A stretch of DNA of 64,000 bases. It comes from an uncultured Candidatus Saccharibacteria bacterium (lineage in GTDB: Bacteria > Patescibacteriota > Doudnabacteria > UBA920). Positions 1 through 64,000 of this stretch are shown piece by piece. The stretch covers positions 67,133 through 131,132 of the forward strand of contig CAZKVS010000001.1 in the NCBI GenBank assembly GCA_964556325.1, read 5' to 3'. Both the position numbers and the translations under genes were made by a program. How positions within the stretch are numbered: the first letter of the stretch is position 1; the number at the start of each line of letters is the position of its first letter. The notes below the pieces were generated by a model that worked only from the letters and a program-made list of their open reading frames with translations, was not told the origin of the DNA and searched no databases.

Positions 1-369
1 AGAGGGAACCCCGGACCGGCAGGCATTGGCGTAGTTATTCGGGATGAATCTGAGACTATTATTTTTGAACATGGCGCGTACATAGGCGACCAAACGAACA
101 ATTTTGCCGAGTACAGTGCGCTCATAAAGGCTTTAGAGACTGCTCGCGACCTAGGCGGGACAGACCTGCTGGTGCGCATGGACAGCGAGCTTATAGTGAA
201 GCAAATGCAGGGCCTATATAAAATAAAAGAACCAACCCTCCAAGGATTGGCCAGCCAGGTGTTAAAGCTCAAAAGTAATTTTAAGAGTGTAGTTTTTACT
301 CACGTGCGGCGCGAGTTCAACAAAGACGCCGACCGTATGGTCAACCAAGCCTTGGACGCCCAGATGTAA
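1..369 (+). CDS. rnhA: Ribonuclease H (RNase HI-type), 5' partial
   Basis: Frame 1 is open from base 1 and reads RGNPGPAGIGVVIRDE...NNFAEYSALIKALE...DSELIVKQMQG, ending ...MVNQALDAQM* at 369. This matches the RNase H fold (conserved E-Y motif and DSxLV). Confidence 0.6.
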   Translation, partial: RGNPGPAGIGVVIRDESETIIFEHGAYIGDQTNNFAEYSALIKALETARDLGGTDLLVRMDSELIVKQMQGLYKIKEPTLQGLASQVLKLKSNFKSVVFTHVRREFNKDADRMVNQALDAQM

Positions 370-502
370 ATAATTATCTGAATACGAAAAAGACGAAGTG
401 TATCGGAGCGCTGAGATGCTCCACACTTCGTCTTTTTGCTTTTGACTTTGAAATCCTCCCTGTTGATTGTTTCGCAGAGCGCTGATACGCTCCGTGTTTG
501 GA

Positions 503-1021
503 TTAGTGGCGGATGTCAATTTGGACCATCCGCCGACGTCTTTCTGCTGGTACGTTGTCCCAGCAGCTCATCGTATAATGAAGTAGTTTCTCCGCTCCTC
601 GGATCTGAAACCATGACTTCTTGTCGCCTGGCCCTTTGACTCGGTGGATATATGGGTTACCCAAGAGTGGGGCCTGCGCCGTACATACGACTGGCATGTC
701 CAAGGGAAGATAAAGCTCTTCCGTGACTTCGCTGGTGTCTTTATATACCAGTAGTACGACATCATCCGGTGCGTCTGGATTACCGTCGGCGTCATCTGGC
801 CACTCGTGGAAAACGCTTTCCGGAATCAGGCAGGACTCGCCGGGCTGCATAGCCCCGAGTGTGGTGCGGTAACCCATCGCTGAGTTCTCGGAAGTAAAGC
901 TTACTTCTACCGAAGGGGTTGATTGGTTGGGGCTAAAATCCCTGCCCAACGTGAAACCCCACACTAGCACCCCGAACAGGACGATGAAGCAAAGCGCAAT
1001 TTTGAGAAAGGTGTTACCCAT
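503..1021 (-). CDS. Membrane-anchored S26 signal-peptidase-I-like protein (paralogue A; catalytic residues look divergent)
   Basis: N-terminal TM helix. LGAMQPGESCL resembles the GDSMxPT box. YIHRVKGPGD resembles the YVKRIIGLPGD box. Ser is replaced by Ala and Lys by His. Confidence 0.35.
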   Translation of the reverse strand: MGNTFLKIALCFIVLFGVLVWGFTLGRDFSPNQSTPSVEVSFTSENSAMGYRTTLGAMQPGESCLIPESVFHEWPDDADGNPDAPDDVVLLVYKDTSEVTEELYLPLDMPVVCTAQAPLLGNPYIHRVKGPGDKKSWFQIRGAEKLLHYTMSCWDNVPAERRRRMVQIDIRH

Positions 1022-1186
1022 TTGCTCAAAGGTTTTGAAGATTTGTCTGACGCCCGCCAGATGTTTTTTTTGTCGAGTATTTCATGCCTTTTTCCTCCAA
1101 TGTAGCATGAGACGGTTCTTGGTCTGTCACCGTACTTAGCCCACATAGTGCTAGTTTTCGGTGACTGATTGGTTTTGGTTTTCGAT

Positions 1187-1741
1187 TTAGTTGTCTTCGC
1201 CCCACATGCCGTCATCAACGGCAATGAGGTTTGACTTTTCGTTCTCAGGCATGCCTGCCAAGGCTCTGATACGCGTCTGCGTGTTCCCGGGTACATAGAT
1301 CCTGTACCAAGGCTCACTGTCCGTAGGTCCTTTAATCTTCCGGATATAGGACAGCCCGAACTTCGGAGCCTGCGGGGTACACAAGACCGGTGCACCTGCC
1401 GGGATGAATTCCTTGCCGTCTTCCGATTCAATTACCGGCAGAGCATCCGGTCCAAGCTTGCCTCGTCCTGCTTGCAGGAACATGTTCTCCGGTAGAACAC
1501 AGCGGTCGCCGGGTTGCATTGTTGCCACGGTTTTGAGTTGACCCAAGCAGCAAACCACCGGCGCCTGCTGGATGTGTTGAATCAAGTTGTTTTGTCCAGC
1601 CGCGGTGGGTGGTTTAAGGAAGTTTTGGTAGGCCCCCCAGCCTAAACCAAACCCAAAGAAAATAGCTGCAAGCAACATGAACGTTGCGGCAACCGGATCA
1701 TTAACCATGCTTTTTCTCAGATTAGCGAAAAAGGTCTTCAT
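1187..1741 (-). CDS. Membrane-anchored S26 signal-peptidase-I-like protein (paralogue B)
   Basis: Tandem paralogue of 503..1021. N-terminal TM helix. Motifs TMQPGDRCVLPE, SYIRKIKGPTD and VDDGMWGEDN. Confidence 0.35.
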   Translation of the reverse strand: MKTFFANLRKSMVNDPVAATFMLLAAIFFGFGLGWGAYQNFLKPPTAAGQNNLIQHIQQAPVVCCLGQLKTVATMQPGDRCVLPENMFLQAGRGKLGPDALPVIESEDGKEFIPAGAPVLCTPQAPKFGLSYIRKIKGPTDSEPWYRIYVPGNTQTRIRALAGMPENEKSNLIAVDDGMWGEDN

Positions 1742-1898
1742 TTCATTTACCTCCGATTTTTTGCGATTGATTTTTGGTCACCCCATAGCTGAGCACATGT
1801 AGTGCTGCTTTAGGGTGGCGAGTGTTGGTTCTTGTGAAATGCCATGCAAAAAAGCCTTATAATTAAGGCTTTTATTGCGTATATATTATACTATAAAA

Positions 1899-3185
1899 CT
1901 AGCGTAATGTCAATATGCGTAAAGAGGTACCGGTGAGATAAACCAGTGTAGTATCGTTGAGGTATTGCAGGTGAGTGAACTGGTCTCCATTATCTAACAC
2001 GTACCTATTTTGTTCACCTCGGTCGTCTAACTCAAGGGCCACAAGTTGTTTGCCTTGGGCAAAGAGCGCGTATTGGAGGCTGGGTTGCACAATGTTTCCG
2101 GTAAATCCTTCGCCGCTCCGGGAGACTAATCGGCCGGTATTGCGACTGCTGTCATACCACCAGAGTTCACCGGCAGCCGTATAACTGAGAGTACCGGTTT
2201 GGTCAGAACCGGTTGTAACGCCGGTAGCTATAACTTCCGGTTGAGCGTTTACGCGATACAATGTTTTGTTGCTGAGCACAAACACTGCTTTTTCGCTATC
2301 TATGTAGAGGTGTGCGTCTTGTGTGGGGATGTTCTTTGTAAGCAGTTGGTCGTTGCTTAGCCCGTTCGTAGTTATGGTTGCGTGGTGTAGGTCACCTGTT
2401 TCTATCTCTTTTTCTATGTAGTATAGGTCTGCCTCACGGACGCGGAGTGCATATACGTTAGAGGCGAGCACAAGCGGCTTAGCGGTGAGTTTTTCAAACG
2501 AAAGCGCAAGTAGTACATGGTCGGGTGTGAGGACGAGCGCTACATTTTCAGTAAATAGTACTTGCGCAAGGGTAGGCACTTGTTTTGTAATATCAGTGAG
2601 CACAAACCCATCGGGGTTTAGTACTAAGAAAGAGTGAGCAGTGCGAATGCCTATAAAAGCATTAGTGGGGTTGGTTATAAGTTCTATAGGCGTTTCGGGA
2701 AGTGTCGTGCGAGTCGTCCGATCAGGCTCATCTAAGTTTGGTATGAGTGTAAGGGTGAGACCGCTCGCGTATACCAGCCCTTTGCTGTAAGCAGCGTATG
2801 AAGTAACTTCTGGGGCCAACTCCTGTGGCGTTTCGCGTTTAAGCAAAATTTGTTTTTCCGGGTTAGGGTTTGTGTACGTGACGTGGCCTGCCACCACAGG
2901 AAGTCGCTTTTGCCAATCCCAGTAGCCGTTTTTGTGCAGCTGGATAGTATAGTCCCCAGTGGGAACAAAACGAACAGATGCCGGAGTGGTGTCTTCCAGT
3001 TCGCCGTCTACAGAGACTTCCGCACCGCTCGGGTCGCTGGTTACAGAAATTATACCTGTTGGTTGCATGCGTCGGTTTCCTGCGAGTGGTAATTTACCCT
3101 GTACGTACAGGACTAAAGCGGGGGCAGTAACGGCAAAAAAGAGAATGCCTAGTACGAGTAAGGTATAACGAGGTTTTCGGGTCAT
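1899..3185 (-). CDS. PEGA-domain membrane/surface protein
   Basis: N-terminal TM helix followed by a PEGA-like segment (SVTSDPSGAEVSVDGE...TIQLHKNGYWDW). The rest is large and beta-rich. Confidence 0.45.
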   Translation of the reverse strand: MTRKPRYTLLVLGILFFAVTAPALVLYVQGKLPLAGNRRMQPTGIISVTSDPSGAEVSVDGELEDTTPASVRFVPTGDYTIQLHKNGYWDWQKRLPVVAGHVTYTNPNPEKQILLKRETPQELAPEVTSYAAYSKGLVYASGLTLTLIPNLDEPDRTTRTTLPETPIELITNPTNAFIGIRTAHSFLVLNPDGFVLTDITKQVPTLAQVLFTENVALVLTPDHVLLALSFEKLTAKPLVLASNVYALRVREADLYYIEKEIETGDLHHATITTNGLSNDQLLTKNIPTQDAHLYIDSEKAVFVLSNKTLYRVNAQPEVIATGVTTGSDQTGTLSYTAAGELWWYDSSRNTGRLVSRSGEGFTGNIVQPSLQYALFAQGKQLVALELDDRGEQNRYVLDNGDQFTHLQYLNDTTLVYLTGTSLRILTLR

Positions 3186-3385
3186 ATAAATGCAGAAGTC
3201 AGAATTTTAGAATGCCTAATAAAATCAGTGCACTTTCTTGTATTTTAGCGGTTTTTTTGGCCTATTACAATGAGCAGCATTTTGGTATACTAAAGACCAG
3301 TAATGAGAAATGAGGCTTGAGGTATGAGTCTGCTAAAAGCGAGTTTTACTCATTACTCACGGCTCATTACTCACTACTATTTTTT

Positions 3386-4402
3386 ATGGCAAAGTGGTTG
3401 CAAAACAAGATTGGGATAGACTTAGGCACAGCCAATACATTGGTGTTTTTGCCTCAGAAGGGAATTGTAATAAATGAACCCACGGTAGTGGCTATTACAT
3501 TGGATGACAATCGGGTTTTGGCGGTTGGCCAGGAGGCAAAAGATATGCTCGGTCGGACGCCAGAAACAATCGTAGCCCGCCGTCCTATGCGAGATGGGGT
3601 TATAGCAGATTACCGCGTAACCGAGGCTATGCTGCGGTATTTCATCAATAAGGCGCTCACAGGCTTTCGGCTCATGCGGCCTGAAGTAATGATTAGTGTG
3701 CCTGGCGGTGTTACTTCGACTGAACGAAGGGCTGTGCTTGACGCTGCTCGTGCTGCTGGTGCTCGGCAGGCTTTTGTAATTAAAGAGACGGTGGCGGCGG
3801 CTATTGGGGCAGGTATACCTATTGGCAGCGCTGCAGGGAACTTGGTTATAGATATTGGCGGCGGCACAACCGATGTAGCAGTGCTTTCTCTGGGAGGTAT
3901 TGTAACTTCTACTTCAGTGCGAGTTGCAGGAAACCGTTTAGATCAAAGCATTGTAGATTATGTTCGGAAAAAGCATGGTTTAACCATCGGAGATAGAACC
4001 GCAGAAGAGATTAAAATTAACATAGGTAGCGCACTCCGCCTTCCAGAAGAAGAAGTTATGGAAGTAAAGGGTCGCGATGTTATTTTGGGCTTACCTCGGA
4101 GTATTACTGTTTCCACCAACGAGGTTGTAGAGGCCATTCAGGAAGACTTAATTGAAATGGTTCGGGCTATCAAGACCGTCTTACAAGAAACGCCACCTGA
4201 GCTTATAAGCGATATTATAGATAAAGGCATGGTTATGACCGGGGGTACTGCCTTACTCAGGAATTTAGACCGGTATATTACTCAGGCTATTAGTGTGCCG
4301 TGTTTTGTGGCGGAAGACGCGCTTTTGTGTGTAGCGAAAGGCACGGGCGTGGCTTTGGATAACTTGGACAGCTATAAGCGCAGTATATTGAGTATAAAAT
4401 AA
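3386..4402 (+). CDS. mreB: Rod shape-determining actin homologue MreB
   Basis: KIGIDLGTANTLVF, DIGGGTTDVAV and the C-terminal GTG motif. Start moved to the internal Met (MAKWLQNK) of the 3317 ORF. Confidence 0.9.
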   Translation: MAKWLQNKIGIDLGTANTLVFLPQKGIVINEPTVVAITLDDNRVLAVGQEAKDMLGRTPETIVARRPMRDGVIADYRVTEAMLRYFINKALTGFRLMRPEVMISVPGGVTSTERRAVLDAARAAGARQAFVIKETVAAAIGAGIPIGSAAGNLVIDIGGGTTDVAVLSLGGIVTSTSVRVAGNRLDQSIVDYVRKKHGLTIGDRTAEEIKINIGSALRLPEEEVMEVKGRDVILGLPRSITVSTNEVVEAIQEDLIEMVRAIKTVLQETPPELISDIIDKGMVMTGGTALLRNLDRYITQAISVPCFVAEDALLCVAKGTGVALDNLDSYKRSILSIK

Positions 4403-4554
4403 ACGTAGTGCTTACAGGGCGCTCATACATGTAAAAGTTTTAAAACTTTTACATGTATTTTTTTATCCACTAGTAAATTAGTTTTTTTGTTGACATGTAC
4501 TGTGGTATACTTAAATAAATATTGAGTTATTAAAATTGAGAAACAAAAATTAGT

Positions 4555-5076
4555 ATGTCAGAAACTACACGGAAATCTTTTTATATTTTTCTGTCTACAT
4601 TTCTTGGGGTGTTATTGTTTTTAATGTTAGATAGAGCCGCGTTTTTAATAGCGTTTATTGCCGGGGCAGACATTACCTCTTTGCCTGTACTTGCCTTAGA
4701 GTACGTAACTTCCATGATAGCTGTCGCCTTTGGGGCGTGGTATGGTATTTGGCTCGGTCTTGTTTGGTATGCTGCGGTATACGAAGAGAAAACTACTCGA
4801 GGAGTGTATGGGTGGATAAGGGGTTTTCGTGGTGGGGCAGTGGGCGCCGCTCAGGACGGTTCTTGGGAAATAGACGACTTAGTTACGGTAACCTCCAACG
4901 ACTCAAAAGGACGAGAGAAGCTAGATTATTTTGAAGCAAACACGGTTAAATTTGCTGGTGGTTCTCCGGTTGCCTCTAGTAGGTTGCAACTTGCCCCGGA
5001 AGACGAAATGCCCAAACCGCGAGTGGTAGCAAAGCGTGCGCCTCGGAAGACGGCGGTAAGAAAAACAGTCTCTTAA
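4555..5076 (+). CDS. Hypothetical membrane protein with basic C-terminus
   Basis: Several predicted TM helices. The C-terminus is Lys/Arg-rich. Confidence 0.4.
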   Translation: MSETTRKSFYIFLSTFLGVLLFLMLDRAAFLIAFIAGADITSLPVLALEYVTSMIAVAFGAWYGIWLGLVWYAAVYEEKTTRGVYGWIRGFRGGAVGAAQDGSWEIDDLVTVTSNDSKGREKLDYFEANTVKFAGGSPVASSRLQLAPEDEMPKPRVVAKRAPRKTAVRKTVS

Positions 5077-5169
5077 ATGTAGAAGTTAGAATGCAGAATT
5101 CAGAATGAATTATGCGCTGGGTGGGCTCTGCATTTTCTATTCATAATTCTACATTCATAATTCTGCATG
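5077..5169. repeat. Word-built intergenic palindrome (GAAT/AGAAT words)
   Basis: gtagaagttagaatgcagaattcagaatgaattatg ... cattttctattcataattctacattcataattctgcatg. Confidence 0.6.
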
Positions 5170-5553
5170 TATATGACCTACGCTAAACTGCTTGGTTTTG
5201 GATTTATTTTAGCCGCTGTCTTAGTTGTACTGAAAACTATTTTTTTCGGGTATTTTACGTGGGAAGATACTTCAGCGTTGCATTATGTGTATTGGGGTGT
5301 AGCTGCATTGCTAACGCCTGCATTAGTTCGGCGTTTGGGTGTTATTACTATTTTGGAGGCCATGGTAGTGGCTGTACTCTGGCTCGTAATGGAAATAATA
5401 GGGGATTTAATAATTGCCGCGCCCATTGCGGGTTGGCGAGTGTTGGTTGACTCCAATTTTGCTATCGGCTACCTTATTCCTTCTTTAGTTATATTTATGT
5501 TTCATAAAAAGCGTCACGTGCACGTGCGGAAGCAGCTCGCGGCGGCAAAATAG
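5167..5553 (+). CDS. Hypothetical membrane protein
   Basis: 128 aa with about four hydrophobic helices. Confidence 0.4.
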   Translation: MYMTYAKLLGFGFILAAVLVVLKTIFFGYFTWEDTSALHYVYWGVAALLTPALVRRLGVITILEAMVVAVLWLVMEIIGDLIIAAPIAGWRVLVDSNFAIGYLIPSLVIFMFHKKRHVHVRKQLAAAK

Positions 5554-5649
5554 TGGACAAGCATTGGAAGCGCCTCTCATCAAGGCGTTTTTTTTGTTAT
5601 TGACTATAGGTGTACGGTCGTATACTATACAAGAAATGACCACATAACA

Positions 5650-5737
5650 AATGTCTAATACCTAATTTCTAATGTCTAGTCGAAATGCACAAGACTGTCC
5701 GGACCATTAGGAATTAGATATTAGAAATTAGGTATTT
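5650..5737. repeat. Word-built intergenic palindrome (CTAAT words)
   Basis: aatgtctaatacctaatttctaatgtctag ... cattaggaattagatattagaaattaggtatt. Confidence 0.65.
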
Positions 5738-5749
5738 CTTTCTACCTGT

Positions 5750-7219
5750 ATGCAACGCATAATCATGCATATCGATATGAATAGCTACTTTGCTTCTTGC
5801 GAACAGCAGGACAATTTGGCGTGGCGCAATAAGCCGTTGGGAGTATGCGAGCATTTAGGGGGGATAATTATTGCGCCATCGGTCGAGGCGAAACGATGGG
5901 GGATTAAAACCGGGACGCCAGTGTGGGAAGCGCGAAAGCTGTGCCCTCAAATTATTTTGACTAAAACAAATCCAGATCGCTATCGATATTACACTGCCAA
6001 GTTTTTAAAAGTTTTTGAAGATTACACAGCAGATATTGAACGGTATAGTATAGACGAAGCGTTTTTGGATGTGACAAAAGTTTGCAATGTCCGGGCCTGT
6101 TCTCCCCCTCATGAGGGGGAGTTAGAGGGGGTCGTAGAACATGTCAATAATTCTCACATTACTATGACCTCCCTCAGCCCCTCCTCAAGAGGAGGGGGGC
6201 AGGAGAAAAGCTTGCCCTCAAGCGGGGGAGGACCGGATTTGGTTGACCCTTATGAAGAAGCAGCGCGTATTGCGAAAGAGATAAAGCAGCGCATGGAGCG
6301 GGAAGTGGGGGATTACCTGCGTTGCTCTGTGGGAATTGGCTGGAGTAAACTTATTGCAAAAATTGGCTCTGATATGCAGAAGCCCGATGGACTTACTGTG
6401 TTGCGCCCTATAGATAAGGCTTGGCTCTATAAGAAGTTGCAGTTGACGGATATGCCAGGTATTGGCACACGAATGGCTAGTCGTTTGCGAGAACGGGGTA
6501 TACGAACATTGGTGGACTTGCAGAAGTGTTCGGCTACTAGCCTACACAGTTGGTTCGGTATTATGGGCTATCATTTATGGTCTATGGGTCAGTTGGAGGG
6601 GCTGTGGCACGAAGATTTTTCCGAGCTTGCCCCTATAAAGTCGGTGGGGCATATGTATACCATTGCGGCAGAGTTTCGTAACCAGGTGGGTGTGGGAGAG
6701 CGAGTACTCTACAGGCTTTCAGAAATGGTTGCACGGCGGTTACGCACGCTGGGGGTAGGGGCAGTTGGACTGTCTGCACATGTGGCAGATAAAGAATATA
6801 ATTTTTTTGGCGGCCAACGACAGTTGGGTATCCCTACGGCAACAGGGCAGGATATTTTTCATGCTGCGAAACACGCCATAGTGGGAGAATTAGGCGGGGC
6901 GTGGCCAGCGACTATTTATCGCGTGGGGGTGACTGCGTTTGGCTTGCAGAGTAGCCAGCGCGTGCAGCTAAGCTTGTTTCCGGAAGTAAATAGACGCTTG
7001 CGTGCCGATGCGGCTTTGGACGCTATTAATCGAAAATATACCAAAGACGAGTGGCAGGAGGCACGAGAAAGAGCCTCTTTGGGGCGTACGCCTAGCAATA
7101 GAGGTGCTGACGCTATTTTGCCGGCTCCCGCATTTTTTGCCCAACGGGTTATTCGTGACTCCGCTGGGTTTGGTCGCATGCGGGAGTTTTCCGTTGCTGA
7201 TTATAAACGCGGCGATTAG
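5750..7219 (+). CDS. dinB: DNA polymerase IV (Y-family) carrying an in-frame ~48 aa insertion
   Basis: MHIDMNSYFASCEQ, IDEAFLDVT and LIAKIGSDMQKPDGL motifs. An extra GC-rich segment lies between the LDVT motif and the palm continuation (see findings). Confidence 0.85.
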   Translation: MQRIIMHIDMNSYFASCEQQDNLAWRNKPLGVCEHLGGIIIAPSVEAKRWGIKTGTPVWEARKLCPQIILTKTNPDRYRYYTAKFLKVFEDYTADIERYSIDEAFLDVTKVCNVRACSPPHEGELEGVVEHVNNSHITMTSLSPSSRGGGQEKSLPSSGGGPDLVDPYEEAARIAKEIKQRMEREVGDYLRCSVGIGWSKLIAKIGSDMQKPDGLTVLRPIDKAWLYKKLQLTDMPGIGTRMASRLRERGIRTLVDLQKCSATSLHSWFGIMGYHLWSMGQLEGLWHEDFSELAPIKSVGHMYTIAAEFRNQVGVGERVLYRLSEMVARRLRTLGVGAVGLSAHVADKEYNFFGGQRQLGIPTATGQDIFHAAKHAIVGELGGAWPATIYRVGVTAFGLQSSQRVQLSLFPEVNRRLRADAALDAINRKYTKDEWQEARERASLGRTPSNRGADAILPAPAFFAQRVIRDSAGFGRMREFSVADYKRGD

Positions 7220-7223
7220 CAAG

Positions 7224-7326
7224 GCAGAATTATGAATCATGAAGTATGAATCAAGAGATAGACCACTCTTTTTCTAAAAGAAAAAGAGTGGTCTCCATAA
7301 TTCATAATTCCACATTCTTGATTCCG
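7224..7326. repeat. Word-built palindrome (TGAAT words) around a terminator hairpin
   Basis: cagaattatgaatcatgaagtatgaatcaag | agaccactctttttctaaaagaaaaagagtggtct | ccataattcataattccacattcttgattc. Confidence 0.65.
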
Positions 7327-7377
7327 TGCCTCACTTTGCTGTGGTATACTAAAAGTACTGTGATTAAGCAAAAAAGT

Positions 7378-7647
7378 ATGGCAGACGAAACAGAAAATTA
7401 TAAAAAAATGTTGTCCGACTTAATCAAGAAGCAAATGGTTATGCTCGGCCCCAATATTGCGCTCGATAAAGCACGTAAAGTGCCCGGCTTAAAGTTGGAC
7501 GATAGTGGTGAAGTGTTGGAAATGGACGGCGATCCTCGTATGGTTTTAAAGGGTGTGGCCAATGAATATATGACACTTTCAGGCCAAATTGCTCAAATGA
7601 CTCTCAATACTTTGTTAGAAAAATATCCTGGGGTACAGAACATCTAA
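7378..7647 (+). CDS. Small hypothetical protein
   Basis: Internal ATG at 7378 (MADETENYKKMLSDL...). The upstream part of the 7246 ORF lies inside a terminator-like palindrome. Confidence 0.4.
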   Translation: MADETENYKKMLSDLIKKQMVMLGPNIALDKARKVPGLKLDDSGEVLEMDGDPRMVLKGVANEYMTLSGQIAQMTLNTLLEKYPGVQNI

Positions 7648-7650
7648 AAC

Positions 7651-7752
7651 CGATGCGAAACTACGAATGATGCGAATCAACGAATGTCCTACGAATGCAA
7701 TTCTCCGTAGCTGGTTCGTAGATTCGCATGTATTCGTATATTCGCATCGCAT
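7651..7752. repeat. Word-built intergenic palindrome (CGAAT words)
   Basis: gatgcgaaactacgaatgatgcgaatcaacgaatg ... cgtagattcgcatgtattcgtatattcgcatcgcat. Confidence 0.65.
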
Positions 7753-7764
7753 ATAAAATAAACA

Positions 7765-9429
7765 ATGTTACTCAACATAATTTTAATTGTAGACTTGGTC
7801 CTGCTGGCCATTATGGTGGGGGTGTATATTCATTACACCTTGCGTGAGCGTTATTTGCTGCAGGGTCAGGTTGGTCAAGCATATGAGCTCCAGCAGCGTA
7901 TATACCAAATTCAGGTGCTTAAGGAGATTGGGGAGCGTATTGGGTATTCGTTGGATACAAATAAAATCGTAGAAATTATTACCAGCAGCCTTGGGAGTTT
8001 ACTGGAGTACGATACCGTGTCGTACATGGTCTTGCAGGGACAGGGTGACCAGCTGGTGTTTAAGTGCCATGTCAATAACACCGTGACTCACGCGTTTTTG
8101 GGTGAAGTGCGGGAGAAAATGTTGTTGTCGGTAAGCGCTATCTTGGACCGGGATTTTAAACCGGAGCTGGTAGATGAAAGCGTGACGGGGAATATTTTAG
8201 ACGATAACCTCAAAGTAAGTCTAAAGTCCTATTTTAACTTGCCGGTTGTTATAGGCGATAAATTAGTAGGGCTTATTAATGTAGGTTCGCAAGTGCCCGG
8301 TCAGTATGGGGATGCACAGGCGTCTATTTTGTATTCTATTACCAACCAAGCCTCTACGGCTGTATCTAAGTTGCAAGCAGTGCTGGAGAGTGAAAAGGGT
8401 AAATTGGTTGCTGTCATAAACTCTATGACCGATGGGGTAGTCATGGTGGATATGCGTAACCAGGTGTTGGTATCTAACCCAGCTGTGCGAAGTCTGCTAG
8501 AGATTGCTGGTGGGCAAGACACAACTATGTATGATGTGGTGGACGCGCTGGCCGGCAAAGTAGATGTGCGGACTAAGATTGAGCAGGCCATTGGCACTAA
8601 GTCGCCCATTGTGATTAGTGGGGTACAGTTGAAAGACCATATGGTAGAGCTGACCATAACACCAGTACGAAGTCAACAAGGGGATCAGTTAGGTGCGGCG
8701 GTGGTGTTCCATGATATTACGACGGAAAAAGACTTAGAAAAGCTTCGTCAGGACTTTACGGCTATGATGGTGCACGAACTCCGTGCGCCATTAACTGCCG
8801 TACGCTGGTCCAGTGAGTCGTTGGGCAAAATGGCCGTACCCGGCGCGGCTATAGAACCTAAGAAAATAGAAGAAACAGCCCTCACTATAAGCTCAGCTTC
8901 TCGGAACATGCTGGAGTTGGTCAATGACTTGCTGGATGTAGCTAAAATTGAGGCTGGTAAGTTTGATTTGAACCTGCAAGAGTACGATATTGTCGCTATT
9001 ATTAAAGACCAGCTGCTTACCTTTAAGGCTTTGGCTGAGCAAAAGCGGCTGCAGTTGAGTGATACGCTTCCAGATAAATTTATGGTAAAATGTGACAAGG
9101 TTCGCATTTCTCAGGCTTTGGAGAACCTGCTGTCTAACGCTATAAAATACACGGACAGCGGCCAGGTTATGGTCACTCTCACTATAGACCAGCAGAACAA
9201 AAAAGCGACCGTGGCGGTGAAGGACTCTGGGGTGGGCGTCAGCCGAGAAGATATTTCGCAGCTGTTCTCCAAGTTCCGCCAGCTCAAAAATACTGATAAT
9301 GCTCGCAAGGGTACTGGTCTTGGGCTGGTGGTGAGTAAAGGTATTGTGGAGGCGCACGGCGGTCAAATTTGGGCGGAGAGCGCGGGCGACAACATGGGTA
9401 CGACTTTTTACTTTACATTACCATTATAA
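7765..9429 (+). CDS. Sensor histidine kinase (TM-GAF-PAS-HisKA-HATPase)
   Basis: N-terminal TM. H-box HELRAPLTAV. N-box LLSNAIKYT. G-boxes DSGVGV and GTGLGL. Confidence 0.85.
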   Translation: MLLNIILIVDLVLLAIMVGVYIHYTLRERYLLQGQVGQAYELQQRIYQIQVLKEIGERIGYSLDTNKIVEIITSSLGSLLEYDTVSYMVLQGQGDQLVFKCHVNNTVTHAFLGEVREKMLLSVSAILDRDFKPELVDESVTGNILDDNLKVSLKSYFNLPVVIGDKLVGLINVGSQVPGQYGDAQASILYSITNQASTAVSKLQAVLESEKGKLVAVINSMTDGVVMVDMRNQVLVSNPAVRSLLEIAGGQDTTMYDVVDALAGKVDVRTKIEQAIGTKSPIVISGVQLKDHMVELTITPVRSQQGDQLGAAVVFHDITTEKDLEKLRQDFTAMMVHELRAPLTAVRWSSESLGKMAVPGAAIEPKKIEETALTISSASRNMLELVNDLLDVAKIEAGKFDLNLQEYDIVAIIKDQLLTFKALAEQKRLQLSDTLPDKFMVKCDKVRISQALENLLSNAIKYTDSGQVMVTLTIDQQNKKATVAVKDSGVGVSREDISQLFSKFRQLKNTDNARKGTGLGLVVSKGIVEAHGGQIWAESAGDNMGTTFYFTLPL

Positions 9430-9433
9430 ATTA

Positions 9434-9568
9434 ACGCGATCCGAAATTACGAATACATGCGAATCTACGAATAAACTACGAGTGAGACACAGGTGTGTTT
9501 TAGTTCGTTGCTTCGTAGACTATTCGCAGATTCGAATCATTTGTAGTTTCGCATCGGATACATTCGTA
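9434..9568. repeat. Word-built intergenic palindrome (CGAAT words)
   Basis: cgcgatccgaaattacgaatacatgcgaatctacgaataaactacgag ... cttcgtagactattcgcagattcgaatcatttgtagtttcgcatcggatacattcgtat. Confidence 0.65.
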
Positions 9569-9569
9569 T

Positions 9570-9950
9570 ATGCCAAAGATTGTTATAGCAGAAGACGATA
9601 AGTTATTGTCCGGTTCTCTCGTAGGTGCCTTTACCGACGCGCATTTTGAAGTTTTTCCTGCCTACGACGGTGAGGAAGCCATAGCAAAAATTAAAGAAGT
9701 AAAGCCTGACGCAGTACTGCTCGACGTCATGATGCCGAAGCTAGACGGTATTGGCGTGCTCTGGGAGCTTAAGGCAAACCCTGATACTTCTGGAACACCT
9801 GTGGTTGTGCTGACTAACATGGCCGACATGGACACTATAGCCAAAATTATGGATGCGGGTGGAACCGACTACTTGCTGAAGAGTGACCAGTCCATAGATA
9901 AAATTATAGAAAAAGTGCAGCAGGTCATGGCCCGCGCAGCCGCTAAATAG
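9570..9950 (+). CDS. Stand-alone response-regulator receiver domain
   Basis: IVIAEDD ... LLDVMMPKLDG ... K near the C-terminus. No output domain. Confidence 0.8.
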   Translation: MPKIVIAEDDKLLSGSLVGAFTDAHFEVFPAYDGEEAIAKIKEVKPDAVLLDVMMPKLDGIGVLWELKANPDTSGTPVVVLTNMADMDTIAKIMDAGGTDYLLKSDQSIDKIIEKVQQVMARAAAK

Positions 9951-10040
9951 TGAACAGGGGACAGTGGAAAGTGAACAGGTATAATCCTGTCTTTCCTGAT
10001 TGGCTGTAAACTGTTCACTAGTCACTATCCACTACACTAT
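9950..10040. repeat. Word-built palindrome (GTGAACAG words)
   Basis: agtgaacaggggacagtggaaagtgaacagg ... actgttcactagtcactatccactacact. Confidence 0.5.
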
Positions 10041-10566
10041 GGATGTATTTTCTCACGGATTATGGGGATACGCTTTGGCTTACCCGAGTGCGCAAAAGCA
10101 ACAAAAGCCTAAAAAGGCTTTATGGGGCTTAGTGTTAGGTATGTTGCCGGACGTTATTCCTTTTTTACCGGTTCAATTATATTTTTTATTTCATCGGGTA
10201 TCGTTTGATGCTGGACTCTTCTTTCCTGTGCCCCAACATTGGGTTTTTTCGTGGGCAATTGAAAGTTACAATTATACGCACAGTTTAGTATTGTGGGCTG
10301 TTGTGTTTGCGCTGGTTTTGATTGTGCGAAAAGGGAAAGTATGGATTCCGCTGTATGCGTGGGGATTGCACGTGCTTATGGATATTCCAACTCATCCAGA
10401 TTTTTTTCAAACTCCATTTTTATTTCCGCTATCGAGCTTTAAGCTGGTTGGCTTTGGCTTGTCGTGGGCGCATCCCCTTATTTTCTTCACCAATTGGGCC
10501 GCATTGGCGGTCATCTACGTGTTTATATTTCGAGATATTCGTAAGAGCAAGCGGGCTAATTCTTAA
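10039..10566 (+). CDS. Membrane-bound metal-dependent hydrolase-like protein (DUF457/YdjM-like)
   Basis: MDVFSHGLWGYAL start and His-rich TM helices. Assigned from overall pattern only. Confidence 0.35.
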   Translation: MDVFSHGLWGYALAYPSAQKQQKPKKALWGLVLGMLPDVIPFLPVQLYFLFHRVSFDAGLFFPVPQHWVFSWAIESYNYTHSLVLWAVVFALVLIVRKGKVWIPLYAWGLHVLMDIPTHPDFFQTPFLFPLSSFKLVGFGLSWAHPLIFFTNWAALAVIYVFIFRDIRKSKRANS

Positions 10567-10569
10567 TTC

Positions 10570-11046
10570 GTGATTCGTAATTCCAACTTCTTCGTTCTCG
10601 CGCATAACATTCGGAGCCTGCACAATGTGGGGGCTATTTTTCGTACAAGCGACGTATTTGGGGTCTCAAAGCTTTATTTAAGTGGTTATACCGGTCATCC
10701 GCCAGATGCAAAGCTAGAAAAGGTGGCGCTGGGGGCGGATAAAACCGTGCCCTGGGAGTACAATAAGTCTGCGGTACGAATTGTTAAGAAATTAAGATTG
10801 CAATATCCCGAACTTGTCGTAGTTGGGTTGGAAAATAACATAAAGGGTCGCACCATTCAGTTACTCTCAAAGTTCAAACCGCAGTTCCCTGTGTTATTGG
10901 TATTGGGCGAAGAGGTGAAGGGGATTCCCAAGCCGGTACAAGCGTTATGCGATGCATTTGTAGAAATTCCCCAATACGGGCAAAAAGAGTCGCTTAACGT
11001 CTCGGTCGCCTTTGGCATAGCTGCATATGCCCTAAAAACCCAGTAG
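10570..11046 (+). CDS. SpoU/TrmH-family RNA 2'-O-methyltransferase
   Basis: NIRSLHNVGAIFRTSD ... LVLGEEVKGI ... ESLNVSVAFGIAAY motifs. Confidence 0.75.
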   Translation: MIRNSNFFVLAHNIRSLHNVGAIFRTSDVFGVSKLYLSGYTGHPPDAKLEKVALGADKTVPWEYNKSAVRIVKKLRLQYPELVVVGLENNIKGRTIQLLSKFKPQFPVLLVLGEEVKGIPKPVQALCDAFVEIPQYGQKESLNVSVAFGIAAYALKTQ

Positions 11047-11470
11047 GGTTTAGACTGGTTTTACATCAAATATCATAACTAAGGGGCTCGCATATCCCTC
11101 ATACAAGTAGGTGTGGATTATGTTATTGTGGTACAGTAGTACCGCTGGTGTGGTACAGCGGGGGTTATCCACTGGCGACGGTTCGGCAGCGCTGTTATAC
11201 TGGTTGTAGACAAGTTGCTCCACACCGAAATAAATCACAAATACCTCAGCTAGAATTGCTATATTAAGATTTTGACAAGACTGTCAAATCAAGTTAGGAT
11301 ATGCTTCTGCTGAGATTTCTACAATAAAACACCTCCATAGGAGGTGCAGTATTTATTCTCAAACTCCGTGGCTACAAGGGGGTTACTGATTAACTACTTT
11401 GCGCTACAAACCTTCAAACTATAGTACTGACAACCTAAGATCGGCCGATCTTGGAAAGCCTTAAGCGTTC

Positions 11471-11623
11471 TTACCGCTTTCGGCTTTTTTTCTTAGAGGT
11501 TTTTGTATAGGCGGGGAACTTCCACCATCCGCCGTCTTTGCGGTAAACGGCTTTGCCGTTGCGCATCACGTATGGACAGTAAATGTATCCGTCTTTTAAG
11601 AAGCAATGATTTGGCGAAGCCAT
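11471..11623 (-). CDS. Possible small protein (50 aa) missing from the ORF track
   Basis: Read by hand: MASPNHCFLKDGYIYCPYVMRNGKAVYRKDGGWWKFPAYTKTSKKKSRKR*. GGA lies about 8 nt upstream. It sits in a 1.1 kb stretch without long ORFs. Confidence 0.2.
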   Translation of the reverse strand: MASPNHCFLKDGYIYCPYVMRNGKAVYRKDGGWWKFPAYTKTSKKKSRKR

Positions 11624-12137
11624 ACATCATCCTTTCTGTTGCCGTTTCCGACATACAACCCTTGCAGCCGAAATTTGTAGCCACGGAGTCTGCTAACAAA
11701 ACAGTCTACAAAAGGTAACAAAAAACTTGTACCTTACCTATAGTGCAAGGCGCAAAACCCTTTCGGGAAAATACGCTTGATATAGCGCATGGACTTTTTA
11801 GTTTCCTTACACTATAGGTATGACACAAGTATAAAAACTTATTGCGTGCCGGTTTTGCGTTTTATGAGGGGGTCCAGCCCTATTTATTAAACTACTATAT
11901 AAATTATACCATGGCTTCCTTATTTTCTTCCTGTGGAAAACTTAAAAGTATCAGAAAAAGGTTTTGTATTTTTTTATGTTTTATAGTCGGTCATTTTTAT
12001 AATCCTACAGTACGAGGAGATAAGGCTAAGTTGTAGTAATGTGAATAAAGCCTAACATACGTTTTGCTCATTTGTTTATATAAAAAAGAAAAGGTGTCGC
12101 TGGCACACCTATTCTTTGATTTTTGGACGATGACTGT

Positions 12138-13571
12138 TTAGCCTAGAGCCGTTGCATCTGCAAAATCTGCGATTTGCAGGGCTTTTTGCGTTGCTAGGCC
12201 CGTATACTGCTCGGGGTGGTGAAGTAAGGCTATTACTTCTGCGGGGATTTGTTTCCAGACTTCGCCAAATATTTCGTCTTCGAGCGCATATTCTGCGGCG
12301 ACCTCTACGAGGAGTCTGCCGCTCTTTTGTGCCCTGGGAACGAGTGTGTGGTTCACCAGTTCATGTCCGTCTTGCATGTATCCTGCCATTTGGATGGCAA
12401 TGTACAATGGTTCGGACAGAATGAGGTGGGCATTCATTTGAAAGTTTCGGCTGCAGTTATCGGCGTTTACTGTCATGCGTTCCAGGAAAGGTACGCCGCT
12501 GTCATTTTCCCGCAAGAGGGTATTGAGTTGGGTTACAAGATTCACGAGTATAATTGGGAAATCGCGGGCAACTGCACTGCCTACGAGGTCCCGTTGATGC
12601 TCGCTTAAAAGTGTATCCAGTACTTTGCCAAATTCGTTTTTGGTGCGAATCCACATAGCCTGCAAGTTTTCCCAGTTAATTGGGTTGCGCTTGTGGGCCA
12701 TGGTAGAGGAGCCGCCTTGGCCTACTATAAACTCTTCGGCAATTTCCGCAATTTCCGTTCGCATGAGTTGCCGACAGTCCAACCCAAGTTGGGCGAGGCT
12801 GGCTGAAAGCATGCAAGCGGAGTGGAGGTAGTAAGCAAGAGGTTCAGGGGGGAGGATTTGAGTGCTAATTCGAGCTGGTTTTAAACCCAGCTTGGAAAGC
12901 AGGCGTTCCTCATAGGTTTGGGCGCTGGCTTGGTTTGCCTGTTGTGCTCCAAGCCCAACTTGGGCATTGTATGCACCCACTGCGCCGGATATCTTGCCAA
13001 CCAGTTCCGTGTGGTGTAGCTCCATTTTCTGAAAGTTGTAGATAACGCGGTTGAGGACTGTTGCTAGCCAAAAACCGACCGTTATAGGCAGCGCATGCTG
13101 TCCATGTGTTCGTCCAATCTGTAATTGGTCTGCATAAGTGCGCACTAACCCAGACATGACTTGTATGGTTCGTTGCGTGGCAGGTCTTACGACTTGGCGG
13201 TGTGCCCGACTGAACTGTAGGATTCTGCCCGTGTCCAGAGGGTCGTAGCTCGTAAGCATGACGTGCAGCAGAGGAGCCATGTCGGGTGGTACAATCTTTG
13301 TCGCATTTGTAACCCAGGCGCGTATGTCGTGTTTGGTTACTTTGCGTTCAGTCTCCTCAATTTGGGTGGTGGTCAAGCTCAGGACTCTCGCCTGAACTTC
13401 TGGTGTTAAAAGAGCAATAACCTCTGCTGGAATCAGTCCAACTTCAGCCATTGTTTGTAGATTGGCAATTTCAACCTCTCCGACGGTCCGGTATAGATTG
13501 TCGTAACCAAACATATCGAAAAGCTGTTTTGGTTGATACCTGGGGTTTCCAGGCAGTATAAGATTGGTCAT
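12138..13571 (-). CDS. purB: Fumarate-lyase-superfamily enzyme, most likely adenylosuccinate lyase
   Basis: GSSTMAHKRNPI signature (SSxMPxKxN) plus the family's helical core. Subfamily is inferred. Confidence 0.6.
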   Translation of the reverse strand: MTNLILPGNPRYQPKQLFDMFGYDNLYRTVGEVEIANLQTMAEVGLIPAEVIALLTPEVQARVLSLTTTQIEETERKVTKHDIRAWVTNATKIVPPDMAPLLHVMLTSYDPLDTGRILQFSRAHRQVVRPATQRTIQVMSGLVRTYADQLQIGRTHGQHALPITVGFWLATVLNRVIYNFQKMELHHTELVGKISGAVGAYNAQVGLGAQQANQASAQTYEERLLSKLGLKPARISTQILPPEPLAYYLHSACMLSASLAQLGLDCRQLMRTEIAEIAEEFIVGQGGSSTMAHKRNPINWENLQAMWIRTKNEFGKVLDTLLSEHQRDLVGSAVARDFPIILVNLVTQLNTLLRENDSGVPFLERMTVNADNCSRNFQMNAHLILSEPLYIAIQMAGYMQDGHELVNHTLVPRAQKSGRLLVEVAAEYALEDEIFGEVWKQIPAEVIALLHHPEQYTGLATQKALQIADFADATALG

Positions 13572-13840
13572 CGTTTTTCCTCCGGTTGATTGTAGAAAGA
13601 GCAGTGTGTTTCAGCAATAAGCCATTCTAGCTAAGCTTTAAAACTTTGTACAATAGACAACCCGCTTCTACTTCGGAGATTAAATCCTGGGAAATTACAT
13701 CAAATACCATAACTTACCAAGGGGTGTGGATTGTTGTGAATCTTATATGAATAAAAGTATATATACCGCTGGGTCAAGCGGTATTTTTTATTTGTGGAAC
13801 TTTTGACCCGGTAGGGAACGGTGGGGTATACTGGTTATGC

Positions 13841-13893
13841 AGTGGTAGAAAGTGGATAAAAGTGGGGATAAGTGGTAGATAAAGTGGATAACC
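13841..13893 (+). promoter_or_regulatory. Five tandem AAAGTGG-type direct repeats about 10-11 bp apart, upstream of mraZ (putative MraZ operator)
   Basis: The run agtggtagaa agtggataaa agtggggataa gtggtagataa agtggataacc. It resembles MraZ-binding direct repeats (GTGGG / AAAGTGG) described in E. coli and Mollicutes. Confidence 0.5.
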
Positions 13894-13920
13894 TAACAAG
13901 AGTTACCAAGGGTAACTCTT

Positions 13921-13995
13921 ACCGCTGATCCTTGTATCCTTAATCCTTAACAAAATACACAATCGAGAATCGATTGTGTGAGTCAAGGATTAAAC
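13921..13995. repeat. Word-built palindrome (CCTTAAT words) with a central hairpin
   Basis: ccttgtatccttaatccttaac aaaatacacaatcgagaatcgattgtgtgagtcaaggattaaac. Confidence 0.55.
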
Positions 13996-13999
13996 ATTA

Positions 14000-14455
14000 A
14001 TGATTAGGGATGTACCCCCGCCTATGTTTATTGGTGAATACGATGCTTCAATAGACGATAAAGGTAGGGTTGCAGTGCCTACTAAGTTTCGAGCTGCCTT
14101 AAAAGGCAAGGTCGTGGTCACTCGCGGTCTTGATCAGTCGCTTTTTTTATACCAAAGTCCCGAGTGGAAAGTCATGGCGGAGAAGCTGGCTAGTCTCCCA
14201 ATTTCTACTGCAAATACTCGGGCCTTTTCCCGGCTGATGTTAGCCGGTGCGGTAGAGTGCGATATAGATAAACAGGGGAGAATTATCTTACCCAGCTATC
14301 TACAGGAGTTTGCCGGCATGTCTAAGCGGGTCATATTTGCCGGACTCTACAATCGTATAGAAATATGGAGCGAGGATCGGTGGAAAGCCTATAAGACTGA
14401 GACCGAAAAAGAAAGCACTGCCATAGCTGAGCAGTTGGGTAGTTTGGGAGTATAA
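14000..14455 (+). CDS. mraZ: Transcriptional regulator MraZ
   Basis: MFIGEYDASIDDKGRVAVP and a second DxxxR half-domain (DKQGRIILP). The true start may be the Met at 14024. Confidence 0.85.
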   Translation: MIRDVPPPMFIGEYDASIDDKGRVAVPTKFRAALKGKVVVTRGLDQSLFLYQSPEWKVMAEKLASLPISTANTRAFSRLMLAGAVECDIDKQGRIILPSYLQEFAGMSKRVIFAGLYNRIEIWSEDRWKAYKTETEKESTAIAEQLGSLGV

Positions 14456-14542
14456 GAAATATCTAATTTCTAATACCTAATATCTAATAAAAATACAAAG
14501 AATATTCTGTCATTAGAAATTAGTAATTAGGCATTAGAAATT
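14456..14542. repeat. Word-built intergenic palindrome (CTAAT words) between mraZ and rsmH
   Basis: aaatatctaatttctaatacctaatatctaat ... cattagaaattagtaattaggcattagaaatt. Confidence 0.65.
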
Positions 14543-15484
14543 ATGGCCGTCTACTCCCATACACCAGTTCTTTTACAAGAGGTTTTGGAATATTTGCAGC
14601 CTAAAGCTGGTGGCGTTTTTATAGACGCAACGCTTGGCGGCGGCGGGTACACAGAAGCAATTGCCACCAAGGTTGGCCAAAAAGGCAAGGTGCTATCGTT
14701 GGACCTAGATGCCGACGCAATCCAGGCATTTAAGGATAAACCTCGAATCTTGAAGCTCGAACCTGTCTTGGTTCAGGGAAATTTTAAAGACATCGCAGCT
14801 ATCGCTCAAGAACAAGGTTTTACCGGAGTAAATGGTATTGTGGCCGATATTGGCCTCTCAAGTTATGAACTTGATGACGCAGGGCGCGGCATTAGCTTTA
14901 AACACGATGAGCCGCTTGATATGCGTTTTAATGCCCAGTCCGATGGTGTGACTGCTGTGAGTTTACTCGCAGAAAAAACAGAATTAGAGCTGTCCACTTT
15001 GTTTACAAAATATGGTGAGGAGCGATACGCGCGTCCCATCGCCCGGAATATTGTTCGTACACGTACGGAAGAACCCGTTACGAGAACCACTCAGTTGGTG
15101 GATATTATTACGAACAGCATTCCGCGCGCTGTTAGACATAAAGCCCAAGATTCGTGCAGACGAATTTTCCAGGCTTTACGAATAGCCGTGAACGGAGAGT
15201 TGGACAATTTACAAGAGTTTCTACCAAGTGCGTTAAGTCTTCTTGCGCCAGGCGGTAGATTGGTTGTGGTATCTTTTCATTCTCTTGAGGATAGAATTGT
15301 AAAGCAATTCTTTGTTAAAGCCGCCACAGGGTGTATATGTCCGTCGAGTTTTCCCCAGTGTGTGTGTGGAAAGAAGCCACAAGTGCAAATTTTAACGCGG
15401 CGTCCTATTACGGCAGGTGAAGGTGAGCTTGCGCAGAACACACGGAGTCGCCCTGCAAAGCTGCGGGCAGCGCTTAAATTATAA
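14543..15484 (+). CDS. rsmH: 16S rRNA (cytosine1402-N4)-methyltransferase RsmH/MraW
   Basis: HTPVLLQEVLEYL, DATLGGGGY, SFHSLEDRIVK. Confidence 0.9.
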   Translation: MAVYSHTPVLLQEVLEYLQPKAGGVFIDATLGGGGYTEAIATKVGQKGKVLSLDLDADAIQAFKDKPRILKLEPVLVQGNFKDIAAIAQEQGFTGVNGIVADIGLSSYELDDAGRGISFKHDEPLDMRFNAQSDGVTAVSLLAEKTELELSTLFTKYGEERYARPIARNIVRTRTEEPVTRTTQLVDIITNSIPRAVRHKAQDSCRRIFQALRIAVNGELDNLQEFLPSALSLLAPGGRLVVVSFHSLEDRIVKQFFVKAATGCICPSSFPQCVCGKKPQVQILTRRPITAGEGELAQNTRSRPAKLRAALKL

Positions 15485-15514
15485 TATTAATTAGTAGTTT
15501 AAAATAAAACAAAA

Positions 15515-15952
15515 ATGTCAGCACCTCATGTAATGTCAGTTGTTACGCACCTACCCGGGATAGAAAGGTCCAGTGGAGCCTTAGCGGATAGAACTGCGCC
15601 ACACGCTCATGCCGGCAAGGTAGTTCGCGCAGCGTCTAAAAAAGGAGTTCGTAAAGTAGCTATTCCGTGGACCGCCTATGGGACGCTAGTGCTGGTGGGA
15701 ATAAATGTTTTGTTCTTTGGTTGGTACTTAGTCGGCGTAAACAATTTTGCGGGTCTGGGGTACGATATGAATCAGGCGCGCAAGCAGCTTATGAAGTCTA
15801 CGGAGGCTCAGAGGCAACTACAAGTATCTGTGGCCGAGCGGAGCGCCGTGGTGCGCATGCGTGAGCAGGCTGTTGCGGAACAACAATATGTTGCGCAGGG
15901 TATTCCTGAATTTATCCCGTTTGCTGCGCCTATGCAGCTTTCCATGCGTTAA
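15515..15952 (+). CDS. FtsL-like cell-division protein (TM + coiled coil)
   Basis: Sits between rsmH and ftsI. Single TM helix then a helical segment. Confidence 0.45.
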   Translation: MSAPHVMSVVTHLPGIERSSGALADRTAPHAHAGKVVRAASKKGVRKVAIPWTAYGTLVLVGINVLFFGWYLVGVNNFAGLGYDMNQARKQLMKSTEAQRQLQVSVAERSAVVRMREQAVAEQQYVAQGIPEFIPFAAPMQLSMR

Positions 15953-16015
15953 TACGGTTATTTGATATACATTGACTGCCTCGGCTATTTACTAATTACT
16001 AGGAACTAAGTACTG

Positions 16016-17764
16016 TTGCGTATGAAGCGGTCTACTACTATCACACCATTCACCGGTCGGATTAAGCTCGTTACCGGTGTTTTTGTATTTTTATTTACTA
16101 TATTAATTATTCGTCTCGCTGTGTTGCAGGTCGGTTCTGCTGCGTACTATAAAGATCAGGCAGCTGGCCAGCATGCTTTTTTTGATCAGCTGGCTCCCAG
16201 TCGGGGTGAAATTAAAGTAGCAGATAAAACCAGTGCGGAGAATTTACCTGTGGCTACAAATATTCACGTGCCTTTGGTATACGTGGTGCCAAAATCAGTA
16301 GTCGACCCTCTGCGAGTGGCTCAAGGACTTTCGGGGGTACTTGGTATTCCGGAGGCAGACATCTTGCCCAAGTTAAATAGTAAAAATAAGGCCTATGTGC
16401 CCATTAAACGAAGGCTGAGTCAGGACGAGGTAGATAAGCTAAAAGCTCTCAATTTACCCGGAGTTGCATTTGATGATGAGTTGGTGCGGTATTACCCAGA
16501 GCATTCATTTTTAAGTCACGTTATTGGTTTCTTGGGGTACAAGGAAAATTCAGGTAGTGACCGCGTGGGGTTATATGGCATTGAAAAAAGTTTTAACGGT
16601 GCCTTGTCGGGGCAAGCAGGTTCGTTAGATACTAATAATTCGGGTACCGGTTCGTGGTTGTTTGGTGTAAAACAGGCCTTCCAGAGTGCGACAAACGGGA
16701 GTCAGCTGCTTTTGACCATAGATCGTTCTGTCCAACTTACCGCTGAGCAAGTTCTAGCGAGTGCTGTAGAAACTCATCAGGCAGACGGTGGGTGTGTGAT
16801 AGTTATGGATCCAAAAACGGGTGCTGTACTCGCCATGGCGAGCAATCCGGCCTACGATCCAAACGAGTACAATAAGGTTGCTAATCAGGCCGTGTTTTCT
16901 AATTTATGTACCACTGGCTCGTATGAGCCAGGTTCGGTTTTTAAAGCGGTGACTATGGCGGCAGCAATCGATAAGGGTGCTATCACGCCCGATACTACCT
17001 ATGTTGACTCTGGACAGGTAGTGGTTGATGGATACACCATAAAAAACTCCGACAATAAAAGCCATGGAGTTCAAACCATGACTCAGGTACTGGAAGAGTC
17101 TTTAAACACCGGAGTAATATATGCTAAGAATAAAATTGGCAATAAAGCCTTTTTGGACTACGTGCAGCGCTTCGGATTTGGCAAGCTCACAGGCTTAGAC
17201 ATTCCGGAGATTGGCGGAAGTATAAAGAACTTAAATGGAAACGTAGAAGTAAACTACGATACTGCCAGTTTTGGGCAGGGGATACTGGTCACGCCTATAC
17301 AGATGGTAAAGGCCTATGCCGCTATTGCCAATGGCGGCAAAATGCCTGTTCCTCATGTGGTGGGCGCGCAAATAAGTCCCGATGGAAAGATAGCTGAAAC
17401 TCCTATTAGCCTCGGACAGCAAATTATTTCTCAAAAGACCGCTGAGAGTTTGGGGGCTATGTTAGTCAGTGTAGTTGAAAATGGTCACGGAAAACGGGCT
17501 CGAGTACCTGGGTATTACGTAGCAGGTAAGACAGGGACTGCGCAAGTAGCAAAACAAGATAGCGCGGGGTACGATCCGAATAATAACATTGGAACCTTTG
17601 TAGGCTATGCTCCGGTGGAAGATCCGAAGTTTGTTATGCTTGTACGTATAAACCATCCACGAACAGTGCAGTTCGCGGAGAGTACTGCTGGACCGGCCTG
17701 GGGTCAAATAGCAAAGTTTATTTTGTCTTACTACAACGTGCCACCGAATAGACCGCTTAAATAG
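16016..17764 (+). CDS. ftsI: Penicillin-binding protein (FtsI/PBP2-type transpeptidase)
   Basis: N-terminal TM. Motifs SVFK (SxxK), SDN and KTGT. Confidence 0.85.
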   Translation: MRMKRSTTITPFTGRIKLVTGVFVFLFTILIIRLAVLQVGSAAYYKDQAAGQHAFFDQLAPSRGEIKVADKTSAENLPVATNIHVPLVYVVPKSVVDPLRVAQGLSGVLGIPEADILPKLNSKNKAYVPIKRRLSQDEVDKLKALNLPGVAFDDELVRYYPEHSFLSHVIGFLGYKENSGSDRVGLYGIEKSFNGALSGQAGSLDTNNSGTGSWLFGVKQAFQSATNGSQLLLTIDRSVQLTAEQVLASAVETHQADGGCVIVMDPKTGAVLAMASNPAYDPNEYNKVANQAVFSNLCTTGSYEPGSVFKAVTMAAAIDKGAITPDTTYVDSGQVVVDGYTIKNSDNKSHGVQTMTQVLEESLNTGVIYAKNKIGNKAFLDYVQRFGFGKLTGLDIPEIGGSIKNLNGNVEVNYDTASFGQGILVTPIQMVKAYAAIANGGKMPVPHVVGAQISPDGKIAETPISLGQQIISQKTAESLGAMLVSVVENGHGKRARVPGYYVAGKTGTAQVAKQDSAGYDPNNNIGTFVGYAPVEDPKFVMLVRINHPRTVQFAESTAGPAWGQIAKFILSYYNVPPNRPLK

Positions 17765-17828
17765 CCTCTGAGGCTATTTAAGACATCTCTAATCCTTGAT
17801 CTTTAATCCTTAATCAAATACGAAAGCT
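17765..17828. repeat. Left arm of the inverted repeat around the four-helix-bundle gene (CCTTAAT words)
   Basis: ctctaatccttgatctttaatccttaatc is mirrored at 18198..18245 as ggattaagcattacagattagagattaaatc. Confidence 0.6.
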
Positions 17829-18197
17829 ATGGATAAACATGGGTTTCGATTTCGTGATTGGCCAGTATATAAAGATGCTCGAATATTTCGAACTCAAATA
17901 ATGCTTTTGGCCAAAACATTTCCGAAAGAAGAGTTATATGCGCTTACAGATCAAACGCGACGGGCACTTAATTCAATATTGTTAAATTTAGCAGAAGGCT
18001 CTAACAAAAACACTGATAAAGATACACGGGTATATATAAACCGTGCACAAGGGTCACTCGATGAGGTTGTTGCCTGCCTTGATTGTGCAATCGATGATAA
18101 GTACATTACTGAGGCTCAGCAAAAAGAGGCGCTGGAAATTGCAGAGTCTCTGGCGAAACAACTTAAGAGCTTTACTGCGTACCTATCTTCTCGTTAA
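17829..18197 (+). CDS. Four-helix-bundle protein (23S rRNA intervening-sequence protein family)
   Basis: Typical length and heptad pattern of TIGR02436-like proteins (LNSILLNLAEGS...). Flanked by inverted word-repeats. Confidence 0.6.
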   Translation: MDKHGFRFRDWPVYKDARIFRTQIMLLAKTFPKEELYALTDQTRRALNSILLNLAEGSNKNTDKDTRVYINRAQGSLDEVVACLDCAIDDKYITEAQQKEALEIAESLAKQLKSFTAYLSSR

Positions 18198-18245
18198 GGA
18201 TTAAGCATTACAGATTAGAGATTAAATCGCGCTCCTGCGCGATTT
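18198..18245. repeat. Right arm of the inverted repeat around the four-helix-bundle gene, with a short GC hairpin
   Basis: ggattaagcattacagattagagattaaatcgcgctcctgcgcgatttg. Confidence 0.55.
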
Positions 18246-18446
18246 GCCCCAATGCACGGTATTCCAAAAACGTTCATGAACAAAGTATAGGATAGTGCTG
18301 GCTATATTAGAAAAAACAATTACCTGCAGCGTGGTATCGTAGCGGTGGGTAATAGTAAAGATAATCAGTCCGTCTGAAATAAGGATAACAAAGCGATAGG
18401 TGAGTGCTTTCAACAGCGACCGCTTGGCGTGTTCGTGAAAAGCCAT
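18222..18446 (-). CDS. DUF2061-like small membrane protein
   Basis: KALTYRFVIL...HERFW pattern. Confidence 0.4.
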   Translation of the reverse strand: MAFHEHAKRSLLKALTYRFVILISDGLIIFTITHRYDTTLQVIVFSNIASTILYFVHERFWNTVHWGKSRRSAI

Positions 18447-18457
18447 ACGATGTATAT

Positions 18458-19345
18458 TTATTCTGTTCTGTCTGCTCGCTTACCGTGTACGACAGTTTTT
18501 TTAATGGGTGGTAAATGAGTAGGGCCGTAGTCAGACATAACTACACCCGCGGGATTGTGCTCAAGGCTAATGGCTCTTGGCTGTTGAAACGCGCCGTTTA
18601 CTAATAGCTTATTTATATAATGAAAGGCTGCATCTGCATGCTCTACCAGATGGTACAATTGCGTGTCTTCTGGAGCAATTGCTTGGTGTTCTTTCAAAAC
18701 TACTTTGTCAATCCACTTTAAGAGAGGTTGCCAGAAGTCTTTGTCTATAAGCACGACATACACACCGCTCATTTTTTTCGTTTGAATGAGTGTCAGAATT
18801 TCAAAAAGTTCGTCAAGCGTACCAAAGCCGCCCGGGAAAAATATGTATATTTGGGAAACTGAGGCAAGCATTACTTTGCGGGTAAAAAAGTAGTGGAACG
18901 ATTCGCTTTCGCTGACGTATCGGTTTATGCGTTGCTCTGAGGGGAGTTGTATATTTAAACCAACCGATTTACCTCCGGCCTCTTTTGCGCCTTTGTTGCC
19001 GGCTTCCATTATACCCGGTCCGCCGCCTGTGACGACTGCAAAGCCCTCTTTGGCCAGTAAGTAGCCAAGTCGTTGTGCGTCCCGGTACACCGAGTGTTCC
19101 GCGCCCCAGCGAGCAGAGCCAAAAAAGCTTACCGCATGTTCGAATTGGTTTATAAACCTGTACCCGGCCATAAACTCAGAGACAATGCGCCAAAGTCGCC
19201 CAGGAGAAAATAAGTTTTCCCGGACTGTCATGAGTTTGTCTACTTGTCGTTTAGTCAGCTGCCCGTTGTGAATAGTTATCTTTTTCCTGTTTTGCTTTTC
19301 GGGTAGGACGATGTGGATCTTTTTATGTGGGTGTTTGTCTGTCAT
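18458..19345 (-). CDS. LOG-family protein (cytokinin riboside 5'-monophosphate phosphoribohydrolase-like)
   Basis: [27 protein letters not shown] and [12 protein letters not shown] motifs. The N-terminal extension is longer than usual. Confidence 0.75.
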
Positions 19346-19390
19346 GATAAAAACTATTTGTATAATGCTTTTATATTATACCAGGCCATT

Positions 19391-19466
19391 GTAGAATTAC
19401 GAAGTATGAATCATGAATTATGAATTATTAATCAAAAACTCTCTGCAAAGCAGAGAGTTTTTTTCG
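19391..19466. repeat. TGAAT word repeats followed by a terminator hairpin
   Basis: gtagaattacgaagtatgaatcatgaattatgaattatt, then aaactctctgcaaagcagagagttttttt. Confidence 0.55.
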
Positions 19467-19488
19467 CGCATGATTTATATCCTTTGTT

Positions 19489-20121
19489 TTATGCGGACGT
19501 GCCAGGCTTGTTAGCTTCTTCGACAATTATTACTTCGGTGTTTTCTGTTACTGTAGTTGTTCGGGATAGGGTAAGCATATTAATAAACCAAATCAGGAAG
19601 AGGGAGAGTAGCATGAGGGCGAGCCAGGTGAGTCCGGCCATCTCGGTAAGCTGTTTTTCTCGCTGTTCTACTTCGCGGAGGCTACGGCCGGCGAGTACAA
19701 AGGTAGTTTTATCGCCTTTTACTTCTTGCATAACCGCTGCTACGCGTACCCCTGGTTGAGGTTGCCAAGTGAAGCGAATGTGTCCTTTTTGTTTTACGGT
19801 ATCAAACACGCCACTTGGAGGAACTGGGTTTTCGTTGTTGAGCTTGCCCGAGGTACCTACAACTTTGGCATTTTCGTCATATATAGCTATAAAAGGGGAG
19901 AGGCTGGTGCCCATGTCCACACTGCCGGTAGATCCCACTATTTGGTCTCGAGGAATACCTTTTTGAATGGCAGCTGCAACTTCTTGAGTTATTTCCACCT
20001 GAGGGTCATTGGCATTTTGGCGGTAGGTTTGTTGAACTGCGACCGTGGGAAAGCCGACTACCCCGGTAATCATAATGGCTAAAATAAGCCAAACTCCAAA
20101 TAGTTGTCCTTTTCTATTCAT
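19489..20121 (-). CDS. Hypothetical exported protein with N- and C-terminal TM segments
   Basis: Signal/TM at the N-terminus and a TM helix near the C-terminus. No recognisable motifs. Confidence 0.4.
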   Translation of the reverse strand: MNRKGQLFGVWLILAIMITGVVGFPTVAVQQTYRQNANDPQVEITQEVAAAIQKGIPRDQIVGSTGSVDMGTSLSPFIAIYDENAKVVGTSGKLNNENPVPPSGVFDTVKQKGHIRFTWQPQPGVRVAAVMQEVKGDKTTFVLAGRSLREVEQREKQLTEMAGLTWLALMLLSLFLIWFINMLTLSRTTTVTENTEVIIVEEANKPGTSA

Positions 20122-20223
20122 ATATTTATTCCTTACGTTACTCTTCTCAATATGATAGCAGGCCTGCCAGAAAACCCAAAATAAGCCAGTATATGTGGAG
20201 TATTATACAATGAGTCTGTCATA

Positions 20224-21636
20224 TTACTGGTGTTGCTGGCGCACTTCTTCAAGTATACCCGCAAGCTGCTCACTTGTGTGTACTGGATATTCAGGCGGTT
20301 CGTAGGTGAGTTTGTATGGTTCTGGTAAACTTGCCAATTGTGCCTTCACGCGAGCTTTGACGCCGTCTATATTTTCGAATGATACTGCGTGTTTTCCGTT
20401 ATCAACGAACTTTTGGAGTAAGGGTTCGCCGAGTTGCTCTGTTTCTAGGCCGATTATATCTTCGACCATCATTCCCGCTTGGTCGAATACTCGGAATATC
20501 TGCTTTCTACCCGGCAGGCTACCTTTGCCTTGAGCGAGTTTTGCTTTGTATTCTATGGTACCGTCCTCATGGCGGAGTTCAGCCATTTTATATACTGCTT
20601 CGAACTTAGGATTATCCGTAATGTTTGCTACCTCTGTAGAGCTAATAAAGCAATCTATGGGTGCTTTTTCGTCCATCAGGTATTTGATTTTATATTCGTC
20701 CAAGTTGGAGAATACTTGTATGCGCACGTCCGCAAAGCCAACTTCGTCAAGCCTGCTTCGAACATATCGAGATTCTTCCAGTATGTCGCCACTGTCTATG
20801 GTTACCATGAACTGCTTTTGTTGAAATTCAGATTTTTTTGCTTCAGTTATAAACACTTCTAACCCATGGCGTAGTCCATAGGTATCTATCATGACCAAGA
20901 ATAGGTCGGCTTTGGTTTGTAAAACATCAAATACATACCGAAAAGCTTCTGGCTCTGTGGGAAAAGACTTAATAAACGCATGGTTAATGTTTGCGGATAG
21001 TTTTCCAGTCGGCTTAATCTCGGGGAATTTTCTATATGACTGCGGGGTAAACTGTGGCATGGGGCTATCAAGTAAATATGGTGCGCGAGTGCCTATCCAT
21101 ATGCCTTGTTCGAAACCTGCCAGTCTGACCGTCGCCCCAGCAACAATCATTTTTTCGCGAGCCGATATCTTAACGCGAGCCACTTTGGTGGTGAGGCGTA
21201 CTACATAGCCAAAGGCATTCATGGTAAAAGCCGTAATCATGTTTGCTTCTGCGAGTGGGGCCGTTACTCGCACAATTGGTTCCCCTGGGAAGAAAATAGT
21301 CCCTTCTGCAAGTGCATGAATGTCACCACTAAACGCAAAAGTGCGGTAAAAGTTTTCTGTTTCGGGTGAGTCTATAACCCCAATCATTTTTAGAGTTTCT
21401 ATGGCGTCGTCATCAAACCTCAATCGTAGCAAGTAATCCACATAACGCTCTAGTCCGTCAAAAATATAAAAACCCCAGTTAGCAGGTTTTTCACGAACTA
21501 CTAAGTCATAGGTGGCGATAGACTTGTGAATTCCACGGTTAATCCACGCCATATTTCCAACGTAGATATTGGTATATTCGATAAACGGTATATCCGAGAT
21601 GTCTACATCGTAATACTTTCGTTGATGTTGGGTCAT
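20224..21636 (-). CDS. pncB: Nicotinate phosphoribosyltransferase-family enzyme
   Basis: Size and layout fit NAPRTase (DSGDILEESRYVRSRLDE region). Subfamily is uncertain. Confidence 0.5.
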   Translation of the reverse strand: MTQHQRKYYDVDISDIPFIEYTNIYVGNMAWINRGIHKSIATYDLVVREKPANWGFYIFDGLERYVDYLLRLRFDDDAIETLKMIGVIDSPETENFYRTFAFSGDIHALAEGTIFFPGEPIVRVTAPLAEANMITAFTMNAFGYVVRLTTKVARVKISAREKMIVAGATVRLAGFEQGIWIGTRAPYLLDSPMPQFTPQSYRKFPEIKPTGKLSANINHAFIKSFPTEPEAFRYVFDVLQTKADLFLVMIDTYGLRHGLEVFITEAKKSEFQQKQFMVTIDSGDILEESRYVRSRLDEVGFADVRIQVFSNLDEYKIKYLMDEKAPIDCFISSTEVANITDNPKFEAVYKMAELRHEDGTIEYKAKLAQGKGSLPGRKQIFRVFDQAGMMVEDIIGLETEQLGEPLLQKFVDNGKHAVSFENIDGVKARVKAQLASLPEPYKLTYEPPEYPVHTSEQLAGILEEVRQQHQ

Positions 21637-21945
21637 AGATGAGAAGCCTAATTTTCTTAACTCATCATATATCTATACGAATTAAAATAAAAGGCTTGTG
21701 GGCGCGGGTGCGGGGTTGTTGGACATAAGTAGTATTTTATGGTAGAATGATAAATAAATTTACACTTTTGAGTAATAGCGCTTATTTGTAACTAGTTATA
21801 AGTTATAAATAGAGCGCTGTTACTTACACTAACAGTAAAGTACAAGGGATACCGTTTGTCTTGATATATACATAATTGAGACGGTAGTGCCCAGAAGCGT
21901 ATTTTAGATTGAAACTGTCAGAAAAAATCAAGGGAGGGAAAAACC

Positions 21946-22509
21946 TTGTTTATTTCATGTTTTGGAAGCGGAAGTGGCCAGCCGGGGGAGCTGGTATATG
22001 ATGCCATGTTGAGCGTGGGGCGTCTGCTAGCGCAAAGGCGTCACACCGTGGTTACCGGTGGATTTGGCGGCTCGGGCATGCAAGCACCAGCGCAGGGAGC
22101 AAAAGAAGCGGGCGGTGAATCTGTTGGCCACACGCTTTTGGGTCTTCCGCCAAACCAGTTCCTAACTCGTTTCTTCGATTACGGAGTTATGTTTCGTTCG
22201 CCTGAGCTGCAATTTGGCACTCGTCTTGGGCGCATGCTCGAGAGCGATGGTTTTATCATCGGCGCGGGTGGCGGGCCTGGTACTGCCGTCGAATTTTTCT
22301 CCATCGTCAATATGGCCTATAAAGGCTTTTCTAACAATCCACAAAAGCGATGCGCAATTTTGTGGCCCAGCGGGGCGAACGTCCCAGGTTGGGATAACGC
22401 TATGTTGGAACAACTAACGAAGTGGGGCCTTTTTCCTGCAGAGGCTCGAAAATACATCAAGGTATGCACAACGCCTGAAGAGGCGGTTGTCTGGGCTTGC
22501 GGTGAGTAG
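21946..22509 (+). CDS. LOG/TIGR00730-family Rossmann-fold protein (second, divergent paralogue)
   Basis: GGFGGSGMQAPAQGAKEAGGESVG and GAGGGPGTAVEF motifs. Confidence 0.55.
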   Translation: MFISCFGSGSGQPGELVYDAMLSVGRLLAQRRHTVVTGGFGGSGMQAPAQGAKEAGGESVGHTLLGLPPNQFLTRFFDYGVMFRSPELQFGTRLGRMLESDGFIIGAGGGPGTAVEFFSIVNMAYKGFSNNPQKRCAILWPSGANVPGWDNAMLEQLTKWGLFPAEARKYIKVCTTPEEAVVWACGE

Positions 22510-22591
22510 CCGAAAGTCTGGAAATTTAAAGAAGCCGGTAGTGTGTCACTGACACACTACCGGCTTCATTGTTTATAAACTTATTATAATT

Positions 22592-23053
22592 TTACGCCCG
22601 GTGGTGGTCGGCGCGCCAGTCTTTTATAGCTTCTTTAATTTGGTCGTTCGTCAGGTTTTCATCTACCGCTCGTTTGGCTAGTGCCAAGAACTCCGCGTCG
22701 CTCGCAAAACGGAGGGCAATTATTTGTGGCATGGTGAGTTTAGAATCAAACGGTTTGCCGGTCATGACAAAGTGACGAAGGTTTTCCTCGGACCGGATAG
22801 CACGGTCTTGCACTTTGGCTGCAAACAATCGGCTAAAGAAAAACTGCATAATAGCGGCAATGCTCAAACCGAATAGTATAACGGGCTCAATCCAGTTTGT
22901 AAGGCCGCAGCCGCCAGTATGCACATAGTGCCAACGGACGTTGTACACACTTGCAAAAAGAGCGAGGACAAGGAGTCCGAGTAATACGATGTGGTAGAGG
23001 GGAACAAGCTGCCTATGGTTTTTATAGTTCTGTTCTTTCATAGTACGAAGCAT
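22592..23053 (-). CDS. Hypothetical membrane protein
   Basis: Three predicted TM helices and a charged C-terminal domain. Confidence 0.4.
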   Translation of the reverse strand: MLRTMKEQNYKNHRQLVPLYHIVLLGLLVLALFASVYNVRWHYVHTGGCGLTNWIEPVILFGLSIAAIMQFFFSRLFAAKVQDRAIRSEENLRHFVMTGKPFDSKLTMPQIIALRFASDAEFLALAKRAVDENLTNDQIKEAIKDWRADHHRA

Positions 23054-23451
23054 AATGATTATGAATATATATTTATAATACCATACCCCTCAAGGCTTAT
23101 ATTTTTATAGCCTGTTTATATCCTAAATCTTCTACTTTGCCATATATTTTACAGGTAAAATGAAGTATTTCCCTTGTTTATGCAGGTTTAATGTATTGAC
23201 TTATATTAATATTTATGCTATAGTATTTGGTATTTTACAACAGCAGTTTGGGTGTGTATAAAAACTTACGTACGCAAGCTGCTATTGTAAAGGTCGCTTT
23301 TACATTAGTCAGAGTGGACTGTGAACGTCACAGCTCTTGTTCTGGTTCTGTTGCTAAATTTTTGTAAGAAAGCAACTAAACACTACCGACTTGTGCCCTC
23401 AAGCCCAAGTCAGCGACAAACTTCAGCACAAGTTTTTGGAGGAATGAATCA

Positions 23452-23847
23452 ATGCCGAGTAAGAAAAGATATCACCAACCCGCCAAGGTTTCCCAAGGGG
23501 CGCCCAAAGGTCCTAAAGCTCAGAATGATCTGGTGTCGCAGATGCAAGTCGGCGCGAGCATGTTCGTTGAGCGCACGGCAGTCAAGGCTGACATTAGCAA
23601 GCTGCCCCAAGCCAAAAGGGGGGAGGAACACCGGATTGAGATTGGTCAAATTGACGCAAACGCAAAGGTCAAGGTCGCCGGTCCCATCAAGATCAAGCGA
23701 TTGAACATCACTGACTATCTCATCGTCGGATATACGCCGAAAATGGCGATTCCCGCGCGGAGTGATACGGAAGGCGCGAAGAGGTGGCAATCTATCCAGC
23801 GGAGAGTGCAGGGCCACGCCCTGCTCAAGCTCGCGGTGAAGCTCTAA
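23452..23847 (+). CDS. Hypothetical protein in a compositionally atypical (GC-rich) island
   Basis: 131 aa, basic. Followed by a GC-rich hairpin and T-run at 23856..23886. Confidence 0.4.
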   Translation: MPSKKRYHQPAKVSQGAPKGPKAQNDLVSQMQVGASMFVERTAVKADISKLPQAKRGEEHRIEIGQIDANAKVKVAGPIKIKRLNITDYLIVGYTPKMAIPARSDTEGAKRWQSIQRRVQGHALLKLAVKL

Positions 23848-24177
23848 CTTTTACCGCCTCGACAATACTAGGACCACGTGCACGCTGTTCGCACGTGGTT
23901 CTTTTGCATGTACGTAACGGTATGACGGTAAACATGGCGGTGGGTGTGGCGGTTGCATAAATCGCTTATATATAATACAATTTTAGGTATTTTACTTTAG
24001 CAGACTACCTGTCTAGTTCTTAGGTGTTTAGTCTGCTGATGTGAAGTCGTGTGCACGGCAGGTACGTTATTGGTTTTAGTCCATAGCGTACTTGAGAGCT
24101 ATCCTCTCGTTCTTGATGGTCTTCCATTAAGAAAAGCGGCGGTTATTATTCGTAACTCTAACTATTGAAGGGGGAAT

Positions 24178-24471
24178 GTGGTGGTTAATACACCGGTTGT
24201 GGGCGTGCGTGTCCATTCCATGCAGTTTGGGGTTGAATATCATTTACCAATTGTCGCGCTTACGGCGGCAACAAAGAAACTCGACCGTAACGCCCTTACT
24301 ACGGCGGACGGCGAGCTTGTGGTAACTCGACGAGTCGGTTATGGATTCGTAGTGGTGCGCGCGCCGCAGGCGCTTGCGTATCTTGCGGAAACTAAGCCTG
24401 TCCCAAGGCCGCAAACTGGCACAATGCCAAAACACGTATTGACTTTAACTCGCGAACCCAACCAACATTAA
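24178..24471 (+). CDS. Hypothetical protein (GTG start) in the same GC-rich island
   Basis: GAAGGGGG Shine-Dalgarno about 8 nt upstream of the GTG. Terminator hairpin gccgcagcgatg...atcgctgcggc at 24495..24535. Confidence 0.35.
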   Translation: MVVNTPVVGVRVHSMQFGVEYHLPIVALTAATKKLDRNALTTADGELVVTRRVGYGFVVVRAPQALAYLAETKPVPRPQTGTMPKHVLTLTREPNQH

Positions 24472-24561
24472 TGGTGGCGTTCGCAGCATAAACAAGCCGC
24501 AGCGATGCATTTTATCGCTGCGGCCTTTTCTTTCAGTTCGAAATTATTTTTTGTAGGTATG

Positions 24562-25239
24562 CTATTGTTTACCGTTCATGGCGGCGAGGCATTGGGTCTT
24601 GGCTGGTTCTTGGAGGCCGGCGCACATTGCTTCCATGCTTTGTCCCTGTGTTGGCATGGTTTGGGTTTGACCGTTTAGCTGCATCTTTTGCATGTCCTGC
24701 ATCATTTTGGTCATGTCAGTAAATTCTACACCTGCGGGCAGGGTAAACTTGCTGCTATCTGGCGTCCAGTTGGAACACTTAAAGTTGAACTGTTTGTTGG
24801 GGTCTATGTTGGCTTGGCCGGAGTTGCCCACATCACCCTTTGTGGTGTTGCCTTGCATGGCTTCAAAGTCCATCTTATAGCCGGTCTTTTGGCCATCCAT
24901 CCAGCTATAACTGGTTTTACCGTCCATAATCATGTGCGAAGTAATGCTTGTAGAACCTGTTCCAACCATGGTCTCCATGCTCATTTTTCCACCACTTATG
25001 TATACAGTGCTGGTACCGAGCCCTTCACCCACGGTGTAGGTACAAGTTTGGGACTGTCCTAGGCCAAGTAGTCCTTTGAGGGTATTTTGCATACCTTGTG
25101 GCTGCATGGCTTCTTTTTCAGGTGTGGGCTTCATCATTTCATCCTTTACTTCGGCAGTATTCTTGCTGCGCATGAAGAACCCGGCGAGCAGGGCGATAAC
25201 TATTATGGCCCCCACTCCTATTGCAATTTTTTTGTTCAT
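24562..25239 (-). CDS. Secreted Met/Gln-rich protein
   Basis: N-terminal signal/TM. About 11% Met, in clusters (MTKMMQDMQKMQ). Four Cys. Confidence 0.45.
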   Translation of the reverse strand: MNKKIAIGVGAIIVIALLAGFFMRSKNTAEVKDEMMKPTPEKEAMQPQGMQNTLKGLLGLGQSQTCTYTVGEGLGTSTVYISGGKMSMETMVGTGSTSITSHMIMDGKTSYSWMDGQKTGYKMDFEAMQGNTTKGDVGNSGQANIDPNKQFNFKCSNWTPDSSKFTLPAGVEFTDMTKMMQDMQKMQLNGQTQTMPTQGQSMEAMCAGLQEPAKTQCLAAMNGKQ

Positions 25240-25292
25240 AAAGTGTCGTTACTTATTCTTTGACTAAGTATAGCGGTAAATGAGGTCTTTGT

Positions 25293-25733
25293 TTAGCTGA
25301 GGTTTAAGGGCCGAGTCGGTGCAATAATGCTTCTGGGGTCGGTTTTCCAGATATCCGAGACATCCGCGTAGAGTTCTAGCTCGTTACCGTCGGGGTCGGA
25401 TATGTAGATACTGTGGGTTACGGTATGGTCAGCGAGGCCGGTAATAGCTACACCCTTTGCAACTAATTCTTTATATACAGTTTTTAGCTCGTCGTGTGAG
25501 TTGGCTACTTTAAAACCAATATGGTATAGACCTGGTTCCGGGTTGTGGGGTGGCCTTGGGGCACCTCCAATTTCTATTAGAAGCATTTCATGGTGCGTCC
25601 GTCCGGAGGAAAACAGTGCGATTGGTCCTTCGCGGTGGATTTCCGTAAAGCCAAGCGTGTCACGGTAAAAATTTGCTACACGTTCTAAGTTGGTGACGTA
25701 GAGGACTACATGTCCGAGTTCAAGTATTTTCAT
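25293..25733 (-). CDS. VOC/glyoxalase-family protein
   Basis: MKILELGHVVLYVTNLERVANFYRDTLGF and a second beta-alpha-beta-beta-beta module. Confidence 0.65.
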   Translation of the reverse strand: MKILELGHVVLYVTNLERVANFYRDTLGFTEIHREGPIALFSSGRTHHEMLLIEIGGAPRPPHNPEPGLYHIGFKVANSHDELKTVYKELVAKGVAITGLADHTVTHSIYISDPDGNELELYADVSDIWKTDPRSIIAPTRPLNLS

Positions 25734-26310
25734 GGTGCATAAAAGGGTTTTCCATATCAAAAACAATTTTTGGAGTATGGTTGTTTATTATATCTTCGTC
25801 TAAATTATATTTTTCGCTATAGAGTGTACCCACTACGCAGAATTTTGCTGCAGACCACTGAAAGCCGACTTTTTCCGCTACGGCTTTAACAGCTGCTTCC
25901 GATGTTCCCTCTATTTCTACGAATGGTTCCAAGAACGGCCATTCATCTATAGTAATTTCCACGTCATCAAGCATCTACAACTCACGCTTGGTTTCTTGGT
26001 AGGCTTTTTCCTGGCAGCCAAGCAGCCGCAAAAACTCTACGCCTTCGTTGAAGCTGTTAATAGTGAGGCAAGATTCTTTTTGGTCGGTAATAGTTGTCCC
26101 GTCCACCACTTTTACACTCATGGTAATTTTATTACCTTCGTCTCGCACCCGAGCCCATCCACCCTTCACCTCGTGGCCGCTGGGGAGCTTAAAGGTAGTA
26201 CGCTTTTGGAGAAACTCAGGCCGCGCAAGGGTGGCTCCTGCGGCTGTGAGCTTGTGGCGAATAGACTCCTTATCTATATGTGGAAACGTAGCTTCGTATT
26301 CTATGTCCAT
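25720..26310 (-). pseudogene. CYTH-domain triphosphatase / class IV adenylate-cyclase-like gene interrupted by an in-frame TAG
   Basis: ORFs 25975..26310 and 25720..25974 share a frame and are separated only by TAG (plus-strand cta at 25975..25977). The N-part has the EYExxF signature. The C-part has EIEGTSE. Confidence 0.5.
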
Positions 26311-26452
26311 AGTCGGGTTTTTAAATGTTAGGCTTTGGTGTAGGGGCGAGCTTTAGCCGCCCGAAAACGATGCGCTGAGCGGGCGGGCAAGCCTCGCCCC
26401 TACTATTCTGATTTTATGATGGATTTTTTATAGAGTGGTATACTTATAGTAT

Positions 26453-26851
26453 ATGATAGGTTTTACGTTTGAAAGTAAGCAGCCGGCACCGGATAAGCTC
26501 TGGCTCAAAGTTTCGGGCGGTTTAAGCGCTGCCAGTGCAGATGACTTAAAAGCTTGGATGGTGCAAATAGAGGCCATTATTGCTGCCATGCATACAGCTG
26601 CAGGTGTAGGTATTTCTTGCGTGTTTGACTTGGTGGACTTGGTCGAGGCAAATGACCCCGTGGTTATAACTTCTTTGGTTGAGTTCCAAAAGCAGAATAA
26701 GCCGCACATTCGCCGCACAGCTTTGGTAATAAAAGACCCGCAAGTGAGGCTTGCTATGAGCATTGTGGGTGCTTTAGCTGATCGCTACAACATCCGTTCT
26801 TTTGCTTCTAACCAAGAAGCCGAGGGGTGGGCCTATTCCGAACAGGCTTAA
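26453..26851 (+). CDS. Hypothetical protein (possibly STAS/anti-sigma-antagonist-like)
   Basis: 132 aa with an alpha/beta pattern. Weak resemblance only. Confidence 0.3.
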   Translation: MIGFTFESKQPAPDKLWLKVSGGLSAASADDLKAWMVQIEAIIAAMHTAAGVGISCVFDLVDLVEANDPVVITSLVEFQKQNKPHIRRTALVIKDPQVRLAMSIVGALADRYNIRSFASNQEAEGWAYSEQA

Positions 26852-27414
26852 CGCGTGTTAGCTTTTTGTAAACGTATATGCTGCACCTTTGTGTAGGTTT
26901 TTGAGTTCGGATTGCGTTGGTATATATCGACACGGCTTGCAATAAAATGAAGCGGGGGTGCAAGTTTTTTTAATTGCTGTTTCGTGGTGGCAAATATTTT
27001 TGTGGATAAGTGTTCCGCGATGGTTATATGCGGATGGCCGGGATGTGCAGTTGCATACCCGGTGTGGGTATCCGACATGCTCCCTTGCAAAGCTCGGAGT
27101 GTTTTCGTGTGTACCAATTTTAGAAATTTGGCTGACTCGGTGTTTGGCTTAATGTAAAGTACATTGTTTTTTCCTTCAAATGTTCCGTAGGAGTCCCACG
27201 TAAGCTGCTTTGCTTGTACTGTTTTAAGTTTCTTACCGAGGAGCTCAGCAATTTCCACTAGCGATAGTTTGGAGTTAAATGGCGGACACACAGTCACATG
27301 GACAGGCAAGTGGTATGGTCCTGTTTTGTGGTACGTGGCCTGTGCTCTTTTAATTCTCTTTTGAACTCTCGCTGGCGGAGTTATGGCAATTATGTAGGTT
27401 TCTATCATGGGCAA
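26848..27414 (-). CDS. 2H phosphoesterase (LigT-like 2'-5' RNA ligase / cyclic phosphodiesterase)
   Basis: Two H-x-T-x motifs (HVTVCPPF and HITIAEHL) at the usual spacing. Confidence 0.6.
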   Translation of the reverse strand: MPMIETYIIAITPPARVQKRIKRAQATYHKTGPYHLPVHVTVCPPFNSKLSLVEIAELLGKKLKTVQAKQLTWDSYGTFEGKNNVLYIKPNTESAKFLKLVHTKTLRALQGSMSDTHTGYATAHPGHPHITIAEHLSTKIFATTKQQLKKLAPPLHFIASRVDIYQRNPNSKTYTKVQHIRLQKANTR

Positions 27415-27436
27415 GGTATATATGGGTAGTATACCA

Positions 27437-28312
27437 CTACGCGGTGAACAGCTGCGCCGGGAAGTTTGGAGACATGGTTACTGTAAAGTCGGATTGCAGA
27501 ATAAGATACTCAAAAGTGTAGTGTTTGAGCAGGGTGGCGGGTGGCACAAAAAACAAACAAGTCGAAAGCGCGTCGGCTAGTAGGGTGGTGTCGGCTATGG
27601 TCCAGAGTGCGGCTATGTGTGTGGGTGAGGTGAGGGAGTGCGGGTCAAGGATGTGATGAAAGTTGCCCCACGCTCGTCTGTTGCCAGCAGAACCGCAGAG
27701 GCTTTGGTTCATGATGTGCGCAATACCAATTACCTGACTCGTGTCTGCAGGGTTTTCTAAACCAACTTTCAGTGGTTCTGGCGCTTCGGTTCGGTGGCGC
27801 ATGTCTCCGCCGGCGTCTACGGTGTAGGTTTGTATCCCTGCTTGTTCTATGAGTTCGCTTACTATATCTATTAAATACCCCTTGCCCGCTGCACCCACAT
27901 CAATGAGCACGGGAAGTTTGGTTATAAGCGTGGGGTAGTTGTATATAAGTGCTTCATCCCAGGTGGGCGGAGCACTAAGCTTTTTTCCTTGAAGTGAATA
28001 GTGTGCGTCGTAGCCAGCGTCGCTTAATGCTTGGCCAATGAGTGGAGTAAACGCGCCGTTGGTAATGCGGTAAAGTGTGTGGTACAAGCCCAGCATGGGC
28101 TCTGCATCGCTCGGTAGCTGGTAGCTGCCCGGCGTGCGGGCCACTTCACTAATTAGCGAGTCAGGTCGAAAGCGGGAGTAGTGGGCGTCAAAAAGAGCAA
28201 TCCGCTCCATAATTTGTGTGTGCAAATTATCGGACTGCTCTTTTGTTATGACGTCGTGTATGTCTATGACCCAATGCGTGCCAATTGCTTCAAATGTATA
28301 TTGGGTTGGCAT
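27437..28312 (-). CDS. apbE: FAD:protein FMN transferase (ApbE family)
   Basis: ApbE-like fold with GAAGKGYLIDI and TYTVDAGGDM motifs. Confidence 0.7.
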   Translation of the reverse strand: MPTQYTFEAIGTHWVIDIHDVITKEQSDNLHTQIMERIALFDAHYSRFRPDSLISEVARTPGSYQLPSDAEPMLGLYHTLYRITNGAFTPLIGQALSDAGYDAHYSLQGKKLSAPPTWDEALIYNYPTLITKLPVLIDVGAAGKGYLIDIVSELIEQAGIQTYTVDAGGDMRHRTEAPEPLKVGLENPADTSQVIGIAHIMNQSLCGSAGNRRAWGNFHHILDPHSLTSPTHIAALWTIADTTLLADALSTCLFFVPPATLLKHYTFEYLILQSDFTVTMSPNFPAQLFTA

Positions 28313-28354
28313 TCCTGTATTATCTAATAACTAAGTACCCCGCCGAAGAGGCGA

Positions 28355-28843
28355 CTAAGCACTAATTTTTGCCTGAGTTTTAATTTGCTCTACGGCGTCA
28401 TTGAAACCTTTTGGTGTAAGCGAGGATCCGGATACTTTATCGAGTGTGACCTCGTTAATATTTTTTCCAACAACCATGCTTGTAAAGTTTTGGCTAAAAA
28501 CCAGTTGCATTTTTTTGGATATTGGCTGTACTGTTTGGGGTTGGGCGGTCGCGTTGGTTACTATACCGTCTTTTAACGTAAGAGTAATTTCAATAGTTTC
28601 AGCTCCGCCGGGGGAGTTATAGCTACCCATGGCCGTATAGGTTCCGTCTTTGTAGGTAGCGGTAGAGGTTGTGGTAGTTTGTTCGTTTGGAGTAGGTGTC
28701 GTGGTGTCCGTCGTTGTTGCAGTATCCTCTTCTTTACCGGAAAACTTTACTACTGCAAGTATGACAAGTACGACTACTACGCCCGCGGCTATAGCGAGGC
28801 CTGCTTTGCTGCTTTTTGGGGTTTCGGGTGTTTGTTCAGACAT
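28355..28843 (-). CDS. Membrane-anchored FMN-binding-domain protein (likely ApbE substrate)
   Basis: N-terminal TM, Thr-rich linker, FMN_bind-like domain with DKVSGSSLT, a Dxx(S/T)G(A/S)(S/T) flavinylation-type motif. Confidence 0.55.
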   Translation of the reverse strand: MSEQTPETPKSSKAGLAIAAGVVVVLVILAVVKFSGKEEDTATTTDTTTPTPNEQTTTTSTATYKDGTYTAMGSYNSPGGAETIEITLTLKDGIVTNATAQPQTVQPISKKMQLVFSQNFTSMVVGKNINEVTLDKVSGSSLTPKGFNDAVEQIKTQAKISA

Positions 28844-28915
28844 AATGTATTTTTACTAATGTTCGTGTATTTTACCATAATTACTACAATAAAAAAAGAG
28901 AATTATTTCATGTAG

Positions 28916-29428
28916 CTACATCATTTCCCCGGTTTTTATTTTTTCAATCAGTGGACCCGGTGTGCAGCGGAATAAGAAACCCTGGCCCATATCTATATCT
29001 TGCGTAGAGTGGTGTATGCGGTCGTGGGGTATGAGCGTCTCGGTTGCGGCAAAGGACTGCACAAAACTTTCGTACGATTCCGCCAACGGGTAGGCCTCTA
29101 TATGTTCAAACTTATCTGTTTGAGAGTGGTCGGGTTTTTGGTCAGAGAGTTCGAGCAGGGTAATGGGTCCTAGTGCTGTGGGTATACTGCGTCGGAGTTT
29201 TATGAGTGCAATGCGTCGGTTGGAAATAATGGACTGGTATATGTACTCACTATCGTGCTCAAACAGTGCGCGTATATGTTCAAATGTTTCCGCGCTGTCA
29301 CATTTGTAGTTTATGTGGTCTACCGCGGCTTTACCTGCTAGGGCGTGCTTAGCCACAAATGCATTAAAAAGTGAAATGTACGGCTCCGTTTTTGTGTAAA
29401 AGTCTTCAAGGGTGCTTATCTCAATCAT
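28916..29428 (-). CDS. Hypothetical protein
   Basis: 170 aa. No confident motif. Confidence 0.35.
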   Translation of the reverse strand: MIEISTLEDFYTKTEPYISLFNAFVAKHALAGKAAVDHINYKCDSAETFEHIRALFEHDSEYIYQSIISNRRIALIKLRRSIPTALGPITLLELSDQKPDHSQTDKFEHIEAYPLAESYESFVQSFAATETLIPHDRIHHSTQDIDMGQGFLFRCTPGPLIEKIKTGEMM

Positions 29429-29438
29429 AGGGTGTAGG

Positions 29439-30092
29439 TTATGCGTTTATATATTTTTTAATTGCCTGAAAAGTTTTGTTATCTTCCACTATGCGCGTAT
29501 GGCCAATTACAGGTATTTCTATATTCTGTGCTCCCGGGAGTAGGGCGTTTTTATTGGGTAGGATATGGTTATCTCTGTGAGCATATAAGTTTAGCAACCT
29601 GCCGGGTGCGGGCGGTTTTTGAAGAAGATTGGTTATGAGTGAGGAACCCGGGCACAGCTCTTGTAAGTTGCATATCCAGAGTTTTCCTACCCATGTACCC
29701 TGGAACGGTGCGCTGAGAGTAATTACTTTTCCGACTTTTTCGGGATGTGCATCCAAATACCCTTTGGCCACCAAACCACCTTTGCTATGACCAATGAGCA
29801 ATACGTGTTCTAAGGAGTGGGTTTGTATATATTCATGTAAAATTTCCACGCATGCTGCTACTGGTTGGGTGTTGTAATTTAGTTCGGGCACGGTATGAAC
29901 GTGGTACCCCAGAGTGTTGAGTTGCTCCGCTATGGTAGTCAAAAAAATCCACGGCTCAGCAAAACCCGGTATAAGTAGCACGTCTCCCGCGTTACCTTTG
30001 TTCCATGCAGCCGGTGGGCGTTGCCAGAGCGCCCGGAAGTGCAGGCGTACTATAAGCAAATATTCCAGCAGCATGTAGTGCAGTGTTTTCAT
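29439..30092 (-). CDS. Alpha/beta-hydrolase (lipase/esterase-like)
   Basis: GHSKGG nucleophile elbow (GxSxG). Confidence 0.55.
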   Translation of the reverse strand: MKTLHYMLLEYLLIVRLHFRALWQRPPAAWNKGNAGDVLLIPGFAEPWIFLTTIAEQLNTLGYHVHTVPELNYNTQPVAACVEILHEYIQTHSLEHVLLIGHSKGGLVAKGYLDAHPEKVGKVITLSAPFQGTWVGKLWICNLQELCPGSSLITNLLQKPPAPGRLLNLYAHRDNHILPNKNALLPGAQNIEIPVIGHTRIVEDNKTFQAIKKYINA

Positions 30093-30161
30093 ACTAGCTC
30101 TAGTATATCAAATAAAAATACCATGACTCTTTCAGGAGCCATGGTATTTGGATGCATATAC

Positions 30162-30968
30162 CTATTGATTTGTCTGTGTGCTGGTAGTGGCAGAGGCTTT
30201 TACTTTTACATTTTTGAGTGCTTTTACAATGGTGCCTGCATCCTTTCGAGCAGTTTGTAAGTCTTGTGTTGCGAGCTTTATTTTTGCCCGTGCGTCTTTC
30301 AGGGCTGCTTGATTGGACTGGAATACTGTCTGGTCACCGTTATCGGGTTGTAGGTTTGCAATCAAGGTAATCGCTGCGTTGGCTTGCACTGTGGCGTCGG
30401 CAGTTTTTGCGTTCATGTCTACTAGACTTGCATTCATCGCGGTGACATCCTGTCCTGCAGTTTGTGCAGCGGTAATGCGAGTTTGCAGCTTCGCGCTTAA
30501 GTCGTTCATGAGTCCGACGGTGGTTATAATTCTATCCGCTGCCGCAGTAATACGGCCTTGAGGAAGAACGAGTAAATAAATGCGATAAGACTTGGTTATA
30601 GATTGTATATCAGCTTTTAAAGTTGTGCCGTCGGTATCCGCATCAATTTTTGCCTTGAGCGCATTCATCTCACTTATAGCTGCTTGTAGCGTGGCGGTTA
30701 GACTGGCTTTTTGGTTGGTAGAGACTCGTTGCATTTCGTTTATGCGGGTAGAAAGTGCAGTGAGGGCTTTTACGCGTGCGTTTATTTGCGCATCGGCTTT
30801 GGTCCGACCGGCGGTGTCTAGTCGGATGCTCATGCCCGTTGTTTTACCATCGGTCATGGTGTTGGCTTTTAGGTCATCGCGCATGAGCGCTGCAGATGCA
30901 GGGAGTGTGGATGCGCCAATGATGGCCGCGGCGGCAAGAGACGTGCCAAGTAGTTTTGAGAGTTTCAT
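30162..30968 (-). CDS. Secreted Ala/Thr-rich coiled-coil protein
   Basis: Signal peptide. Long helical Ala/Thr/Gln-rich repeats. Confidence 0.45.
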   Translation of the reverse strand: MKLSKLLGTSLAAAAIIGASTLPASAALMRDDLKANTMTDGKTTGMSIRLDTAGRTKADAQINARVKALTALSTRINEMQRVSTNQKASLTATLQAAISEMNALKAKIDADTDGTTLKADIQSITKSYRIYLLVLPQGRITAAADRIITTVGLMNDLSAKLQTRITAAQTAGQDVTAMNASLVDMNAKTADATVQANAAITLIANLQPDNGDQTVFQSNQAALKDARAKIKLATQDLQTARKDAGTIVKALKNVKVKASATTSTQTNQ

Positions 30969-30984
30969 ATAAGTAGAGGATTAA

Positions 30985-31284
30985 TTATTTAGCAGGTGCT
31001 TGCTGCTCATTGAGGCTAGAGTCTATGCTGGCTGAGTCGTTGCTGAGTCCGGCCATGTTGGTGTCTACTGCCTTGAGCGATGCATCTAAGTCTGCATTGG
31101 TGTTGGCACTGGCTGCGTTTGGTGTAGTTTGAGTTTGCGGAGGTACTTCGGTGGGAGTTACTGCAGTAGGTAACTGCGATGTGGTTGGAGGGGTGTCATC
31201 TACAGGAGTGTTTACAGTAGTCTGACTACTGCATCCTGCTGCGAGGAGGGTAATGAGACCCACAGCAAAAAAGACTTTTTTCAT
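30985..31284 (-). CDS. Lipoprotein (Pro/Thr-rich)
   Basis: MKKVFFAVGLITLLAAGCSS signal with an LAAGC lipobox. Confidence 0.5.
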   Translation of the reverse strand: MKKVFFAVGLITLLAAGCSSQTTVNTPVDDTPPTTSQLPTAVTPTEVPPQTQTTPNAASANTNADLDASLKAVDTNMAGLSNDSASIDSSLNEQQAPAK

Positions 31285-31372
31285 AATGTATTTCGTTTAA
31301 TAATCTGCTTCAGCGGACCCGCTGAATATATACCATAGTATACAACGCCCACATGAAGGGGCTGTTACACGG

Positions 31373-31861
31373 CTATAGGTTCACTATATACTGGGGTACA
31401 ATATGCGTGTTTTTGTATTTTTGCTGTAACCCAACAGGAAGCTTGGAAAAGTTTCTAATTATTTTTCTGCAGGTAGCCGCACCGCAGTTGCAGCGCATGG
31501 TCCATATGTCGTCGCTTGCGGTAATGGTGGAATAGTCTATTAACACTTCTGCACCCTTGGGTAGGTGGGTAATTGTATACACAAAAAGTTTCTGTCCATT
31601 TTTTACAACTTTCGCGTTTGGCTCACAGGAATGGTTTAAGTACACGCCTATATGCCCTTCAGGGCTGAGATAATAGTTTTCAGATATACGAAAGCAGTTG
31701 TCTAAAAAAGTACCCCCTCGCTCAAGTAGGGTAGTATAGTGTTTGCGCACGCCAAGGATAGCAAAAACAATCTGTTCAGGTTTAATATCGTGCGTAGTAA
31801 ATATGCCTTGACCGTTGCGGGTATGTGCAACAGTAAGACCTTTATAATGCGTGTCTTGCAT
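31373..31861 (-). CDS. SET-domain protein lysine methyltransferase-like
   Basis: NHSCEPN motif, ELxxDY-type motif (EVLIDY) and a post-SET Cys cluster (CNCGAATCRK). Confidence 0.7.
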   Translation of the reverse strand: MQDTHYKGLTVAHTRNGQGIFTTHDIKPEQIVFAILGVRKHYTTLLERGGTFLDNCFRISENYYLSPEGHIGVYLNHSCEPNAKVVKNGQKLFVYTITHLPKGAEVLIDYSTITASDDIWTMRCNCGAATCRKIIRNFSKLPVGLQQKYKNTHIVPQYIVNL

Positions 31862-31864
31862 GGT

Positions 31865-32416
31865 TTAGTTTTCTATAGCATGAAAAGCAGAGAGTAACTC
31901 TGGAAAAGTAGTATACCCTGCATCCGTATTTAAGTGGCCGCCGTTGTGTATGACTGTAGGCGCCACATCGAGTTTGGCAGCTAGGTCGGCGAGTACGTCT
32001 TGAGGTACATAGGGATCATTGTTCCCGTAAAAGACAAAAGACTTTCCCACTTTTTGCCGGACTTTTATAAAATCTATTACACGCTCACGCATAAAGTAAC
32101 TATTGAGCTCAGCACCATAGTCTTTGCCAAAACCCGCAACCGAAACTAAAGCACGCACATCGGTAGGTGAGTGTTCAATAAAGTCTAAGGCAGTAACCAC
32201 CCCCAACGAGTGGCCAACTAGCACTAGTTGGTCGGTTGGTGTATTGACTACCACGCGCTGCGTAGTAGAAAGCCATGTTGCTCTATCAGGGTGTTCAGCG
32301 TCCGGTAAGTTGGGCATGAGTACCGTGTGGCCTTGGCTCGTAAGTTGGTCGTGTAGCCACTGTTCCCAGTGCGCACCCGCGTGGCTGCCTATAGCGTGGA
32401 GTATTAAAACAGTCAT
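31865..32416 (-). CDS. Serine hydrolase of the YdeN/RBBP9 alpha/beta-hydrolase family
   Basis: MTVLILHAIGSHAGAHW ... VGHSLG nucleophile elbow. Confidence 0.55.
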   Translation of the reverse strand: MTVLILHAIGSHAGAHWEQWLHDQLTSQGHTVLMPNLPDAEHPDRATWLSTTQRVVVNTPTDQLVLVGHSLGVVTALDFIEHSPTDVRALVSVAGFGKDYGAELNSYFMRERVIDFIKVRQKVGKSFVFYGNNDPYVPQDVLADLAAKLDVAPTVIHNGGHLNTDAGYTTFPELLSAFHAIEN

Positions 32417-32418
32417 GG

Positions 32419-32700
32419 TTATTTGTCCGCTTTAGGAGTCTTACCCCACTGCCAGCGAGGCTTTTCGCCGGTTCTGTAACAAATAACTATAACCAACGCT
32501 ATAAGCACTATTTCTCTCACAAAGAACCAAACGAGCATGCTCGGAGTTGGTTCGGGTGTTGTGATAAGTCCCAGAGCGTTGACGAGGAGCATGAGTATAA
32601 ACACAGCTAACACTACCCAGCCTTGCCAACTTGCCGGGTACCATCCCCAGCCGTACGTTTTATTTCTAAACCAAAGTGTTTTCATAATTGTATTATACAA
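32419..32700 (-). CDS. Small membrane protein
   Basis: Two TM helices. Confidence 0.35.
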   Translation of the reverse strand: MYNTIMKTLWFRNKTYGWGWYPASWQGWVVLAVFILMLLVNALGLITTPEPTPSMLVWFFVREIVLIALVIVICYRTGEKPRWQWGKTPKADK

Positions 32701-33775
32701 TATTTGGCTCAGAAAAAATTATATCTGCAATGTCTCTCCGTACTTCGTTTATAAGACTTGCATCGGGCTTACGCTTTGGGTGTACAAAATTGGAAAGCAT
32801 GGCAAAGGCAAGTTCTTTTTGTATGTCACACACAACTAAGCAGCCAGTAAAGCCTGTTTTGCCAAATGTATGTGGAGTTGCGTACTGGCCCATATATCGG
32901 GGTTGATTCAGCTCCCAGCCTAAACCGGTACTCTGACCAAGCTTGGCAATTTGATTTGTGTGCATAAGCTTTACTGTCTCCGGTTTAAAGTACTGATGAC
33001 CTTCCAGCGAGCCGTAATTTAATAGCATGCGCAAGAAGCGAAGTAAGTCAGGTACTGTGGTAAATAGGCCGGCATTGCCCGGGTAAAATTGTTTTTGTAA
33101 CGCATGCGCAGACTCATCATGTACGGTGCCATGCAGCAAGCCGCCTCGCTCTTCATCTATTTCGGTAGGCACAACTCGTTGTAGGTCTTGCGGTTTAAAC
33201 GAAGTATCAACCATACCCAGTGGTTGAAAAAAGAGTTCTGCTGCTAGTTCCGGCAAAGAACGGCTATATATTTTTTCCACTACTAACCCAAGCAATATAC
33301 TGGGGGTGTTAGAGTACGCGTAGTGCGCGCCCGGGTCGTGACGCAGCTTGGTAGTGTAAATGAGCTTGAGTATGTCCTCCGGGGCATCATGTTTGTGTGA
33401 AGATAGGGGAGACTCTAGGTCTAGGAGTATGGTAAAGGTAAACAAGTGCCAAATAAGTATTTGTTCACGGTGTGGGTTCTGCAAGTCGGGAAGATAGTCG
33501 CATACTTTGTCGGTAACGCTCAATCGCCCGGACTCAATAAGTTTCAGTGCTAAACAAGCTGTGGGTATGGACTTAGTAACTGAGGCAACGTCAAAAATAC
33601 TATTCGCATGCACCTGTTTCGCGTCAGCATTGTACGTAGTAGCGCCTTCGGCAATGAGCTGCGTTGCACCTAGCGTATTAACAACTCCTACAACACAACC
33701 CGGAAACACTTTTTCCTGAATAGCTCGCTGAATTCGATTGCGAATTTTTGTTTCAGTGGAATTATGCATAGCCAC
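32693..33775 (-). CDS. Beta-lactamase-fold serine hydrolase (class C / PBP4*-like)
   Basis: SVTKS (SxxK) near the N-terminus, YxN-like region. Length fits. Confidence 0.6.
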   Translation of the reverse strand: MAMHNSTETKIRNRIQRAIQEKVFPGCVVGVVNTLGATQLIAEGATTYNADAKQVHANSIFDVASVTKSIPTACLALKLIESGRLSVTDKVCDYLPDLQNPHREQILIWHLFTFTILLDLESPLSSHKHDAPEDILKLIYTTKLRHDPGAHYAYSNTPSILLGLVVEKIYSRSLPELAAELFFQPLGMVDTSFKPQDLQRVVPTEIDEERGGLLHGTVHDESAHALQKQFYPGNAGLFTTVPDLLRFLRMLLNYGSLEGHQYFKPETVKLMHTNQIAKLGQSTGLGWELNQPRYMGQYATPHTFGKTGFTGCLVVCDIQKELAFAMLSNFVHPKRKPDASLINEVRRDIADIIFSEPNIV

Positions 33776-33817
33776 AGCATACCAAAAAACCGCCTGCAGG
33801 GCGATTTGTAGGAAATA

Positions 33818-34084
33818 CTATTGTTGGGTAGGGGCGCAGGTTAAAGTGTTATCTGCAGACATTCCACAAATGCCCGCAACTGTCTCGCCGTTTGTAAGTG
33901 CAAAGTCGCACATTTCAGCCCGTGCTTTGCCCTCGCAGGCATCTTGAGTTGCATCGGTTGCGGCACCTTTTACTTCCGCGCTTGCGTTGGCAGTTTGGGC
34001 ATGGAGTTCAGGTGGGCGAGTGTTGGTTCTGGTAGCAATGGAGTATCCGGCTATGCTGAGAGGTATGCTTACAAGGACTATTAT
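33818..34084 (-). CDS. Small secreted Cys-containing protein
   Basis: Internal Met followed by a signal/TM (MKPKFLIPIIIVLVSIPLSIAG). Four Cys. Confidence 0.35.
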   Translation of the reverse strand: MIVLVSIPLSIAGYSIATRTNTRPPELHAQTANASAEVKGAATDATQDACEGKARAEMCDFALTNGETVAGICGMSADNTLTCAPTQQ

Positions 34085-34200
34085 AATTGGTATTAAAAAT
34101 TTTGGTTTCATACATATAGTAGTTATTTGTACTATTATATCACCTCTGGAAGTAAATGCGGGGGCGTGTATGCCAGTTTTAGGTTTGATATAATTCATGC

Positions 34201-35235
34201 ATGAGCAGATTATTTCAAAAACATGTACAGGTACGGTTGGTTTCCTACTCGCTGTTAGTTGTAGCGGTTATAGTTGGTTTTGTGTTGGCCGGATATTTTT
34301 ACTATAAGAGCGAGCAGGGCGACATTCCTATGTTTACCAGAATCCGCGCGGACCGGCAGGACTTAAAATACACCAACCCACTCATAGCTTCAGATTTAAT
34401 AGATAAAAAACAGCTAACCGAGTATAAACCTTTGGAGAAAAAAGTTGCAGACTACATACATCAAGTTAAAACGTCCGGCACTGCCAAAGATGTAGGCGTG
34501 TACTATCGGGAGTTTACCAGTGGTGCGTGGACTGGAGTAAACGAAGACGCCTTGTTTGCGCCGGGAAGCTTGCAAAAAGTGCCGCTCATGGTGGCGTACT
34601 ATAAAATTGCAGAAACAGCCCCAGCAATTTTAAACGATAAACTTCCCAACACCATGCAGGGCGATGCAAATACAGCCCAAGCAGTTAAGCCTGCCAAAAC
34701 CATAGAGTACGGCCAGGAAGCCTCGGTATTGGATTTGCTCAAGCTCATGATTGGTTATTCCGACAACAACGCAACTAACGTGTTGTTCAATCATTTAGAT
34801 CAAGATTCCCTCAAAGAAGTTTTTTCCGATTTAAATCTCGTCTTCAATGACCCATCAGCACACACCAATTCTATTTCCCCAAAACAGTACAGCTTGTTTT
34901 TCCGGGTACTCTATAATGCCTCGTACTTAAGTTGGGCGTACTCTGAGCAGGCTTTAAGCTTGCTTACTCAAAGCGACTTTAAAGACGGACTAGCCGCGGG
35001 TGTGCCTCAAGGTGTGGAGGTGGCGCACAAGTTTGGCGAGAGCTATAACCAAGCGGAAATAAAAAACGGCATTACCCCTCTTGAGCAGTTTCATGACTGT
35101 GGGGTGGTGTATTACCCTAATCACCCATATATTTTATGCGTCATGACTAGGGGAGAAGGATTACAGCCACTTGCGAAAGTTATCCAAGACATTTCTCGTC
35201 TCGTCTACCAAGACGCCGAAAGCCGGTATCACTAA
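34201..35235 (+). CDS. Class A beta-lactamase-fold serine hydrolase-like protein
   Basis: N-terminal TM, SLQK (SxxK), YSDNNATN (SDN). The KTG box is replaced by HKFG. Confidence 0.5.
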   Translation: MSRLFQKHVQVRLVSYSLLVVAVIVGFVLAGYFYYKSEQGDIPMFTRIRADRQDLKYTNPLIASDLIDKKQLTEYKPLEKKVADYIHQVKTSGTAKDVGVYYREFTSGAWTGVNEDALFAPGSLQKVPLMVAYYKIAETAPAILNDKLPNTMQGDANTAQAVKPAKTIEYGQEASVLDLLKLMIGYSDNNATNVLFNHLDQDSLKEVFSDLNLVFNDPSAHTNSISPKQYSLFFRVLYNASYLSWAYSEQALSLLTQSDFKDGLAAGVPQGVEVAHKFGESYNQAEIKNGITPLEQFHDCGVVYYPNHPYILCVMTRGEGLQPLAKVIQDISRLVYQDAESRYH

Positions 35236-35243
35236 TGCCCCCC

Positions 35244-35277
35244 TGTCATTCCGAGCGAGTCTTCGAGTCGAGGAATC
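35244..35277. repeat. Short copy of the TGTCATTCCG... palindromic element
   Basis: tgtcattccgagcgagtcttcgagtcgaggaatc. Confidence 0.4.
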
Positions 35278-35360
35278 TAAAGGTCAAACTGAAAATCTTG
35301 CTAATTTATGCGTTTATTGTATAATACCTGAGCAATTTAGAAGCCGTATTTATAGTATAT

Positions 35361-35378
35361 TGCCCGGTAGCCAAGTGG
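35361..35378 (+). repeat. Duplicated 5' 18 nt of tRNA-Gln (tgcccggtagccaagtgg)
   Basis: Identical to 35711..35728. Confidence 0.7.
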
Positions 35379-35450
35379 TCCCGATCAATATACGGGATCT
35401 GCGATAAGGCATCCCGATGCCGCATCGGGACATTCGAAGGTTCGAATCCT
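35372..35450. repeat. Structured repeat R, copy 1
   Basis: caagtggtcccgatcaatatacggg...aaggcatcccgatgccgcatcgggacattcgaaggttcgaatcc. Two hairpins and a T-arm-like end. Copies at 35799..35872 and 35944..35981. Confidence 0.55.
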
Positions 35451-35693
35451 ATGTACCATACGTATATTTTGGAGAACCCTGAAGGTCGGTTATATATTGG
35501 TCAAACTGATAATGTTGGGAATAGGCTATTGCGGCATAATTCTAACATGGTAAAATCAACAAAGAATAAGGGGCCTTGGAAGCTAATATATAGTCGCGAG
35601 TTTGTCGCTCGGAGTGAGTCGGTAGCGTTCGAAACTTATTTAAAATCTCTAAAAAGTTCGAAGTACATTAAATCTTATATAGTTGGTTCTTAA
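35451..35693 (+). CDS. GIY-YIG nuclease family protein (UPF0213/YhbQ-like)
   Basis: YILENPEGRLYIGQTDNVGNRLLRHN ... PWKLIYSREF ... E. The start codon directly follows repeat R. Confidence 0.7.
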   Translation: MYHTYILENPEGRLYIGQTDNVGNRLLRHNSNMVKSTKNKGPWKLIYSREFVARSESVAFETYLKSLKSSKYIKSYIVGS

Positions 35694-35710
35694 TTGGCTG
35701 CCCGTCATAG

Positions 35711-35784
35711 TGCCCGGTAGCCAAGTGGTAAGGCAGAGGACTCTGAATCCTCCATCCTAGGTTCGAATCCTAGCCGGGCAGCCA
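35711..35784 (+). tRNA. tRNA-Gln (anticodon CUG), CCA encoded
   Basis: Folded by hand. Acceptor TGCCCGG/CCGGGCA, anticodon stem GAGGA/TCCTC with loop CUCUGAA, T-arm CTAGG-TTCGAAT-CCTAG. The D-arm GCCAAGTGGTAAGGCA is close to E. coli tRNA-Gln. Confidence 0.8.
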
Positions 35785-35798
35785 ATTAAGAATCTAAA

Positions 35799-35872
35799 TC
35801 AAGTGGCCCCGATTAAGATGCGGGGTCCTCGATAAGGCACCCCGATGCTGCATCGGGGCATTCGTAGGTTCG
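35799..35872. repeat. Structured repeat R, copy 2
   Basis: caagtggccccgattaagatgcgggg...aaggcaccccgatgctgcatcggggcattcgtaggttcg. Confidence 0.5.
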
Positions 35873-35943
35873 CCCGTCTCGGCCGAGGAGAGGGCTGCCG
35901 AGCCGAGGTCGGAAATCCTTCCACCCCAGCCAAATAAATATAA

Positions 35944-35981
35944 AAGGCATCCCGACTCCGAATCGGGGCATTCCTAGGTTC
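35944..35981. repeat. Structured repeat R, partial copy 3
   Basis: aaggcatcccgactccgaatcggggcattcctaggttc. Confidence 0.4.
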
Positions 35982-36042
35982 TCCCGACCCCGCTATTATT
36001 TATAATATGACGTCGGGACCCCGACGTTGCGTCGGTGGGAAC

Positions 36043-36059
36043 CCTAGCCGGGCAGCCAA
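36043..36059 (+). repeat. Duplicated 3' 17 nt of tRNA-Gln (cctagccgggcagccaa)
   Basis: Identical to 35769..35785. Confidence 0.65.
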
Positions 36060-36061
36060 CC

Positions 36062-36086
36062 AAAATCGCCGAACAGGCGGTTTTTA
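36062..36086 (+). terminator. Intrinsic terminator (AAAATCGCCGAACAGGCGGTTTTTA), member of a 3-copy motif
   Basis: Stem cgcc/ggcg extended by A/T pairs, then a T-run. Near-identical copies at 37317 and 47845. Confidence 0.6.
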
Positions 36087-36121
36087 TATTATGCCTTTTA
36101 TTGTAGTGCTATCATTAAAGT

Positions 36122-37009
36122 ATGCATATTTTAGTTATTACCGGGGGTTCGTCTTCCGAACGGAAAATTTCTTTGCTTTCGGCAAAGGGGGTTAAGGGCG
36201 CGTTAGTTGCCAACGGGCACGCGGTAACTATGTTTGATTTTAAACGGGGGTATGACCAACTACGGAGTGCGCTTGAGAAGTGTGATATGGTTTTTCCGGT
36301 CATGCACGGCAAAGAAGGGGAGGACGGCACGTTGTATAAGTTTCTCCGCTCTGCTAAAAAGCCGTACGTAGGCTCAGAGCCAAAGGGGGCAAGGGTTGCG
36401 TTTGATAAAATTCTATTTAAAAAGTATTGCGACGCCAAAGGCATTCTTACTGCGCCATGGAAGGTTGTTAAAACCAGAGAAGATATTACTCGGTTTGGGT
36501 TGCCGTGTGTGTTGAAGGCTACCTATGGAGGCTCTTCGCACGAAGTGGCGCTCTTGCACACTGAAAAAGACCTTGCGAGTATTCGCGTTAAAAAAATACT
36601 TGCACTACCGTGCCGCTGGTATGTAGAGAGGCTACTGCAGGGCGTTGAAATTACCGTTGGGGTTCTGAACGGCAAGGCGTTACCGGTAATAGAAATTGTA
36701 CCGCCAAGTGCCGGTTGGTTTGACTATAAAAGTAAGTATTCAGGTGAGTCCCAGGAAATTCCTTTTGCACCGTCGGTAAGTAGTAAAGTTCAAAAACAGG
36801 CGCAAGCTCTCGCACTACGCATACACAAAGACCTTCGCCTAGGTAGTTATTCCCGAACAGACTTTATTGTACAAAATAGTAAGTTGTACATCCTGGAAAC
36901 CAACACCCCCGGCGGTGTCGGGCTTACTTCCGAGAGCCTGCTCCCAAAAGCTGCCAAGGCCATGGGAATGAGCTTTGAAAAACTTATTCAGCAAATGTTA
37001 AAGCAATAA
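36122..37009 (+). CDS. ddl: D-alanine--D-alanine ligase
   Basis: MHILVITGGSSSERKISLLSAKGV N-terminus, ATP-grasp core, C-terminal LYILETNTPGGVG. Confidence 0.85.
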   Translation: MHILVITGGSSSERKISLLSAKGVKGALVANGHAVTMFDFKRGYDQLRSALEKCDMVFPVMHGKEGEDGTLYKFLRSAKKPYVGSEPKGARVAFDKILFKKYCDAKGILTAPWKVVKTREDITRFGLPCVLKATYGGSSHEVALLHTEKDLASIRVKKILALPCRWYVERLLQGVEITVGVLNGKALPVIEIVPPSAGWFDYKSKYSGESQEIPFAPSVSSKVQKQAQALALRIHKDLRLGSYSRTDFIVQNSKLYILETNTPGGVGLTSESLLPKAAKAMGMSFEKLIQQMLKQ

Positions 37010-37316
37010 CGTTTTGGCAAAGGCACCCTATACAAAGGTGACCATTGTGTGGGGGAGTTTTTTGGAACAGTCTGGATTCTGTGATTCAAACCAGCCTGTG
37101 GATATGCGTTTGCGGGCAACGTTTTGAGGAGTGTATAATATATACAGATTTCAAAAGGTACGGTATAACTCCCTGTGAGTTACCGGTAGGCACAGTTGGA
37201 ATACATTCCTGCGTCAAATTAAATGAACTTCTGTCCATACGAGTTCAACTGCTAGGGGAACTGCAGAACCTTAAAGGACAGCCCACGTTATACTGTGCCT
37301 CTTGAAATCTCCCAAA

Positions 37317-37341
37317 ATCGCCAAATAGGCGGTTTTTTATT
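37317..37341 (+). terminator. Intrinsic terminator, second copy of the shared motif
   Basis: aaaatcgccaaataggcggtttttt. Confidence 0.55.
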
Positions 37342-37411
37342 TATTAGAATAAATAATGTTCTTATGATACAATTATATTAAATTTGATCCTTTTCCGGTT
37401 GTAATAAGTTT

Positions 37412-37780
37412 ATGTTCCATGTTTTAATTGCCGAGGATGAAAAGCCGATGGCCCATGCCCTTGTGTTAAAGTTGGCTAAGGCCGGTTTCCATTCCACTGT
37501 AGCGGAAAATGGTCAGATAGCCTTAAATTTGCTGCGCGACGGCCGTTATGACTTATTGCTTTTAGACATAATTATGCCACTCGTGAATGGCTTTTCTGTT
37601 CTGGAACAGTTGAAAAAAGATGGTGAGCATGCCATGCCCATTATCATGACTACCAATTTGGGACAGGAAGAAGACCGAAAAAGAGCCATGGATTTGGGTG
37701 CTGTTGACTACGTTATTAAGTCAGACACGCCAATAGCTCAAATAGTAGAAAAGATTCAGGTTATTTTAAACCCAAAGTAA
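37412..37780 (+). CDS. Stand-alone response-regulator receiver domain
   Basis: VLIAEDE ... LLLDIIMP ... K. Confidence 0.8.
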   Translation: MFHVLIAEDEKPMAHALVLKLAKAGFHSTVAENGQIALNLLRDGRYDLLLLDIIMPLVNGFSVLEQLKKDGEHAMPIIMTTNLGQEEDRKRAMDLGAVDYVIKSDTPIAQIVEKIQVILNPK

Positions 37781-37820
37781 ACAGTATGAGTCGGTTGTGG
37801 GTGGATTGGGTTAGTTTCTT

Positions 37821-38303
37821 ATGCATATGGATGTAGCAAATTATGTAAACGATAAAAAGCATACCCCTGGGTACCGTTGTAATAAGTGTGGCAAACTCTT
37901 GACTGAAGGTGAAGAGCACAAGGTTGAAATACGGTGTAATCGTTGTGGGACACTCAATAAAATATTGGAGAAAATGACCGAGCAAGTAATTGTTACCGAT
38001 GTAAGAGGTACTATACTATTTGTAAACGGAGAAGTTGAACGAATAACCGGTTATAGTGCGGAAGAAGCTATAGGCAAAACGCCTTCTTTGTGGGGCGGGC
38101 AAATGCCGCCGGAATTTTATAAGACTATGTGGTCTACGCTGGTAGACGAGAAACAAGGAGTTTCCGTAAAAGTTACCAATCGGCATAAGTCAGGGTATTT
38201 GTACGACGCGCTTCTCAGAGTTTCTCCGGTGTTGGATAGTCAGGGAAAAATAGAGTTATTTGTTGGTTTTGAGTCTTTGGTTGCCAAGCATCCGCCCCAA
38301 TAA
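37821..38303 (+). CDS. Zn-ribbon + PAS-domain protein
   Basis: CNKCGKL...CNRCG ribbon followed by a PAS-like fold (ITGYSAEEAIGKT...). Confidence 0.55.
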   Translation: MHMDVANYVNDKKHTPGYRCNKCGKLLTEGEEHKVEIRCNRCGTLNKILEKMTEQVIVTDVRGTILFVNGEVERITGYSAEEAIGKTPSLWGGQMPPEFYKTMWSTLVDEKQGVSVKVTNRHKSGYLYDALLRVSPVLDSQGKIELFVGFESLVAKHPPQ

Positions 38304-38380
38304 CTGCTCAAAAATATATATGTCGTAGCTCTTGTAGCTCACTTTTTACTAGGTGAGTTTTTATTTTTTTAGAAAACAAA

Positions 38381-40024
38381 ATGGACGAAATAAAAATACG
38401 AGAAATATTGCTAAAAGAAGACTATGTTTCCGCAGCCGATTTAAAAACTGCCGAGGAGTATGCTAAAAGTCATAAGACCACTTTACTCGATGGTCTTCTG
38501 TCTTTGCAGTTAATTACCAAAGATTTACTGCACCAAGCAATTGCCGAGTTTTTGGGCATGGCTTTTATAGACTTGACTGCAAAGCCGCCGGATAAAAAAG
38601 ATATACTCAGTATTCCGAAAGCTTTGGCGGAAAAAGAAAAAATAATTTTGTACAAGCAAACTTCCAAAGAGGCTACCATCGTTTCTGGTGGGGTTGTGTC
38701 TCCCGAAGCCTTGGCAGAACTGCAGAACCTTTTTGTAAATAAAAAAATAAGTGTTGTCTACGCTGATCCAGAAGCAATTGCACTCGCGATGATGCAGTAT
38801 CGGCCGGCACTTGAAACTCGATTTGGCGAAATTATCAAAGCCGGTGGAAAGGTTGCTCCGGAAATAATCGATCAAATTCTAGACGACGCACTTGCTTTGC
38901 GTGCGTCCGATATCCACTGCGAGCCGCAAGGTGCTGACGTACTTATTCGTTTTAGGATTGACGGAGTATTGCATGAAGCTGGACGAGTACCGAAAGAACA
39001 TTACGAAAACATTGTGAACCGGATTAAGGTGCAGGCCAAGCTGAGAATTGATGAACACTTGGCGAGTCAAGACGGTGCTATCCATTTTAGTGGCACACAT
39101 CATCAGGCAGACCTGCGGGTTTCAATTGTACCCACACTAGACGGTGAAAAAGTGGTTATTCGGGTTTTGGCAGAGTATGTTCGAGACTTTTCTCTCACAG
39201 ATATAGGGTTATCGGCGGAGGATCAACAAACGGTTGTGGAGGCCGCTCATAAACCGTTTGGTATGGTATTGGTGACTGGTCCTACTGGCAGCGGAAAGAC
39301 TACTACGTTATATTCCTTAGTCAAACTGTTAAACGACACGCAAGTTAACATAACCACTATTGAAGACCCGGTTGAGTATAAAATTACCGGCATAAACCAA
39401 ATTCAGGTAAATACTGTAAGCAATTTAACTTTTGCCAAAGGTCTGAGGGCAATAGCCAGGCAAGACCCCAATATTATTTTGGTGGGTGAAATCCGAGATT
39501 TAGAAACGGCGGATATAGCGGTCAACGCAGCGTTAACTGGTCACTTATTACTTTCCACTTTTCACGCCAACGACTCTGCTGCTGTAATGCCAAGGCTTTT
39601 AAACATGGGCATTGAGCCATTTTTACTTTCATCGACTCTGGAATTGATAGTGGCCCAGCGCTTGGTAAGGAAGATATGTGAAAGTTGTCGGTTCACTCAG
39701 AGCGTTACTCTGGACGACATTATAAAGTTGCTGCCACGTGCGAAAGAATATTTTTCAGAAAGTTCCGTAACGCTCTATAACGGTAAAGGGTGTGGTGCGT
39801 GCTCTCAGACTGGCTATAAAGGTCGTTTGGGTTTGTTCGAGTTTTTAAAAGTCACGCCAGAAATGTCCGACTTAATTTTGGCTAACCCTTCGAGTAAACA
39901 AATTTGGCAATTAGCAAAATCCCAAGGCTGTCGAAGTTTGTTTGAAGATGGTATACAAAAAGTTAAAGCGGGACACACGACGTTGGAAGAGTTATTGAGA
40001 GTGGTAAAACCTAAAGATTTATAA
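38381..40024 (+). CDS. pilB: Type IV pilus assembly ATPase PilB (GspE family)
   Basis: N-terminal GSPII_E_N repeats, Walker A VLVTGPTGSGKTTTLYS, Asp/His boxes, C-terminal tetra-Cys (CESC...CGAC). Confidence 0.9.
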   Translation: MDEIKIREILLKEDYVSAADLKTAEEYAKSHKTTLLDGLLSLQLITKDLLHQAIAEFLGMAFIDLTAKPPDKKDILSIPKALAEKEKIILYKQTSKEATIVSGGVVSPEALAELQNLFVNKKISVVYADPEAIALAMMQYRPALETRFGEIIKAGGKVAPEIIDQILDDALALRASDIHCEPQGADVLIRFRIDGVLHEAGRVPKEHYENIVNRIKVQAKLRIDEHLASQDGAIHFSGTHHQADLRVSIVPTLDGEKVVIRVLAEYVRDFSLTDIGLSAEDQQTVVEAAHKPFGMVLVTGPTGSGKTTTLYSLVKLLNDTQVNITTIEDPVEYKITGINQIQVNTVSNLTFAKGLRAIARQDPNIILVGEIRDLETADIAVNAALTGHLLLSTFHANDSAAVMPRLLNMGIEPFLLSSTLELIVAQRLVRKICESCRFTQSVTLDDIIKLLPRAKEYFSESSVTLYNGKGCGACSQTGYKGRLGLFEFLKVTPEMSDLILANPSSKQIWQLAKSQGCRSLFEDGIQKVKAGHTTLEELLRVVKPKDL

Positions 40025-40025
40025 C

Positions 40026-41162
40026 ATGCCTCAGGTAAAAATTCGTAAACGTCAGATTGAAGAAGACTATGAAGCACAACCGCCTTTTGCGTTTCATTCG
40101 GGCTGGCCGTACTTTACTGTTGGCTTTGGTGACGAGATAGACTACTTTGTGGAGAATTTGAGCATTATGATAGCTTCGGGTATGGGTGTAACCGCGGCTT
40201 TGGCTGGCATTAAAGTCGGTACTAAAAACCGGAGTTTAAAAAAGAACATAGCAGTCATAGAACAAATGATTGCCGATGGTTTTCCGCTTTGGAAAGCCTT
40301 TGAGCGCACTCAATTTTTACCCTCTCGAATAATTGCCTTAGTAAAATCGGGTGAAGAATCGGGTCGTTTACCTGAGCACCTCAATTTAGTTACTATCCAA
40401 CAGCATAAAGAACGAATTTTTGTTTCCCGTATACGCTCCGCATTGCTGTATCCGGGTATTGTGCTCGCGTTGGCCTTTGTGGTTGCGGTGGGCAGCGCGT
40501 GGGTCACGCTCCCACGGCTAATTACAGTTTTTAATGAAATTCACACGAGTTTGCCACCCACCACTAGAATGATTATTTGGTTGGGGAATTTTTTGGCCCA
40601 CTACGGCAGTTTCGCAGTTCCCCTCACTCTGTTCGGGGCTGGAGTACTCGTATATGCAATATTTTTTTATACTAAAACTAAAATTGTAGGGGAGTATATT
40701 ATATTATTTTTACCGGGAATAAATAAGCTCATCCAAGGTGTAGAGTTGGCGCGCTTTGGCTATATATTTGGCGCCTTGCTTTCTGCGGGTATTCACATAG
40801 AGGAAGCCATGAGTTCCGTTCGTGAGGGGACTAGCTTTGTATCGTATAGAAAATTCTACGTATTTTTGCAAGACGGCATAAGCCAAGGCAATTCATTTAG
40901 TACCATCTTTGCCGGATATGCACACTCAGATCGCTATATTCCGGCGCCTATGCAAAAACTTATTATTGCTGCTGAGCAAAGTGGTAAATTGCCGGAGACC
41001 TTACTAAAAATTGGCCAAATTTTTGAAGAAAAAACTGAAACCATGAGTCAGGATTTATCTACTATTTTAGAGCCAATAGTTTTAATTGTTGTAGGAATTT
41101 TTGTAGGCTTTATTGTATTAGGTTTAATTAGCCCAATATATGGACTTTCAAGCCAGATATAA
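40026..41162 (+). CDS. pilC: Type IV pilus platform protein PilC (GspF family)
   Basis: Two T2SSF-like repeats and three TM segments. Confidence 0.85.
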   Translation: MPQVKIRKRQIEEDYEAQPPFAFHSGWPYFTVGFGDEIDYFVENLSIMIASGMGVTAALAGIKVGTKNRSLKKNIAVIEQMIADGFPLWKAFERTQFLPSRIIALVKSGEESGRLPEHLNLVTIQQHKERIFVSRIRSALLYPGIVLALAFVVAVGSAWVTLPRLITVFNEIHTSLPPTTRMIIWLGNFLAHYGSFAVPLTLFGAGVLVYAIFFYTKTKIVGEYIILFLPGINKLIQGVELARFGYIFGALLSAGIHIEEAMSSVREGTSFVSYRKFYVFLQDGISQGNSFSTIFAGYAHSDRYIPAPMQKLIIAAEQSGKLPETLLKIGQIFEEKTETMSQDLSTILEPIVLIVVGIFVGFIVLGLISPIYGLSSQI

Positions 41163-41589
41163 CACGCAGGGTTTTAGTCTTATCGAAGTTATGGTTGTGG
41201 TCGGGCTTTTAGCGTTGTTCGCTGGAGCTGTTGGGCCCGTGTACCGAACAGTACAAACCAAGACAAATTTAGATATTGCTGTTGCGGGGGTAGCTTCAGC
41301 GTACAGGCGGGCACAGGCAGCGTCTCAGTCGGGCAACGCTGATGCTAATTGGGGAGTAAAATTTTTTACGACTCATACTGTTGTATTTGCGGGGAACAGT
41401 TATGCAGTAAGGCAAGCTTCCTATGACGAAAAACTAGATTTCCCGGATGACACAACTGTTTCTGGAAATACTGAAGTTGTGTTTACTAAATTTACCGGAT
41501 TACCACAAGCTACTGGAACTACAACAGTAACGAACTCTTTTGGCAGTAAAAACCTCATTGTAAATGCACAAGGAACTGTTACGTACTAA
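41140..41589 (+). CDS. Type IV pilin-like protein (prepilin N-terminal methylation domain)
   Basis: Leader MDFQARYNTQG then FSLIEVMVVVGLLALFAG (G|F, with E5). Confidence 0.7.
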   Translation: MDFQARYNTQGFSLIEVMVVVGLLALFAGAVGPVYRTVQTKTNLDIAVAGVASAYRRAQAASQSGNADANWGVKFFTTHTVVFAGNSYAVRQASYDEKLDFPDDTTVSGNTEVVFTKFTGLPQATGTTTVTNSFGSKNLIVNAQGTVTY

Positions 41590-43747
41590 AAAAGAAACTG
41601 GTTTTTCTGTGGCCGAGGTGGTTATTGCCGCGGCCGTGTTGACTATTTTCATTACGGGGATTACTTCTGCTTTGGTTGCTCTGGGCAGAAATATTAACTC
41701 CTCTGGCCACAAAGCACAAGCAGTGTTGTTGGCTGAAGAAGCCTTGGAAGGCTCGCGTAACATTCGCGACGCGGCTTTTTCTAATCTTATTGACGGAACA
41801 TATGGTATGGCCACGGCTAGTAACCAGTGGAACTTTTCCGGCAGCTCAGATGTAAACGGCATTTATACAAGGCAAACAACTGTTTCTACAGTCAGCGCCA
41901 ACCAAAAACAAATATCATCCACCGTTTCTTGGCGACACGGTGCAGCGTTAAACCGCAGTGTTACTGTATCAACGTACCTAACTAACTGGCTTACGAGCCT
42001 GGCAAGGGGAGGATTATTAGCCTATGGTAATGGCGGCACAACGCTCGACAGTATTTTTTATCGTGTACTAAATAACACCGGTAATTGGTCAGCTGCAGCC
42101 CAAGCAGCAGATATAGATGCTGGTACGAGTAATCGGGCTTTGCGTGCTGTGAGGGTTTACGCGTCGGCTACTCGAAATGAAAAAGTCTTAATTTCCCGAC
42201 ATTACAACGGGACTACTCAATACGTGTACGCGCAAGTGTATAACGGCTCCAGTTGGGGTAATGTGCAATTGCTTTCAAGCTGGACAGCCGGAACTTTTCT
42301 AGATGTGCAAAATTTTGACGGCACATATTTAGCAAATGGCAGTTTCATGGTAATTTTTTCTGATAATACAATTATTCCTAAAATGAGAACCTGGAATGGG
42401 TCTGTGTGGTCTGCTCAAAGCTCTCTCACTACCTTAGGCGCCGGCGCTATACCAAACTATGTAGTGGCTAAAGCTCGTTCGGGTAGCAATGAAGTAATGG
42501 CGGCATTTTTTACACAAAATTCTAGAACAATTAGTGAATATTATAACGGTAGCGCCTGGTCGGCAATTACATCACATGCGGCAGCTGCGCCGGTTAATAC
42601 AACTAGGTTTGTAGATTTTGCCTGGAGTCCAAACAATGCTTTAAAAGGCGGTTTGGTATATTCCACCGGAGCTGCCGACAGGGCTTTGCATATAAAAATT
42701 TGGACAGCGAATGGTTTGGGTAGTGGGAGTTGGAGTGCTGTAGCCAATACTGCGAATCAAGGAGTTGGGTCAACGAGGCTGGGGGCAGTGTCTATTGTGG
42801 GTCGGCCGGGAGCAGATGAATTTATTGCCTGTAACAAAAATACCAGCCTGCAAATTATCTGCTACAAAAGTACTTTTACCCCTACGTGGACTAACCCAAC
42901 TAACCAAAGCCTAACCGCGACCACCAATGCAGGAATACAGCGTCCATTTCATATGGGTTTTGAATCGGTGTCCGGTGACCCCGCTATTGGCGTTTATTCC
43001 GACGCGACTGCTACGCCAAAACTAAAAAAGTATACAGCTTCAAGCTCCACGTGGGACGCTTCCGCTACCAGCTTAAATACTTTATTAGCTTCTTTAGCTT
43101 CGGTAAAAGTAATACCCGCTCCAACCACCAATGATATTTTGGTGTTGCTTGGAGACACAAATGCAGATCTCTATTCCACTATTTGGGATGGAACCAATAA
43201 TGTAATATATTCGCCACCCTTGGGAAATACTTCCATAGAAAGTAACTTGGATTCCAATACAGTTGGGAGAGCTGAAAGCTTTTTTGCTACTGCTACTGCC
43301 AGTGGCACTATAAATAGTATCAGTGTGTTCCTTGAATCAACTTCTACATCAACAAATTTAGTAGCTGGATTATATACAAACTCTGGGGGGAGCCCAGGAA
43401 CCCTGCTCTCACAAGGGAGTAGCTCTACTTTGATAAATGGAGCATGGAACACTATTGCTATTCCTTCAGTTACTCTAACTTCCGGTACAAGTTATTGGAT
43501 ATCTATTTTAGGCACGGCTGGCGGAGTTCCTAGATTTAGGGACAGAAGCGGGGGCCCTTGTAATAGTGAAACAAGTGCCTCTACAACGTTAACTTCATTG
43601 CCGGCATCCTGGACCACTGGCACTGTATTTACGACTTGTCCTTTGTCAGCTTATGTCAGTGGGAATGGTAATTCTTTTACACCTCACGGTATCAGTGGCT
43701 CCGCTACTACTGATTATTGGTACGATTTTGCTTGGGACGTATTTTAG
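41564..43747 (+). CDS. Giant pilin-like protein (prepilin N-terminus + ~690 aa Ser/Thr/Gly/Asn-rich beta-rich domain)
   Basis: Leader ...KKETG then FSVAEVVIAAAVLTIF. The rest is low in charge and rich in S/T/G/N/W, like an adhesin. Confidence 0.65.
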   Translation: MHKELLRTKKETGFSVAEVVIAAAVLTIFITGITSALVALGRNINSSGHKAQAVLLAEEALEGSRNIRDAAFSNLIDGTYGMATASNQWNFSGSSDVNGIYTRQTTVSTVSANQKQISSTVSWRHGAALNRSVTVSTYLTNWLTSLARGGLLAYGNGGTTLDSIFYRVLNNTGNWSAAAQAADIDAGTSNRALRAVRVYASATRNEKVLISRHYNGTTQYVYAQVYNGSSWGNVQLLSSWTAGTFLDVQNFDGTYLANGSFMVIFSDNTIIPKMRTWNGSVWSAQSSLTTLGAGAIPNYVVAKARSGSNEVMAAFFTQNSRTISEYYNGSAWSAITSHAAAAPVNTTRFVDFAWSPNNALKGGLVYSTGAADRALHIKIWTANGLGSGSWSAVANTANQGVGSTRLGAVSIVGRPGADEFIACNKNTSLQIICYKSTFTPTWTNPTNQSLTATTNAGIQRPFHMGFESVSGDPAIGVYSDATATPKLKKYTASSSTWDASATSLNTLLASLASVKVIPAPTTNDILVLLGDTNADLYSTIWDGTNNVIYSPPLGNTSIESNLDSNTVGRAESFFATATASGTINSISVFLESTSTSTNLVAGLYTNSGGSPGTLLSQGSSSTLINGAWNTIAIPSVTLTSGTSYWISILGTAGGVPRFRDRSGGPCNSETSASTTLTSLPASWTTGTVFTTCPLSAYVSGNGNSFTPHGISGSATTDYWYDFAWDVF

Positions 43748-43759
43748 AAATGGAAAAAT

Positions 43760-44287
43760 ATGAATCCTAAATTAGGAATACATCGCACACATACGCAGGT
43801 TGGTTTTACCCTTATAGAAATGCTGGTCTATACCGCACTGTTTGCGTTAATGGTTTCGGCGTTGGTGGCGTTTATGAGTACGTTGTCTCAAAGTCGGATA
43901 CGTAACCAGGCCGTGCTGGAGGTGAATGACCAGGCTGCGCAGGTTATGCGGGTTATTACTCAAAATGTACGCAATGCCACGTCTGTAAGTTCCCCCAGCA
44001 TTGGCACTTCGGGGAGCTCGCTTTCTGTTAATACAGTTTTACCCGCTACTACTCCTACCACGTTTACGGTGTCGGGCGGTACTTTATACATTACCCAGGG
44101 TTCAGGTGGGGCTGTGGCGCTGACTAACAACAGAGTAGCCGTAAGTAATGTATTATTTTCCAATTTGTCGAGGGCTTCAACGTTCGGTACGGTGAGAGTG
44201 AGCTTTACTCTACGGAGCGTCTCTTCTGCAACTCAGGCGCAATATAACTATTCAGCAAATTTTTATGGTACGGGTACTCTACGATAA
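43760..44287 (+). CDS. Type IV pilin/pseudopilin
   Basis: MNPKLGIHRTHTQVG then FTLIEMLVYTALFALMV. Confidence 0.7.
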   Translation: MNPKLGIHRTHTQVGFTLIEMLVYTALFALMVSALVAFMSTLSQSRIRNQAVLEVNDQAAQVMRVITQNVRNATSVSSPSIGTSGSSLSVNTVLPATTPTTFTVSGGTLYITQGSGGAVALTNNRVAVSNVLFSNLSRASTFGTVRVSFTLRSVSSATQAQYNYSANFYGTGTLR

Positions 44288-44669
44288 AAGTTATACAGGA
44301 TTTGTAACGCTCTATAGCGTGATAATTTTGGGCTCGATTGGTTTAGTCCTGGTTGCAGCATTGGCCGCTACAAGCATATGGGTTATTCGTACGAGTGGTG
44401 ATGACAAAAATTCTGCTCAGGCACGCAAGGCTGCGGATAGTTGTGTGGAACTAGCCTTGCAAGCTATGCACGATAGCAATAGCTTTACTGGCAGTGGCAA
44501 TGCTTCCGTTGGTGGCGCAACGTGTACTTATGTAGTGACCAACACCGGTGGGAATAACCGCACTGTGGGTGCTACAGGCACAGTTGGTGCCCTGGTACGT
44601 AGAGTTTCTGTTACAACTACTGCCTTTACTCCTTCCCTTACTGTTTCTAGCTGGCAAGAAGTGCCTTAG
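44265..44669 (+). CDS. Minor pilin-like protein (PilX-like, lacks E5)
   Basis: Hydrophobic N-terminus (GFVTLYSVIILGSIGLVLVAALA), then an S/T/G-rich domain. Overlaps the previous gene by 23 nt. Confidence 0.4.
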   Translation: MVRVLYDKSYTGFVTLYSVIILGSIGLVLVAALAATSIWVIRTSGDDKNSAQARKAADSCVELALQAMHDSNSFTGSGNASVGGATCTYVVTNTGGNNRTVGATGTVGALVRRVSVTTTAFTPSLTVSSWQEVP

Positions 44670-44699
44670 GTATTAAATTATTTTCTAGCGTTCAAAAAT

Positions 44700-46958
44700 A
44701 TGAAACAATTCCCTAAAAAAATATTTACCACCACCGTCCGAGAATCGGAACTAGTTGCCCAAGGTGTTAAGAAGCTCACTCTGCAACCAGCTGAGGATTT
44801 CTCCTTTACTCCCGGGCAATATGTGTGGGTGGAAATTCCTACACTTAAAATTGGTGATCCTGCGGGTAACAGAAAAGCATTTTCTATTTGCAGTCTTCCA
44901 AACTCTCAAAACACTTTTTCGGTTGTAGCCAGAGAAAGTGCAAGCGGTTTTAAAAAAGCGTGGTTTGCGCTGAGCCCCGGGGATACGGTAATAACTCATG
45001 GTCCATTTGGTTCAAGCTTTGGTATACATGAGCACTTTCCAAAGAATATAGTTATGATTGCCGGAGGGGTGGGCGTCGCGCCTTTCTTGCCAGTCATTGA
45101 GCTAATACAAAAACGGGCCTTACCCATACGGTGTATTCTTATCTATCTTGACAAAACAGAAGAATCTACCCCGTTTCTCTCTGAACTTGAGCAGCTACAA
45201 AATACAAACAGTTTTTTTGAATATCGTGCAGTGTATGACTATTTTTCATGGGGGTATATAAAAACTAAGTACGAAAATCTAACAGGCGCTACTGAGTGGT
45301 GGGTGTCTGGTTCACAGAAGATGGTTGAGTATGTGTATGCCGAGTTGTCAAAAGGTGGGGTGGCGCGGGAACACATGGTTTTTGAAAATTATTACCCAAG
45401 TTCAAAAGACAACTTAAACATAGAGCAGGTGAGAGAGCAAATGCAGAAAGAGGGTTTACTTACCCAGGCCATACAAAACTCCACTAACCATACAATAATT
45501 ACCGACTCCAACGGTATTGTGTTGTTTGCAAACAAAGCTGCTGAAAAAATAACTGGTTATTCGCAGGCCGAAATTTTGGGGAATACCCCCCGGTTGTGGG
45601 GCGGTATGATGGATCCGGCTTTTTATAAAGATTTTTGGCAGAAAAAGAGGTCCGGCCAGTCGTTTGAAGGTGAGATGACTAATCGTCGAAAAAACGGCGA
45701 GCTGTATCATACCATAGCCCACATTGCGCCAATTTTCGGAACAAGCAAAGAGATTATTGGTTTTATTGGCACCGAAGAAGATGTCACCAGTCTAAAGAAA
45801 CAGGAAGAAAAAATACTTCAGGATAAATTAAAAGATGAAGCTATTTTAAGTAGCATTGGAGAAAGCGTTATAGCAACCGACAATACGGGTAAGGTTGTGT
45901 TTGCAAACCAAACTGCTCTAGACTTGTTTGAGCAGCCTGAAGAAATAGTATTTAATAAAAAAATTTGGGACATTCTTATTTTAGTCGATGCTAAGGGAGG
46001 GTTAATTACAGAAGCGAGTCGTCCTATGAAGTTGGCATTAACTACAGGAAAGAAGATTATAACTTCTGAGTATTGTTTTTACAACGAAAACAACAAAAAG
46101 AAAATTGTAGTGGCTATTACTGCGACTCCTGTAATTTTAGATGGCTCTATTATTGGAGCAATAGAAATTATCCGCGATATTACAAAAGAAAAAGAAATAG
46201 ATCAAGCCAAAACTGAATTTGTCTCTCTAGCTAGTCACCAACTGCGTACGCCGCTTTCGGCAATAAATTGGTATACAGAAATGCTCCTTGCCGGAGACGC
46301 AGGAAAACTAAATGATGAGCAGGAGAAATATCTTAAAGAGGTGTACACAGGTAATCAACGCATGGTGGAATTGGTTAACGCACTGCTAAATGTGTCTCGC
46401 TTAGATTTGGGAACCTTTGTCATTGAACCAAAGCCGACTGATGTTTTAGCGTTGGCAAAAAGCGTACTTGGCGAATTGCAGCCGCTCATTACGCAAAAGC
46501 AATTAACTGTTACAGAACATTTTAGTCAAGGCATTCCCCAGTTCAATGCAGATGAAAAATTACTTCGCATGGTGTTCCAAAACTTGTTGTCTAACTCTGT
46601 AAAATACACCTTACTTAAAGGTTCTGTAACGGCTGACGTTACCGTGGTATCTAAAGATGAAATGTTTGGTGGTAAAAAAGTTGCGGTGGACAGCTTGGCT
46701 ATTTGTGTATCCGATTCCGGTATGGGCATTCCCACTGCGCAGCACGCTAAAATTTTCTCAAAGTTATTTCGAGCCGACAATGCTATGGAAACAGAGGCTG
46801 AGGGCACGGGGCTAGGTTTGTATATTGTAAAATCAATCGTTGACCAGTCAGGTGGAAAGATTTGGTTTAAGTCGGAACAAGATAAAGGAACTGAATTTTA
46901 TGTATTATTTCCCATAACTGGTATGAAGTCAAAAGATGGTTTAAAGAAGCTTGAATAA
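44700..46958 (+). CDS. Hybrid sensor histidine kinase with an N-terminal FNR-like FAD/NAD(P)H-binding oxidoreductase domain, PAS repeats, HisKA and HATPase
   Basis: RKAFSICS (RxYS-type FAD motif), MIAGGVGVAPFLP (GGxGxxP NAD motif), two PAS segments, H-box LASHQLRTPLSAI, G-boxes DSGMGI and GTGLGL. Confidence 0.75.
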   Translation: MKQFPKKIFTTTVRESELVAQGVKKLTLQPAEDFSFTPGQYVWVEIPTLKIGDPAGNRKAFSICSLPNSQNTFSVVARESASGFKKAWFALSPGDTVITHGPFGSSFGIHEHFPKNIVMIAGGVGVAPFLPVIELIQKRALPIRCILIYLDKTEESTPFLSELEQLQNTNSFFEYRAVYDYFSWGYIKTKYENLTGATEWWVSGSQKMVEYVYAELSKGGVAREHMVFENYYPSSKDNLNIEQVREQMQKEGLLTQAIQNSTNHTIITDSNGIVLFANKAAEKITGYSQAEILGNTPRLWGGMMDPAFYKDFWQKKRSGQSFEGEMTNRRKNGELYHTIAHIAPIFGTSKEIIGFIGTEEDVTSLKKQEEKILQDKLKDEAILSSIGESVIATDNTGKVVFANQTALDLFEQPEEIVFNKKIWDILILVDAKGGLITEASRPMKLALTTGKKIITSEYCFYNENNKKKIVVAITATPVILDGSIIGAIEIIRDITKEKEIDQAKTEFVSLASHQLRTPLSAINWYTEMLLAGDAGKLNDEQEKYLKEVYTGNQRMVELVNALLNVSRLDLGTFVIEPKPTDVLALAKSVLGELQPLITQKQLTVTEHFSQGIPQFNADEKLLRMVFQNLLSNSVKYTLLKGSVTADVTVVSKDEMFGGKKVAVDSLAICVSDSGMGIPTAQHAKIFSKLFRADNAMETEAEGTGLGLYIVKSIVDQSGGKIWFKSEQDKGTEFYVLFPITGMKSKDGLKKLE

Positions 46959-47382
46959 ATTAATGAGTAAACATATGTCTATGTCAAACGAAGATAAGGT
47001 GGTATTAGTGCTCGAAGACGAGCGGCCTTTGCTAGAGGCTATAAAATTAAAACTAGAAAAAAATAGTTTTGAGGTGGTAACGGCTCGAACTGTGGAGCAG
47101 GCAAAACAGTACGTTGACGATTTAGTAAAGGTAGATGTTATTTGGCTGGATCATTACCTCCTTGGTAAGGAGAACGGGTTAGATTTTGTGGCTTGGTGCA
47201 AGGAAGAAAATAATGCTAAGTGCAAAAACATTCCTATATTTGTAGTTTCAAACACCGCCAGCGCAGATAAAGTTTCTACGTACATGCGTCTCGGTGCAAA
47301 AGAATATTTTGTGAAGTCAAACCATCGGCTAGATGAAATTGTAAAAGCAATTGCTGACTATTTAAACAAGGGGATTGAATAA
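46951..47382 (+). CDS. Stand-alone response-regulator receiver domain
   Basis: VVLVLEDE ... IWLDHYL ... K. Confidence 0.7.
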   Translation: MNKLMSKHMSMSNEDKVVLVLEDERPLLEAIKLKLEKNSFEVVTARTVEQAKQYVDDLVKVDVIWLDHYLLGKENGLDFVAWCKEENNAKCKNIPIFVVSNTASADKVSTYMRLGAKEYFVKSNHRLDEIVKAIADYLNKGIE

Positions 47383-47391
47383 TAACTTATT

Positions 47392-47784
47392 ATGGAAAAT
47401 AAAAAGACAATTTTGGTGGTGGAAGTTGTAGAAGATGAGGCACCACTCCGAAATGCACTTGTAGAAAAATTATCTCGTGAAGGATTCTCAGTCTTAAACG
47501 CAAAAAATGGCGAAGAGGGATTACAAACAGCTTTGTCTAATCACCCGAACTTAATATTGCTTGACATTATAATGCCAAAAATGAATGGATTAGAAATGTT
47601 AGAAAAGTTGAGAGCCGATGCCTGGGGTAAAACAGCACACGTGATAATGCTTACTAACCTAAGCGACAACGAAAAAATTGCCGAAGCAATGCATAGCCAC
47701 GCCTTTGATTATTTTGTGAAGTCTGATATTAAAATTCAAGAAGTAGTAGATAAAATAAAAGAAAAGTTATTGCATAAAGCATAG
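47392..47784 (+). CDS. Stand-alone response-regulator receiver domain
   Basis: ILVVEVVEDE ... LILLDIIMPKMNG ... K. Confidence 0.8.
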   Translation: MENKKTILVVEVVEDEAPLRNALVEKLSREGFSVLNAKNGEEGLQTALSNHPNLILLDIIMPKMNGLEMLEKLRADAWGKTAHVIMLTNLSDNEKIAEAMHSHAFDYFVKSDIKIQEVVDKIKEKLLHKA

Positions 47785-47844
47785 TATATAAGTTGGTTTT
47801 ATTAATGAAGTAGTATACTAAGGCGTCGTATAGGGGAGTTTGTC

Positions 47845-47871
47845 GGAAAATCGCCGAATAGGCAGTTTTTT
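47845..47871 (+). terminator. Intrinsic terminator, third copy of the shared motif
   Basis: ggaaaatcgccgaataggcagtttttt. Confidence 0.5.
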
Positions 47872-47907
47872 GATATGCTGAATTGAGAATTTGCTATAGT
47901 CGTTATC

Positions 47908-48537
47908 ATGACAGCAGAACGCGAGTTTTTTGTAGTAAAACCAGAGCTTGTGCAGTCAGACCCATGGGTTGAACTTGTGCGCAGGGAGCGGGAGTTGGGA
48001 GAGGTGCACGAGCGGATGCTTTTGGCTTTGCAGTATGTGAAGGGTGAGAGAGATGCTGCGCTTGTTTTGGGTGATGCTTCTAAGGTGCAGGCTAAATATT
48101 TACTAGAGCAAGCTGGTTTTGGATTGGTGACAGATGTAGATATAAGTCCCAGCTTAGGGGATGATGAAGTAGTGCCCCTTTCGGAAGAGCGACTAAAACG
48201 AATTGTTTCTCCGTTTGATGGATACATGCCGCCGGAAGAAAGTTTTAATTTTATATATGGCAAGTCTTTAGCTTTTAACCCAAAAGAGACTACACCGGAA
48301 GTTTTGCTCCGTATGCAGCTTGCTTTAACTGAGGGTGGTATATTTTCGGCTGCGTGGGCAGGGGAGTACGACGAGTTCCGCTCCAAACATTATTCCCAAG
48401 AAGAGCTTGAACAACTGTACATTCAGAGCGGGTTACACATCCTACATATGGATAATCGAACCCCTGAGGAAGTGCGGGGACTCAATTCAACTCGAGTTGC
48501 GCATTTAATAGATATTATTGCCGAAAAGAGTAATTAA
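47908..48537 (+). CDS. Hypothetical protein
   Basis: 209 aa with balanced composition. The overlapping minus-strand ORF is Ser-rich and low-complexity, so it is likely spurious. Confidence 0.45.
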   Translation: MTAEREFFVVKPELVQSDPWVELVRRERELGEVHERMLLALQYVKGERDAALVLGDASKVQAKYLLEQAGFGLVTDVDISPSLGDDEVVPLSEERLKRIVSPFDGYMPPEESFNFIYGKSLAFNPKETTPEVLLRMQLALTEGGIFSAAWAGEYDEFRSKHYSQEELEQLYIQSGLHILHMDNRTPEEVRGLNSTRVAHLIDIIAEKSN

Positions 48538-48551
48538 AGTAGTTTAAATAT

Positions 48552-49307
48552 ATGGCTGTTGCTGCAACTGAAAAATATTTTACAGAGACAGGTGAGTTCT
48601 CCGAGCAAAAACGGACAGAGTTTTTGTCGGGTTTAAAAGATGAAACATCTGACGCATTTGAGCATATTGACTTGGGTGATTTCTTGCGTTTCGCAGGAGT
48701 GCCAAATCAACTTATTATTGATGAAATAAATACCGTGCCTGTAGACCAGCGACTTGCTAAGGCTGTGGAGTTAGGTATTTTGGCGAGTCCAGAAGGATAT
48801 AGTTGGTCCTTTAGCGGTTTGCGACCAATTGTTTTTGTAAAAGTGGGCGGTCAGATGATGCCTTTTTATCGAAGCAGTAAGGGCACAGGGGGTGTAAAAA
48901 CCGCGGGGGTGTGGTACCCATTCTTTGGATTCGGAGAAGACGAGTGGTTAATAAAAGGCGGTGGGGATAATTTTGAAACGAGCTATAACAACTCCGCTTT
49001 GCAGAAAGCCCAAGCTATATTAAACGCTGCGTTGAATTGGGATCATACCTTGGACTTGGTGGGGATGGATATTCAGGGGTATCCACTGCACGAGTTGGAA
49101 AACTTTTGCCCCCCGAGCGAACTCAACCAGCTAGTGTATGGCGAAAAAGAGTTGCCTTATCATCCCGATAGGCACGACGGCAAGTCCGGCGAGCGAATAA
49201 CTAAAATAATAATGGCCATGTACGAAAAGTATCCCGTTGAAGTGGTTAAGGGAGTGGTGGAGGCAAATCGTAGTAGATTAACAGAGCTCGGGTACAACCC
49301 GTCCTAG
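48552..49307 (+). CDS. Hypothetical protein
   Basis: 251 aa. No confident motif. Confidence 0.4.
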   Translation: MAVAATEKYFTETGEFSEQKRTEFLSGLKDETSDAFEHIDLGDFLRFAGVPNQLIIDEINTVPVDQRLAKAVELGILASPEGYSWSFSGLRPIVFVKVGGQMMPFYRSSKGTGGVKTAGVWYPFFGFGEDEWLIKGGGDNFETSYNNSALQKAQAILNAALNWDHTLDLVGMDIQGYPLHELENFCPPSELNQLVYGEKELPYHPDRHDGKSGERITKIIMAMYEKYPVEVVKGVVEANRSRLTELGYNPS

Positions 49308-49312
49308 ATTTT

Positions 49313-49840
49313 ATGAAAACATACGTCGCGCTGTTGCGCGGGATAAATGTGGGTGGAAATAAGAAAGTGGAAATGGCCAAGCTGAAGCAAGTGTTTGAGA
49401 AGCTTGGCTTTGAGCATGTGTCTACTTATATAAATTCGGGCAATGTTATTTTTTCCAGCAAAGGTGTACCTGTAGCTGTGGATCTGGAAAAAGTGCTCAA
49501 AAAATCTTTTGGGTTTGCTATTGCGGTGGTGCTGCGTGACGCAGCAAGTATAGCTAAAGTCGCTAAGGCTATTCCGAAGGGCTGGGAAAATAATCCGGAA
49601 GTAAAAACAGATGTCTTGTTTTTGTGGGATGAGTACAACAAGAAAAGCTCTCTTGGTTTAATTAGCGTGCACCCCGAAGCGGATAAGTTGAAGTATGTAG
49701 ACGGTGCCATTATTTGGCATGTAAACAGAAAGTTTTACACGAAGAGTGGTATGCGAAAGTTTATTGGCACCCCGCTCTACAAAAACATGACCGCCCGCAA
49801 TGTAAATACCGTGCGTAAGTTGGTCATCTTAATGAAATAA
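49313..49840 (+). CDS. DUF1697-family protein
   Basis: MKTYVALLRGINVGGNKKV N-terminal signature. Confidence 0.65.
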   Translation: MKTYVALLRGINVGGNKKVEMAKLKQVFEKLGFEHVSTYINSGNVIFSSKGVPVAVDLEKVLKKSFGFAIAVVLRDAASIAKVAKAIPKGWENNPEVKTDVLFLWDEYNKKSSLGLISVHPEADKLKYVDGAIIWHVNRKFYTKSGMRKFIGTPLYKNMTARNVNTVRKLVILMK

Positions 49841-49843
49841 TGT

Positions 49844-51040
49844 ATGCGTAAAAAAGTTCCTTCGGCGGTGTGGTTTCTGGGAGTGGTGAGTTTTTTAAAC
49901 GATACAGCCTCGGAAATGTTGTATCCTATTATGCCTATTTTCCTTACCCAAGTATTGGGTGCGCCAGTGTTTGTGGTGGGTATTATAGAAGGCATAGCAG
50001 AAGGCGGAGCGTCATTTTTTAAAACCGTGTTTGGCTACTGGTCGGACCGCTTGCAAAAACGTAAAGTGTTTGTAGTGGCGGGGTATGGCGCTAGTACCAT
50101 TTCTAAAGTTATAATTGCCCTGGCCTATACCTGGCCCATTGTTTTGCTCGGACGCATAGTAGACCGTGTGGGGAAGGGCGCCCGGACTGGTGCTCGGGAT
50201 GCATTGCTACTGGAAGCCACGGACGAAACCAACAAAGGGTTTATTTTTGGTTTTCACCGAACTATGGATACGGCCGGTGCGGTAGTGGGACCGCTGTTGG
50301 CCTTAGTCTTGCTGTGGGTTTTTCACAACAACATTCGATTAGTCTTGTACGTTGCGGTAGTGCCGGCGCTGGCGGCACTCGTCTTTTTTGCCTGGGTGAA
50401 GGAAGCGAAGAAACAGTATCAAACTACAAAGACTAAACTCACGTTAGCGGTGAAGGGGTTTCCCCCCAAGCTCAAACTCTTTTTGGTTGGCTTGTGCTTG
50501 TTCTCGCTTGGTAACTCGTCCGATAGTTTTCTCATTTTGCGAGCGAAAGACCTGGGCCTAAGCCTAACTATGGTTATAGCTGCGTACATTGTGTACAACA
50601 TTGTGTACGCCGCGGCCTCAGTGCCAGCGGGATTGTTGGCAGATAAAATTGGTCCGAAAAAAGTCTTTATTGCCGGTATACTTATTTTTGCCTTGGTGTA
50701 TTTAGGTTTTGCCTACAACACCCATGCAAGCACGGTGTGGGTATTGTTCGCAGTCTACGGTTTTTACATAGCTTTAACCGACGGCGTGTCTAAGGCGCTC
50801 GTTGGTCACTTTACCCCGCCGGAACAAGCAGGGGTCGTGTACGGCGTGCTGGGTACGGTGACTAGTTTGTTTACCTTGCTTGCCTCCGTACTGGGTGGGT
50901 TTTTGTGGAGCAGTGTTTCGCCAACTGCGACTTTCTTGTTTGCAGTAGTGTGCGCATTGCTCTCCCTTGTTATTTTCTTATTTTTAAAAACAGATTCTCC
51001 GGTGCTGATTGAAGTTGCCCGTCCAGGACAAAACAGGTAA
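49844..51040 (+). CDS. MFS transporter
   Basis: About 12 TM helices. GRIVDRVGKG loop motif between TM2 and TM3. Confidence 0.7.
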   Translation: MRKKVPSAVWFLGVVSFLNDTASEMLYPIMPIFLTQVLGAPVFVVGIIEGIAEGGASFFKTVFGYWSDRLQKRKVFVVAGYGASTISKVIIALAYTWPIVLLGRIVDRVGKGARTGARDALLLEATDETNKGFIFGFHRTMDTAGAVVGPLLALVLLWVFHNNIRLVLYVAVVPALAALVFFAWVKEAKKQYQTTKTKLTLAVKGFPPKLKLFLVGLCLFSLGNSSDSFLILRAKDLGLSLTMVIAAYIVYNIVYAAASVPAGLLADKIGPKKVFIAGILIFALVYLGFAYNTHASTVWVLFAVYGFYIALTDGVSKALVGHFTPPEQAGVVYGVLGTVTSLFTLLASVLGGFLWSSVSPTATFLFAVVCALLSLVIFLFLKTDSPVLIEVARPGQNR

Positions 51041-51144
51041 AATTTAAAAAGAGGTACGTTTCTAGTCGATTACTTTAGCTGGTTGACTATTAATGTGGCA
51101 TTCAGTGGGTTATTTTTTGCGAAGCAAAAGCGTAACTTGATTTA

Positions 51145-51807
51145 ATGAATTATTGTACGTTGTCTATGGCTATTATAAATGGAATGAGAGATACAATACA
51201 GTGGTATGATGAGAACGCTACTGAATATGCTACTGCGGGCAAAGACTTAACTTTCCATACAGGAATTGAAAAGTTTACCTCTTATTTATTGCCCGGTTCT
51301 AAAGTTCTCGATGCTGGTTGTGGAGCAGGTAGGGATTCGCAGGTTTTACATGCAATGGGTTTGCATGTTACTGGAGTTGATCTTTCTGAGGGCTTGCTTA
51401 AAGAGGCGCGCAAGCGATGCCCAGATGTTAATTTCGTACTTGGAGACTTGCTTGACTTGCCTTTTGAAAACGAATCCTTTGATGGGGTGTGGGCGCACGC
51501 TTCTCTCGTTCATCTGGAAACAATTCAACAGGCACAAAAAGTATTGCTTGAATTTCATAGAGTATTAAAATCTAACGGAGTTGTATACATGATGGTAAAA
51601 CAACAGATGGGTAGTGATAAAACTGCCGTTGTTTCAGACACGCTCTCAAATCATGACAGATTTTTCCAATATTATAATAAGGAGGAACTTGTGGCCTTAG
51701 TAGAAAAGGCGCAGTTGACTACTTTATTCATCGTAGATGATGTAGACGATAGGGCGGGTCGGTCTGATACCAAGTGGATATGGTTAATAGCTAGAAAGAC
51801 AACATAA
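51145..51807 (+). CDS. Class I SAM-dependent methyltransferase
   Basis: VLDAGCGAGRDS (motif I) and later DGVWAHASLVHL. Confidence 0.75.
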   Translation: MNYCTLSMAIINGMRDTIQWYDENATEYATAGKDLTFHTGIEKFTSYLLPGSKVLDAGCGAGRDSQVLHAMGLHVTGVDLSEGLLKEARKRCPDVNFVLGDLLDLPFENESFDGVWAHASLVHLETIQQAQKVLLEFHRVLKSNGVVYMMVKQQMGSDKTAVVSDTLSNHDRFFQYYNKEELVALVEKAQLTTLFIVDDVDDRAGRSDTKWIWLIARKTT

Positions 51808-51823
51808 TTTATTTCTGATAACT

Positions 51824-52252
51824 ATGTTTGAGGAAAAAACAATCGTAACGGTGCAGGTGCATGTAGCTGCGCCTATAGAGAAAGTCTGGGAGTATTGGAC
51901 TAACCCTGAACACATCACTCATTGGAACTTTGCGTCAGATGACTGGGAGTGCCTGGGTGGAACAAGTGACCTGCGCGTAGGCGGTACGTTTACTTCCCGC
52001 ATGCAGGCGAAAGATGGCAGTAGTGGTTTTGATTTTAGCGGTATATATACGGAAATAGTTCCTCAAGAGCGGATATTCTATGTCATGTCAGGAGAGGACG
52101 AGCGGAAAGTAGACGTGACGTTTACCGACGTTGGTGACGGTATCCTTGTAACTGAATCGTTTGAAACCGAAACGGAAAATCCGCCGGAAATGCAACAAGA
52201 GGGCTGGCAGGCTATACTCGACAACTTTAAAAAGCACGTAGAAAATGCATAA
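51824..52252 (+). CDS. SRPBCC-superfamily protein (AHSA1/activator-of-Hsp90-ATPase-like)
   Basis: VHVAAPIEKVWEYWTNPEHITHW pattern. Confidence 0.6.
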   Translation: MFEEKTIVTVQVHVAAPIEKVWEYWTNPEHITHWNFASDDWECLGGTSDLRVGGTFTSRMQAKDGSSGFDFSGIYTEIVPQERIFYVMSGEDERKVDVTFTDVGDGILVTESFETETENPPEMQQEGWQAILDNFKKHVENA

Positions 52253-52339
52253 CTTCTAAACAGCAATTGCAAGTGCACTATATTAATTATTATATAAGCT
52301 CATTAGCTAGCCAGCTAAGAAGCTAGAAAGCTACTATAT

Positions 52340-52585
52340 ATGCCACAACAAGCAGGAACCTATTGTGAAAGTTGCATGATGCCGTTTGCCAAAGATCCGG
52401 GCAAGCGTGAATCAGATAAGTACTGTAGTCTCTGTTTTAAAGACGGTAAGCTGCAGTATGAAGGTAATGACCTAAAAGAGTTTCAACGAGTCGCTTACGA
52501 AAGCATGATTAAGCGCGGCACGAACAAGTGGTTGGCAAAGCTTTATACTTTTATGATTCGCTTTGCCCCTCGCTGGAAGAAATAA
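52340..52585 (+). CDS. Zinc-ribbon small protein
   Basis: CESC...CSLC pair. Confidence 0.45.
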   Translation: MPQQAGTYCESCMMPFAKDPGKRESDKYCSLCFKDGKLQYEGNDLKEFQRVAYESMIKRGTNKWLAKLYTFMIRFAPRWKK

Positions 52586-52592
52586 TCTCTCC

Positions 52593-52748
52593 TGTCATTC
52601 CGGAAGCTACCCACCTACGCCAAGGCTTCGGCGGGCAGGCGAGTCAATCTCCAACCAAGCAAGGGCTACTTGTCCGACGTAGCTTTAGCGAAGTTGGGTC
52701 CGGAATCCATCTTAACACCTGGATCCCGGCTCAGAGGCCGGGATGACG
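52593..52748. repeat. MITE-like element with TGTCATTCCGG / CCGGGATGAC terminal inverted repeats (copy A, 156 bp)
   Basis: Starts tgtcattccggaagc and ends ggccgggatgacgg. Internal sub-palindromes tccggaatcc and ggatcccgg. Confidence 0.6.
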
Positions 52749-52769
52749 GCTACTTTTGGAAGAAATATA

Positions 52770-53012
52770 ATGCATAATCAATCCAACGACCCACTACACG
52801 GAAAGACGCTACAAGCAATTGTAGAGTTTTTGGTAGCGGAGTATGGGTGGGAAAACTTAGGCACACGGATAAAGATTAAATGTTTTCAGGTAAACCCCAG
52901 TGTAAAATCCAGCCTGACCTTCTTGCGTCGTACCTCTTGGGCGCGCGAGCAAGTAGAAGCGTTGTACGTGGGTGCTATTCGTGAAAAGCCCACAGATATG
53001 TCGTTTGAGTAA
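52770..53012 (+). CDS. DUF2132 (VF530-like) small protein
   Basis: LHGKTLQAIVEFLVAEYGWENLG...KSSLTFLRRTSWAREQVEALY. Confidence 0.55.
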   Translation: MHNQSNDPLHGKTLQAIVEFLVAEYGWENLGTRIKIKCFQVNPSVKSSLTFLRRTSWAREQVEALYVGAIREKPTDMSFE

Positions 53013-53075
53013 ATATGGAAAAACATCCCCGCATATCGCTGGCGTAATTAGCAGGCCTCTCACATTGCCCACTCT

Positions 53076-53182
53076 CTGTCATTCCGGTTTCCACGAGGTC
53101 TTCCGAGGGAATACCGGAATCCAGTATTTCTAAGGCGTGGATCCCGGACAGCCCGCGAGGGCTTGTGGCTTCCGGGATGACA
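53076..53182. repeat. MITE-like element, copy B (107 bp)
   Basis: tgtcattccggtttcc...ggcttccgggatgaca. Confidence 0.6.
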
Positions 53183-53219
53183 AGACAGGGGGGGGCGCAA
53201 GAGGTTAAATATTTATAGT

Positions 53220-53786
53220 ATGAAAAGAATTTTTATAATACACGGATGGGCGGGGAGTCCGATTGGAGACTGGATTGCCTGGGCCAAACAAGCGTTTGAG
53301 GCGAAAGGTTTTGAGGTGGTGGCGCCGGAAATGCCGGACACCTTGCATCCAAACATTGACGCATGGGTGAGTCACTTGCGAGACTTAGTAGGGAAGCCTG
53401 ATTCCAATACATTTTTTGTGGGCCACAGCATTGGCTGCCAAACTATCTTGCGGTATTTGGAAACTATAAGCACCCAAGTGGGCGGAGCAGTCTTTGTTGC
53501 GGGTTGGTTTGGTTTGGAAAATTTGGAAAATGCGGAAGTAGAGGAAGTAGCAAAGCCCTGGCTAACCGTGCCGATTAACTTAGAAAAGGTGCGGGCGGTG
53601 CTTCCTAAGTCCGTGTTGCTCATTTCCAGTAACGACGACTACGGCGCATATGAACTGAACGTTAAAAAATTTACTGAGCTTGGCTCGAAAATAGTTGTGC
53701 TCCAAGACGCAGGCCACATAACCGGCGGTGATGGTTTTATTGAGTTGCCTCAGTTGATAGAAGTGTTCGACTCCATCTTTCACTAA
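53220..53786 (+). CDS. Serine hydrolase of the YdeN/RBBP9 alpha/beta-hydrolase family (paralogue of 31865..32416)
   Basis: MKRIFIIHGWAGSPIGDW ... VGHSIG. Confidence 0.55.
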   Translation: MKRIFIIHGWAGSPIGDWIAWAKQAFEAKGFEVVAPEMPDTLHPNIDAWVSHLRDLVGKPDSNTFFVGHSIGCQTILRYLETISTQVGGAVFVAGWFGLENLENAEVEEVAKPWLTVPINLEKVRAVLPKSVLLISSNDDYGAYELNVKKFTELGSKIVVLQDAGHITGGDGFIELPQLIEVFDSIFH

Positions 53787-53819
53787 TTTTTTTTTCGCTA
53801 GCTGTTTATTATAATTTTT

Positions 53820-53863
53820 CCAAATACCACGTTTTTCGCGGCCGCGAAAAACGTGGTATTTGG
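53820..53863. repeat. Perfect 44 bp palindrome (22 bp arms, no spacer, GCGGCCGC core)
   Basis: ccaaataccacgtttttcgcgg|ccgcgaaaaacgtggtatttgg. Confidence 0.8.
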
Positions 53864-53940
53864 CAGTATGTCTATGTGGGCTAGAGTCGCTTAAGTGCTA
53901 GTTTTTTGGTATGCTGTAAGCAATATTAAACACAACAAGC

Positions 53941-54444
53941 ATGTCCGAAAATGTATCTCACGATAGTGAAACGCCAGCAATCGGTCAACAGGTCATTACT
54001 GCATGTGCATTTATACATCAGGAATTTGAAGGTGTCGAAAAAGTCTTTTTACCCAAACGAGCGGAGACTAAAAAGTTTTTGCCCGGTGTGTATGAGTTGC
54101 CTGGTGGGCATATAGATTATGCAGAAGATATTGTAGCTGGTTTAAAAAGAGAAGTTATGGAAGAGTTTAGCATGAGCATAAGTGTGGGTGACCCGTTTGC
54201 GGTGTTTACATATACTAATGAAGTGAAAGGTTCGCATTCCATAGAAGTAATTTATTTTGCGCAGTTCACCGACTCCCTTGGGCAGATTGTGTTGCATCCG
54301 GATGACCATTCCACCTTTGGATGGTTTGCAGAAGACGAACTTGACCAAGTCGCAGACGCAAATAAACGTGGCGACGACCCAGAAATACTAGCTATTAAAA
54401 AAGGCTTTGCTTTGTTAAATGGTGGCAATCCTGCTTTTAAATAA
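53941..54444 (+). CDS. NUDIX hydrolase
   Basis: Nudix box GGHIDYAEDIVAGLKREVMEEFS. Confidence 0.75.
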   Translation: MSENVSHDSETPAIGQQVITACAFIHQEFEGVEKVFLPKRAETKKFLPGVYELPGGHIDYAEDIVAGLKREVMEEFSMSISVGDPFAVFTYTNEVKGSHSIEVIYFAQFTDSLGQIVLHPDDHSTFGWFAEDELDQVADANKRGDDPEILAIKKGFALLNGGNPAFK

Positions 54445-54446
54445 TT

Positions 54447-54893
54447 ATGCCGGATATACAGTTTATTAAATATCTTAAAACTTTACCCGCGGAAGATTGG
54501 GAGAAAAAAGTCACAGCGGACTGGGATGTCAAAAATGTGGTAGCACATATGATTGGTTGGGACCGAGGCGATGTGAATGCAATAAAAACTATATGGGAGA
54601 CTAAACAGCCGCCTGTGTGGAAGCTCTCTGGATGGGGGAAAGCAGACGACGATGCGTATAACGCAAAGTGGGTGGAGCACTATAAAGATTACACTCCTGA
54701 TGAGCTTATCTTGGAGTGGGAGAAGTGGCAGGTAGAGGTACGGGCGCTGGTGAGTTTTTATGGAGAAAAAAATCTTCGAGCTCGTCCTGATTTATTTGAC
54801 TGGCTTTTTGAGGGGGTTGAGGATAATAGAAAAGACAGCACCCCCGGACATTATAAACATCATTACAATCAACTTAAACAAGTTTTAGGATAG
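54447..54893 (+). CDS. Hypothetical protein (DinB/ClbS-like four-helix-bundle, DUF1706-like)
   Basis: WDVKNVVAHMIGWDR pattern. Confidence 0.35.
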   Translation: MPDIQFIKYLKTLPAEDWEKKVTADWDVKNVVAHMIGWDRGDVNAIKTIWETKQPPVWKLSGWGKADDDAYNAKWVEHYKDYTPDELILEWEKWQVEVRALVSFYGEKNLRARPDLFDWLFEGVEDNRKDSTPGHYKHHYNQLKQVLG

Positions 54894-54900
54894 AACAAGT

Positions 54901-55368
54901 ATGCCCGACGCAAACATAGACCAGAAAGACCCATATTTTGTAGCCGTAAAAGTTTTTTTAGAACTTGACGGTAAGTTTTTGGTGATGAAAGACAATTTTG
55001 GTCAGTGGGACTTGCCGGGTGGACGTATAAAGAAAGATGAGTTTGCTGTACCGCTAGAAGACATCGTAAAACGGAAGATGTTTGAAGAGGTGGGAGAGGG
55101 CGTACAGTATGTATTAGGTAAGCCTATAGTCTTTATGCGGCATGAGCGAGTAGAGCACGCGCCGGGTAACCCCACAGTGCGCATATTTGCCATTGGCTAC
55201 CAAGCTACCTGGCAGAGTGGGGAAGTGAGTTTCTCTGAGCGTCATACCGAGCTGCTGTGGGCTGACCCTGCCACATTTAAACCCGCAGATTACTTTACCG
55301 GCGGCTGGTTGAAGGGTGTGCAAGAATATATAGCTTTACAAACGGAGCCTCAGGCACCCCTTGAGTAA
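54901..55368 (+). CDS. NUDIX hydrolase
   Basis: Nudix box GGRIKKDEFAVPLEDIVKRKMFEEVGE. Confidence 0.75.
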   Translation: MPDANIDQKDPYFVAVKVFLELDGKFLVMKDNFGQWDLPGGRIKKDEFAVPLEDIVKRKMFEEVGEGVQYVLGKPIVFMRHERVEHAPGNPTVRIFAIGYQATWQSGEVSFSERHTELLWADPATFKPADYFTGGWLKGVQEYIALQTEPQAPLE

Positions 55369-55381
55369 TATTTGTTGAAAT

Positions 55382-56848
55382 ATGATGAATAAAAATCAAT
55401 CTCCTTGGTTGGATCAAATGGTTCGGACTAGACCAGGCATACGTCTTGCGCAAAATATGGAAGTGGATACAGCCATTATTGGTGGGGGTATTGCGGGTGT
55501 GGCAACGGCGTACTTTACCTTGGCGCATACGGACCACACGGTTGCTTTGCTGGAAATGGGGAAAGTGGCACATGGCGCTACGGGGCACAACGGCGGGTTT
55601 TTGGCTACGTACTTTGAGCGGAGTTTTATTAGTATTGTCAGAGAATTTGGTTTGGAGCTGGCTACTCGAGGGCAGCGCGACGTTGAATCGGCGTGGGAGT
55701 TGTTGGAGGATATGCGGGACACTGCTCAACTGAAGACGCCCATTTGGATTTTTACCGGGTACGCTGCCATTGCTACGGAGGAAGAACTTTTAATTCACTT
55801 GCGAAATTTAGCTCTCCGGGCGAAGGCAGGGTTGGAGGTTATACCACTATTGGTGGCTGAGGACGCTCTGTATATACCCCATATTCCGGATGTGTATCAA
55901 GACTTGTATAGACTTATTCCCCGTGTAGAGTTGGCGGAGCTCTTAGAAGTTAAAGACTCCGCTTATTTTGCGGCTTTGCCGGAGAAGAAAGGTTGTATGA
56001 ATAGTGCGGCATTTTGCGAGGAGCTGGTGCAGTATATGTTAGTTACTTATCCGGACCGGTTTACGTTACTTGAGCATACACCAGTGGAAGAAATTCGGCT
56101 GCAGGCAAACAGTGCTGTGGTATATGCCGGCGAGTTTACTGTTCAGTCCAAGCGGGTAGTGTTATGTACGAATGGTTTTGAGAATGTGCGCATAGTAAAT
56201 ACAGTAGGGCCAGACATAAACAAAAAGTTCCATCATTTAGTACGAGGTATAGTGGGCTATATGGCTGGTTACGTAGAGGCTTCCGAACGACCGCCTGTAG
56301 AAATTAGTTTTTTGCCAAAAAGCGCCCGTAAGGGGGACGATGTATTCTCCGAAGAACCCTATTTTTACTTGACTCGTAGACCATTTGGACAGGTAGATGA
56401 GAAGCCGCAAAACTTAATATCTATTGGCGGGCCGGAAGCTTTAATGGATGACACCAATGACTATACGTTGGACCATGACTATCCAGCACAAGCCAAACAA
56501 GACATAGACACATTCTTACAGACTACATACGCGCAAGCTCACCCGGAAGGAGAGGAGTATAAGTTTCTATGGCATGGGCTTATGGGTTTTACGCCAAATG
56601 GTATTCGCTTAGTCGGTCCAGAGCCGTTAAACCCTGTGCTGCTTTATAACTTAGGTTGTAACGGTGTGGGGCTTATGCCTTCCATCTTTGGCGGTCGCAA
56701 AATAGCTCGGTTTCTCGCCGGAGAAGTTTTGCCTCCTTCTATGTTTGACCCTGTAGACCAGCGTACGTCTGAAGCACGGCCAAGCATCCCATTGCGTACG
56801 GTGCAAGATCGATCTAATAATGCAGCGCGCCAAGGGCGTAACGTGTGA
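55382..56848 (+). CDS. FAD-dependent oxidoreductase (DAO family)
   Basis: DTAIIGGGIAGVATAY dinucleotide-binding motif. C-terminal GCNGVG. Confidence 0.7.
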   Translation: MMNKNQSPWLDQMVRTRPGIRLAQNMEVDTAIIGGGIAGVATAYFTLAHTDHTVALLEMGKVAHGATGHNGGFLATYFERSFISIVREFGLELATRGQRDVESAWELLEDMRDTAQLKTPIWIFTGYAAIATEEELLIHLRNLALRAKAGLEVIPLLVAEDALYIPHIPDVYQDLYRLIPRVELAELLEVKDSAYFAALPEKKGCMNSAAFCEELVQYMLVTYPDRFTLLEHTPVEEIRLQANSAVVYAGEFTVQSKRVVLCTNGFENVRIVNTVGPDINKKFHHLVRGIVGYMAGYVEASERPPVEISFLPKSARKGDDVFSEEPYFYLTRRPFGQVDEKPQNLISIGGPEALMDDTNDYTLDHDYPAQAKQDIDTFLQTTYAQAHPEGEEYKFLWHGLMGFTPNGIRLVGPEPLNPVLLYNLGCNGVGLMPSIFGGRKIARFLAGEVLPPSMFDPVDQRTSEARPSIPLRTVQDRSNNAARQGRNV

Positions 56849-56950
56849 AATGTATGACCATTAATATTATATGAACCAAGATATTTTAAATTATAGTTGA
56901 CAGGCTTCGTATTTGATATATACTTGATTAGTCAACTATATATCAAATAT

Positions 56951-57367
56951 ATGAAAAACATGCACAGTGGAGTAGGGTTTTTATTGCAGCTCGCAAAAGT
57001 AAATGCGGTCTTTACCCGTAAGCTGGACGCGCGACTTGGCGGTATAGGTTTTACGGAGTTTGTACTTATGTACCACATAAGCCAAGCCGAAGGTGGTCGC
57101 ATGCGCCGTACCGACTTGGCCGAAAAGTTGGGTTTAACAGCGTCGGGCGTCACTCGGCTGCTCTTGCCTATGGAAAAAATTGGTTTGGTTAAGCGCGAGG
57201 CGGACAAAAACGACGCACGGGTGAGTTACGTGACTCTTGGTGCCGGCGGCAAACAAAAATTGGCTGAAGGCATGGAACGCGCAGAACTTTTTGTGGAGGA
57301 TGTGATGCCTACGGGTAAATTAAAAAAGTTAGAAGACTTGACTCAGTTACTTGCAGAAATTGTTTAA
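56951..57367 (+). CDS. MarR-family transcriptional regulator
   Basis: Winged-HTH pattern (RTDLAEKLGLTASGVTRLLLPMEKIGLVKRE...D). Confidence 0.7.
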   Translation: MKNMHSGVGFLLQLAKVNAVFTRKLDARLGGIGFTEFVLMYHISQAEGGRMRRTDLAEKLGLTASGVTRLLLPMEKIGLVKREADKNDARVSYVTLGAGGKQKLAEGMERAELFVEDVMPTGKLKKLEDLTQLLAEIV

Positions 57368-57408
57368 ACAGTGATGCATGGAGAAAGCCATCCAAGAAGG
57401 GTGGCTTT

Positions 57409-58143
57409 TTAAGTTAGCTTGCTAAAAAGTAGTTTATATATCTGTCTTTGAAATTGCGCGAATTTAGGACTTTCAATTAAGCTTGCGGTTTCTGTGTCGT
57501 AGTCAATTATTGCCACGTAGTCTCCATAAATTATATTGGTAATATTGTATTCAAAGGAGTCATAACTTCGCGGGATGGCTTTGGAATAACGCTCAATCCT
57601 GTTTCTGCGCTTTTTTTGAGTTGCTTCATTGGTTATAACAAATTTTTGCATGTCCCAGTTCGGCCCGGCGGCCCGGCGCCAGTATGATTTAGAGTAGTAC
57701 TTTTTGTGTTTTGTGTAATCGGCTGATGATTCGTACCGATACAATGTCTCACCTTTTTTGGTGTGGCTGACTAAATAGTCAAACACATACGCAATACCAT
57801 CCCGACCCTGGAAGTAGCGAATGGCAGGCTTCTTGCTTGCATGTTCAAACTGGTGTTGAAGTACTGGCAGTCGTTCCTGAAATTCAGCTTGGAGCTCTTC
57901 AAGTACCGCCTGTAAATTGGATGGGTTTTCAGCTGTATAGATTGTGCGTTTGCCTAGTTTGCTTTCGGAAATTAAGTTTTTTTCCAAGAGCAGGGGAAGT
58001 TGGCGATAGAGTAGCGGGCGGTAGAGTCCGGTCGCTTTGGCTAAGCCTGCTAGGGTGGTGGGCCCGCCTTTGAGGAGTATCTGATATATAGTCTCCGCTT
58101 GTGCCGGAAGCCCGAGTTTGGCGAAGAGGGAAATCTTTTTCAT
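57409..58143 (-). CDS. TrmB-like HTH transcriptional regulator
   Basis: N-terminal wHTH (IYQILLKGGPTTLAGLAKATGLYRPLLYRQL). C-terminal domain unknown. Confidence 0.45.
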   Translation of the reverse strand: MKKISLFAKLGLPAQAETIYQILLKGGPTTLAGLAKATGLYRPLLYRQLPLLLEKNLISESKLGKRTIYTAENPSNLQAVLEELQAEFQERLPVLQHQFEHASKKPAIRYFQGRDGIAYVFDYLVSHTKKGETLYRYESSADYTKHKKYYSKSYWRRAAGPNWDMQKFVITNEATQKKRRNRIERYSKAIPRSYDSFEYNITNIIYGDYVAIIDYDTETASLIESPKFAQFQRQIYKLLFSKLT

Positions 58144-58331
58144 AGTTTTAAGTGTATTACAAGTAGTACACTTTTTATCTTACCTAGAAGCCCTAAAACA
58201 AACAAGTGTTAGGAAATTATAGTCTATATGTTACAAACCTTACCATTTGGAAAGCACTTTTTGCATTGTCTATAGTACGGTATAAGTAGCACAAGATAAG
58301 CAGAACATTCACAATTTTTTAGGGGGTTACC

Positions 58332-58610
58332 ATGACGGGAGTAAAGATTCTTGAAGCGGTTGAGACTTATGAGCAGTTATTTGCGGAACGGGGTATGCAG
58401 CGCGTTAAAGTGTCACATGATATGGTGCCGCAAAATGCCGGCGAGCAATTGGGACATGCATATGCCATGCTGCCGCAATTACGAGAATTTGTAGCTGAAG
58501 GTAGACTGGAAAAAGCTTTTAGGTGGCTTGGGTTTATCCAAGGTGTACTCTGGGCGAACGGTGTGTTCGTCTTGGAAGACCTCAAGAACCATAATCGGCC
58601 GGTTTCTTAA
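58332..58610 (+). CDS. Hypothetical small protein
   Basis: 92 aa. Hairpin terminator at 58620..58660. Confidence 0.35.
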   Translation: MTGVKILEAVETYEQLFAERGMQRVKVSHDMVPQNAGEQLGHAYAMLPQLREFVAEGRLEKAFRWLGFIQGVLWANGVFVLEDLKNHNRPVS

Positions 58611-58748
58611 TCCCAGATCAAAGAATGTCTAGTTACACATACTCGACATTCTTTTGGGCGACCACTTTTTTTATATGTGATGGTGTATTGATTTATTCGT
58701 GTTTTCCTAGTATCCTTATGCGGCTTTACATCACTTTTCAAGGAGGCT

Positions 58749-59507
58749 TTGAAAGACATGGGACTGGTAGCATCTGTCCGTCCTAAAGCGAGTGTCACTA
58801 TGGCAGTGTTTGTACTGGCCGGCATGCACTTTTCCCGTCAACCTATTTCTTGGTTTGTGGTTTGCATGGTGTTGTTCATCGCTATGTTTGCGATGAGCTG
58901 GAATGACCTTTATGATCGGGCGGCAGACCGGCAAAAAGGAAAAATGTATGCATGGGAACATCCCAAACGACTGACCGCATTGGTTTCAGTTCTAGCCGTC
59001 ATTTCGTTCTCAATGACACTATTTGCGTTTACTCTCAGGACAGGGTTCGGATGTCTTGGCGTGGCTATATGGTTTAGCTCGGCCATATATCCATTTTTGC
59101 AAACCCGACCATGCATAAAGAATGTGACTGTTGCGCTTACCGTTGGGGCAACTGTCCTTTTCCCACTGTGTGTACAATTTTCTGCTGCTCAGTGGTTACT
59201 GTTTTGTTCCTTATGTTTATTGACGTCTGCTCGAGAGTTTTTGGGAGATGTTGATGGCGTGCGTGTTGAACAGTTCTACAAACGAACTGCCGCGATGGTA
59301 TGGGGTGTTCCTCGCTCCAAGAACGTTGCAGCAACGTTACTCATTGCATCATCGTTGGTGGCCTTTTTGTGGCCAGCCTTTTTGCTCGCCGCTATTCCGA
59401 CTCTTGTAGGAGCAGTTCTGCTCCTTGTTAACAAGAACTATGCTGTGGCTCGGTTGTTGTTAGAGCTTTCCCTGGTAGGTTGGGGAGTGGCGGCCTATAT
59501 GTCTTAA
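58749..59507 (+). CDS. UbiA-family prenyltransferase-like membrane protein
   Basis: NDLYDRAADRQKGK (NDxxDxxxD). Seven to eight TM helices. Confidence 0.55.
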   Translation: MKDMGLVASVRPKASVTMAVFVLAGMHFSRQPISWFVVCMVLFIAMFAMSWNDLYDRAADRQKGKMYAWEHPKRLTALVSVLAVISFSMTLFAFTLRTGFGCLGVAIWFSSAIYPFLQTRPCIKNVTVALTVGATVLFPLCVQFSAAQWLLFCSLCLLTSAREFLGDVDGVRVEQFYKRTAAMVWGVPRSKNVAATLLIASSLVAFLWPAFLLAAIPTLVGAVLLLVNKNYAVARLLLELSLVGWGVAAYMS

Positions 59508-59553
59508 ACAAAAAGCGCCAGGTTTCTGAATAGAAACCTGGCGCTTTGACGAT

Positions 59554-59928
59554 TTACACACTTAGTAGCTTTATTAAGTTGGCGTGCAGAGCAGCTACGG
59601 CTTCGTCTTTTTTGAGTGCTTCGGTGTAGTTAGTGCCAAAGGCGCCGTTGCCGCCGCCGGTGGTAGTGAGGGTGGTTTTGGTGTATTTGGCTATTTGGTT
59701 TATCTCGGCTTCGGTTTTGGCTTCCTTACTCTCTAAGAGTTCGTCCATGCTTATAACTAGAGCACTTAGGGTTTTGAGCCAGGCAAAAGACTCATCGTTC
59801 ACCACTAGCTGGTAGTAGTGGTTGGGGTTTTGAATGGGGCCAACGGTGGACTCATATGTGCGTTTTTGGTACTCCATCAGTGCCTTATGAAGCAGTAGAA
59901 GCTGCTCTCGAATTTCGCTTAAGTTCAT
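59554..59928 (-). CDS. Hypothetical protein
   Basis: Start moved to the internal Met (MNLSEIREQ). Confidence 0.35.
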   Translation of the reverse strand: MNLSEIREQLLLLHKALMEYQKRTYESTVGPIQNPNHYYQLVVNDESFAWLKTLSALVISMDELLESKEAKTEAEINQIAKYTKTTLTTTGGGNGAFGTNYTEALKKDEAVAALHANLIKLLSV

Positions 59929-60050
59929 AAATTTTACAACAATTGAACAATGTAACAATGAAACAATAGAACATTAGTATACCAAAATTAAGAAAAGAAC
60001 GTGATATAATACCCGTGCTTTGTTAAGTAGGCTCTAATTTCTTTTTCCGT

Positions 60051-60887
60051 ATGGCTGAATATTATAAAAGTTATAAACCCCGGACTTTTGACCCGGCGAG
60101 CAAAGAAGCCTTTAAAGTCTCCAGGAGTAAGATTGATTTTTTTGTAGATTGTCCGCGCTGTTTTTACATGGAAGCCCGACACGGGGTCAAACGGCCTAGC
60201 ATGCCTTCGTTTACACTCAATCTTGCCGTGGATGCTTTGCTTAAAAAAGAGTTTGATGTACATCGAACAAAAGGCAGTGCTCATCCTCTCATGGAAAAGT
60301 ATGGGTTGGACCTTGTGCCATTTAAGCATGTGCAAATGGACGAGTGGCGAGAGAACTTTGTGGGCGTGCGGACTTTACACCAGCCTACCAATTTGCTGGT
60401 GTTTGGAGCGGTAGATGACATTTGGGTGAGTAAAATGGGGGAGCTATTTGTGGTGGACTATAAAGCTACTAGCAAAGACACTGCCGTAACTGAGTTGGAG
60501 AACACAAAATGGCACGACCAGTATCGTCGGCAAATGGAGGTCTACCAGTGGTTGCTCCGTCAAAATGGTTTTACTGTTTCCAACACTGGTTATTTTGTAT
60601 ACGTAAACGGCAGGAAGGACTTAGCTGCCTTTGATGGCAAGCTTGAGTTTGAAGTTAATCTTATTTCGTACACGGGTAGTGACGCGTGGGTAGAGCAAAC
60701 ACTTTCGCGCATGAAAACGTGTTTATTGGGCGAGTTGCCGAGTATAAGCGACACCTGCGAATTTTGTGTGTATCGTAAATCTGCTCAGGGTTTTGAGGTT
60801 ACGGAGCAAAAGGCTAAAGTACCGGTGCAAGTGGCTAAAGCTGCTAAGAAAGTCCGTGCCACACCCATTGGCGAGCCGTTGTTTTAA
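60051..60887 (+). CDS. PD-(D/E)XK nuclease with Cas4-like cysteine pattern
   Basis: DDIWVS...VVDYKAT (D...D/ExK) and QxxxY. One N-terminal Cys (CPRC) and three C-terminal Cys (C-x11-C-x2-C), as in RecB-family Fe-S nucleases. Confidence 0.5.
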   Translation: MAEYYKSYKPRTFDPASKEAFKVSRSKIDFFVDCPRCFYMEARHGVKRPSMPSFTLNLAVDALLKKEFDVHRTKGSAHPLMEKYGLDLVPFKHVQMDEWRENFVGVRTLHQPTNLLVFGAVDDIWVSKMGELFVVDYKATSKDTAVTELENTKWHDQYRRQMEVYQWLLRQNGFTVSNTGYFVYVNGRKDLAAFDGKLEFEVNLISYTGSDAWVEQTLSRMKTCLLGELPSISDTCEFCVYRKSAQGFEVTEQKAKVPVQVAKAAKKVRATPIGEPLF

Positions 60888-60974
60888 TGTATAAGCCCGC
60901 ACATCGCACGCGTTGCCTTTTAAGCCGAAAAAACCTATACTAAAGTATAGGTTTTGTCTTTAAAATAGATACAT

Positions 60975-62135
60975 ATGCGGAGAATTATAGTTAGTATGTT
61001 AGGGCTTATGGGGGTGGGTCTTATGTTGTTGCCTTCAGTGAGTTTGGCAGCGGAGTTTGTAAAACCCTCAGACGATTCGGGCAACTTGGTTTTAAGTACC
61101 ACGGAAACACATAAGAACTTGTACACTGCGGGTGGAAATGTAACCGTGAATAGCGAAACAAAAGGCGATTTGTACGTAGCTGGCGGAGTTATTACCATAG
61201 ACGGTGCAGTGGAACAAGATGCTGTAATTGCCGGTGGTACGGTATTTGTAAACAGCAAAGTAGGTGGCGATGTTCGCGTGGCCGGTGGTACGGTTACTGT
61301 AAACGCAGATATTGCCGGTGATGTAGTGGCAGCCGGTGGCACACTCGTTATAAGCGAACGAGCTAAAATTGGTGGAGACTTAATCATGGCCGGTGGTACG
61401 GTAACACTCAGTGCGCCGGTAGCCGGTAAAGTGTGGGCAACAGGTGGCCAAGTGACAGTAGATAGCACAGTCGCTGGTGCAGTCACTATTAAGTCCGCTC
61501 GCATGGTGACTTTTGGCTCCCGTGCAAATGTGGCTGGTTCAGTTACCGTGACTGGCGAGCAAGAACCTGTGGTTCGTGACGGTGCCAAAGTGGGTACCAT
61601 TAACTACACCAAGTCCATGGAAAGTGCCACGGCTGGACAAGTTGCTCGCGTGTTGGTGCTTGGTAGCTTGGTCTGGGTGTTGGCCTCTATAGTTACTGCT
61701 TTGGTGTTTGCATGGTTGGCTCCTCGCCGAGTAGAAAACTTTGTGGCTGCTGTACAACGGAAGTTTTGGGTTAACGCTGCTATTGGGTTAGCTGCTTTAG
61801 TGGTTACGCCTGTCGTAATAATTGCTTTACTCTTCTTACTTGTGGGTTACCAGCTCGCTCTGCTGTTGCTAGTGGGGTATATATTTGCCTTAAGCATAGC
61901 CTGGGTTCTCGCTGTATTATGGACCGGTGTGCAAACCTATCATCTCATACAAAGGAAGGCCGCGGTGCCTATGGGCTGGCAAGTAGCGGTGCTAGGTGGT
62001 GTCATTTTCACCCTTGTTCGCTTTATTCCAGTAGTCGGCATGCTATTCTGTTTTGTAGTACTTATGGCTAGCTTTGGCGGGTTATTGGTCCAGGCAAAAC
62101 AGAGCTTAATTGAGCGACACAGCGAAGAAAAATAA
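60975..62135 (+). CDS. Bactofilin-like protein (polymer-forming beta-helix repeats) with C-terminal multi-TM domain
   Basis: Signal peptide. Repeated GGxVxVxxxVxGDV units. Four TM helices at the C-terminus. Confidence 0.55.
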   Translation: MRRIIVSMLGLMGVGLMLLPSVSLAAEFVKPSDDSGNLVLSTTETHKNLYTAGGNVTVNSETKGDLYVAGGVITIDGAVEQDAVIAGGTVFVNSKVGGDVRVAGGTVTVNADIAGDVVAAGGTLVISERAKIGGDLIMAGGTVTLSAPVAGKVWATGGQVTVDSTVAGAVTIKSARMVTFGSRANVAGSVTVTGEQEPVVRDGAKVGTINYTKSMESATAGQVARVLVLGSLVWVLASIVTALVFAWLAPRRVENFVAAVQRKFWVNAAIGLAALVVTPVVIIALLFLLVGYQLALLLLVGYIFALSIAWVLAVLWTGVQTYHLIQRKAAVPMGWQVAVLGGVIFTLVRFIPVVGMLFCFVVLMASFGGLLVQAKQSLIERHSEEK

Positions 62136-62246
62136 TTAATTTCCTCGGATGCACGGATAACACGGATTGCGCAGATTATGGAGCAGTGCCTTTCGTATTC
62201 TGTATTGCAATCTGTGATATCCGTGTAATCCGTAATCTGTGAACAT
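62136..62246. repeat. Word-built intergenic palindrome (CGGAT words)
   Basis: gatgcacggataacacggattgcgcagattatg ... caatctgtgatatccgtgtaatccgtaatctgtg. Confidence 0.65.
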
Positions 62247-62525
62247 ATGGGTATTTTAGACAAACTAAAAGACGTAAATGAAATGCGCAAGCAAGCCAAG
62301 CAAATAGAGCTGCTTCTTGGGCAGGTAGATGTAACTGGTAAGTCCTCCGGTGGTAAAATAATCATTACCATGGACGGAAACCAGGTCGTAAAAAGTGTAC
62401 AAGTGGACGACTCTATAGTAGGAGACAGGGGAGAAATAGCGCGTAACATTCGGGCCGCTTTAGACGATTTATTTAAAGAGCACAAGAAAGTGTTGCAGTC
62501 CAAGTTTGGTAGTATGATGCAATAG
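62247..62525 (+). CDS. ybaB: Nucleoid-associated protein YbaB/EbfC
   Basis: Length and pattern MGILDKLKDVNEMRKQAKQIE... Confidence 0.7.
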   Translation: MGILDKLKDVNEMRKQAKQIELLLGQVDVTGKSSGGKIIITMDGNQVVKSVQVDDSIVGDRGEIARNIRAALDDLFKEHKKVLQSKFGSMMQ

Positions 62526-62640
62526 TCGCAAAGAAATTTCCAATTTCTAATTACTAATTTCTAATGTGAAGTACAAAAACCTTATTGTATTCATAATTAG
62601 AAATTAGATATTAGGCATTAGATATTTGAGTCAAAACTAA
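62526..62640. repeat. Word-built intergenic palindrome (CTAAT words)
   Basis: ccaatttctaattactaatttctaatgtg ... cataattagaaattagatattaggcattagatattt. Confidence 0.65.
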
Positions 62641-62641
62641 A

Positions 62642-63508
62642 ATGAGAACATATCTAAAAATACTTTTTGCTGGTATTACCACACTGCTGTTACCGTCGCA
62701 GGTTTTTGCCTTAACTATTTACGACTTGCAACCTCGGGTGGAAGCGGCTTCGGTTACAGCCAAGTCTGTTGTGGTACTTAATCAAACTAACGGAGAAGTA
62801 TTATATGAGCTGGGTGGGGGAGATGTTCGCACGCCGGCTAGCTTGGTAAAACTTACTACTGTATTGGTCGCACTTGATGTAATTCCAGATTGGAACGCAA
62901 CCTGTACCGTTGGCATTGCCGACCGTGTGGGTGGAGTTCAAATAACTAAGGCAGACCAGGCTATAACATATACTCTGAACAGCATGCTCCGTGCAGTGCT
63001 TATTCCTTCGGCAAACGACGCTGCAACTGCGCTTGCTCGGTGTACGGGACTTTCGCATGCAGGCTTTTTAGCGCGCATGCAAAGTAAGGCCATGCAGCTT
63101 GGCGCAACACAAACTGCGTTTGCAGACACCTCCGGCATATCAGGTGCAAATAAAACCACGGCGCTGGACATGGCCCATATAGCCAACGCAGCATTTAGCA
63201 CGGAGATTGTCCGAAGTATAACTCGACTCTCCAGCTACCGTCTATGCAGTGTGCAAAAGCAGTGCCAAACGCTGGCCAATACTAACCAGTTGTTGAAAGA
63301 TAAAGATTTAACCACAATAGCAGGTAAAACAGGGACACTCGATGGCGCATATAACTTTGCGGGTAGCTTTCGCGATGTCCACGGCCATTATTTTGTAGTA
63401 GTAGTACTTGGTGGTACGACTAAGGATGCCCGTTTTGCTGAAGCTAAAAAGCTAGTCAGTTTTGCCTCCGTTCGTGCTGACTGGTCTGACCAGTTTGTTG
63501 TAAGATAG
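62642..63508 (+). CDS. D-alanyl-D-alanine carboxypeptidase (PBP5/DacA family)
   Basis: Signal peptide. Motifs SLVK (SxxK), SAND (SxN) and KTGT. Confidence 0.75.
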   Translation: MRTYLKILFAGITTLLLPSQVFALTIYDLQPRVEAASVTAKSVVVLNQTNGEVLYELGGGDVRTPASLVKLTTVLVALDVIPDWNATCTVGIADRVGGVQITKADQAITYTLNSMLRAVLIPSANDAATALARCTGLSHAGFLARMQSKAMQLGATQTAFADTSGISGANKTTALDMAHIANAAFSTEIVRSITRLSSYRLCSVQKQCQTLANTNQLLKDKDLTTIAGKTGTLDGAYNFAGSFRDVHGHYFVVVVLGGTTKDARFAEAKKLVSFASVRADWSDQFVVR

Positions 63509-63577
63509 ATGCTGATATACGCAGATTGCGACGCGGATAAACGCGGAGTGTTTCGGTTGCTCTTCAGTAACCTCCTT

Positions 63578-63637
63578 TGTCATTCCGGACGCTACAAGTC
63601 CCGATGCCGCATCGGGATGCGGGCGATCCGGAATCCA
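63578..63637. repeat. MITE-like element, short copy C, containing the TCCCGATGCCGCATCGGGA core
   Basis: tgtcattccggacgctacaagtcccgatgccgcatcgggatgcgggcgatccggaatcc. Confidence 0.55.
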
Positions 63638-63648
63638 TCTTTATTTAT

Positions 63649-64000
63649 ATGCGAAAGAATATTTTACAGGTCGAAATAAATATACCTGCAGGAAAAGTGT
63701 TTGATTTTACTTTAAACCCAGAGAATACTCCACTTTGGGTTGATAGTATTTTGCACGAAGAAATTGACACGTCCATCCCTCAACTGGGTACGCATTATAG
63801 AAATAAGTCTAGGAGCGGGGTGTGGAATGAGTACGAAGTTACGGAATTTGTGTCCCAAAAAACTTTTACATTTAAGCAGCTAGGTAGCTCTTATGCGGTT
63901 CGATATGATTTTGAGATTGTATCTGATAGTGTGACTAAGCTTACGTACACTGAATGGATGGAGGCGGGGGACCTGGAATCTCCTTTTGATACCCTTCCCC
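63649..64000 (+). CDS. SRPBCC/polyketide-cyclase-like protein, 3' partial
   Basis: MRKNILQVEINIPAGKVFDFTLNPENTPLWV... Runs off the window end. Confidence 0.45.
   Translation, partial: MRKNILQVEINIPAGKVFDFTLNPENTPLWVDSILHEEIDTSIPQLGTHYRNKSRSGVWNEYEVTEFVSQKTFTFKQLGSSYAVRYDFEIVSDSVTKLTYTEWMEAGDLESPFDTLP

Follow-up and report, generated by a model that had tools for sequence, protein, structure and literature searches.

An oriented hairpin shared by truncated tRNA-Gln copies and a dispersed REP element: a probable site for an Ssn-like GIY-YIG nuclease in a Candidatus Saccharibacteria genome

The palindrome and its copies

In a 64-kb stretch of DNA from an uncultured Candidatus Saccharibacteria bacterium (the window, in its full length), one short palindrome lies both in a repeat beside a tRNA gene, named R, and inside a dispersed element, and the question is what this shared palindrome is. 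A first-pass annotation had placed it in R copy 1 and in a copy of what it called a MITE-like element. Both copies are indeed there and are exact over 19 nt, although the range given for the second one, 63594..63618, was slightly too wide.

35412..35430, plus strand: palindrome copy 1, TCCCGATGCCGCATCGGGA, with its A...C frame on the plus strand
63599..63617, minus strand: palindrome copy in a REP loop, with its A...C frame on the minus strand, GCA-TCCCGATGCGGCATCGGGA-C

The 17-mer CCCGATGCCGCATCGGG occurs only twice in 64 kb, at 35413-35429 and 63600-63616, and the close variants that had been noticed in R copies 2 and 3 were located as CCCCGATGCTGCATCGGGG at 35840-35858 and TCCCGACTCCGAATCGGGG at 35950-35968. 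When up to three mismatches were allowed on both strands of the window, 7 matches to the palindrome were found compared to 0.07 expected from 100 shuffles. It had been described as perfect, which is wrong: TCCCGATGCCGCATCGGGA consists of 8-bp arms around an asymmetric CCG centre, and its two strands therefore differ at one position. On its minus strand, the 63599-63617 copy has a 24-nt match to R copy 1 with one central mismatch, GCATCCCGATGC[G/C]GCATCGGGAC. As single-stranded DNA, 35412..35430 folds into an 8-bp stem (-8 kcal/mol, z = -3.05).

The tRNA-Gln locus and its nuclease gene

Repeat R is made up of three truncated copies of tRNA-Gln around a GIY-YIG gene and an intact tRNA-Gln gene, and in each R copy a hairpin stands where the 17-nt anticodon arm should be. 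The first-pass annotation had recognised neither the tRNA origin of R nor the nuclease gene. The features of the locus are the following.

35361..35450, plus strand: R copy 1, a 5' tRNA-Gln remnant without the 3' acceptor strand
35451..35693, plus strand: single-domain GIY-YIG nuclease gene, 80 aa, Ssn-like / UPF0213-like (PF01541, E = 1.8e-15)
35687..35704, plus strand: left arm of an 18-bp perfect inverted repeat, overlapping the end of the nuclease ORF
35711..35784, plus strand: intact tRNA-Gln(CUG), 67.4 bits
35775..35792, plus strand: right arm of the 18-bp perfect inverted repeat, in the tRNA 3' end and trailer
35800..35932, plus strand: R copy 2, a tRNA-Gln remnant without the 5' acceptor strand, 3' end CACCCCAGCCA
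35873..35913, plus strand: CGTC-tagged hairpin CCCGTCTCGGCCGAGG...CCGAGGTCGGA in the T loop of R copy 2
35944..36058, plus strand: R copy 3, a 3' tRNA-Gln remnant with AAGGCA and the palindrome variant 35950-35968

R copy 1 runs from the 5' acceptor strand TGCCCGG through a D arm holding a 26-nt hairpin insert (35380-35405), AAGGCA, the palindrome as anticodon arm and CATTC to the 5' half of the T arm and the T loop, and the ATG of the nuclease gene falls in the 3' strand of its T stem. R copy 2 contains a D-loop hairpin, the palindrome variant at 35840-35858 and a T loop split by the 41-nt hairpin, which is missing from the near-identical strain L001 and has related hairpins in the D loops of L035, L026 and L028. 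The T loop of R copy 3 is split by an insert of about 57 nt carrying another CCGACGTTGCGTCGG hairpin, and its 3' end, CCGGGCAGCCA, pairs with the TGCCCGG of copy 1. The 3' end of the tRNA is repeated as CCGGGCAGCCA at 35775 and 36048 and as CACCCCAGCCA at 35922, and the arms of the 18-bp inverted repeat enclose the intact tRNA-Gln. ARAGORN and Rfam called only the gene at 35711-35784 and none of the R copies as tRNA. A functional tRNA gene has a full cloverleaf, both strands of the acceptor stem and an anticodon loop of 7 nt, but one acceptor strand is missing from every R copy and the loop in copies 1 and 2 is of 3 nt.

The window hairpins lie on both sides of the nuclease gene, 35412-35430 upstream and 35840-35858 and 35950-35968 downstream. 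The PF01541 match spans residues 1-72 of the 80-aa protein, and on inspection of the sequence its Y5, Y15 and E61 line up with Y6, Y17 and E64 of SsnA. The best solved relative is UPF0213 BH0048 (1zg2, E = 4e-7), and the protein is 33% identical to a REP-flanked homologue from L122.

The dispersed elements are tagged REPs

The CGTC-tagged REPs, which include dRS3 of Neisseria and RPE-4/6 of Rickettsia, have a CGTC tag (or TGTC/CCTC), an 8-9 bp stem starting with A,T, a CCA tail and a loop of 4-5 nt, and they are extragenic, mainly downstream of coding regions and often dimers (Di Nocera 2013, BMC Genomics, PMC3733652). The dispersed TGTCATTCCGG elements belong to this already described class, because they agree with its description in the tag, in a stem begun by AT, in the CCA tail and in lying after genes, and it suits them better than the MITE-like label.

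35244..35278, plus strand: single TGTC-tagged REP-like hairpin TGTCATTCCGAGCGAGTCTTCGAGTCGAGGAATCT, 9 nt past the stop of a beta-lactamase-family ORF
52593..52750, unstranded: TGTC-tagged REP dimer, TGTC-ATTCCGGA-(95-nt loop insert)-TCCGGAAT-CCA ... TGG-ATCCCGGC..GCCGGGAT-GACG
53077..53185, unstranded: TGTC-tagged REP dimer with expanded loops
63578..63637, plus strand: single TGTC-tagged REP unit with the palindrome in its loop, TGTC-ATTCCGGA ... TCCGGAAT-CCA

TGTC is found at 35244, 52593, 53077 and 63578, and on the minus strand at the dimer ends 52747 and 53181. Stems and tails read ATTCCGG(A)...(T)CCGGAAT-CCA and ATCCCGG...CCGGGAT-CCA, the tail of the 35244 unit being CTA and not CCA. All four loci begin 7-70 nt past a stop codon in sense orientation, and two of them are inverted dimers. 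The loops in the window are not of 4-5 nt; they are 24-95 nt long with nested hairpins, and a canonical unit with a 5-nt loop is present in the relative L005. The ggaatcc/ggatccc motifs that had been seen in both element types do occur in both, but their origins differ, as they come from the tRNA T loop in R (GGTTCGAATCC) and from the REP stem plus CCA tail in the dispersed elements (CCGGAAT-CCA).

The REP at 63578..63637 is predicted to fold strongly (-18.5 kcal/mol, z = -4.35). Its orthologue in L177 is the same REP with a different tip, it is absent from three further relatives (L178, L180 and L181), and no target-site duplication is visible at 63578 against the empty site of L178. The 35244..35278 hairpin is also found in the strain contig L001. 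Elsewhere, at least 120 metagenome contigs have a TCCCGAY-N0-6-RTCGGGA hairpin adjoining or inside GTCATYCCGG REP hairpins. The first-pass annotation was right to connect the dispersed TGTCATTCCGG family with the repeats beside the tRNA gene, since this hairpin class is common to REP composites and GIY-YIG/tRNA-Gln modules. GIY-YIG is the only recurrent non-orthologous neighbour family of the REP composites, and a GIY-YIG-like ORF is present on only 5 of 120 such contigs, so that a nuclease gene is not near the majority of the dispersed copies.

Covariation and orientation of the hairpin family

The hairpin family can be written as 5'-A[TCCCGAY-N0-6-RTCGGGA]C-3', with a centre of 0 to 6 nt, and several of the cores are perfect palindromes with a centre of 0-2 nt. 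Covariation had been regarded in the first-pass annotation as favouring an RNA structure over a DNA site. The stem pairs do covary, the outer pair being T-A in 44, C-G in 8, T-G in 8 and C-A in 2 cases and the seventh pair T-A in 41 and C-G in 13. In the tRNA sense T-G mismatches are mildly more frequent than C-A ones (10 vs 4), which would also suit an RNA hairpin. Pairing by itself would not demand nearly so strict a conservation of the stem sequence as is seen across phyla.

When only those hairpins were counted whose flanks were left free by the search pattern, a count that includes the minus-strand copy at 63599, 22 of 27 had A on the 5' side and C on the 3' side on one strand, in either orientation, compared to 12.5% by chance. 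The copies in D loops and the 63599 copy are inverted, yet they keep this strand-specific A...C frame. The tRNA-type hairpins are without a GTC tag and have GGC (GGCA) or other bases instead.

Recurrence in other genomes

The layout of remnant with hairpin, GIY-YIG gene, tRNA-Gln and remnant with hairpin is also present in relatives with an 86-65% identical nuclease, and it was seen in many of 50 genomes, mostly Patescibacteria and also Bacteroidota, Micavibrio and Bdellovibrionales. In a sample led by the protein, consisting of nuclease homologues from L002, L005, L006 and L183 (86%, 69%, 65% and 42% identity, respectively), TCCCGA..TCGGGA hairpins were found at most about 100 nt from the nuclease gene in all four, on both sides in the first three and only 3' of the ORF in L183. 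These first three also have tRNA-Gln directly downstream of the nuclease gene. The sample led by DNA comprised the 50 genomes matching AAGGCA-hairpin-CAT, and these matches are spread over several phyla; a genuine tRNA-Gln lay within 300 nt in 34 of the 50, co-oriented in 33, and a GIY-YIG ORF lay within 600 nt in 18 of the 50, co-oriented in all 18.

Another species, L020, has the identical 19-mer, likewise in this tRNA context, and in L017 the hairpin also replaces the anticodon arm in tRNA-Ser-like copies. The remnants in L048 are equal to its functional tRNA-Gln except for the 17-nt anticodon arm. Tandem arrays of remnants were found in L017, L022 and L044, and L002 has additional ORFs inserted at the same spot of the locus. 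The outer halves of the remnants in L005 and L025 pair mutually (TGCCCGG/CCGGGCA) and the inner tRNA has another acceptor stem; such split host halves are only suggestive of a homing-endonuclease cassette.

What the hairpin is likely to be

The first-pass annotation had left the choice between one protein-binding site and one RNA module. The protein site is favoured here in the form of a nuclease site, and the RNA module is the weaker half of that proposal. Small GIY-YIG nucleases of the Ssn family bind and cut CGTC-type hairpin repeats as single-stranded DNA (Chenal 2025, Nat Commun, PMC11893778), and the base that matters most for binding by SsnA is the C just past the palindrome (PMC11893778). 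We consider that the palindrome is probably a hairpin that an Ssn-like nuclease recognises in single-stranded DNA, and that would be cut and then copied about, because a GIY-YIG gene lies between the hairpins, because Ssn provides a precedent and because of the A...C frame in 22 of 27. Beside what was seen directly, namely the anatomy, the recurrence across genomes, the oriented frame, the compensatory stem changes and the presence/absence or tip polymorphism, we infer by analogy with the characterised Ssn family that the 80-aa nuclease binds and cuts the hairpins. Binding would take place on single-stranded DNA, such as arises in replication, repair or DNA uptake, with the cut a few bases 5' of the hairpin, and copying during repair may then spread the hairpins to other hairpin-bearing sites such as tRNA arms and REP loops. 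The truncated tRNA-Gln copies have had their anticodon arm exchanged base for base for the hairpin, and the REP at 63578 has acquired a tRNA-type hairpin at its tip in inverted orientation. What counts against the nuclease site is that the arm is exactly replaced by the hairpin and not inserted into, that the published SRM pattern is unmatched in the window, that the GTC tag is missing from the tRNA-type hairpins, that few of the REP-composite contigs have a GIY-YIG-like ORF and that the best solved relative is a UPF0213 protein; the mild excess of T-G over C-A would also suit an RNA hairpin.

That the hairpin acts in RNA, as a transcript stem-loop that terminates, stabilises or marks processing, for example at the 3' ends of genes upstream of the REPs or, in the nuclease mRNA and the tRNA-Gln precursor, as a leader or a signal for processing, is unlikely but has several observations in its favour. 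All four dispersed elements are just past stop codons in sense orientation, remnants, nuclease gene and tRNA are co-oriented in nearly all loci, the stems covary with T-G commoner than C-A, the leader/trailer inverted repeat around tRNA-Gln resembles a processing stem, and many REPs are considered transcribed RNA elements by Di Nocera et al. (PMC3733652). However, both hairpin orientations occur within one transcription unit with the A...C frame still strand-specific, several cores are perfectly palindromic, the hairpin elements match no Rfam family, the conservation of the stem across phyla far exceeds the needs of pairing, and SsnA binds neither RNA nor duplex DNA (PMC11893778).

It is still more doubtful that the R copies are passive debris, either of integrase-type integration and excision at tRNA-Gln or of decaying tandem tRNA duplicates, with the hairpin a generic GC-rich palindrome without a protein partner. 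The repeated tRNA 3' ends, the extra ORFs in L002 and the tandem remnant arrays would agree with this, but neither the window nor L002-L006 has an integrase beside the locus, the constant companion is the nuclease gene, and one and the same stem sequence stands in for the anticodon arm across many phyla, tRNA-Ser-like copies included. The remnants in L048, being otherwise identical to the functional tRNA, are not simply decaying. A duplex-DNA operator for a dimeric regulator, such as one that autoregulates the nuclease gene, is very improbable: the symmetric sequence is directly upstream of the nuclease start codon, but the conserved 7-bp half-sites are 0-6 nt apart, a variation that a rigid dimer would not tolerate, further copies are found downstream of the gene as well as in the loops of REPs and in the D and T loops of tRNAs, and there is no associated regulator gene. 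A chance likeness of two unrelated GC-rich hairpins, for which it could be said that only two exact copies exist in 64 kb, is effectively refuted by the 7 matches, the L020 copy and the composites on at least 120 contigs.

Comparison with known systems

In REP/BIME elements with RAYT (REPtrons, REPINs) an enzyme gene is flanked by extragenic hairpins that are recognised as single-stranded DNA, and the dispersed copies are mostly non-autonomous. The logic of the probable nuclease-site system is alike, but the enzyme here is a GIY-YIG nuclease and not an HUH tyrosine transposase, and the GTAG tag is absent. Integrative elements that target the anticodon or T loop of tRNA genes are alike in that partial tRNA duplications flank the module and exchange takes place at the symmetric anticodon arm, whereas here an integrase is missing, the module measures only about 0.4 kb and the anticodon arm has been replaced, not duplicated. 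The phage T4 gene for SegB (PMC2330249) is also a GIY-YIG gene among tRNA genes, with co-conversion of flanking sequence, and segmental amplification driven by a nuclease has been reported for tRNA regions (PMC13096335); SegB differs in being a larger protein of a phage system that has a DNA-binding domain and cuts duplex DNA, without hairpin sites or arm-swapped tRNA remnants. With the CGTC-tagged REPs the dispersed elements share a TGTC tag, a 7-8 bp A,T-initiated stem, the CCA tail, the position after genes and dimers in 2 of 4 loci, but their loops, nested hairpins of 24-95 nt, are longer than the 4-5 nt of that class, the tags of the dimers point outward and the tails inward, and one unit carries a tRNA-type hairpin in its loop.

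The closest comparison is with Ssn. Ssn proteins measure about 90-100 aa and have one GIY-YIG domain with the catalytic residues Tyr, Tyr and Glu, and the protein here is alike in domain and residues, with 80 aa against 94 aa in SsnA. As in NTS-ssnA-NTS, the gene is between hairpin repeats, the orientation of the hairpin is set by the C right after the palindrome, a variable or extended loop is tolerated and related hairpins are dispersed in the genome as REPs; the layout matches that of hairpin, nuclease and hairpin, here on a tRNA scaffold. Unlike in Ssn, the flanking hairpins have no CGTC tag, and the published SRM pattern, HGTCWYN(0-2)YYVSBRHN(0-5)WNVSBRGN(0-2)RNCYNB, had 0 matches in the window, 1 in 344 kb of Patescibacteria-rich genome loci and 45 in 673 kb of metagenome loci chosen for their REPs. 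The Ssn clade proper is cd10448, and the protein here is likened to Ssn by residues and context and to UPF0213 by its structure match. Also unlike in Ssn, the hairpins are built into truncated tRNA-Gln copies, where they replace the anticodon arm or D loop, the module includes an intact tRNA-Gln gene and the hosts are mostly Patescibacteria. Neither the word tRNA nor the word Patescibacteria is found in the main text of the Ssn paper (PMC11893778), and the embedding of a nuclease/hairpin system in tRNA-Gln appears to be undescribed. Among the Ssn nuclease/hairpin-repeat systems, which were described only recently, the locus would thus be a variant embedded in tRNA.

Truncated tRNA-Gln copies around a nuclease gene

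The 19-mer TCCCGATGCCGCATCGGGA is present as exact copies at 35412-35430, in the first of the three tRNA-associated repeats R, and at 63599-63617, in one of the dispersed elements, which bears out the first-pass annotation in that a palindrome is common to R copy 1 and a MITE-like copy. It had been called perfect but is imperfect, having 8-bp arms and a CCG centre, and the fold of its single-stranded DNA is a hairpin with 8 bp in the stem and 3 nt in the loop. Close variants are found at 35840-35858 (CCCCGATGCTGCATCGGGG) and at 35950-35968 (TCCCGACTCCGAATCGGGG). On the minus strand the 63599 copy reads GCA-TCCCGATGCGGCATCGGGA-C, which equals R copy 1 across 24 nt bar one central mismatch, and it belongs to the inverted class, as do the D-loop copies.

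Features around the tRNA-Gln gene of the window
35361-35450: R copy 1; first 19 nt the same as in the real tRNA; 26-nt D-loop hairpin; 3' acceptor strand missing
35451-35693: GIY-YIG nuclease ORF; 80 aa, catalytic domain alone; directly 5' of tRNA-Gln
35711-35784: tRNA-Gln(CUG), the sole tRNA in the window (ARAGORN, Rfam)
35800-35932: R copy 2; 5' acceptor strand missing; T loop interrupted by a 41-nt hairpin
35944-36058: R copy 3; begins AAGGCA; T loop interrupted by about 57 nt

Judged by their sequence, all three R copies are truncated tRNA-Gln copies. In copy 1 the D-loop hairpin is followed by AAGGCA, the palindrome, CATTC, the T arm and then the ATG of the nuclease gene, and the end of copy 3, CCGGGCAGCCA, complements TGCCCGG of copy 1. 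In all three copies the palindrome sits exactly where the 17-nt anticodon arm belongs, from A26 to C44. The nuclease ORF matches PF01541, with residues Y5, Y15 and E61 assigned by inspection. Among solved structures its best relative is UPF0213 BH0048, and with a homologue flanked by REPs it shares 33% identity. Its start codon lies inside the 3' strand of the remnant T stem and its sole Shine-Dalgarno-like sequence is the T-stem 5' strand GAAGG (35436-35453), an arrangement that was also seen in three loci of relatives, L002, L020 and L026.

The intact tRNA-Gln is enclosed by a perfect 18-bp inverted repeat (35687-35704 and 35775-35792), one arm of which is the end of the nuclease ORF and the other the 3' end of the tRNA and its trailer. 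Complementarity of at least 9 nt between leader and trailer was found in 16 of 41 hairpin-adjacent tRNA-Gln genes compared to 0 of 24 other tRNAs. The repeat recurs at L002, L005, L006, L023, L026, L032, L048 and L052, the sequences of its arms vary from locus to locus, and its role may be that of a processing stem or of a DNA hairpin.

Relatives of the arrangement

When 185,579 species genomes were scanned with the DNA pattern AAGGCAYCCCGA-N2-12-TCGGGRCAT, 50 loci were found, at least 31 of them in Patescibacteria (Moraniibacteriota, Saccharibacteria, Paceibacteria, Doudnabacteria, SR1 and Peribacteria) and others in Bacteroidota, Micavibrio and Bdellovibrionales. A real tRNA-Gln lies within 300 nt in 34 of the 50 loci and is co-oriented in 33 of these 34, and a GIY-YIG ORF lies within 600 nt in 18, co-oriented in every one (18/18). 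The identical 19-mer occupies the same position in the Saccharibacteria genome L020. The remnants in L048 differ from the functional tRNA-Gln only in having TCCCGATTGGATCGGGR where the tRNA has GCGCCCTTTGGAGGCGC. The two outer remnant halves are complementary to one another in L005 and in L025 (TGCCCGG/CCGGGCA) whereas the acceptor stem of the enclosed tRNA is different (TGGGGCG/CGCCCCA), and this places the nuclease and tRNA module inside a split tRNA-Gln-like gene. Tandem arrays of remnants were found in L022 (7134-7674, 5 x 131 nt), in L017 (4176-4444, 4 x 84 nt on a tRNA-Ser-like scaffold, with two GIY-YIG copies) and in L044 (5825-5942, 2 x 100 nt), and all three adjoin real tRNA and GIY-YIG genes. 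Two hairpin-bearing remnants of L017 (3309-3401 and 3678-3768) were called tRNA-Cys(gca) by ARAGORN since TCCCGATTGCATCGGGA also allows a reading with 5 bp in the stem and 7 nt in the loop; such remnants may be miscalled and are a likely source of false tRNA annotations.

Homologues of the nuclease with 86%, 69% and 65% identity were found in L002-L004, L005 and L006, respectively. In these loci, as in the window, a tRNA remnant carrying TCCCGAT..ATCGGGA is followed by the GIY-YIG gene, then by an intact tRNA-Gln and a second hairpin-bearing remnant; the gene neighbourhood of L002 is the same as that of the window and those of L005 and L006 are different. In L183, from another community, the nuclease is 42% identical and the locus has no intact tRNA; the ORF continues into tRNA-like fragments with two hairpins of the TCCCGA..TCGGGA type and is bracketed by a TTGGAGCCAAT repeat. 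Two extra ORFs (178 and 208 aa, without a Pfam match) lie in L002 between the tRNA remnants and ddl (4520-6214), and between them a tRNA-like fragment carries TCCCGACTCTCAGTCGGGA and ends in ...GGTCGGGCAGCCA (5060-5150); this site looks like an insertion hot spot. The centres of the hairpins are arbitrary across loci, L005 aside, where the right-hand remnant has CTA (4408-4424) and the left-hand one CTG, the Gln anticodon.

Change was also seen between close relatives. L001, the contig of a near-identical strain, is 98.9% identical to the window across 1014 nt, and it lacks (1014/1015) the 41-nt CGTC-tagged T-loop hairpin of R copy 2 (35873-35913). Three substitutions lie within 11 nt 5' of this insert, following 740 nt without any difference, which looks like copying from another template and not like a clean insertion. 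Remnants in L035, L026 and L028 carry relatives of the 41-nt hairpin in their D loops.

The dispersed elements

The unit of the dispersed elements, at 35244, 52593-52750, 53077-53185 and 63578-63637, is TGTC-ATTCCGG(A)...(T)CCGGAAT-CCA, with CTA in place of CCA at 35244, and at 52593-52750 and 53077-53185 an inverted TGTC-ATCCCGG...CCGGGAT-CCA unit accompanies it. At each of the four loci a stop codon lies shortly upstream. CGTC-tagged REPs, of which Neisseria dRS3 and Rickettsia RPE-4/6 are examples, have been described as carrying CGTC or TGTC as the tag, with a CCA tail and a stem of 8-9 bp that starts with A,T; they are placed after genes and are frequently dimers (Di Nocera et al. 2013; PMC3733652). 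By sequence the dispersed elements match these REPs, and in tag, stem, CCA tail, position after genes and dimers the family fits them better than it fits its earlier label "MITE-like". They differ in that the loops in the window are expanded to nested hairpins, and the canonical unit with a 5-nt loop is present in L005. The REP at 63578 has an orthologous copy in L177 (upstream PBP 87% identical), and its tip there is CCGTTGCGG and not the 19-mer; no element was found at the equivalent position in L178 (83%), L180 and L181. A small gene for a VF530 (PF09905) DNA-binding protein (52743-53012) is flanked on each side by a TGTC-REP dimer (52593-53185). The tagged REP heads listed after genes in the window are all on the plus strand, and GC skew is positive in each 2-kb bin, which places the window on a single replication arm.

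When metagenome contigs were searched with the composite pattern GTCATYCCGG-N0-25-TCCCGAY-N0-6-RTCGGGA, at least 120 contigs matched, with about 10 chance matches by a rough estimate. Among the matches listed, the hairpin lies in the loop of a TTCCGG/CCGGAA hairpin, as at 63578, or itself makes up the partner hairpin GGA-TCCCGAC..GTCGGGA-TGAC, and the neighbouring genes are unrelated between contigs. GIY-YIG is the only recurrent non-orthologous neighbour family among these matches (3 contigs by neighbour clustering), and by profile search 5 of the 120 contigs have a GIY-YIG-like ORF. The earlier proposal that the R repeats are linked to the dispersed family is thus upheld, as the same hairpin class lies in or adjoins REPs in these contigs.

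Interpretation of the hairpin and its rivals

In 57 distinct cores the stem (T/C)CCCGA(T/C) is conserved and the centre is free (0-6 nt), with a total length of 16-19 nt. Covariation had been put forward as a test that would favour RNA structure over a DNA site, and two positions do change jointly on both sides, the outer pair (T-A 44, C-G 8, T-G 8, C-A 2) and the seventh pair (T-A 41, C-G 13); therefore, pairing is selected. When only hairpins whose flanks were not dictated by the search pattern were counted, 22 of 27 were preceded (5') by A and followed (3') by C on one strand, compared to 12.5% by chance. The D-loop hairpins are inverted with respect to those at the anticodon position.

Between the protein-binding site and the RNA module first proposed, we favour the former: the palindrome is read as a putative hairpin recognition site in single-stranded DNA for the Ssn-like GIY-YIG nuclease encoded between the copies, and the dispersed elements would be REPs of the class acted on by Ssn-type enzymes, small GIY-YIG nucleases with NTS/SRM hairpin repeats (Chenal et al. 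2025). That the nuclease binds and cuts the hairpins of the window is inferred from homology and layout. The RNA module is kept as a rival. An RNA-level hairpin should show in an excess of G-T over C-A pairs, and in the tRNA context the asymmetry is suggestive (10 vs 4) but in the REP context it is absent (6 vs 9), and with Rfam at gathering and permissive thresholds nothing but the real tRNA-Gln was matched in R and the dispersed elements. In another, less likely reading the R copies would be passive debris, left behind when elements integrated at a tRNA site. A duplex operator is opposed by the varying spacing, which is hard to reconcile with a rigid dimer bound to duplex DNA. As for a chance match, with up to 3 mismatches the 19-mer has 7 matches over both strands compared to 0.07 expected from shuffles.

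Several other readings were rejected. Against a group I intron, or a tRNA that is split or carries an intron, stand insert lengths of 26-57 nt, the absence of a match to any intron model, and the paper on Patescibacteria tRNA introns, which reports different sites. As to a real tRNA with an odd anticodon, 17-nt cores can mimic a 5-bp stem with a 7-nt loop, yet core lengths range over 16-19 nt, the would-be anticodons are arbitrary and every copy lacks one acceptor strand. For a defence system there were only marginal PADLOC matches and a sub-threshold NCBIfam match to a group-I-intron endonuclease, and for phage carriage neither search pattern had any match in viral contigs.

To return to the recognition-site reading, our best guess is that the nuclease cuts beside hairpins and repair then copies another hairpin-bearing template, and by such cut-and-copy repair a tRNA arm or REP tip would be swapped for a hairpin exactly at the stem base. 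The data point to hairpin-directed rearrangement, driven by a single-strand nuclease, as giving rise to tRNA pseudogenes and nested REPs in the reduced genomes of Patescibacteria. A bolder proposal, which we hold to be rather unlikely, is that hairpin, Ssn-like GIY-YIG gene, tRNA-Gln and hairpin together are an autonomous selfish cassette that invades tRNA-Gln, and occasionally tRNA-Ser, across phyla. The hairpin site of the nuclease would then take the place of the host anticodon arm and the cassette would supply its own working tRNA-Gln, so that if recombination between the flanking remnants removed the cassette, that tRNA-Gln copy would be deleted with it. If this were true, a small GIY-YIG single-strand nuclease would be the long-missing mobilising enzyme of CGTC-type REPs, and a route of hairpins into other hairpins, tRNA arms and REP loops, would be shown.

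Comparison with known systems

The REP class and the nuclease family are already known. No description of the GIY-YIG/hairpin arrangement embedded in tRNA-Gln was found in the searchable literature, nor of its features of form: the arm-for-hairpin swaps, the enclosed functional tRNA-Gln and the leader/trailer inverted repeat around it. One nuclease-plus-hairpin module within the tRNA-Gln genes of very different bacteria amounts to a natural experiment, which displays host halves that are split, tRNA arms swapped exactly for hairpins, amplification in tandem and the gain of a hairpin between strains. For CGTC-type REPs (Neisseria dRS3, Rickettsia RPE and many others) a known mobilising enzyme has long been missing, and it has been stated that they "apparently lack a dedicated transposase" (PMC3733652).

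It has been shown that SsnA, a 94-aa single-domain GIY-YIG protein, binds the hairpin repeat NTS (CGTCATTCCCGCGMAVGCGGGAATCYRG, which contains dRS3) as single-stranded DNA only and neither as duplex DNA nor as RNA, and cleaves a few nt 5' of the hairpin (PMC11893778). The key base for binding is the C directly after the palindrome, and the loop of NTS is dispensable in identity and tolerates extension; ssnA typically lies between its own repeats (NTS-ssnA-NTS), there are thousands of homologues, and the mobility of hairpin-ssn-hairpin units was left open (PMC11893778). The published SRM pattern has no match across the window because the tRNA-type hairpins carry GGC where the GTC tag is expected; GGCATCCCGA and GTCATCCCGA are one base apart. 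Unlike in Ssn systems, the hairpins of the window are built into tRNA-Gln remnants, and the word tRNA is absent from the main text of PMC11893778. When compared by sequence and layout, the window protein is like Ssn in being a small PF01541 protein (80 aa, Y5/Y15/E61) whose gene is flanked by hairpins with the oriented C kept, and it is a candidate single-strand-specific nuclease of new specificity.

Follow-up and report, generated by a model that had tools for sequence, protein, structure and literature searches.

The stretch of DNA analyzed (the window; 64,000 nucleotides) contained a gene predicted to encode a sensor kinase at positions 44700 to 46958. The gene was a single open reading frame (ORF) from ATG to stop codon, with no internal stop or frameshift, and encoded 752 amino acids (aa), predicted to form an FNR-like module, two PAS domains (PAS1 and PAS2), HisKA, and HATPase_c. 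This and all other features described here lie on the + strand. No transmembrane segment was found in the protein, which was thus predicted to be soluble, and a reading as a membrane sensor was rejected. Colinear full-length homologues were present in independent metagenome-assembled genomes (MAGs), with 54% (locus L005), 50% (L011), 42% (L037), and 35% (L027) identity. An exact-sequence look-up of the 752-aa protein returned no record elsewhere.

The kinase gene lies in a tightly spaced string of genes, directly after a set of type IV pilus genes (38381 to 44669; Pfam T2SSE, T2SSF, and N_methyl), and a gap of 30 nucleotides (nt) separates it from the last pilin gene. The pilus set comprises genes for the PilB ATPase (38381 to 40024), the PilC platform protein (40026 to 41162), a pilin, a 727-aa pilin-like protein, and minor-pilin-like proteins of 175 and 134 aa, the pilins extending to 44669. 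The same pilus gene order was found in nine related loci (L001, L002, L005, L006, L011, L016, L037, L050, and L054). Three genes for stand-alone receivers, each belonging to a conserved orthologue group, were identified by Response_reg matches and orthology. The receiver termed dn1 (46951 to 47382) has its likely ATG start at 46963, 5 nt past the kinase stop codon, and its orthologues directly follow the kinase gene in L005, L006, L011, and L037. A second conserved receiver after the kinase, dn2, lies at 47392 to 47784 (3e-22). The third, termed up (37412 to 37780; 2e-23), has orthologues immediately upstream of PilB in L002, L005, L011, and L050. All of the pilus genes and the three receivers that the initial annotation had placed near the kinase were thus present in the window. 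Between the up receiver and PilB, a small protein with a Zn ribbon and a PAS1-like domain (37821 to 38303; Pfam matches and the signature TPSLWGG..W..NRHK) is a paralogue of the kinase PAS1, and its homologues adjoin the kinase gene in L037 and L038. Across loci, a receiver gene was found downstream of the kinase in 30 of 43, and pilus genes were adjacent in about a third (7 of 19) of the loci flanked on each side by 7 kb or more of sequence. In L037, the kinase, four receivers, PilB, PilC, and pilins occupy a single gene string. Promoter-like sites were no more common than expected by chance (20 versus 23.5 expected), the 30-nt gap ahead of the kinase gene held no terminator-like hairpin, and weak terminator-like matches fell inside pilus genes. 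Operon structure is therefore judged from gene spacing only.

The N-terminal region was predicted to have the two-subdomain FNR fold, a six-stranded beta-barrel followed by a Rossmann-like NAD(P)-binding domain. The flavin-binding barrel subdomain (aa 8 to 105; 44721 to 45014) was delimited by the model strands and by motif conservation, with a Pfam match to FAD_binding_6 at aa 12 to 105 that scored just under the cutoff (19.1 versus 21.1 bits). The NAD(P)H-binding subdomain (aa 115 to 232; 45042 to 45395) matched NAD_binding_1 at aa 119 to 178 above the cutoff (26.2 versus 22 bits). When 10 family members were scanned, 9 passed for FAD_binding_6 (22.8 to 34.4 bits) and 8 for NAD_binding_1. 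A phmmer search of aa 1 to 251 against the PDB matched benzoate dioxygenase reductase (BenC; E = 2e-12) over aa 32 to 231, along with approximately 100 further FNR-family chains. An AlphaFold2 model of aa 1 to 380 (pLDDT, 95.1) had the secondary structure expected for the fold, and Foldseek matched it (E of ~1e-16; target TM up to 0.8) to flavohaemoglobin Hmp, BenC, NqrF, SpNOX DH, and cytochrome b5 reductase modules. The HMM, PDB, and fold matches over aa 1 to 232 agree with the earlier claim of a kinase fused to an FNR-like domain.

Residue conservation in this module was counted over 110 family members. The flavin motif R-x-Y-S/T occurs in the window copy as a conservative variant, K59-A-F61-S62 with R58 adjacent, and the family consensus is R59-A-F-S (R59, 108 of 110; F61, 103; S62, 109). 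The motif RKAFS noted in the initial annotation is present at aa 58 to 62, but its register was off by one, the canonical R-x-[Y/F]-S corresponding to aa 59 to 62. The AGGVGVAPF motif for NAD(P) was located as described, at aa 121 to 129, and contains the expected G-x-G-x-x-P (G123, 110 of 110; G122 and G125, 105; P128, 90). The barrel also holds G101-P-F-G104. At the G-x-x-S/T pyrophosphate site, the window copy reads S82-G-F-K85-K-A and the family S-G-[YF]-K-[KQ]-[TS]; this is not canonical, the Ser/Thr of the family being shifted by one position and replaced by Ala in the window copy. The C-G motif near the nicotinamide site was absent from the window copy, which has S203-G204 (across the 110 members, position 203 is S in 41, A in 22, and C in 14, and G204 is present in 109). 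The C-terminal flavin-stacking aromatic residue is present in F228-E-N-Y231-Y232-P, in which Y231 aligns with the C-terminal F-E-K-F of BenC (F228, 85 of 110; [FY]231, 76; Y232, 75). Such near invariance at the flavin and NAD(P)H sites would not be expected of a pseudo-domain that had decayed.

PAS1 (aa 250 to 365, or 256 to 363 by Pfam; 45447 to 45794) was assigned as a putative FAD-binding PAS domain of the NifL/MmoS type from PDB matches, conserved residues, and a model helix; the initial annotation had taken both PAS domains as generic. Its closest solved relatives in the PDB search were FAD- or FMN-binding PAS domains, with MmoS PAS-A (6e-20) and NifL PAS1 (3e-12) as best matches. Residues of interest are T268, T296-PRLWGG302, Y309, W313, N328, and E359/E360. 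The FAD contacts of NifL are T41, Y83, W87, and N102 (PMC8063818, a review), which map to T268, Y309, W313, and N328. W313 lies inside a model helix (aa 306 to 317; Falpha), is the aligned counterpart of NifL W87 and of the Trp of MmoS, and is invariant (110 of 110); N328, within N-R-R-K, is present in 104 of 110 and corresponds to the Asn that hydrogen bonds the isoalloxazine ring (NifL N102, MmoS N164, and Aer N85; PMC8063818 for NifL, with the MmoS and Aer contacts taken from the Aer paper). The Falpha Trp is the primary determinant of FAD binding, together with the Asn, and at least two of three residues are required, the third being an Ealpha His that belongs to the Aer and AerC clusters only and not to the NifL cluster (PMC10468136). 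Because Trp and Asn are present, PAS1 has two of the three despite the absence of the His (Aer H53/MmoS H132), which is replaced by Pro297 in the window copy and in 96 of 110 members. A minority subclass has His at position 297 (13 of 110), also with the MmoS-type Arg. With Pro at the position of NifL E70, MmoS H132, and the LOV Cys and Glu at that of MmoS R195, the predicted flavin pocket of PAS1 is a distinct variant. Identity as a NifL orthologue was rejected (NCBIfam TIGR02938 score, 119; cutoff, 242).

The second PAS domain (aa 384 to 498; 45849 to 46193) matched PAS_4 and resembles the cytoplasmic PAS domains of VicK, WalK, and PhoR. It is followed by the HisKA/DHp domain (aa 503 to 570; 46206 to 46409; Pfam, 9.6e-17, and HK853 alignment) and the HATPase_c catalytic (CA) domain (aa 618 to 739; 46551 to 46916; Pfam, 3.2e-24; HK853, E = 4e-34), so that Pfam recovered the two PAS domains and the complete core given in the initial annotation. 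The phospho-acceptor H513 lies in S-H-Q-L-R-T-P and is invariant in six homologues, and the N box (N632), G1 box (D672-x-G-x-G), and G2 box (G702-x-G-x-G) are all present. In a search with aa 373 to 752, VicK-like 4i5s aligned over query residues 2 to 367, or about aa 374 to 739. As judged from these motifs and alignments, the kinase core is intact and HK853/VicK-like. The arrangement of PAS2, DHp, and CA is like that of VicK, WalK, and HK853 kinases, but the partial NCBIfam matches scored far below the curated cutoffs (WalK, 221 versus 725; PnpS, 221 versus 400; PhoR, 170 versus 334).

At 50% identity and E ≤ 1e-30, the N-domain family comprised 650 representatives, nearly all of them from Patescibacteria/candidate phyla radiation (CPR), whose proteins carry only the database label “PAS domain-containing protein.” Many of the source MAGs of the family are from groundwater. 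FNR-PAS-kinase fusions accounted for 88 of the 160 closest representatives, and the search for the same architecture in other genomes thus found fused relatives in many Patescibacteria. The statement in the initial annotation that an FNR-fold input is uncommon holds among characterized kinases but not within Patescibacteria, where the family is large and recurrent. Among species representatives in GTDB, the family profile recognized the N-terminal FNR-like ORF of 67 loci, and in 50 of these, including all of the closest relatives, that ORF was fused to or adjoined PAS or kinase genes. Split arrangements took the form of neighboring genes, either FNR-PAS then kinase, as in the close relatives L001 and L002, or FNR then membrane-PAS-kinase. 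The FNR-PAS-kinase design recurs in hundreds of CPR lineages, often beside type IV pilus genes. A literature search of incomplete coverage found nothing relevant on reductase-fused kinases or CPR pilus signaling, an absence that is not proof.

The pairing of the FNR-like module and PAS1 was kept through gene fission and fusion: among the GTDB species representatives, 32 loci encoded the fusion, and in 14 split ones the kinase gene was adjacent. Some of the split loci encode a free 230-aa FNR protein directly upstream of a kinase that is anchored in the membrane and has a PAS1-type domain as its first cytoplasmic domain. The spacing between FNR and PAS1 motifs was near constant (mode, 172 to 176 aa), and the two-domain AlphaFold2 model had a pTM of 0.90, whereas a value of at most about 0.62 is expected if only the larger domain is confidently placed. 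PAS1 is accordingly predicted by the model to be docked rigidly onto the reductase-like module, the pTM value being the one argument for this. The two modules are not always paired. L084 and L085 have a stand-alone PAS1-type protein next to an orthologous kinase with the same pilus surroundings, and no FNR-like domain was detected there by the family HMM within 6 kb, even at E ≤ 10; a contig designated P0204, assessed by Pfam gene calls only, likewise has a stand-alone PAS1-type protein beside an orthologous kinase in these surroundings. A database search with the single PAS1 sequence returned 13 candidates. A PAS1 profile search exposed the stand-alone PAS1 proteins, but its matches were all below 215 aa in length and did not include known long members, and it was therefore unusable as a census of PAS1 with and without FNR.

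The FNR-like module and the NifL-type, putatively flavin-binding PAS1 together form the input end of a soluble sensor kinase, as read from sequence. Given the NifL/MmoS type of PAS1, this domain probably houses the flavin that is sensed, with the FNR-like module most likely serving to feed electrons into it. Direct NAD(P)H/flavin redox sensing had been proposed in the initial annotation; we infer such sensing by the kinase, in the following form, to which we assign a probability of about 0.5. NAD(P)H bound at AGGVGVAPF would reduce a flavin held at K/R59-x-F61-S62, as the fold and motif conservation suggest, and this flavin would hand electrons to FAD in the adjacent PAS1. Oxygen or another oxidant would reoxidize the PAS1 FAD, by analogy with NifL, so that the redox level of the FAD would report the balance of NAD(P)H supply and oxidant. 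The redox change in PAS1 may then be relayed through a helix at aa 363 to 383 and PAS2 to the DHp and CA domains, setting autophosphorylation of H513, a coupling likewise drawn by analogy. Phosphoryl groups would pass to the neighboring stand-alone receivers, which have no DNA-binding output and, as synteny suggests, probably act directly on the adjacent pilus machinery. Aer- and ArcB-type sensors usually take their redox input from the respiratory chain and quinone pool. Patescibacteria are reported to lack both, and a built-in reductase would therefore suit them.

Two other readings were considered less credible than two that concern the division of labor between the modules. An artifact, in which a frameshift, misassembly, or chimera joined FNR-PAS and PAS-kinase genes, might be suspected from the separate genes of L001 and L002 and from the lack of an exact record of the protein; the uninterrupted ORF, the many fused homologues in independent MAGs, and the clean replacement of the coiled-coil tail of unfused proteins by the PAS2 linker in fused ones make it hardly credible, and it was rejected. 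A LOV-like blue-light receptor, with the FNR-like module resetting the photoproduct, was also rejected as highly improbable. LOV domains were among the sequence matches of PAS1, and R298 falls where the NCRFL motif has its phosphate-binding Arg, but the position of the adduct Cys (G-x-N-C-R-F-L) is mostly occupied by Pro297 and was never Cys among the residues listed. The FAD-type Falpha Trp also stands where LOV domains have Arg (PMC10468136), and the groundwater origin of many of the MAGs speaks against light reception as well.

PAS1 with FAD might instead be the sole, self-sufficient redox or oxygen sensor, with the FNR-like module as an accessory rather than its dedicated donor, serving in Fre-like reduction of free flavins or another acceptor, in cofactor loading or repair, or in local oxygen consumption. 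E. coli Fre uses flavin as a substrate, and the R-x-F-S motif and the size of ~230 aa resemble those of Fre; Fre (1qfj) was a weak match only in the phmmer search (E = 0.028). The FNR-less loci with the same kinase and PAS1 and the nonconserved catalytic Cys of FNR also favor an accessory role. We nevertheless consider it unlikely, given the linker of almost constant length and the rigid placement of FNR against PAS1 that the model predicts with confidence, the persistence of the module beside PAS1-type kinases through gene fission, and the frequency with which family-profile loci are fused to or adjoin PAS or kinase genes. Slightly more doubtful still is a reading in which the FNR-like module itself senses, responding to which of NAD(P)H and NAD(P)+ is bound or to the redox state of its own flavin, and changes conformation, with PAS1 and PAS2 as cofactor-free transmitters. 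Its motifs are conserved, it occupies the N-terminal input position, and many PAS domains have no cofactor; MmoS PAS-B, which lacks FAD, also matches PAS1 (31 bits). However, the invariant W313 and the conserved N328, Y309, and T268 at the NifL FAD contacts are difficult to explain in an empty PAS domain, and stand-alone PAS1 proteins keep this signature without an FNR module.

The preferred reading, electron flow from NAD(P)H through the FNR flavin to PAS1, has parallels in several known systems. PAS1 shares with NifL PAS1, MmoS PAS-A, and the Aer PAS domain the fold, the adenine-stacking Falpha Trp, the isoalloxazine-bonding Asn and Tyr, and the I-T-D strand Thr, and the relay order of a second PAS domain and then a kinase-type module is that of NifL and MmoS. 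Its Ealpha motif, T-P-R-L-W-G-G, differs from those of NifL (E70) and MmoS (H132 and R195). NifL, MmoS, and Aer depend on external electron donors, none having a fused reductase, whereas here a reductase-like module is fused; NifL is inactive as a kinase and acts on NifA, whereas the protein described here has an intact H box and is paired with stand-alone receivers. Macheroux et al. reportedly addressed electron donation to NifL in 1998, and Hmp is reported to catalyze NADH-dependent NifL reduction, a point not used as evidence here. With FNR fusion reductases (phthalate dioxygenase reductase, BenC, Hmp, NqrF, and SpNOX), the kinase shares the two-subdomain NAD(P)H/flavin module and the logic of pyridine nucleotide to flavin to an acceptor in the same chain. 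Here, a flavin-PAS domain would take the place of the 2Fe-2S, haem, or membrane cytochrome acceptor, and the output would be phosphorylation instead of catalysis. The module also lacks a conserved “CG” Cys and has R/K-x-F-S as its flavin motif. Diflavin reductases of the cytochrome P450 reductase type resemble the proposed single-chain path from NAD(P)H to one flavin and then another; the second flavin is in a flavodoxin fold there and would be in a PAS domain here, so the likeness, with no homology in that part, would be functional only. Rex-type NADH/NAD+ sensors also pass pyridine-nucleotide redox state to a regulatory output, but there nucleotides compete for a Rossmann domain in a protein that itself binds DNA, whereas an electron-transfer module is proposed to feed a kinase here. 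As with PilG, PilH, and CheY-like single-domain receivers, the receivers at this locus are stand-alone and lie beside pilus genes, which is reminiscent of CheY-like control of pilus motors. Unlike in those systems, no Chp/Che-type CheA is involved here.

A more far-reaching version is tentative, and we regard it as possible rather than probable. The protein would be a self-powered two-flavin kinase in which the fused reductase continuously charges the PAS-FAD and oxidants discharge it, giving Patescibacteria, as organisms lacking a respiratory chain, an “energy-taxis-like” readout of reducing power versus oxygen that single-domain receivers would carry straight to the type IV pilus motor. The FNR-like module, PAS1 with a coiled-coil tail, the kinase, and the Zn-ribbon-PAS1 protein would then represent a lineage-specific toolkit occurring in several fusion states. 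If true, the wiring to the pilus motor would reach host attachment, twitching, or DNA uptake.

How PAS-bound FAD is reduced within the cell has been an experimental question in itself for flavin-PAS redox sensors such as NifL and Aer. Since the candidate donor is covalently attached here, the entire path (NAD(P)H, flavin, PAS-FAD, and kinase) could be examined with one soluble recombinant protein, and a compact NAD(P)H-responsive kinase could serve as a biosensor part. Patescibacteria are uncultivated, mostly episymbiotic organisms with reduced genomes, and to our knowledge their signaling is essentially unstudied. A conserved candidate redox sensor in a pilus operon hints at how Patescibacteria may decide when to deploy pili.

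The putative sensor kinase is encoded by one unbroken 752-aa ORF (window 44700 to 46958, forward strand). Pfam matched NAD_binding_1 at aa 119 to 178 (24.4 bits for the whole protein and 26.2 bits for the N-terminal fragment; cutoff, 22) and FAD_binding_6 at aa 12 to 105 (19.1 bits, slightly under the cutoff of 21.1). Two PAS domains (PAS1, aa 256 to 363; PAS2, aa 384 to 498), HisKA (aa 503 to 570), and HATPase_c (aa 618 to 739) were also matched, in agreement with the two PAS domains and complete HisKA-HATPase core reported in the initial annotation. The core of the kinase has H513 and N, G1, and G2 boxes and is of the standard HK853/VicK DHp-CA type. No transmembrane-type hydrophobic segments were found in the protein. 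Orthology to NifL, WalK, PnpS, or PhoR was ruled out, as the NCBIfam cutoffs for these families were not reached. An unrelated second sensor kinase (GAF-PAS-HisKA-HATPase_c, 554 aa) is encoded at 7765 to 9429 (+).

Comparison of aa 1 to 251 with all PDB chains (phmmer) matched approximately 100 ferredoxin-NADP reductase (FNR)-superfamily proteins, the top match being benzoate 1,2-dioxygenase reductase (E = 2e-12, aligned over aa 32 to 231). Other matches included sulfhydrogenase gamma, NqrF, T4moF, phthalate dioxygenase reductase, flavohemoglobins, NOX/DUOX dehydrogenase domains, and cytochrome b5 reductases. With a 62-sequence family alignment as input, AlphaFold2 modeled aa 1 to 380 at a mean pLDDT of 95.1 and a pTM of 0.90, and Foldseek against the PDB returned Hmp, BenC, NqrF, SpNOX, and b5R at E of ~1e-16, with target TM-scores of ≤0.8. 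Based on these matches and the model, the N-terminal module is, beyond reasonable doubt, an FNR-fold domain, and together with the Pfam results they uphold the earlier claim of a kinase fused to an FNR-like domain.

The R-x-F-S and GGVGVAPF motifs previously read in this module are both present, but the canonical R-x-[Y/F]-S register lies at positions 59 to 62, where the window protein has K59 (44874 to 44876) with R58 adjacent. Lys was found in this copy alone, with R59 conserved in 108 of 110 aligned relatives containing FNR and PAS1; K59 could cause the window protein to bind flavin phosphate more weakly or differently. Among the same 110 members, conservation was high at F61 (103), S62 (109), S82 (107), K85 (103), G101, P102, and G104 (105 to 110; F103, 83), and G122, G123, and G125 (105 to 110; P128, 90; F129, 100), and F228-E229-x-[FY]231-Y232-P233 was kept in 69 to 99 members at each position. 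This pattern indicates that the cofactor sites are under purifying selection and that the domain is not a decayed one. Phe replaces the Tyr that most FNRs have in the flavin motif, the G-x-x-S/T motif is displaced relative to the canonical FNR family, and the “CG” cysteine of FNRs is Ser in the window protein and Cys in just 14 of the 110 members. Acidic residues after strand β2 (D151, E154, and E155) and a b5R-like L-x-Y-x-N-x-x-x-E pattern hint weakly at NADH over NADPH as the predicted donor.

The putative flavin-type identity of PAS1 was overlooked in the initial annotation. The best PDB match of aa 246 to 377 was MmoS PAS-A (E = 6e-20), followed by NifL PAS1 (3e-12), LOV domains, and then Aer, every one of these matched domains being flavin binding. 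According to Xing et al. 2023 (PMC10468136), FAD binding by PAS domains of the NifL, AerC, and Aer clusters depends primarily on a Trp on helix Fα and secondarily on an Asn and/or a His, and each cluster conserves two or more of these three residues. W313, invariant in 110 of 110 members and located inside the modeled Fα helix (aa 306 to 317), pairs with NifL W87 and the MmoS Trp in phmmer alignments; N328, kept in 104 of 110, occupies the position of NifL N102, MmoS N164, and Aer N85. Of the eight FAD contacts of NifL (PMC8063818), PAS1 retains T41, Y83, W87, and N102 (as T268, Y309, W313, and N328), has G272 at the A45 position, and differs at E70, R80, and L90 (P297, P306, and K316). Given the conservation of W313, N328, and these NifL contacts, PAS1 classifies as a putative FAD-binding PAS by the published sequence test. 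Invariant R298 lies at the place of the LOV phosphate-binding Arg. PAS1 has a family signature of its own (T-P-R-L-W-G-G), and a minority subclass (approximately 8 to 13 of 110 members) has N-H-R-L-K and an Arg on Iβ, corresponding to the Aer/MmoS His and Arg.

The nearest relatives found first were ~400-aa FNR-PAS proteins without a kinase. Two MAG contigs carried an FNR-PAS gene and then a separate PAS-HisKA-HATPase gene and receiver, 3′ of the same type of type IV pilus operon, which made an artifactual join of separate genes conceivable. Scanning a single genome from each GTDB species with a profile produced 80 loci, of which 50 were signaling type by ORF domain mapping. FNR-PAS-(PAS)-kinase was a single ORF in 32 of these 50, and 14 were split with the kinase adjacent (FNR-PAS and HK, or a 230-aa FNR and TM-PAS-PAS-HK). 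Colinear full-length homologs were 54% (L005), 50% (L011), 42% (L016 and L037), and 35% (L027) identical, and HMMER, run exhaustively against 1.84 billion representatives, returned 650 family representatives at E ≤ 1e-30, the best 160 of which comprised 88 kinase fusions, 41 FNR-PAS proteins, and 31 FNRs alone. Because the same fusion recurs in these loci, homologs, and representatives, it is a genuine, recurrent architecture, and a false join is exceedingly improbable; no frameshift was found that would make the gene two. By Rosetta-stone reasoning, the occurrence of both fused and split states argues for joint action of the FNR-like module, PAS1, and kinase.

Gene arrangement, motif spacing, and the structural model all favor coupling of the FNR-like module to PAS1. 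The strict PAS1 signature occurred in 36 ORFs in the 80 loci; 35 contained an FNR-like domain, and the remaining one was directly 3′ of an FNR-only gene. In L020, L028, L034, and L048, a free FNR-like protein is followed by a membrane-anchored kinase that has a PAS1-type domain as the first in its cytoplasmic part. The NAD(P)H and PAS1 motifs were separated by 164 to 191 aa (mode, 172 to 176), with an inserted domain in ~10 members. The modeled FNR-PAS1 linker had pLDDT of ≥90, and the pTM of the 380-residue two-domain model compares with a ceiling of ~0.62 if a 235-residue domain alone were placed confidently.

Evidence against such coupling comes from free PAS1-type proteins (125 to 210 aa) in databases and from FNR-less loci. 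Two FNR-less loci in the same kind of pilus context (L084:2500-6513 and L085:1051-5064) contain, in order, pilins, a CHASE-PAS protein (520 aa), a PAS-kinase (630 aa), and a free PAS1 protein (170 aa), and gene calls gave the same order on the contig encoding the related protein P0204. Identity to the window protein in these loci is 53% for the kinase core and 54% for the free PAS1 protein. No FNR-like domain was found within 6 kb in L084 or L085 with the family HMM, even at E ≤ 10, and the reductase is therefore dispensable in cis. A reductase gene may lie elsewhere, or PAS1 might be reducible by other routes. No receiver gene was called directly 3′ of either set. A C-terminal helix motif (..V[G/D]RELKM.ELK..) is common to free PAS1 and FNR-PAS proteins and is absent from fused kinases. 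Its fuller, coiled-coil-like form at the C terminus of unfused PAS1 (..L(E/N)K.N..MV(G/D)RELKM.ELK.EI...; examples in proteins P0003, P0006, P0197, P0199, and P0204 and loci L001, L002, and L084) is plausibly a candidate docking element for a partner kinase.

The reported co-location with pilus genes and three receivers was evident in the window, where PilB (38381 to 40024), PilC (40026 to 41162), four pilin-like genes, a 30-nt gap, the kinase, a receiver (46951/46963 to 47382, beginning ~5 nt past the kinase stop), and a second receiver (47392 to 47784) form a same-strand string (+). These two and the receiver at 37412 to 37780 (+) are each single domain and represent three conserved orthologue groups, one directly 5′ of PilB in L002, L005, L011, and L050 and the other two in constant order 3′ of the kinase in L005, L006, L011, and L037. 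L037 contains the kinase, four receivers, PilB, PilC, and pilins in one string. A receiver gene was 3′ of the kinase locus in 30 of 43 loci, and pilus genes were adjacent in 7 of the 19 loci with ≥7 kb of flank on each side. Because the receivers are without DNA-binding output, the pilus machinery would most likely be controlled posttranslationally, which is the most speculative step.

Several other genes lie in this region. Between the stand-alone receiver and PilB, a ~160-aa protein (37821 to 38303, +) has an N-terminal CxxC..CxxC zinc ribbon and a PAS paralogous to PAS1 (TPSLWGG..W..NRHK), with the Fα Trp and Asn kept and Ser at the R298 equivalent. Its homologs (L037:9394-9924 and L038:8593-9063) are directly 5′ of the FNR-PAS-kinase gene, and a role for it as a second flavin-PAS client or as a heterodimer partner is conceivable. 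A 727-aa protein with a pilin-like hydrophobic N terminus (41564 to 43747, +) had zero Pfam matches; homologs of 275 to 633 aa hold the same position in related pilus operons, and its possible roles are those of a large minor pilin or a tip adhesin. Directly 3′ of the second receiver are two ORFs (209 and 251 aa; 47908 to 49307, +) with zero Pfam matches at E ≤ 0.01, then DUF1697 and MFS transporter genes. Just 5′ of the string are two divergent beta-lactamase-family genes (32693 to 33775, −; 34201 to 35235, +), a tRNA (35711 to 35781), and a d-Ala-d-Ala ligase gene (36122 to 37009).

By record label, the 80 loci were overwhelmingly from Patescibacteria/CPR lineages, including Lloyd-, Nomura-, Uhr-, Yanofsky-, Ryan-, Woese-, Levy-, Staskawicz-, Kaiser-, Morani-, Berkel-, and Gracilibacteria and Saccharibacteria. 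Proteobacterial labels are attached to roughly a dozen third-party MAGs with loci; “binchicken” MAGs labeled uncultured Gammaproteobacteria, Pseudomonadales, or Bdellovibrionales contain L005, L011, L013, L016, L019, L024, L027, L037, L040, L055, and L061. These labels are probably unreliable, as the loci closely resemble Patescibacteria-type pilus/kinase operons. In the L051 MAG, the FNR-like domain is divided over two overlapping ORFs (219 and 1,147 aa; L051:9914-13962), which suggests a frameshift or sequencing error; the PAS is an Aer/MmoS-type variant (NHRLLKS..W..NRAK).

In the proposed mechanism, NAD(P)H would reduce the flavin of the FNR module, which would reduce the PAS1 FAD, and oxidants would reoxidize the latter. 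The redox state of this FAD would be relayed through the helix at aa 363 to 383 to PAS2 and the kinase and from there through the receivers to the pilus. The probability of the whole chain is approximately 0.5; alongside the observed domain identities, cofactor-site conservation, fusion/fission pattern, and synteny, we infer flavin occupancy, electron transfer, the sign of regulation, and the receiver targets. FNR-less relatives are among the main uncertainties of this mechanism. Sensing by PAS1 by itself, with the FNR module as an accessory or Fre-like reductase, is unlikely, and sensing by the FNR module itself, with PAS1 empty of cofactor, is slightly more doubtful still. LOV-type photoreception is very improbable and was rejected, because the LOV Cys position is Pro in PAS1.

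The flavin relay from reductase to PAS1 would combine features of known systems. PAS1 would work like NifL, MmoS, and Aer, whose FAD-PAS sequence test it passes, and the N-terminal module belongs to the same superfamily as PDR, BenC, and Hmp, in which a fused acceptor domain takes the electrons. The literature searched yielded no description of a flavin-PAS sensor kinase joined to a reductase, the main text of a 2025 review of flavin redox switches in signaling does not contain the word “reductase,” and public databases name the family proteins merely “PAS domain-containing protein.” The overall reading of a sensor kinase with an FNR-like input domain is real and supported and is sharpened here. 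The protein is classed as a putative flavin-PAS redox-sensing two-component kinase with a built-in putative NAD(P)H-flavin reductase module, in a family that is, as far as checked, undescribed and that is widespread in CPR bacteria.

Follow-up and report, generated by a model that had tools for sequence, protein, structure and literature searches.

The repeats described here, six short units in a 64,000-nt stretch of an uncultured Candidatus Saccharibacteria genome (the window, contig CAZKVS010000001.1), are very probably REP-type hairpins that carry a CGTC or TGTC tag. They fall into the same class as the Neisseria dRS3/NTS repeats and the "Ssn-related motifs" (SRM). Our best overall explanation, in which these REP-type units would also serve as nuclease sites, is probable. 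A sequence-only reading of the same DNA had described the repeats as a MITE-like transposon family.

In the survey that defined the CGTC-tagged REPs (Di Nocera et al. 2013, PMC3733652), the units have a stem of 8–9 bp that almost invariably starts with A-T and a 3-nt tail with the consensus CCA. They lie close to the 3′ ends of upstream ORFs, head-to-head (HH) pairs predominate while TT pairs are rare, and no dedicated transposase is associated with them. Four families, CGTC-1 to CGTC-4, are distinguished, and CGTC-1 in Neisseria is dRS3; variable loops were noted in CGTC-1 of Bradyrhizobium. dRS3 has been redefined as the 28-nt NTS, CGTCATTCCCGCGMAVGCGGGAATCYRG (Chenal et al. 2025, PMC11893778). 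SsnA, a small GIY-YIG protein, binds the NTS, with cleavage a few nucleotides farther upstream; it acts on ssDNA only and on the tagged strand only. Cleavage depends on the three bases GTC at the 5′ side of the palindrome, and binding on the C that immediately follows it. Related SRM hairpins are found on the flanks of thousands of Ssn homologues (PMC11893778). The literature thus describes units of this class as ssDNA hairpin sites for Ssn nucleases, and as elements that make transforming DNA recombine less when it contains them.

Architecture of the hairpin units

The window holds two singletons, at 35244 and 63578, and two inverted pairs, at 52593–52748 (copy A) and 53077–53182 (copy B). 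This division into six hairpin units replaces the earlier picture of one element that occurs in copies of variable length. Parsed one by one, the units span 35245–35276 (plus strand, weak), 52594–52706 (plus), 52723–52747 (minus), 53078–53120 (plus), 53141–53181 (minus) and 63579–63634 (plus). The order of parts in a unit is a pyrimidine-rich leader, a YGTC tag, an 8-bp stem, a loop, the complementary arm and an unpaired CCA tail. The stem is formed by ATTCCGGN and, on the other arm, N′CCGGAAT; in two units on the minus strand it is ATCCCGGN (with ATCCCGG). GTC is found directly 5′ of the stem in all six units, preceded by T in five and by C in one (52748, minus strand), and C is found directly 3′ of the palindrome in all six. 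The tail is CCA in five of the six units and CTA at 35277. Loop lengths are 6, 22, 24, 37 and 94 nt, and the interiors are unrelated between copies except for a nested hairpin. The four loci lie 7, 64, 69 and 8 nt past the stop codon of a co-oriented upstream gene.

The left unit of copy A (52593..52709, plus strand) starts 7 nt past the stop codon of the Zn_ribbon_2 gene and consists of the tag TGTC, the arms ATTCCGGA and TCCGGAAT, a structured loop of 94 nt and the tail CCA. Its right unit (52720..52748, minus strand), with the tag CGTC, the arms ATCCCGGC and GCCGGGAT, a 6-nt loop and the tail CCA, is the most canonical, NTS-like unit of the window. In copy B, the left unit (53077..53123, plus strand) has TGTC, ATTCCGGT/ACCGGAAT, a loop of 24 nt that resembles the unit at 35244, and the tail CCA, and the right unit (53138..53182, minus strand) has TGTC, ATCCCGGA/TCCGGGAT, a 22-nt loop with an inner hairpin, and again CCA. 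Both pairs are arranged head-to-head with their tags outside, and their units are 10–14 nt apart. In both of them the left unit carries ATTCCGG and the right unit ATCCCGG, each perfectly self-complementary; pairing of a whole pair from end to end would include a T·G mismatch. The terminal inverted repeats are apparent only, because each of them is the head of a hairpin unit of its own and the two units are inverted relative to each other.

Copies A and B do lie on either side of the VF530/DUF2132 gene (52770..53012, plus strand; PF09905, E=5.9e-32), which is thereby bracketed by two tag-outside pairs. Alignment of homologues places the true start of VF530 at 52770. The ORF at 52528–52746, thought to be spurious and to sit wholly inside copy A, is indeed most likely spurious and has no Pfam match, but it extends beyond the repeat: over its first 65 nt it runs, in a different frame, through the 3′ end of the Zn_ribbon_2 gene. 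The repeats cause two spurious coding calls, this ORF and a nine-residue N-terminal extension of VF530.

Copy C (63578..63637, plus strand) is a single unit with TGTC, the arms ATTCCGGA/TCCGGAAT and the tail CCA. Its loop holds the hairpin TCCCGATGCCGCATCGGGA (63599–63617), a hairpin which also adjoins the GIY-YIG gene of the window; the match, to the minus strand of 35409–35431, is 23 nt long. The other singleton (35244..35279, plus strand) is degenerate, TGTC-ATTCC..GGAAT-CTA with a 5-bp stem. It is located 8 nt beyond the stop codon of Beta-lactamase2 (gene at 34201–35235) and ~170 nt upstream of the GIY-YIG gene, and an identical copy of its sequence is found at locus L019 of the same assembly.

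Occurrence and folding in the window

A scan of the window finds TGTCATTCCGG exactly at 52593, 53077 and 63578 on the plus strand, and with one mismatch at 35244 (plus strand) and, inverted, at 53172–53182. These five matches with at most one mismatch compare with 0.72 expected, and none of 100 shuffles reached five. The copies are where the sequence-only reading had placed them. The end motif CCGGGATGAC occurs exactly at 52738 and 53172, and the sub-palindromes CCGGAATCCA (52700, 53114, 63628) and TGGATCCCGG (52720, 53138) were likewise recovered at the places given for them. The single-strand folds of copies A, B and C beat all 200 of 200 shuffles. As RNA, the z values are −3.9 for copy A, −4.7 for copy B and −4.5 for copy C (200 shuffles); as DNA, they are −4.2 for copy C and −3.8 for copy B. 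The DNA folds leave the YGTC tag and the tail unpaired. The short copy at 35244 is present with its one mismatch, but its fold, with a degenerate 5-bp stem, does not beat the shuffles (z = −0.75 as RNA, +0.10 as DNA).

The same units in other genomes

Further copies had been expected elsewhere, and many were found, in other genomes. We searched IMG/VR and species-representative genomes with the pattern TGTCATTCCGG-N10-40-CCGGAATCC, which matched 18 viral-contig stretches of IMG/VR and at least 120 stretches of species-representative genomes. The hosts among the matches listed include Bradyrhizobium, Bosea, Rhodoplanes, Methylobacterium and many uncultured Alphaproteobacteria, and further Deltaproteobacteria, Nitrospirae, Omnitrophota, Cloacimonadota, Chloroflexi, Bacteroidetes, Ignavibacteria, KSB1 and two Saccharibacteria MAGs. 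From the matches listed, 345 units were parsed, with 115 tag-outside (HH) pairs, one tag-inside (TT) pair and 117 singletons; the spacer of the pairs in these genomes has a median of 28 nt.

The eighth stem pair, just inside the fixed CCGG, is left unconstrained by the search pattern. Of the 138 distinct interiors among the matches listed, 124 have a Watson–Crick pair here (controls, 61 ± 4.9), and four pair types are seen at this position. Therefore the stem is 8 bp long and covaries. The third base of the tail is A in 187 of 205 units of the matches listed, the first two bases being fixed by the search pattern. The head base is T in 197 and C in 88, counts from the matches listed that are biased by the pattern, and the 8 nt that precede the tag are rich in pyrimidines in the units of other genomes as well. 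No GIY-YIG ORF is present in the 138 loci found with the pattern, a result that is uninformative for dispersed repeats.

These features agree with the CGTC-tagged REPs. The window units have the tag at one end, an 8-bp stem starting with AT and a CCA tail. Their pairs are predominantly HH, they follow shortly after the 3′ end of an ORF, and no dedicated transposase accompanies them. Bradyrhizobium and its relatives are rich in the same ATTCCGG units. The window units differ in that their tag is mostly TGTC and not CGTC, T being allowed by the later SRM definition (H), in that their loops are 6–94 nt long with nested hairpins whereas the published ones are 4–5 nt, and in their host phylum, Patescibacteria, which is outside the five phyla of the 2013 list.

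With the NTS and SRM hairpins they have in common the layout GTC-ATTCC...GGAAT-C, the hairpin in ssDNA (here as predicted folds), the clustering around variable genes, and the presence of a small single-domain GIY-YIG gene in the same genome. The stem differs, being ATTCCGG in the window and ATTCCCGCG in the NTS. The published SRM pattern, HGTCWYN(0-2)YYVSBRHN(0-5)WNVSBRGN(0-2)RNCYNB, gives no match in the window, because the loops there are too long (6–94 nt against 0–5 nt). Relatives of the window units with short loops do fit it: the pattern finds 40 matches among the short-loop ATTCCGG/ATCCCGG units of other loci, including L001, L033, L035 and L153. A unit with a 5-nt loop is seen in the relative L145. 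Units identical to the NTS are also found beside ATTCCGG units in the same loci.

Gain, loss and conservation among relatives

One comparison is with the locus L020, whose GIY-YIG protein is 86% identical to that of the window and whose gene order is syntenic. There, the Zn_ribbon_2 and Ser_hydrolase genes are adjacent, with neither copy A nor VF530 nor copy B between them. An unrelated perfect hairpin of 22 bp stands behind Zn_ribbon_2, at the site of copy A. No GTCATTCC is found in the 20 kb of L020, and the Beta-lactamase2 gene that precedes the 35244 unit is absent from the corresponding place. Both L020 and L144 have the GIY-YIG gene and no units within 20 kb.

VF530 offers a second comparison. 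In L234/L235, where the protein is 81% identical and the neighbourhood is different, a tag-outside pair is located 26 nt after the VF530 stop. The right unit of this pair is clearly orthologous to the right unit of copy B. Its stem shows a compensatory double change, ATTCCGGA..TCCGGAAT versus ATCCCGGA..TCCGGGAT in copy B, and the loop of the left unit differs by an 18-nt indel. The compensatory change indicates that it is the local hairpin that is conserved, not the pairing between the two ends of the pair. In L230–L233, with VF530 88% identical, there are no units. Units thus persist with a gene over substantial divergence, with loops that change and sites that come and go, and the whole stretch of the genome swaps small accessory genes between relatives.

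A small GIY-YIG nuclease gene and its associated hairpin

A gene for a single-domain GIY-YIG nuclease of 80 amino acids is found at 35451..35693 on the plus strand (PF01541, E=1.8e-15). Its protein model has a pLDDT of 91 and a GIY-YIG fold; a PDB search confirms no more than a minimal GIY-YIG fold, with UPF0213 proteins and the SLX1 nuclease domain as the nearest solved folds. The catalytic residues Y5/Y15/E61 are spaced like Y6/Y17/E64 of SsnA. A tblastn search of the protein against plasmids gave no match; the protein is also encoded on a 1,057-bp contig of the metagenome assembly GCA_020049755.1.

We collected 80 metagenome loci with homologues of 37–64% identity, and their flanks were tested as in the Ssn paper. 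A hairpin TCCCGAY-N-RTCGGGA lies within 300 nt of the gene in 57 of the 80 loci. There are 88 such TCCCGAY..RTCGGGA hairpins in 42.8 kb near the gene and 27 in 207.6 kb elsewhere, a ~16-fold enrichment. With 57 of 80 flanks bearing a hairpin of its own, this GIY-YIG clade behaves like an Ssn-type module. The hairpin has only the TCCCG/CGGGA core in common with the NTS, and about half of the copies carry a GTC tag, which is not above chance. The clade also differs from Ssn in going with these hairpins together with tRNA genes. A unit of the GTCAT type is found in a single one of the 80 loci, L153, 98 nt upstream of a homologue with 60% identity. As the homologues are tied to a different hairpin in tRNA-like scaffolds, we can only infer the nuclease partner of the GTCATTCCGG units, for which the GIY-YIG protein of the window is a candidate of the Ssn type; another GIY-YIG protein encoded elsewhere in the genome might act on them instead.

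The TCCCGAY hairpin occurs at three kinds of site. It replaces the anticodon arm in duplicates of the tRNA genes (Asn, Pro, Gln) next to the nuclease gene, which stand at one side of it or at both. In the window, decayed tRNA-Gln copies hold it in their D- and T-loops, and the REP unit at 63579–63634 holds it in its loop. The GIY-YIG gene may thus define an Ssn-like selfish module whose TCCCGAY-N(1-12)-RTCGGGA hairpin is inserted or copied into single-strand loops, a speculative and rather unlikely reading. If true, it would be a transposase-free, nuclease-driven propagation of hairpins and would account for the REP units of the window having swollen, nested loops; it might also explain the spread of CGTC-type REPs. 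In a variant of this reading, the tRNA scaffolds, which in the window are tRNA-like stretches at 35361–35450 and 35800–36060, may express a small RNA partner of the nuclease. As material, the GIY-YIG module embedded in tRNA genes is more unusual than the REP units themselves.

Alternative explanations

In several respects the earlier description stands, as a dispersed, non-coding and non-autonomous family with inverted ends is what we find. Like MITEs such as Correia/NEMIS, RUP and ERIC, the units are small, intergenic and without coding content. A classical MITE would be a deletion derivative of an IS whose 11-bp terminal inverted repeats are recognised by a DDE-type transposase acting in trans to move it. 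The long copies A and B, with their inverted termini TGTCATTCCGG and CCGGGATGACA, and the presence/absence differences among relatives would suit such an origin. MITEs, however, are marked by conserved interiors, target-site duplications and a cognate IS, and the window units show none of these. The singletons have one terminus only, and the interiors are unrelated. No target-site duplication is present at copies A, B and C or in 117 pairs of other genomes, for which, among the matches listed, direct repeats of 2–8 nt show no excess at any of 16 boundary offsets. Pfam scans of the ~60 ORFs of the window find no DDE, IS200/IS605 Y1, IS110 or IS630 transposase. Therefore the transposon reading is unsupported, its inverted repeats being two REP-type hairpins in inverted orientation. 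It also does not fit a motif common to many phyla with lineage-specific loops, unlike IS-derived MITEs, or a compensatory change that keeps the local hairpin of a unit instead of the end-to-end pairing. One-ended singletons, unrelated interiors and the missing duplications and transposase largely refute the classical MITE, to which we give hardly any probability. Mobilisation by a RAYT (TnpA-REP, of the IS200/IS605 Y1 type) encoded elsewhere in the genome is improbable, if slightly less so. The design of the units does recall GTAG-type REPs, BIMEs and REPINs, which are short extragenic palindromes found as singlets and inverted doublets at intergenic 3′ positions. Those elements, however, have a GTAG tag and an associated Y1 transposase, while the tag here is YGTC, CGTC-type REPs were without transposase association in the defining survey (PMC3733652), and the ~60 ORFs of the window contain no Y1 enzyme.

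Two further readings keep the hairpin units and give them another partner or another level of action. The units might be target or attachment sites for a recombinase or an IS110/Piv-type enzyme, since dRS3, a member of the same class, is a documented target of the recombinase of a Neisseria filamentous prophage (PMC11893778) and the units bracket genes specific to the window. Such a role is very improbable: the window holds no recombinase, integrase or IS110 gene, and no unit is interrupted by an inserted element, save for the small hairpins in the loops. Action at the RNA level, as terminator-like or mRNA-stabilising hairpins in 3′ UTRs with no nuclease partner at the DNA level, is unlikely but clearly less so, and it is compatible with our best explanation. 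All four loci of the window lie 7–70 nt behind a co-oriented gene, the folds are strong, the copy A site of L020 is occupied by its unrelated 22-bp perfect hairpin, and many REPs have been argued to be transcribed (Di Nocera et al., PMC3733652). On the other hand, a scan with the intrinsic-terminator consensus called no unit, and copy B and the 35244 unit are without a T-run. Stem mismatches among the matches listed show no excess of G·T on the tagged strand (15 G·T versus 15 A·C). Singletons of other genomes in the matches listed show no bias to the sense orientation (12 sense versus 16 antisense), in a count based on crude ORF calls, with 47 units scored as "intragenic", mostly in high-GC loci. 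The Rfam search, at gathering and E-value thresholds, found no family and only a chance match to an lncRNA. An RNA-level role would also leave the conserved unpaired GTC tag and the CCA tail unexplained.

Possible mechanism

For the REP-type units as nuclease sites, we tentatively propose a mechanism in this genome, to which we give somewhat less than an even chance. The tagged strand, when single-stranded, would fold into the hairpin. A small Ssn-type GIY-YIG nuclease would bind this hairpin and cleave the strand a few nucleotides before the tag, on its 5′ side. In a tag-outside pair, each strand would then present one cut site, at the edges of variable genes, VF530 among them. On incoming or replicating ssDNA, a gene bracketed by pairs, as VF530 is, would be separated from its flanking homology, and the recombination of variable gene cassettes would be shaped in this way. 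The organism is a Patescibacteria bacterium, with an MreB that is 81–83% identical to proteins named Patescibacteria or Doudnabacteria, and incoming ssDNA is plausible given the type IV pilus genes at 38381–44287 of the window. The units vary in presence and absence among relatives, with turnover of their loops.

Significance

The units of the window are real and ordinary members of a widespread and already described class, and are not miniature transposons. The tempting annotation as a new MITE family is replaced by CGTC/NTS-type REP hairpins, and the class is extended to a genome of the Patescibacteria (CPR). The nested hairpins and the tRNA scaffolds give a concrete lead on how such units spread. 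CPR bacteria are thought to depend on the uptake of DNA. With this and the type IV pilus genes of the window, hairpin nuclease sites for ssDNA on either side of variable genes would bear on the exchange of accessory genes between these reduced genomes.

A tRNA-derived array encloses the GIY-YIG gene

The GIY-YIG nuclease gene of the window (35451-35693) lies inside a tRNA-Gln-derived array that spans positions 35361-36060. Upstream of the gene, a tRNA 5' part carries a hairpin insert in its D-loop (35380-35405) and is followed by TCCCGATGCCGCATCGGGA at the expected place of the anticodon arm (35412-35430), and GGTTCGAATCCT directly precedes the start of the GIY-YIG ORF. Downstream, an intact tRNA-Gln(CTG) is located at 35711-35784. 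CGTCAT lies 5' of this tRNA (35703-35708), and the arms of an 18-nt perfect inverted repeat are located on either side of it (35687-35704 and 35775-35792). Farther along are two additional tRNA fragments (35800-35935 and 35944-36060), which contain inserted hairpins at the anticodon-arm and T-loop positions.

Homologues of this nuclease are encoded at 80 metagenome loci (L150-L229), on which the following counts are based, with L020, L144 and L145 as added loci. A TCCCGAY..RTCGGGA hairpin is present less than 300 nt from the GIY-YIG homologue in 57 of the 80 loci, a 16-fold enrichment, and a same-strand tRNA gene occurs less than 400 nt away in 56, most commonly tRNA-Asn(GTT). The hairpin loops measure 5 to 16 nt, and a T-arm-like motif then follows about 40% of the hairpins. 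At the five loci whose sequence was inspected (L150, L161, L168, L169 and L182) the hairpin takes the place of the anticodon arm, in whole or in part, in a duplicate of the adjacent tRNA, and these hairpin-bearing copies flank the GIY-YIG gene on one side or both. The tRNA concerned is Asn in L168 and L169, Pro in L161 and Gln in L150. To our knowledge, the association of a GIY-YIG gene with a hairpin in the anticodon arm of a duplicated tRNA has not been described in the literature.

In the added locus L145, two tRNA-Gln-like copies at about 9920-9960 and 10400-10470 have TCCCG/CGGGA anticodon stems with 7-nt loops. The loop reads ATCTGAT in one copy (anticodon CTG, Gln) and ATCTAAT in the other (CTA); judged by this anticodon, the latter would read the amber codon.

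Combined hairpins, leaders and other repeats

Locus L169 also contains, at 1038-1073 and 1.9 kb from its GIY-YIG homologue, a GTCAT-tagged hairpin with a TCCCGA hairpin at its tip, GTCATGCTTCATCCCGACTTCATCGGGATGAAGCAT. This is a second case in which the two hairpin types are combined within a single unit, in addition to the window singleton at 63579-63634.

Among 117 tag-outside pairs of REP units (L001-L143, stretches of other genomes), the 8 nt 5' of the GTC tag are strongly pyrimidine-rich, and a purine-rich mirror flanks the opposite side. The REP copies of the window are likewise led by pyrimidines (CTCTCC, CACTCTC, CCTCCTT and CCCCCC). In Neisseria, cleavage by the GIY-YIG single-stranded DNA nuclease SsnA falls in the region 5' of the GTC tag (PMC11893778).

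Several other repeats are observed in the window. An AT-rich palindromic family built from ATTAGAAATTAGRTATTAG-type periods of 7-8 nt forms intergenic imperfect palindromes of 86 nt (5641-5741, 14454-14543 and 62530-62628), and related GAATTATGAATCATGAA repeats occur at 5135, 7224, 7296, 10557 and 19394. The gene of a GAF-PAS histidine kinase (7765-9429) is bracketed by inverted repeats of about 100 nt (7650-7750 and 9436-9557), each with two arms of 45-46 nt, 85-87% identity and TACGAAT/GCGAAT periods. Two 29-nt inverted repeats, ATCTCTAATCCTTGATCTTTAATCCTTAA and TTAAGGATTAAGCATTACAGATTAGAGAT (17785-18222), enclose the gene of a '23S rRNA-intervening sequence protein' (PF05635, 17829-18197), and a third copy of the repeat is found at 13985-14013. 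The window also contains three copies (36060-36092, 37312-37344 and 47845-47877) of CCAAAATCGCCGAAYAGGCGGTTTTTTAT, a hairpin that resembles a terminator and includes a T-run.

Start of the VF530 gene and accessory-gene region

The VF530 product recorded at NCBI (P0018) has 89 residues, matching a start at ATG 52743, a position inside copy A, at its right end (GGGATGACGG). VF530 homologues of 70-83 residues, together with the orthologue in the relative L234, indicate by comparison that the true start is ATG 52770. The stretch 52743-52771 also holds a 10/12 promoter-like match, ATGACG-17-TATAAT, which is probably due to chance.

Comparison of about 37000-48500 and 49844-51807 with the relative L020, in which ddl almost adjoins the DUF1697/AHSA1/Zn_ribbon_2 genes, reveals about 11 kb extra in the window, encoding response regulators, PAS kinases and the type IV pilus genes pilB, pilC and pilins. 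The small genes also differ from those of L020, being an MFS transporter, a methyltransferase and a NUDIX gene. These two stretches are a region of accessory-gene swapping, and the REP units adjoin genes specific to the window relative to L020.
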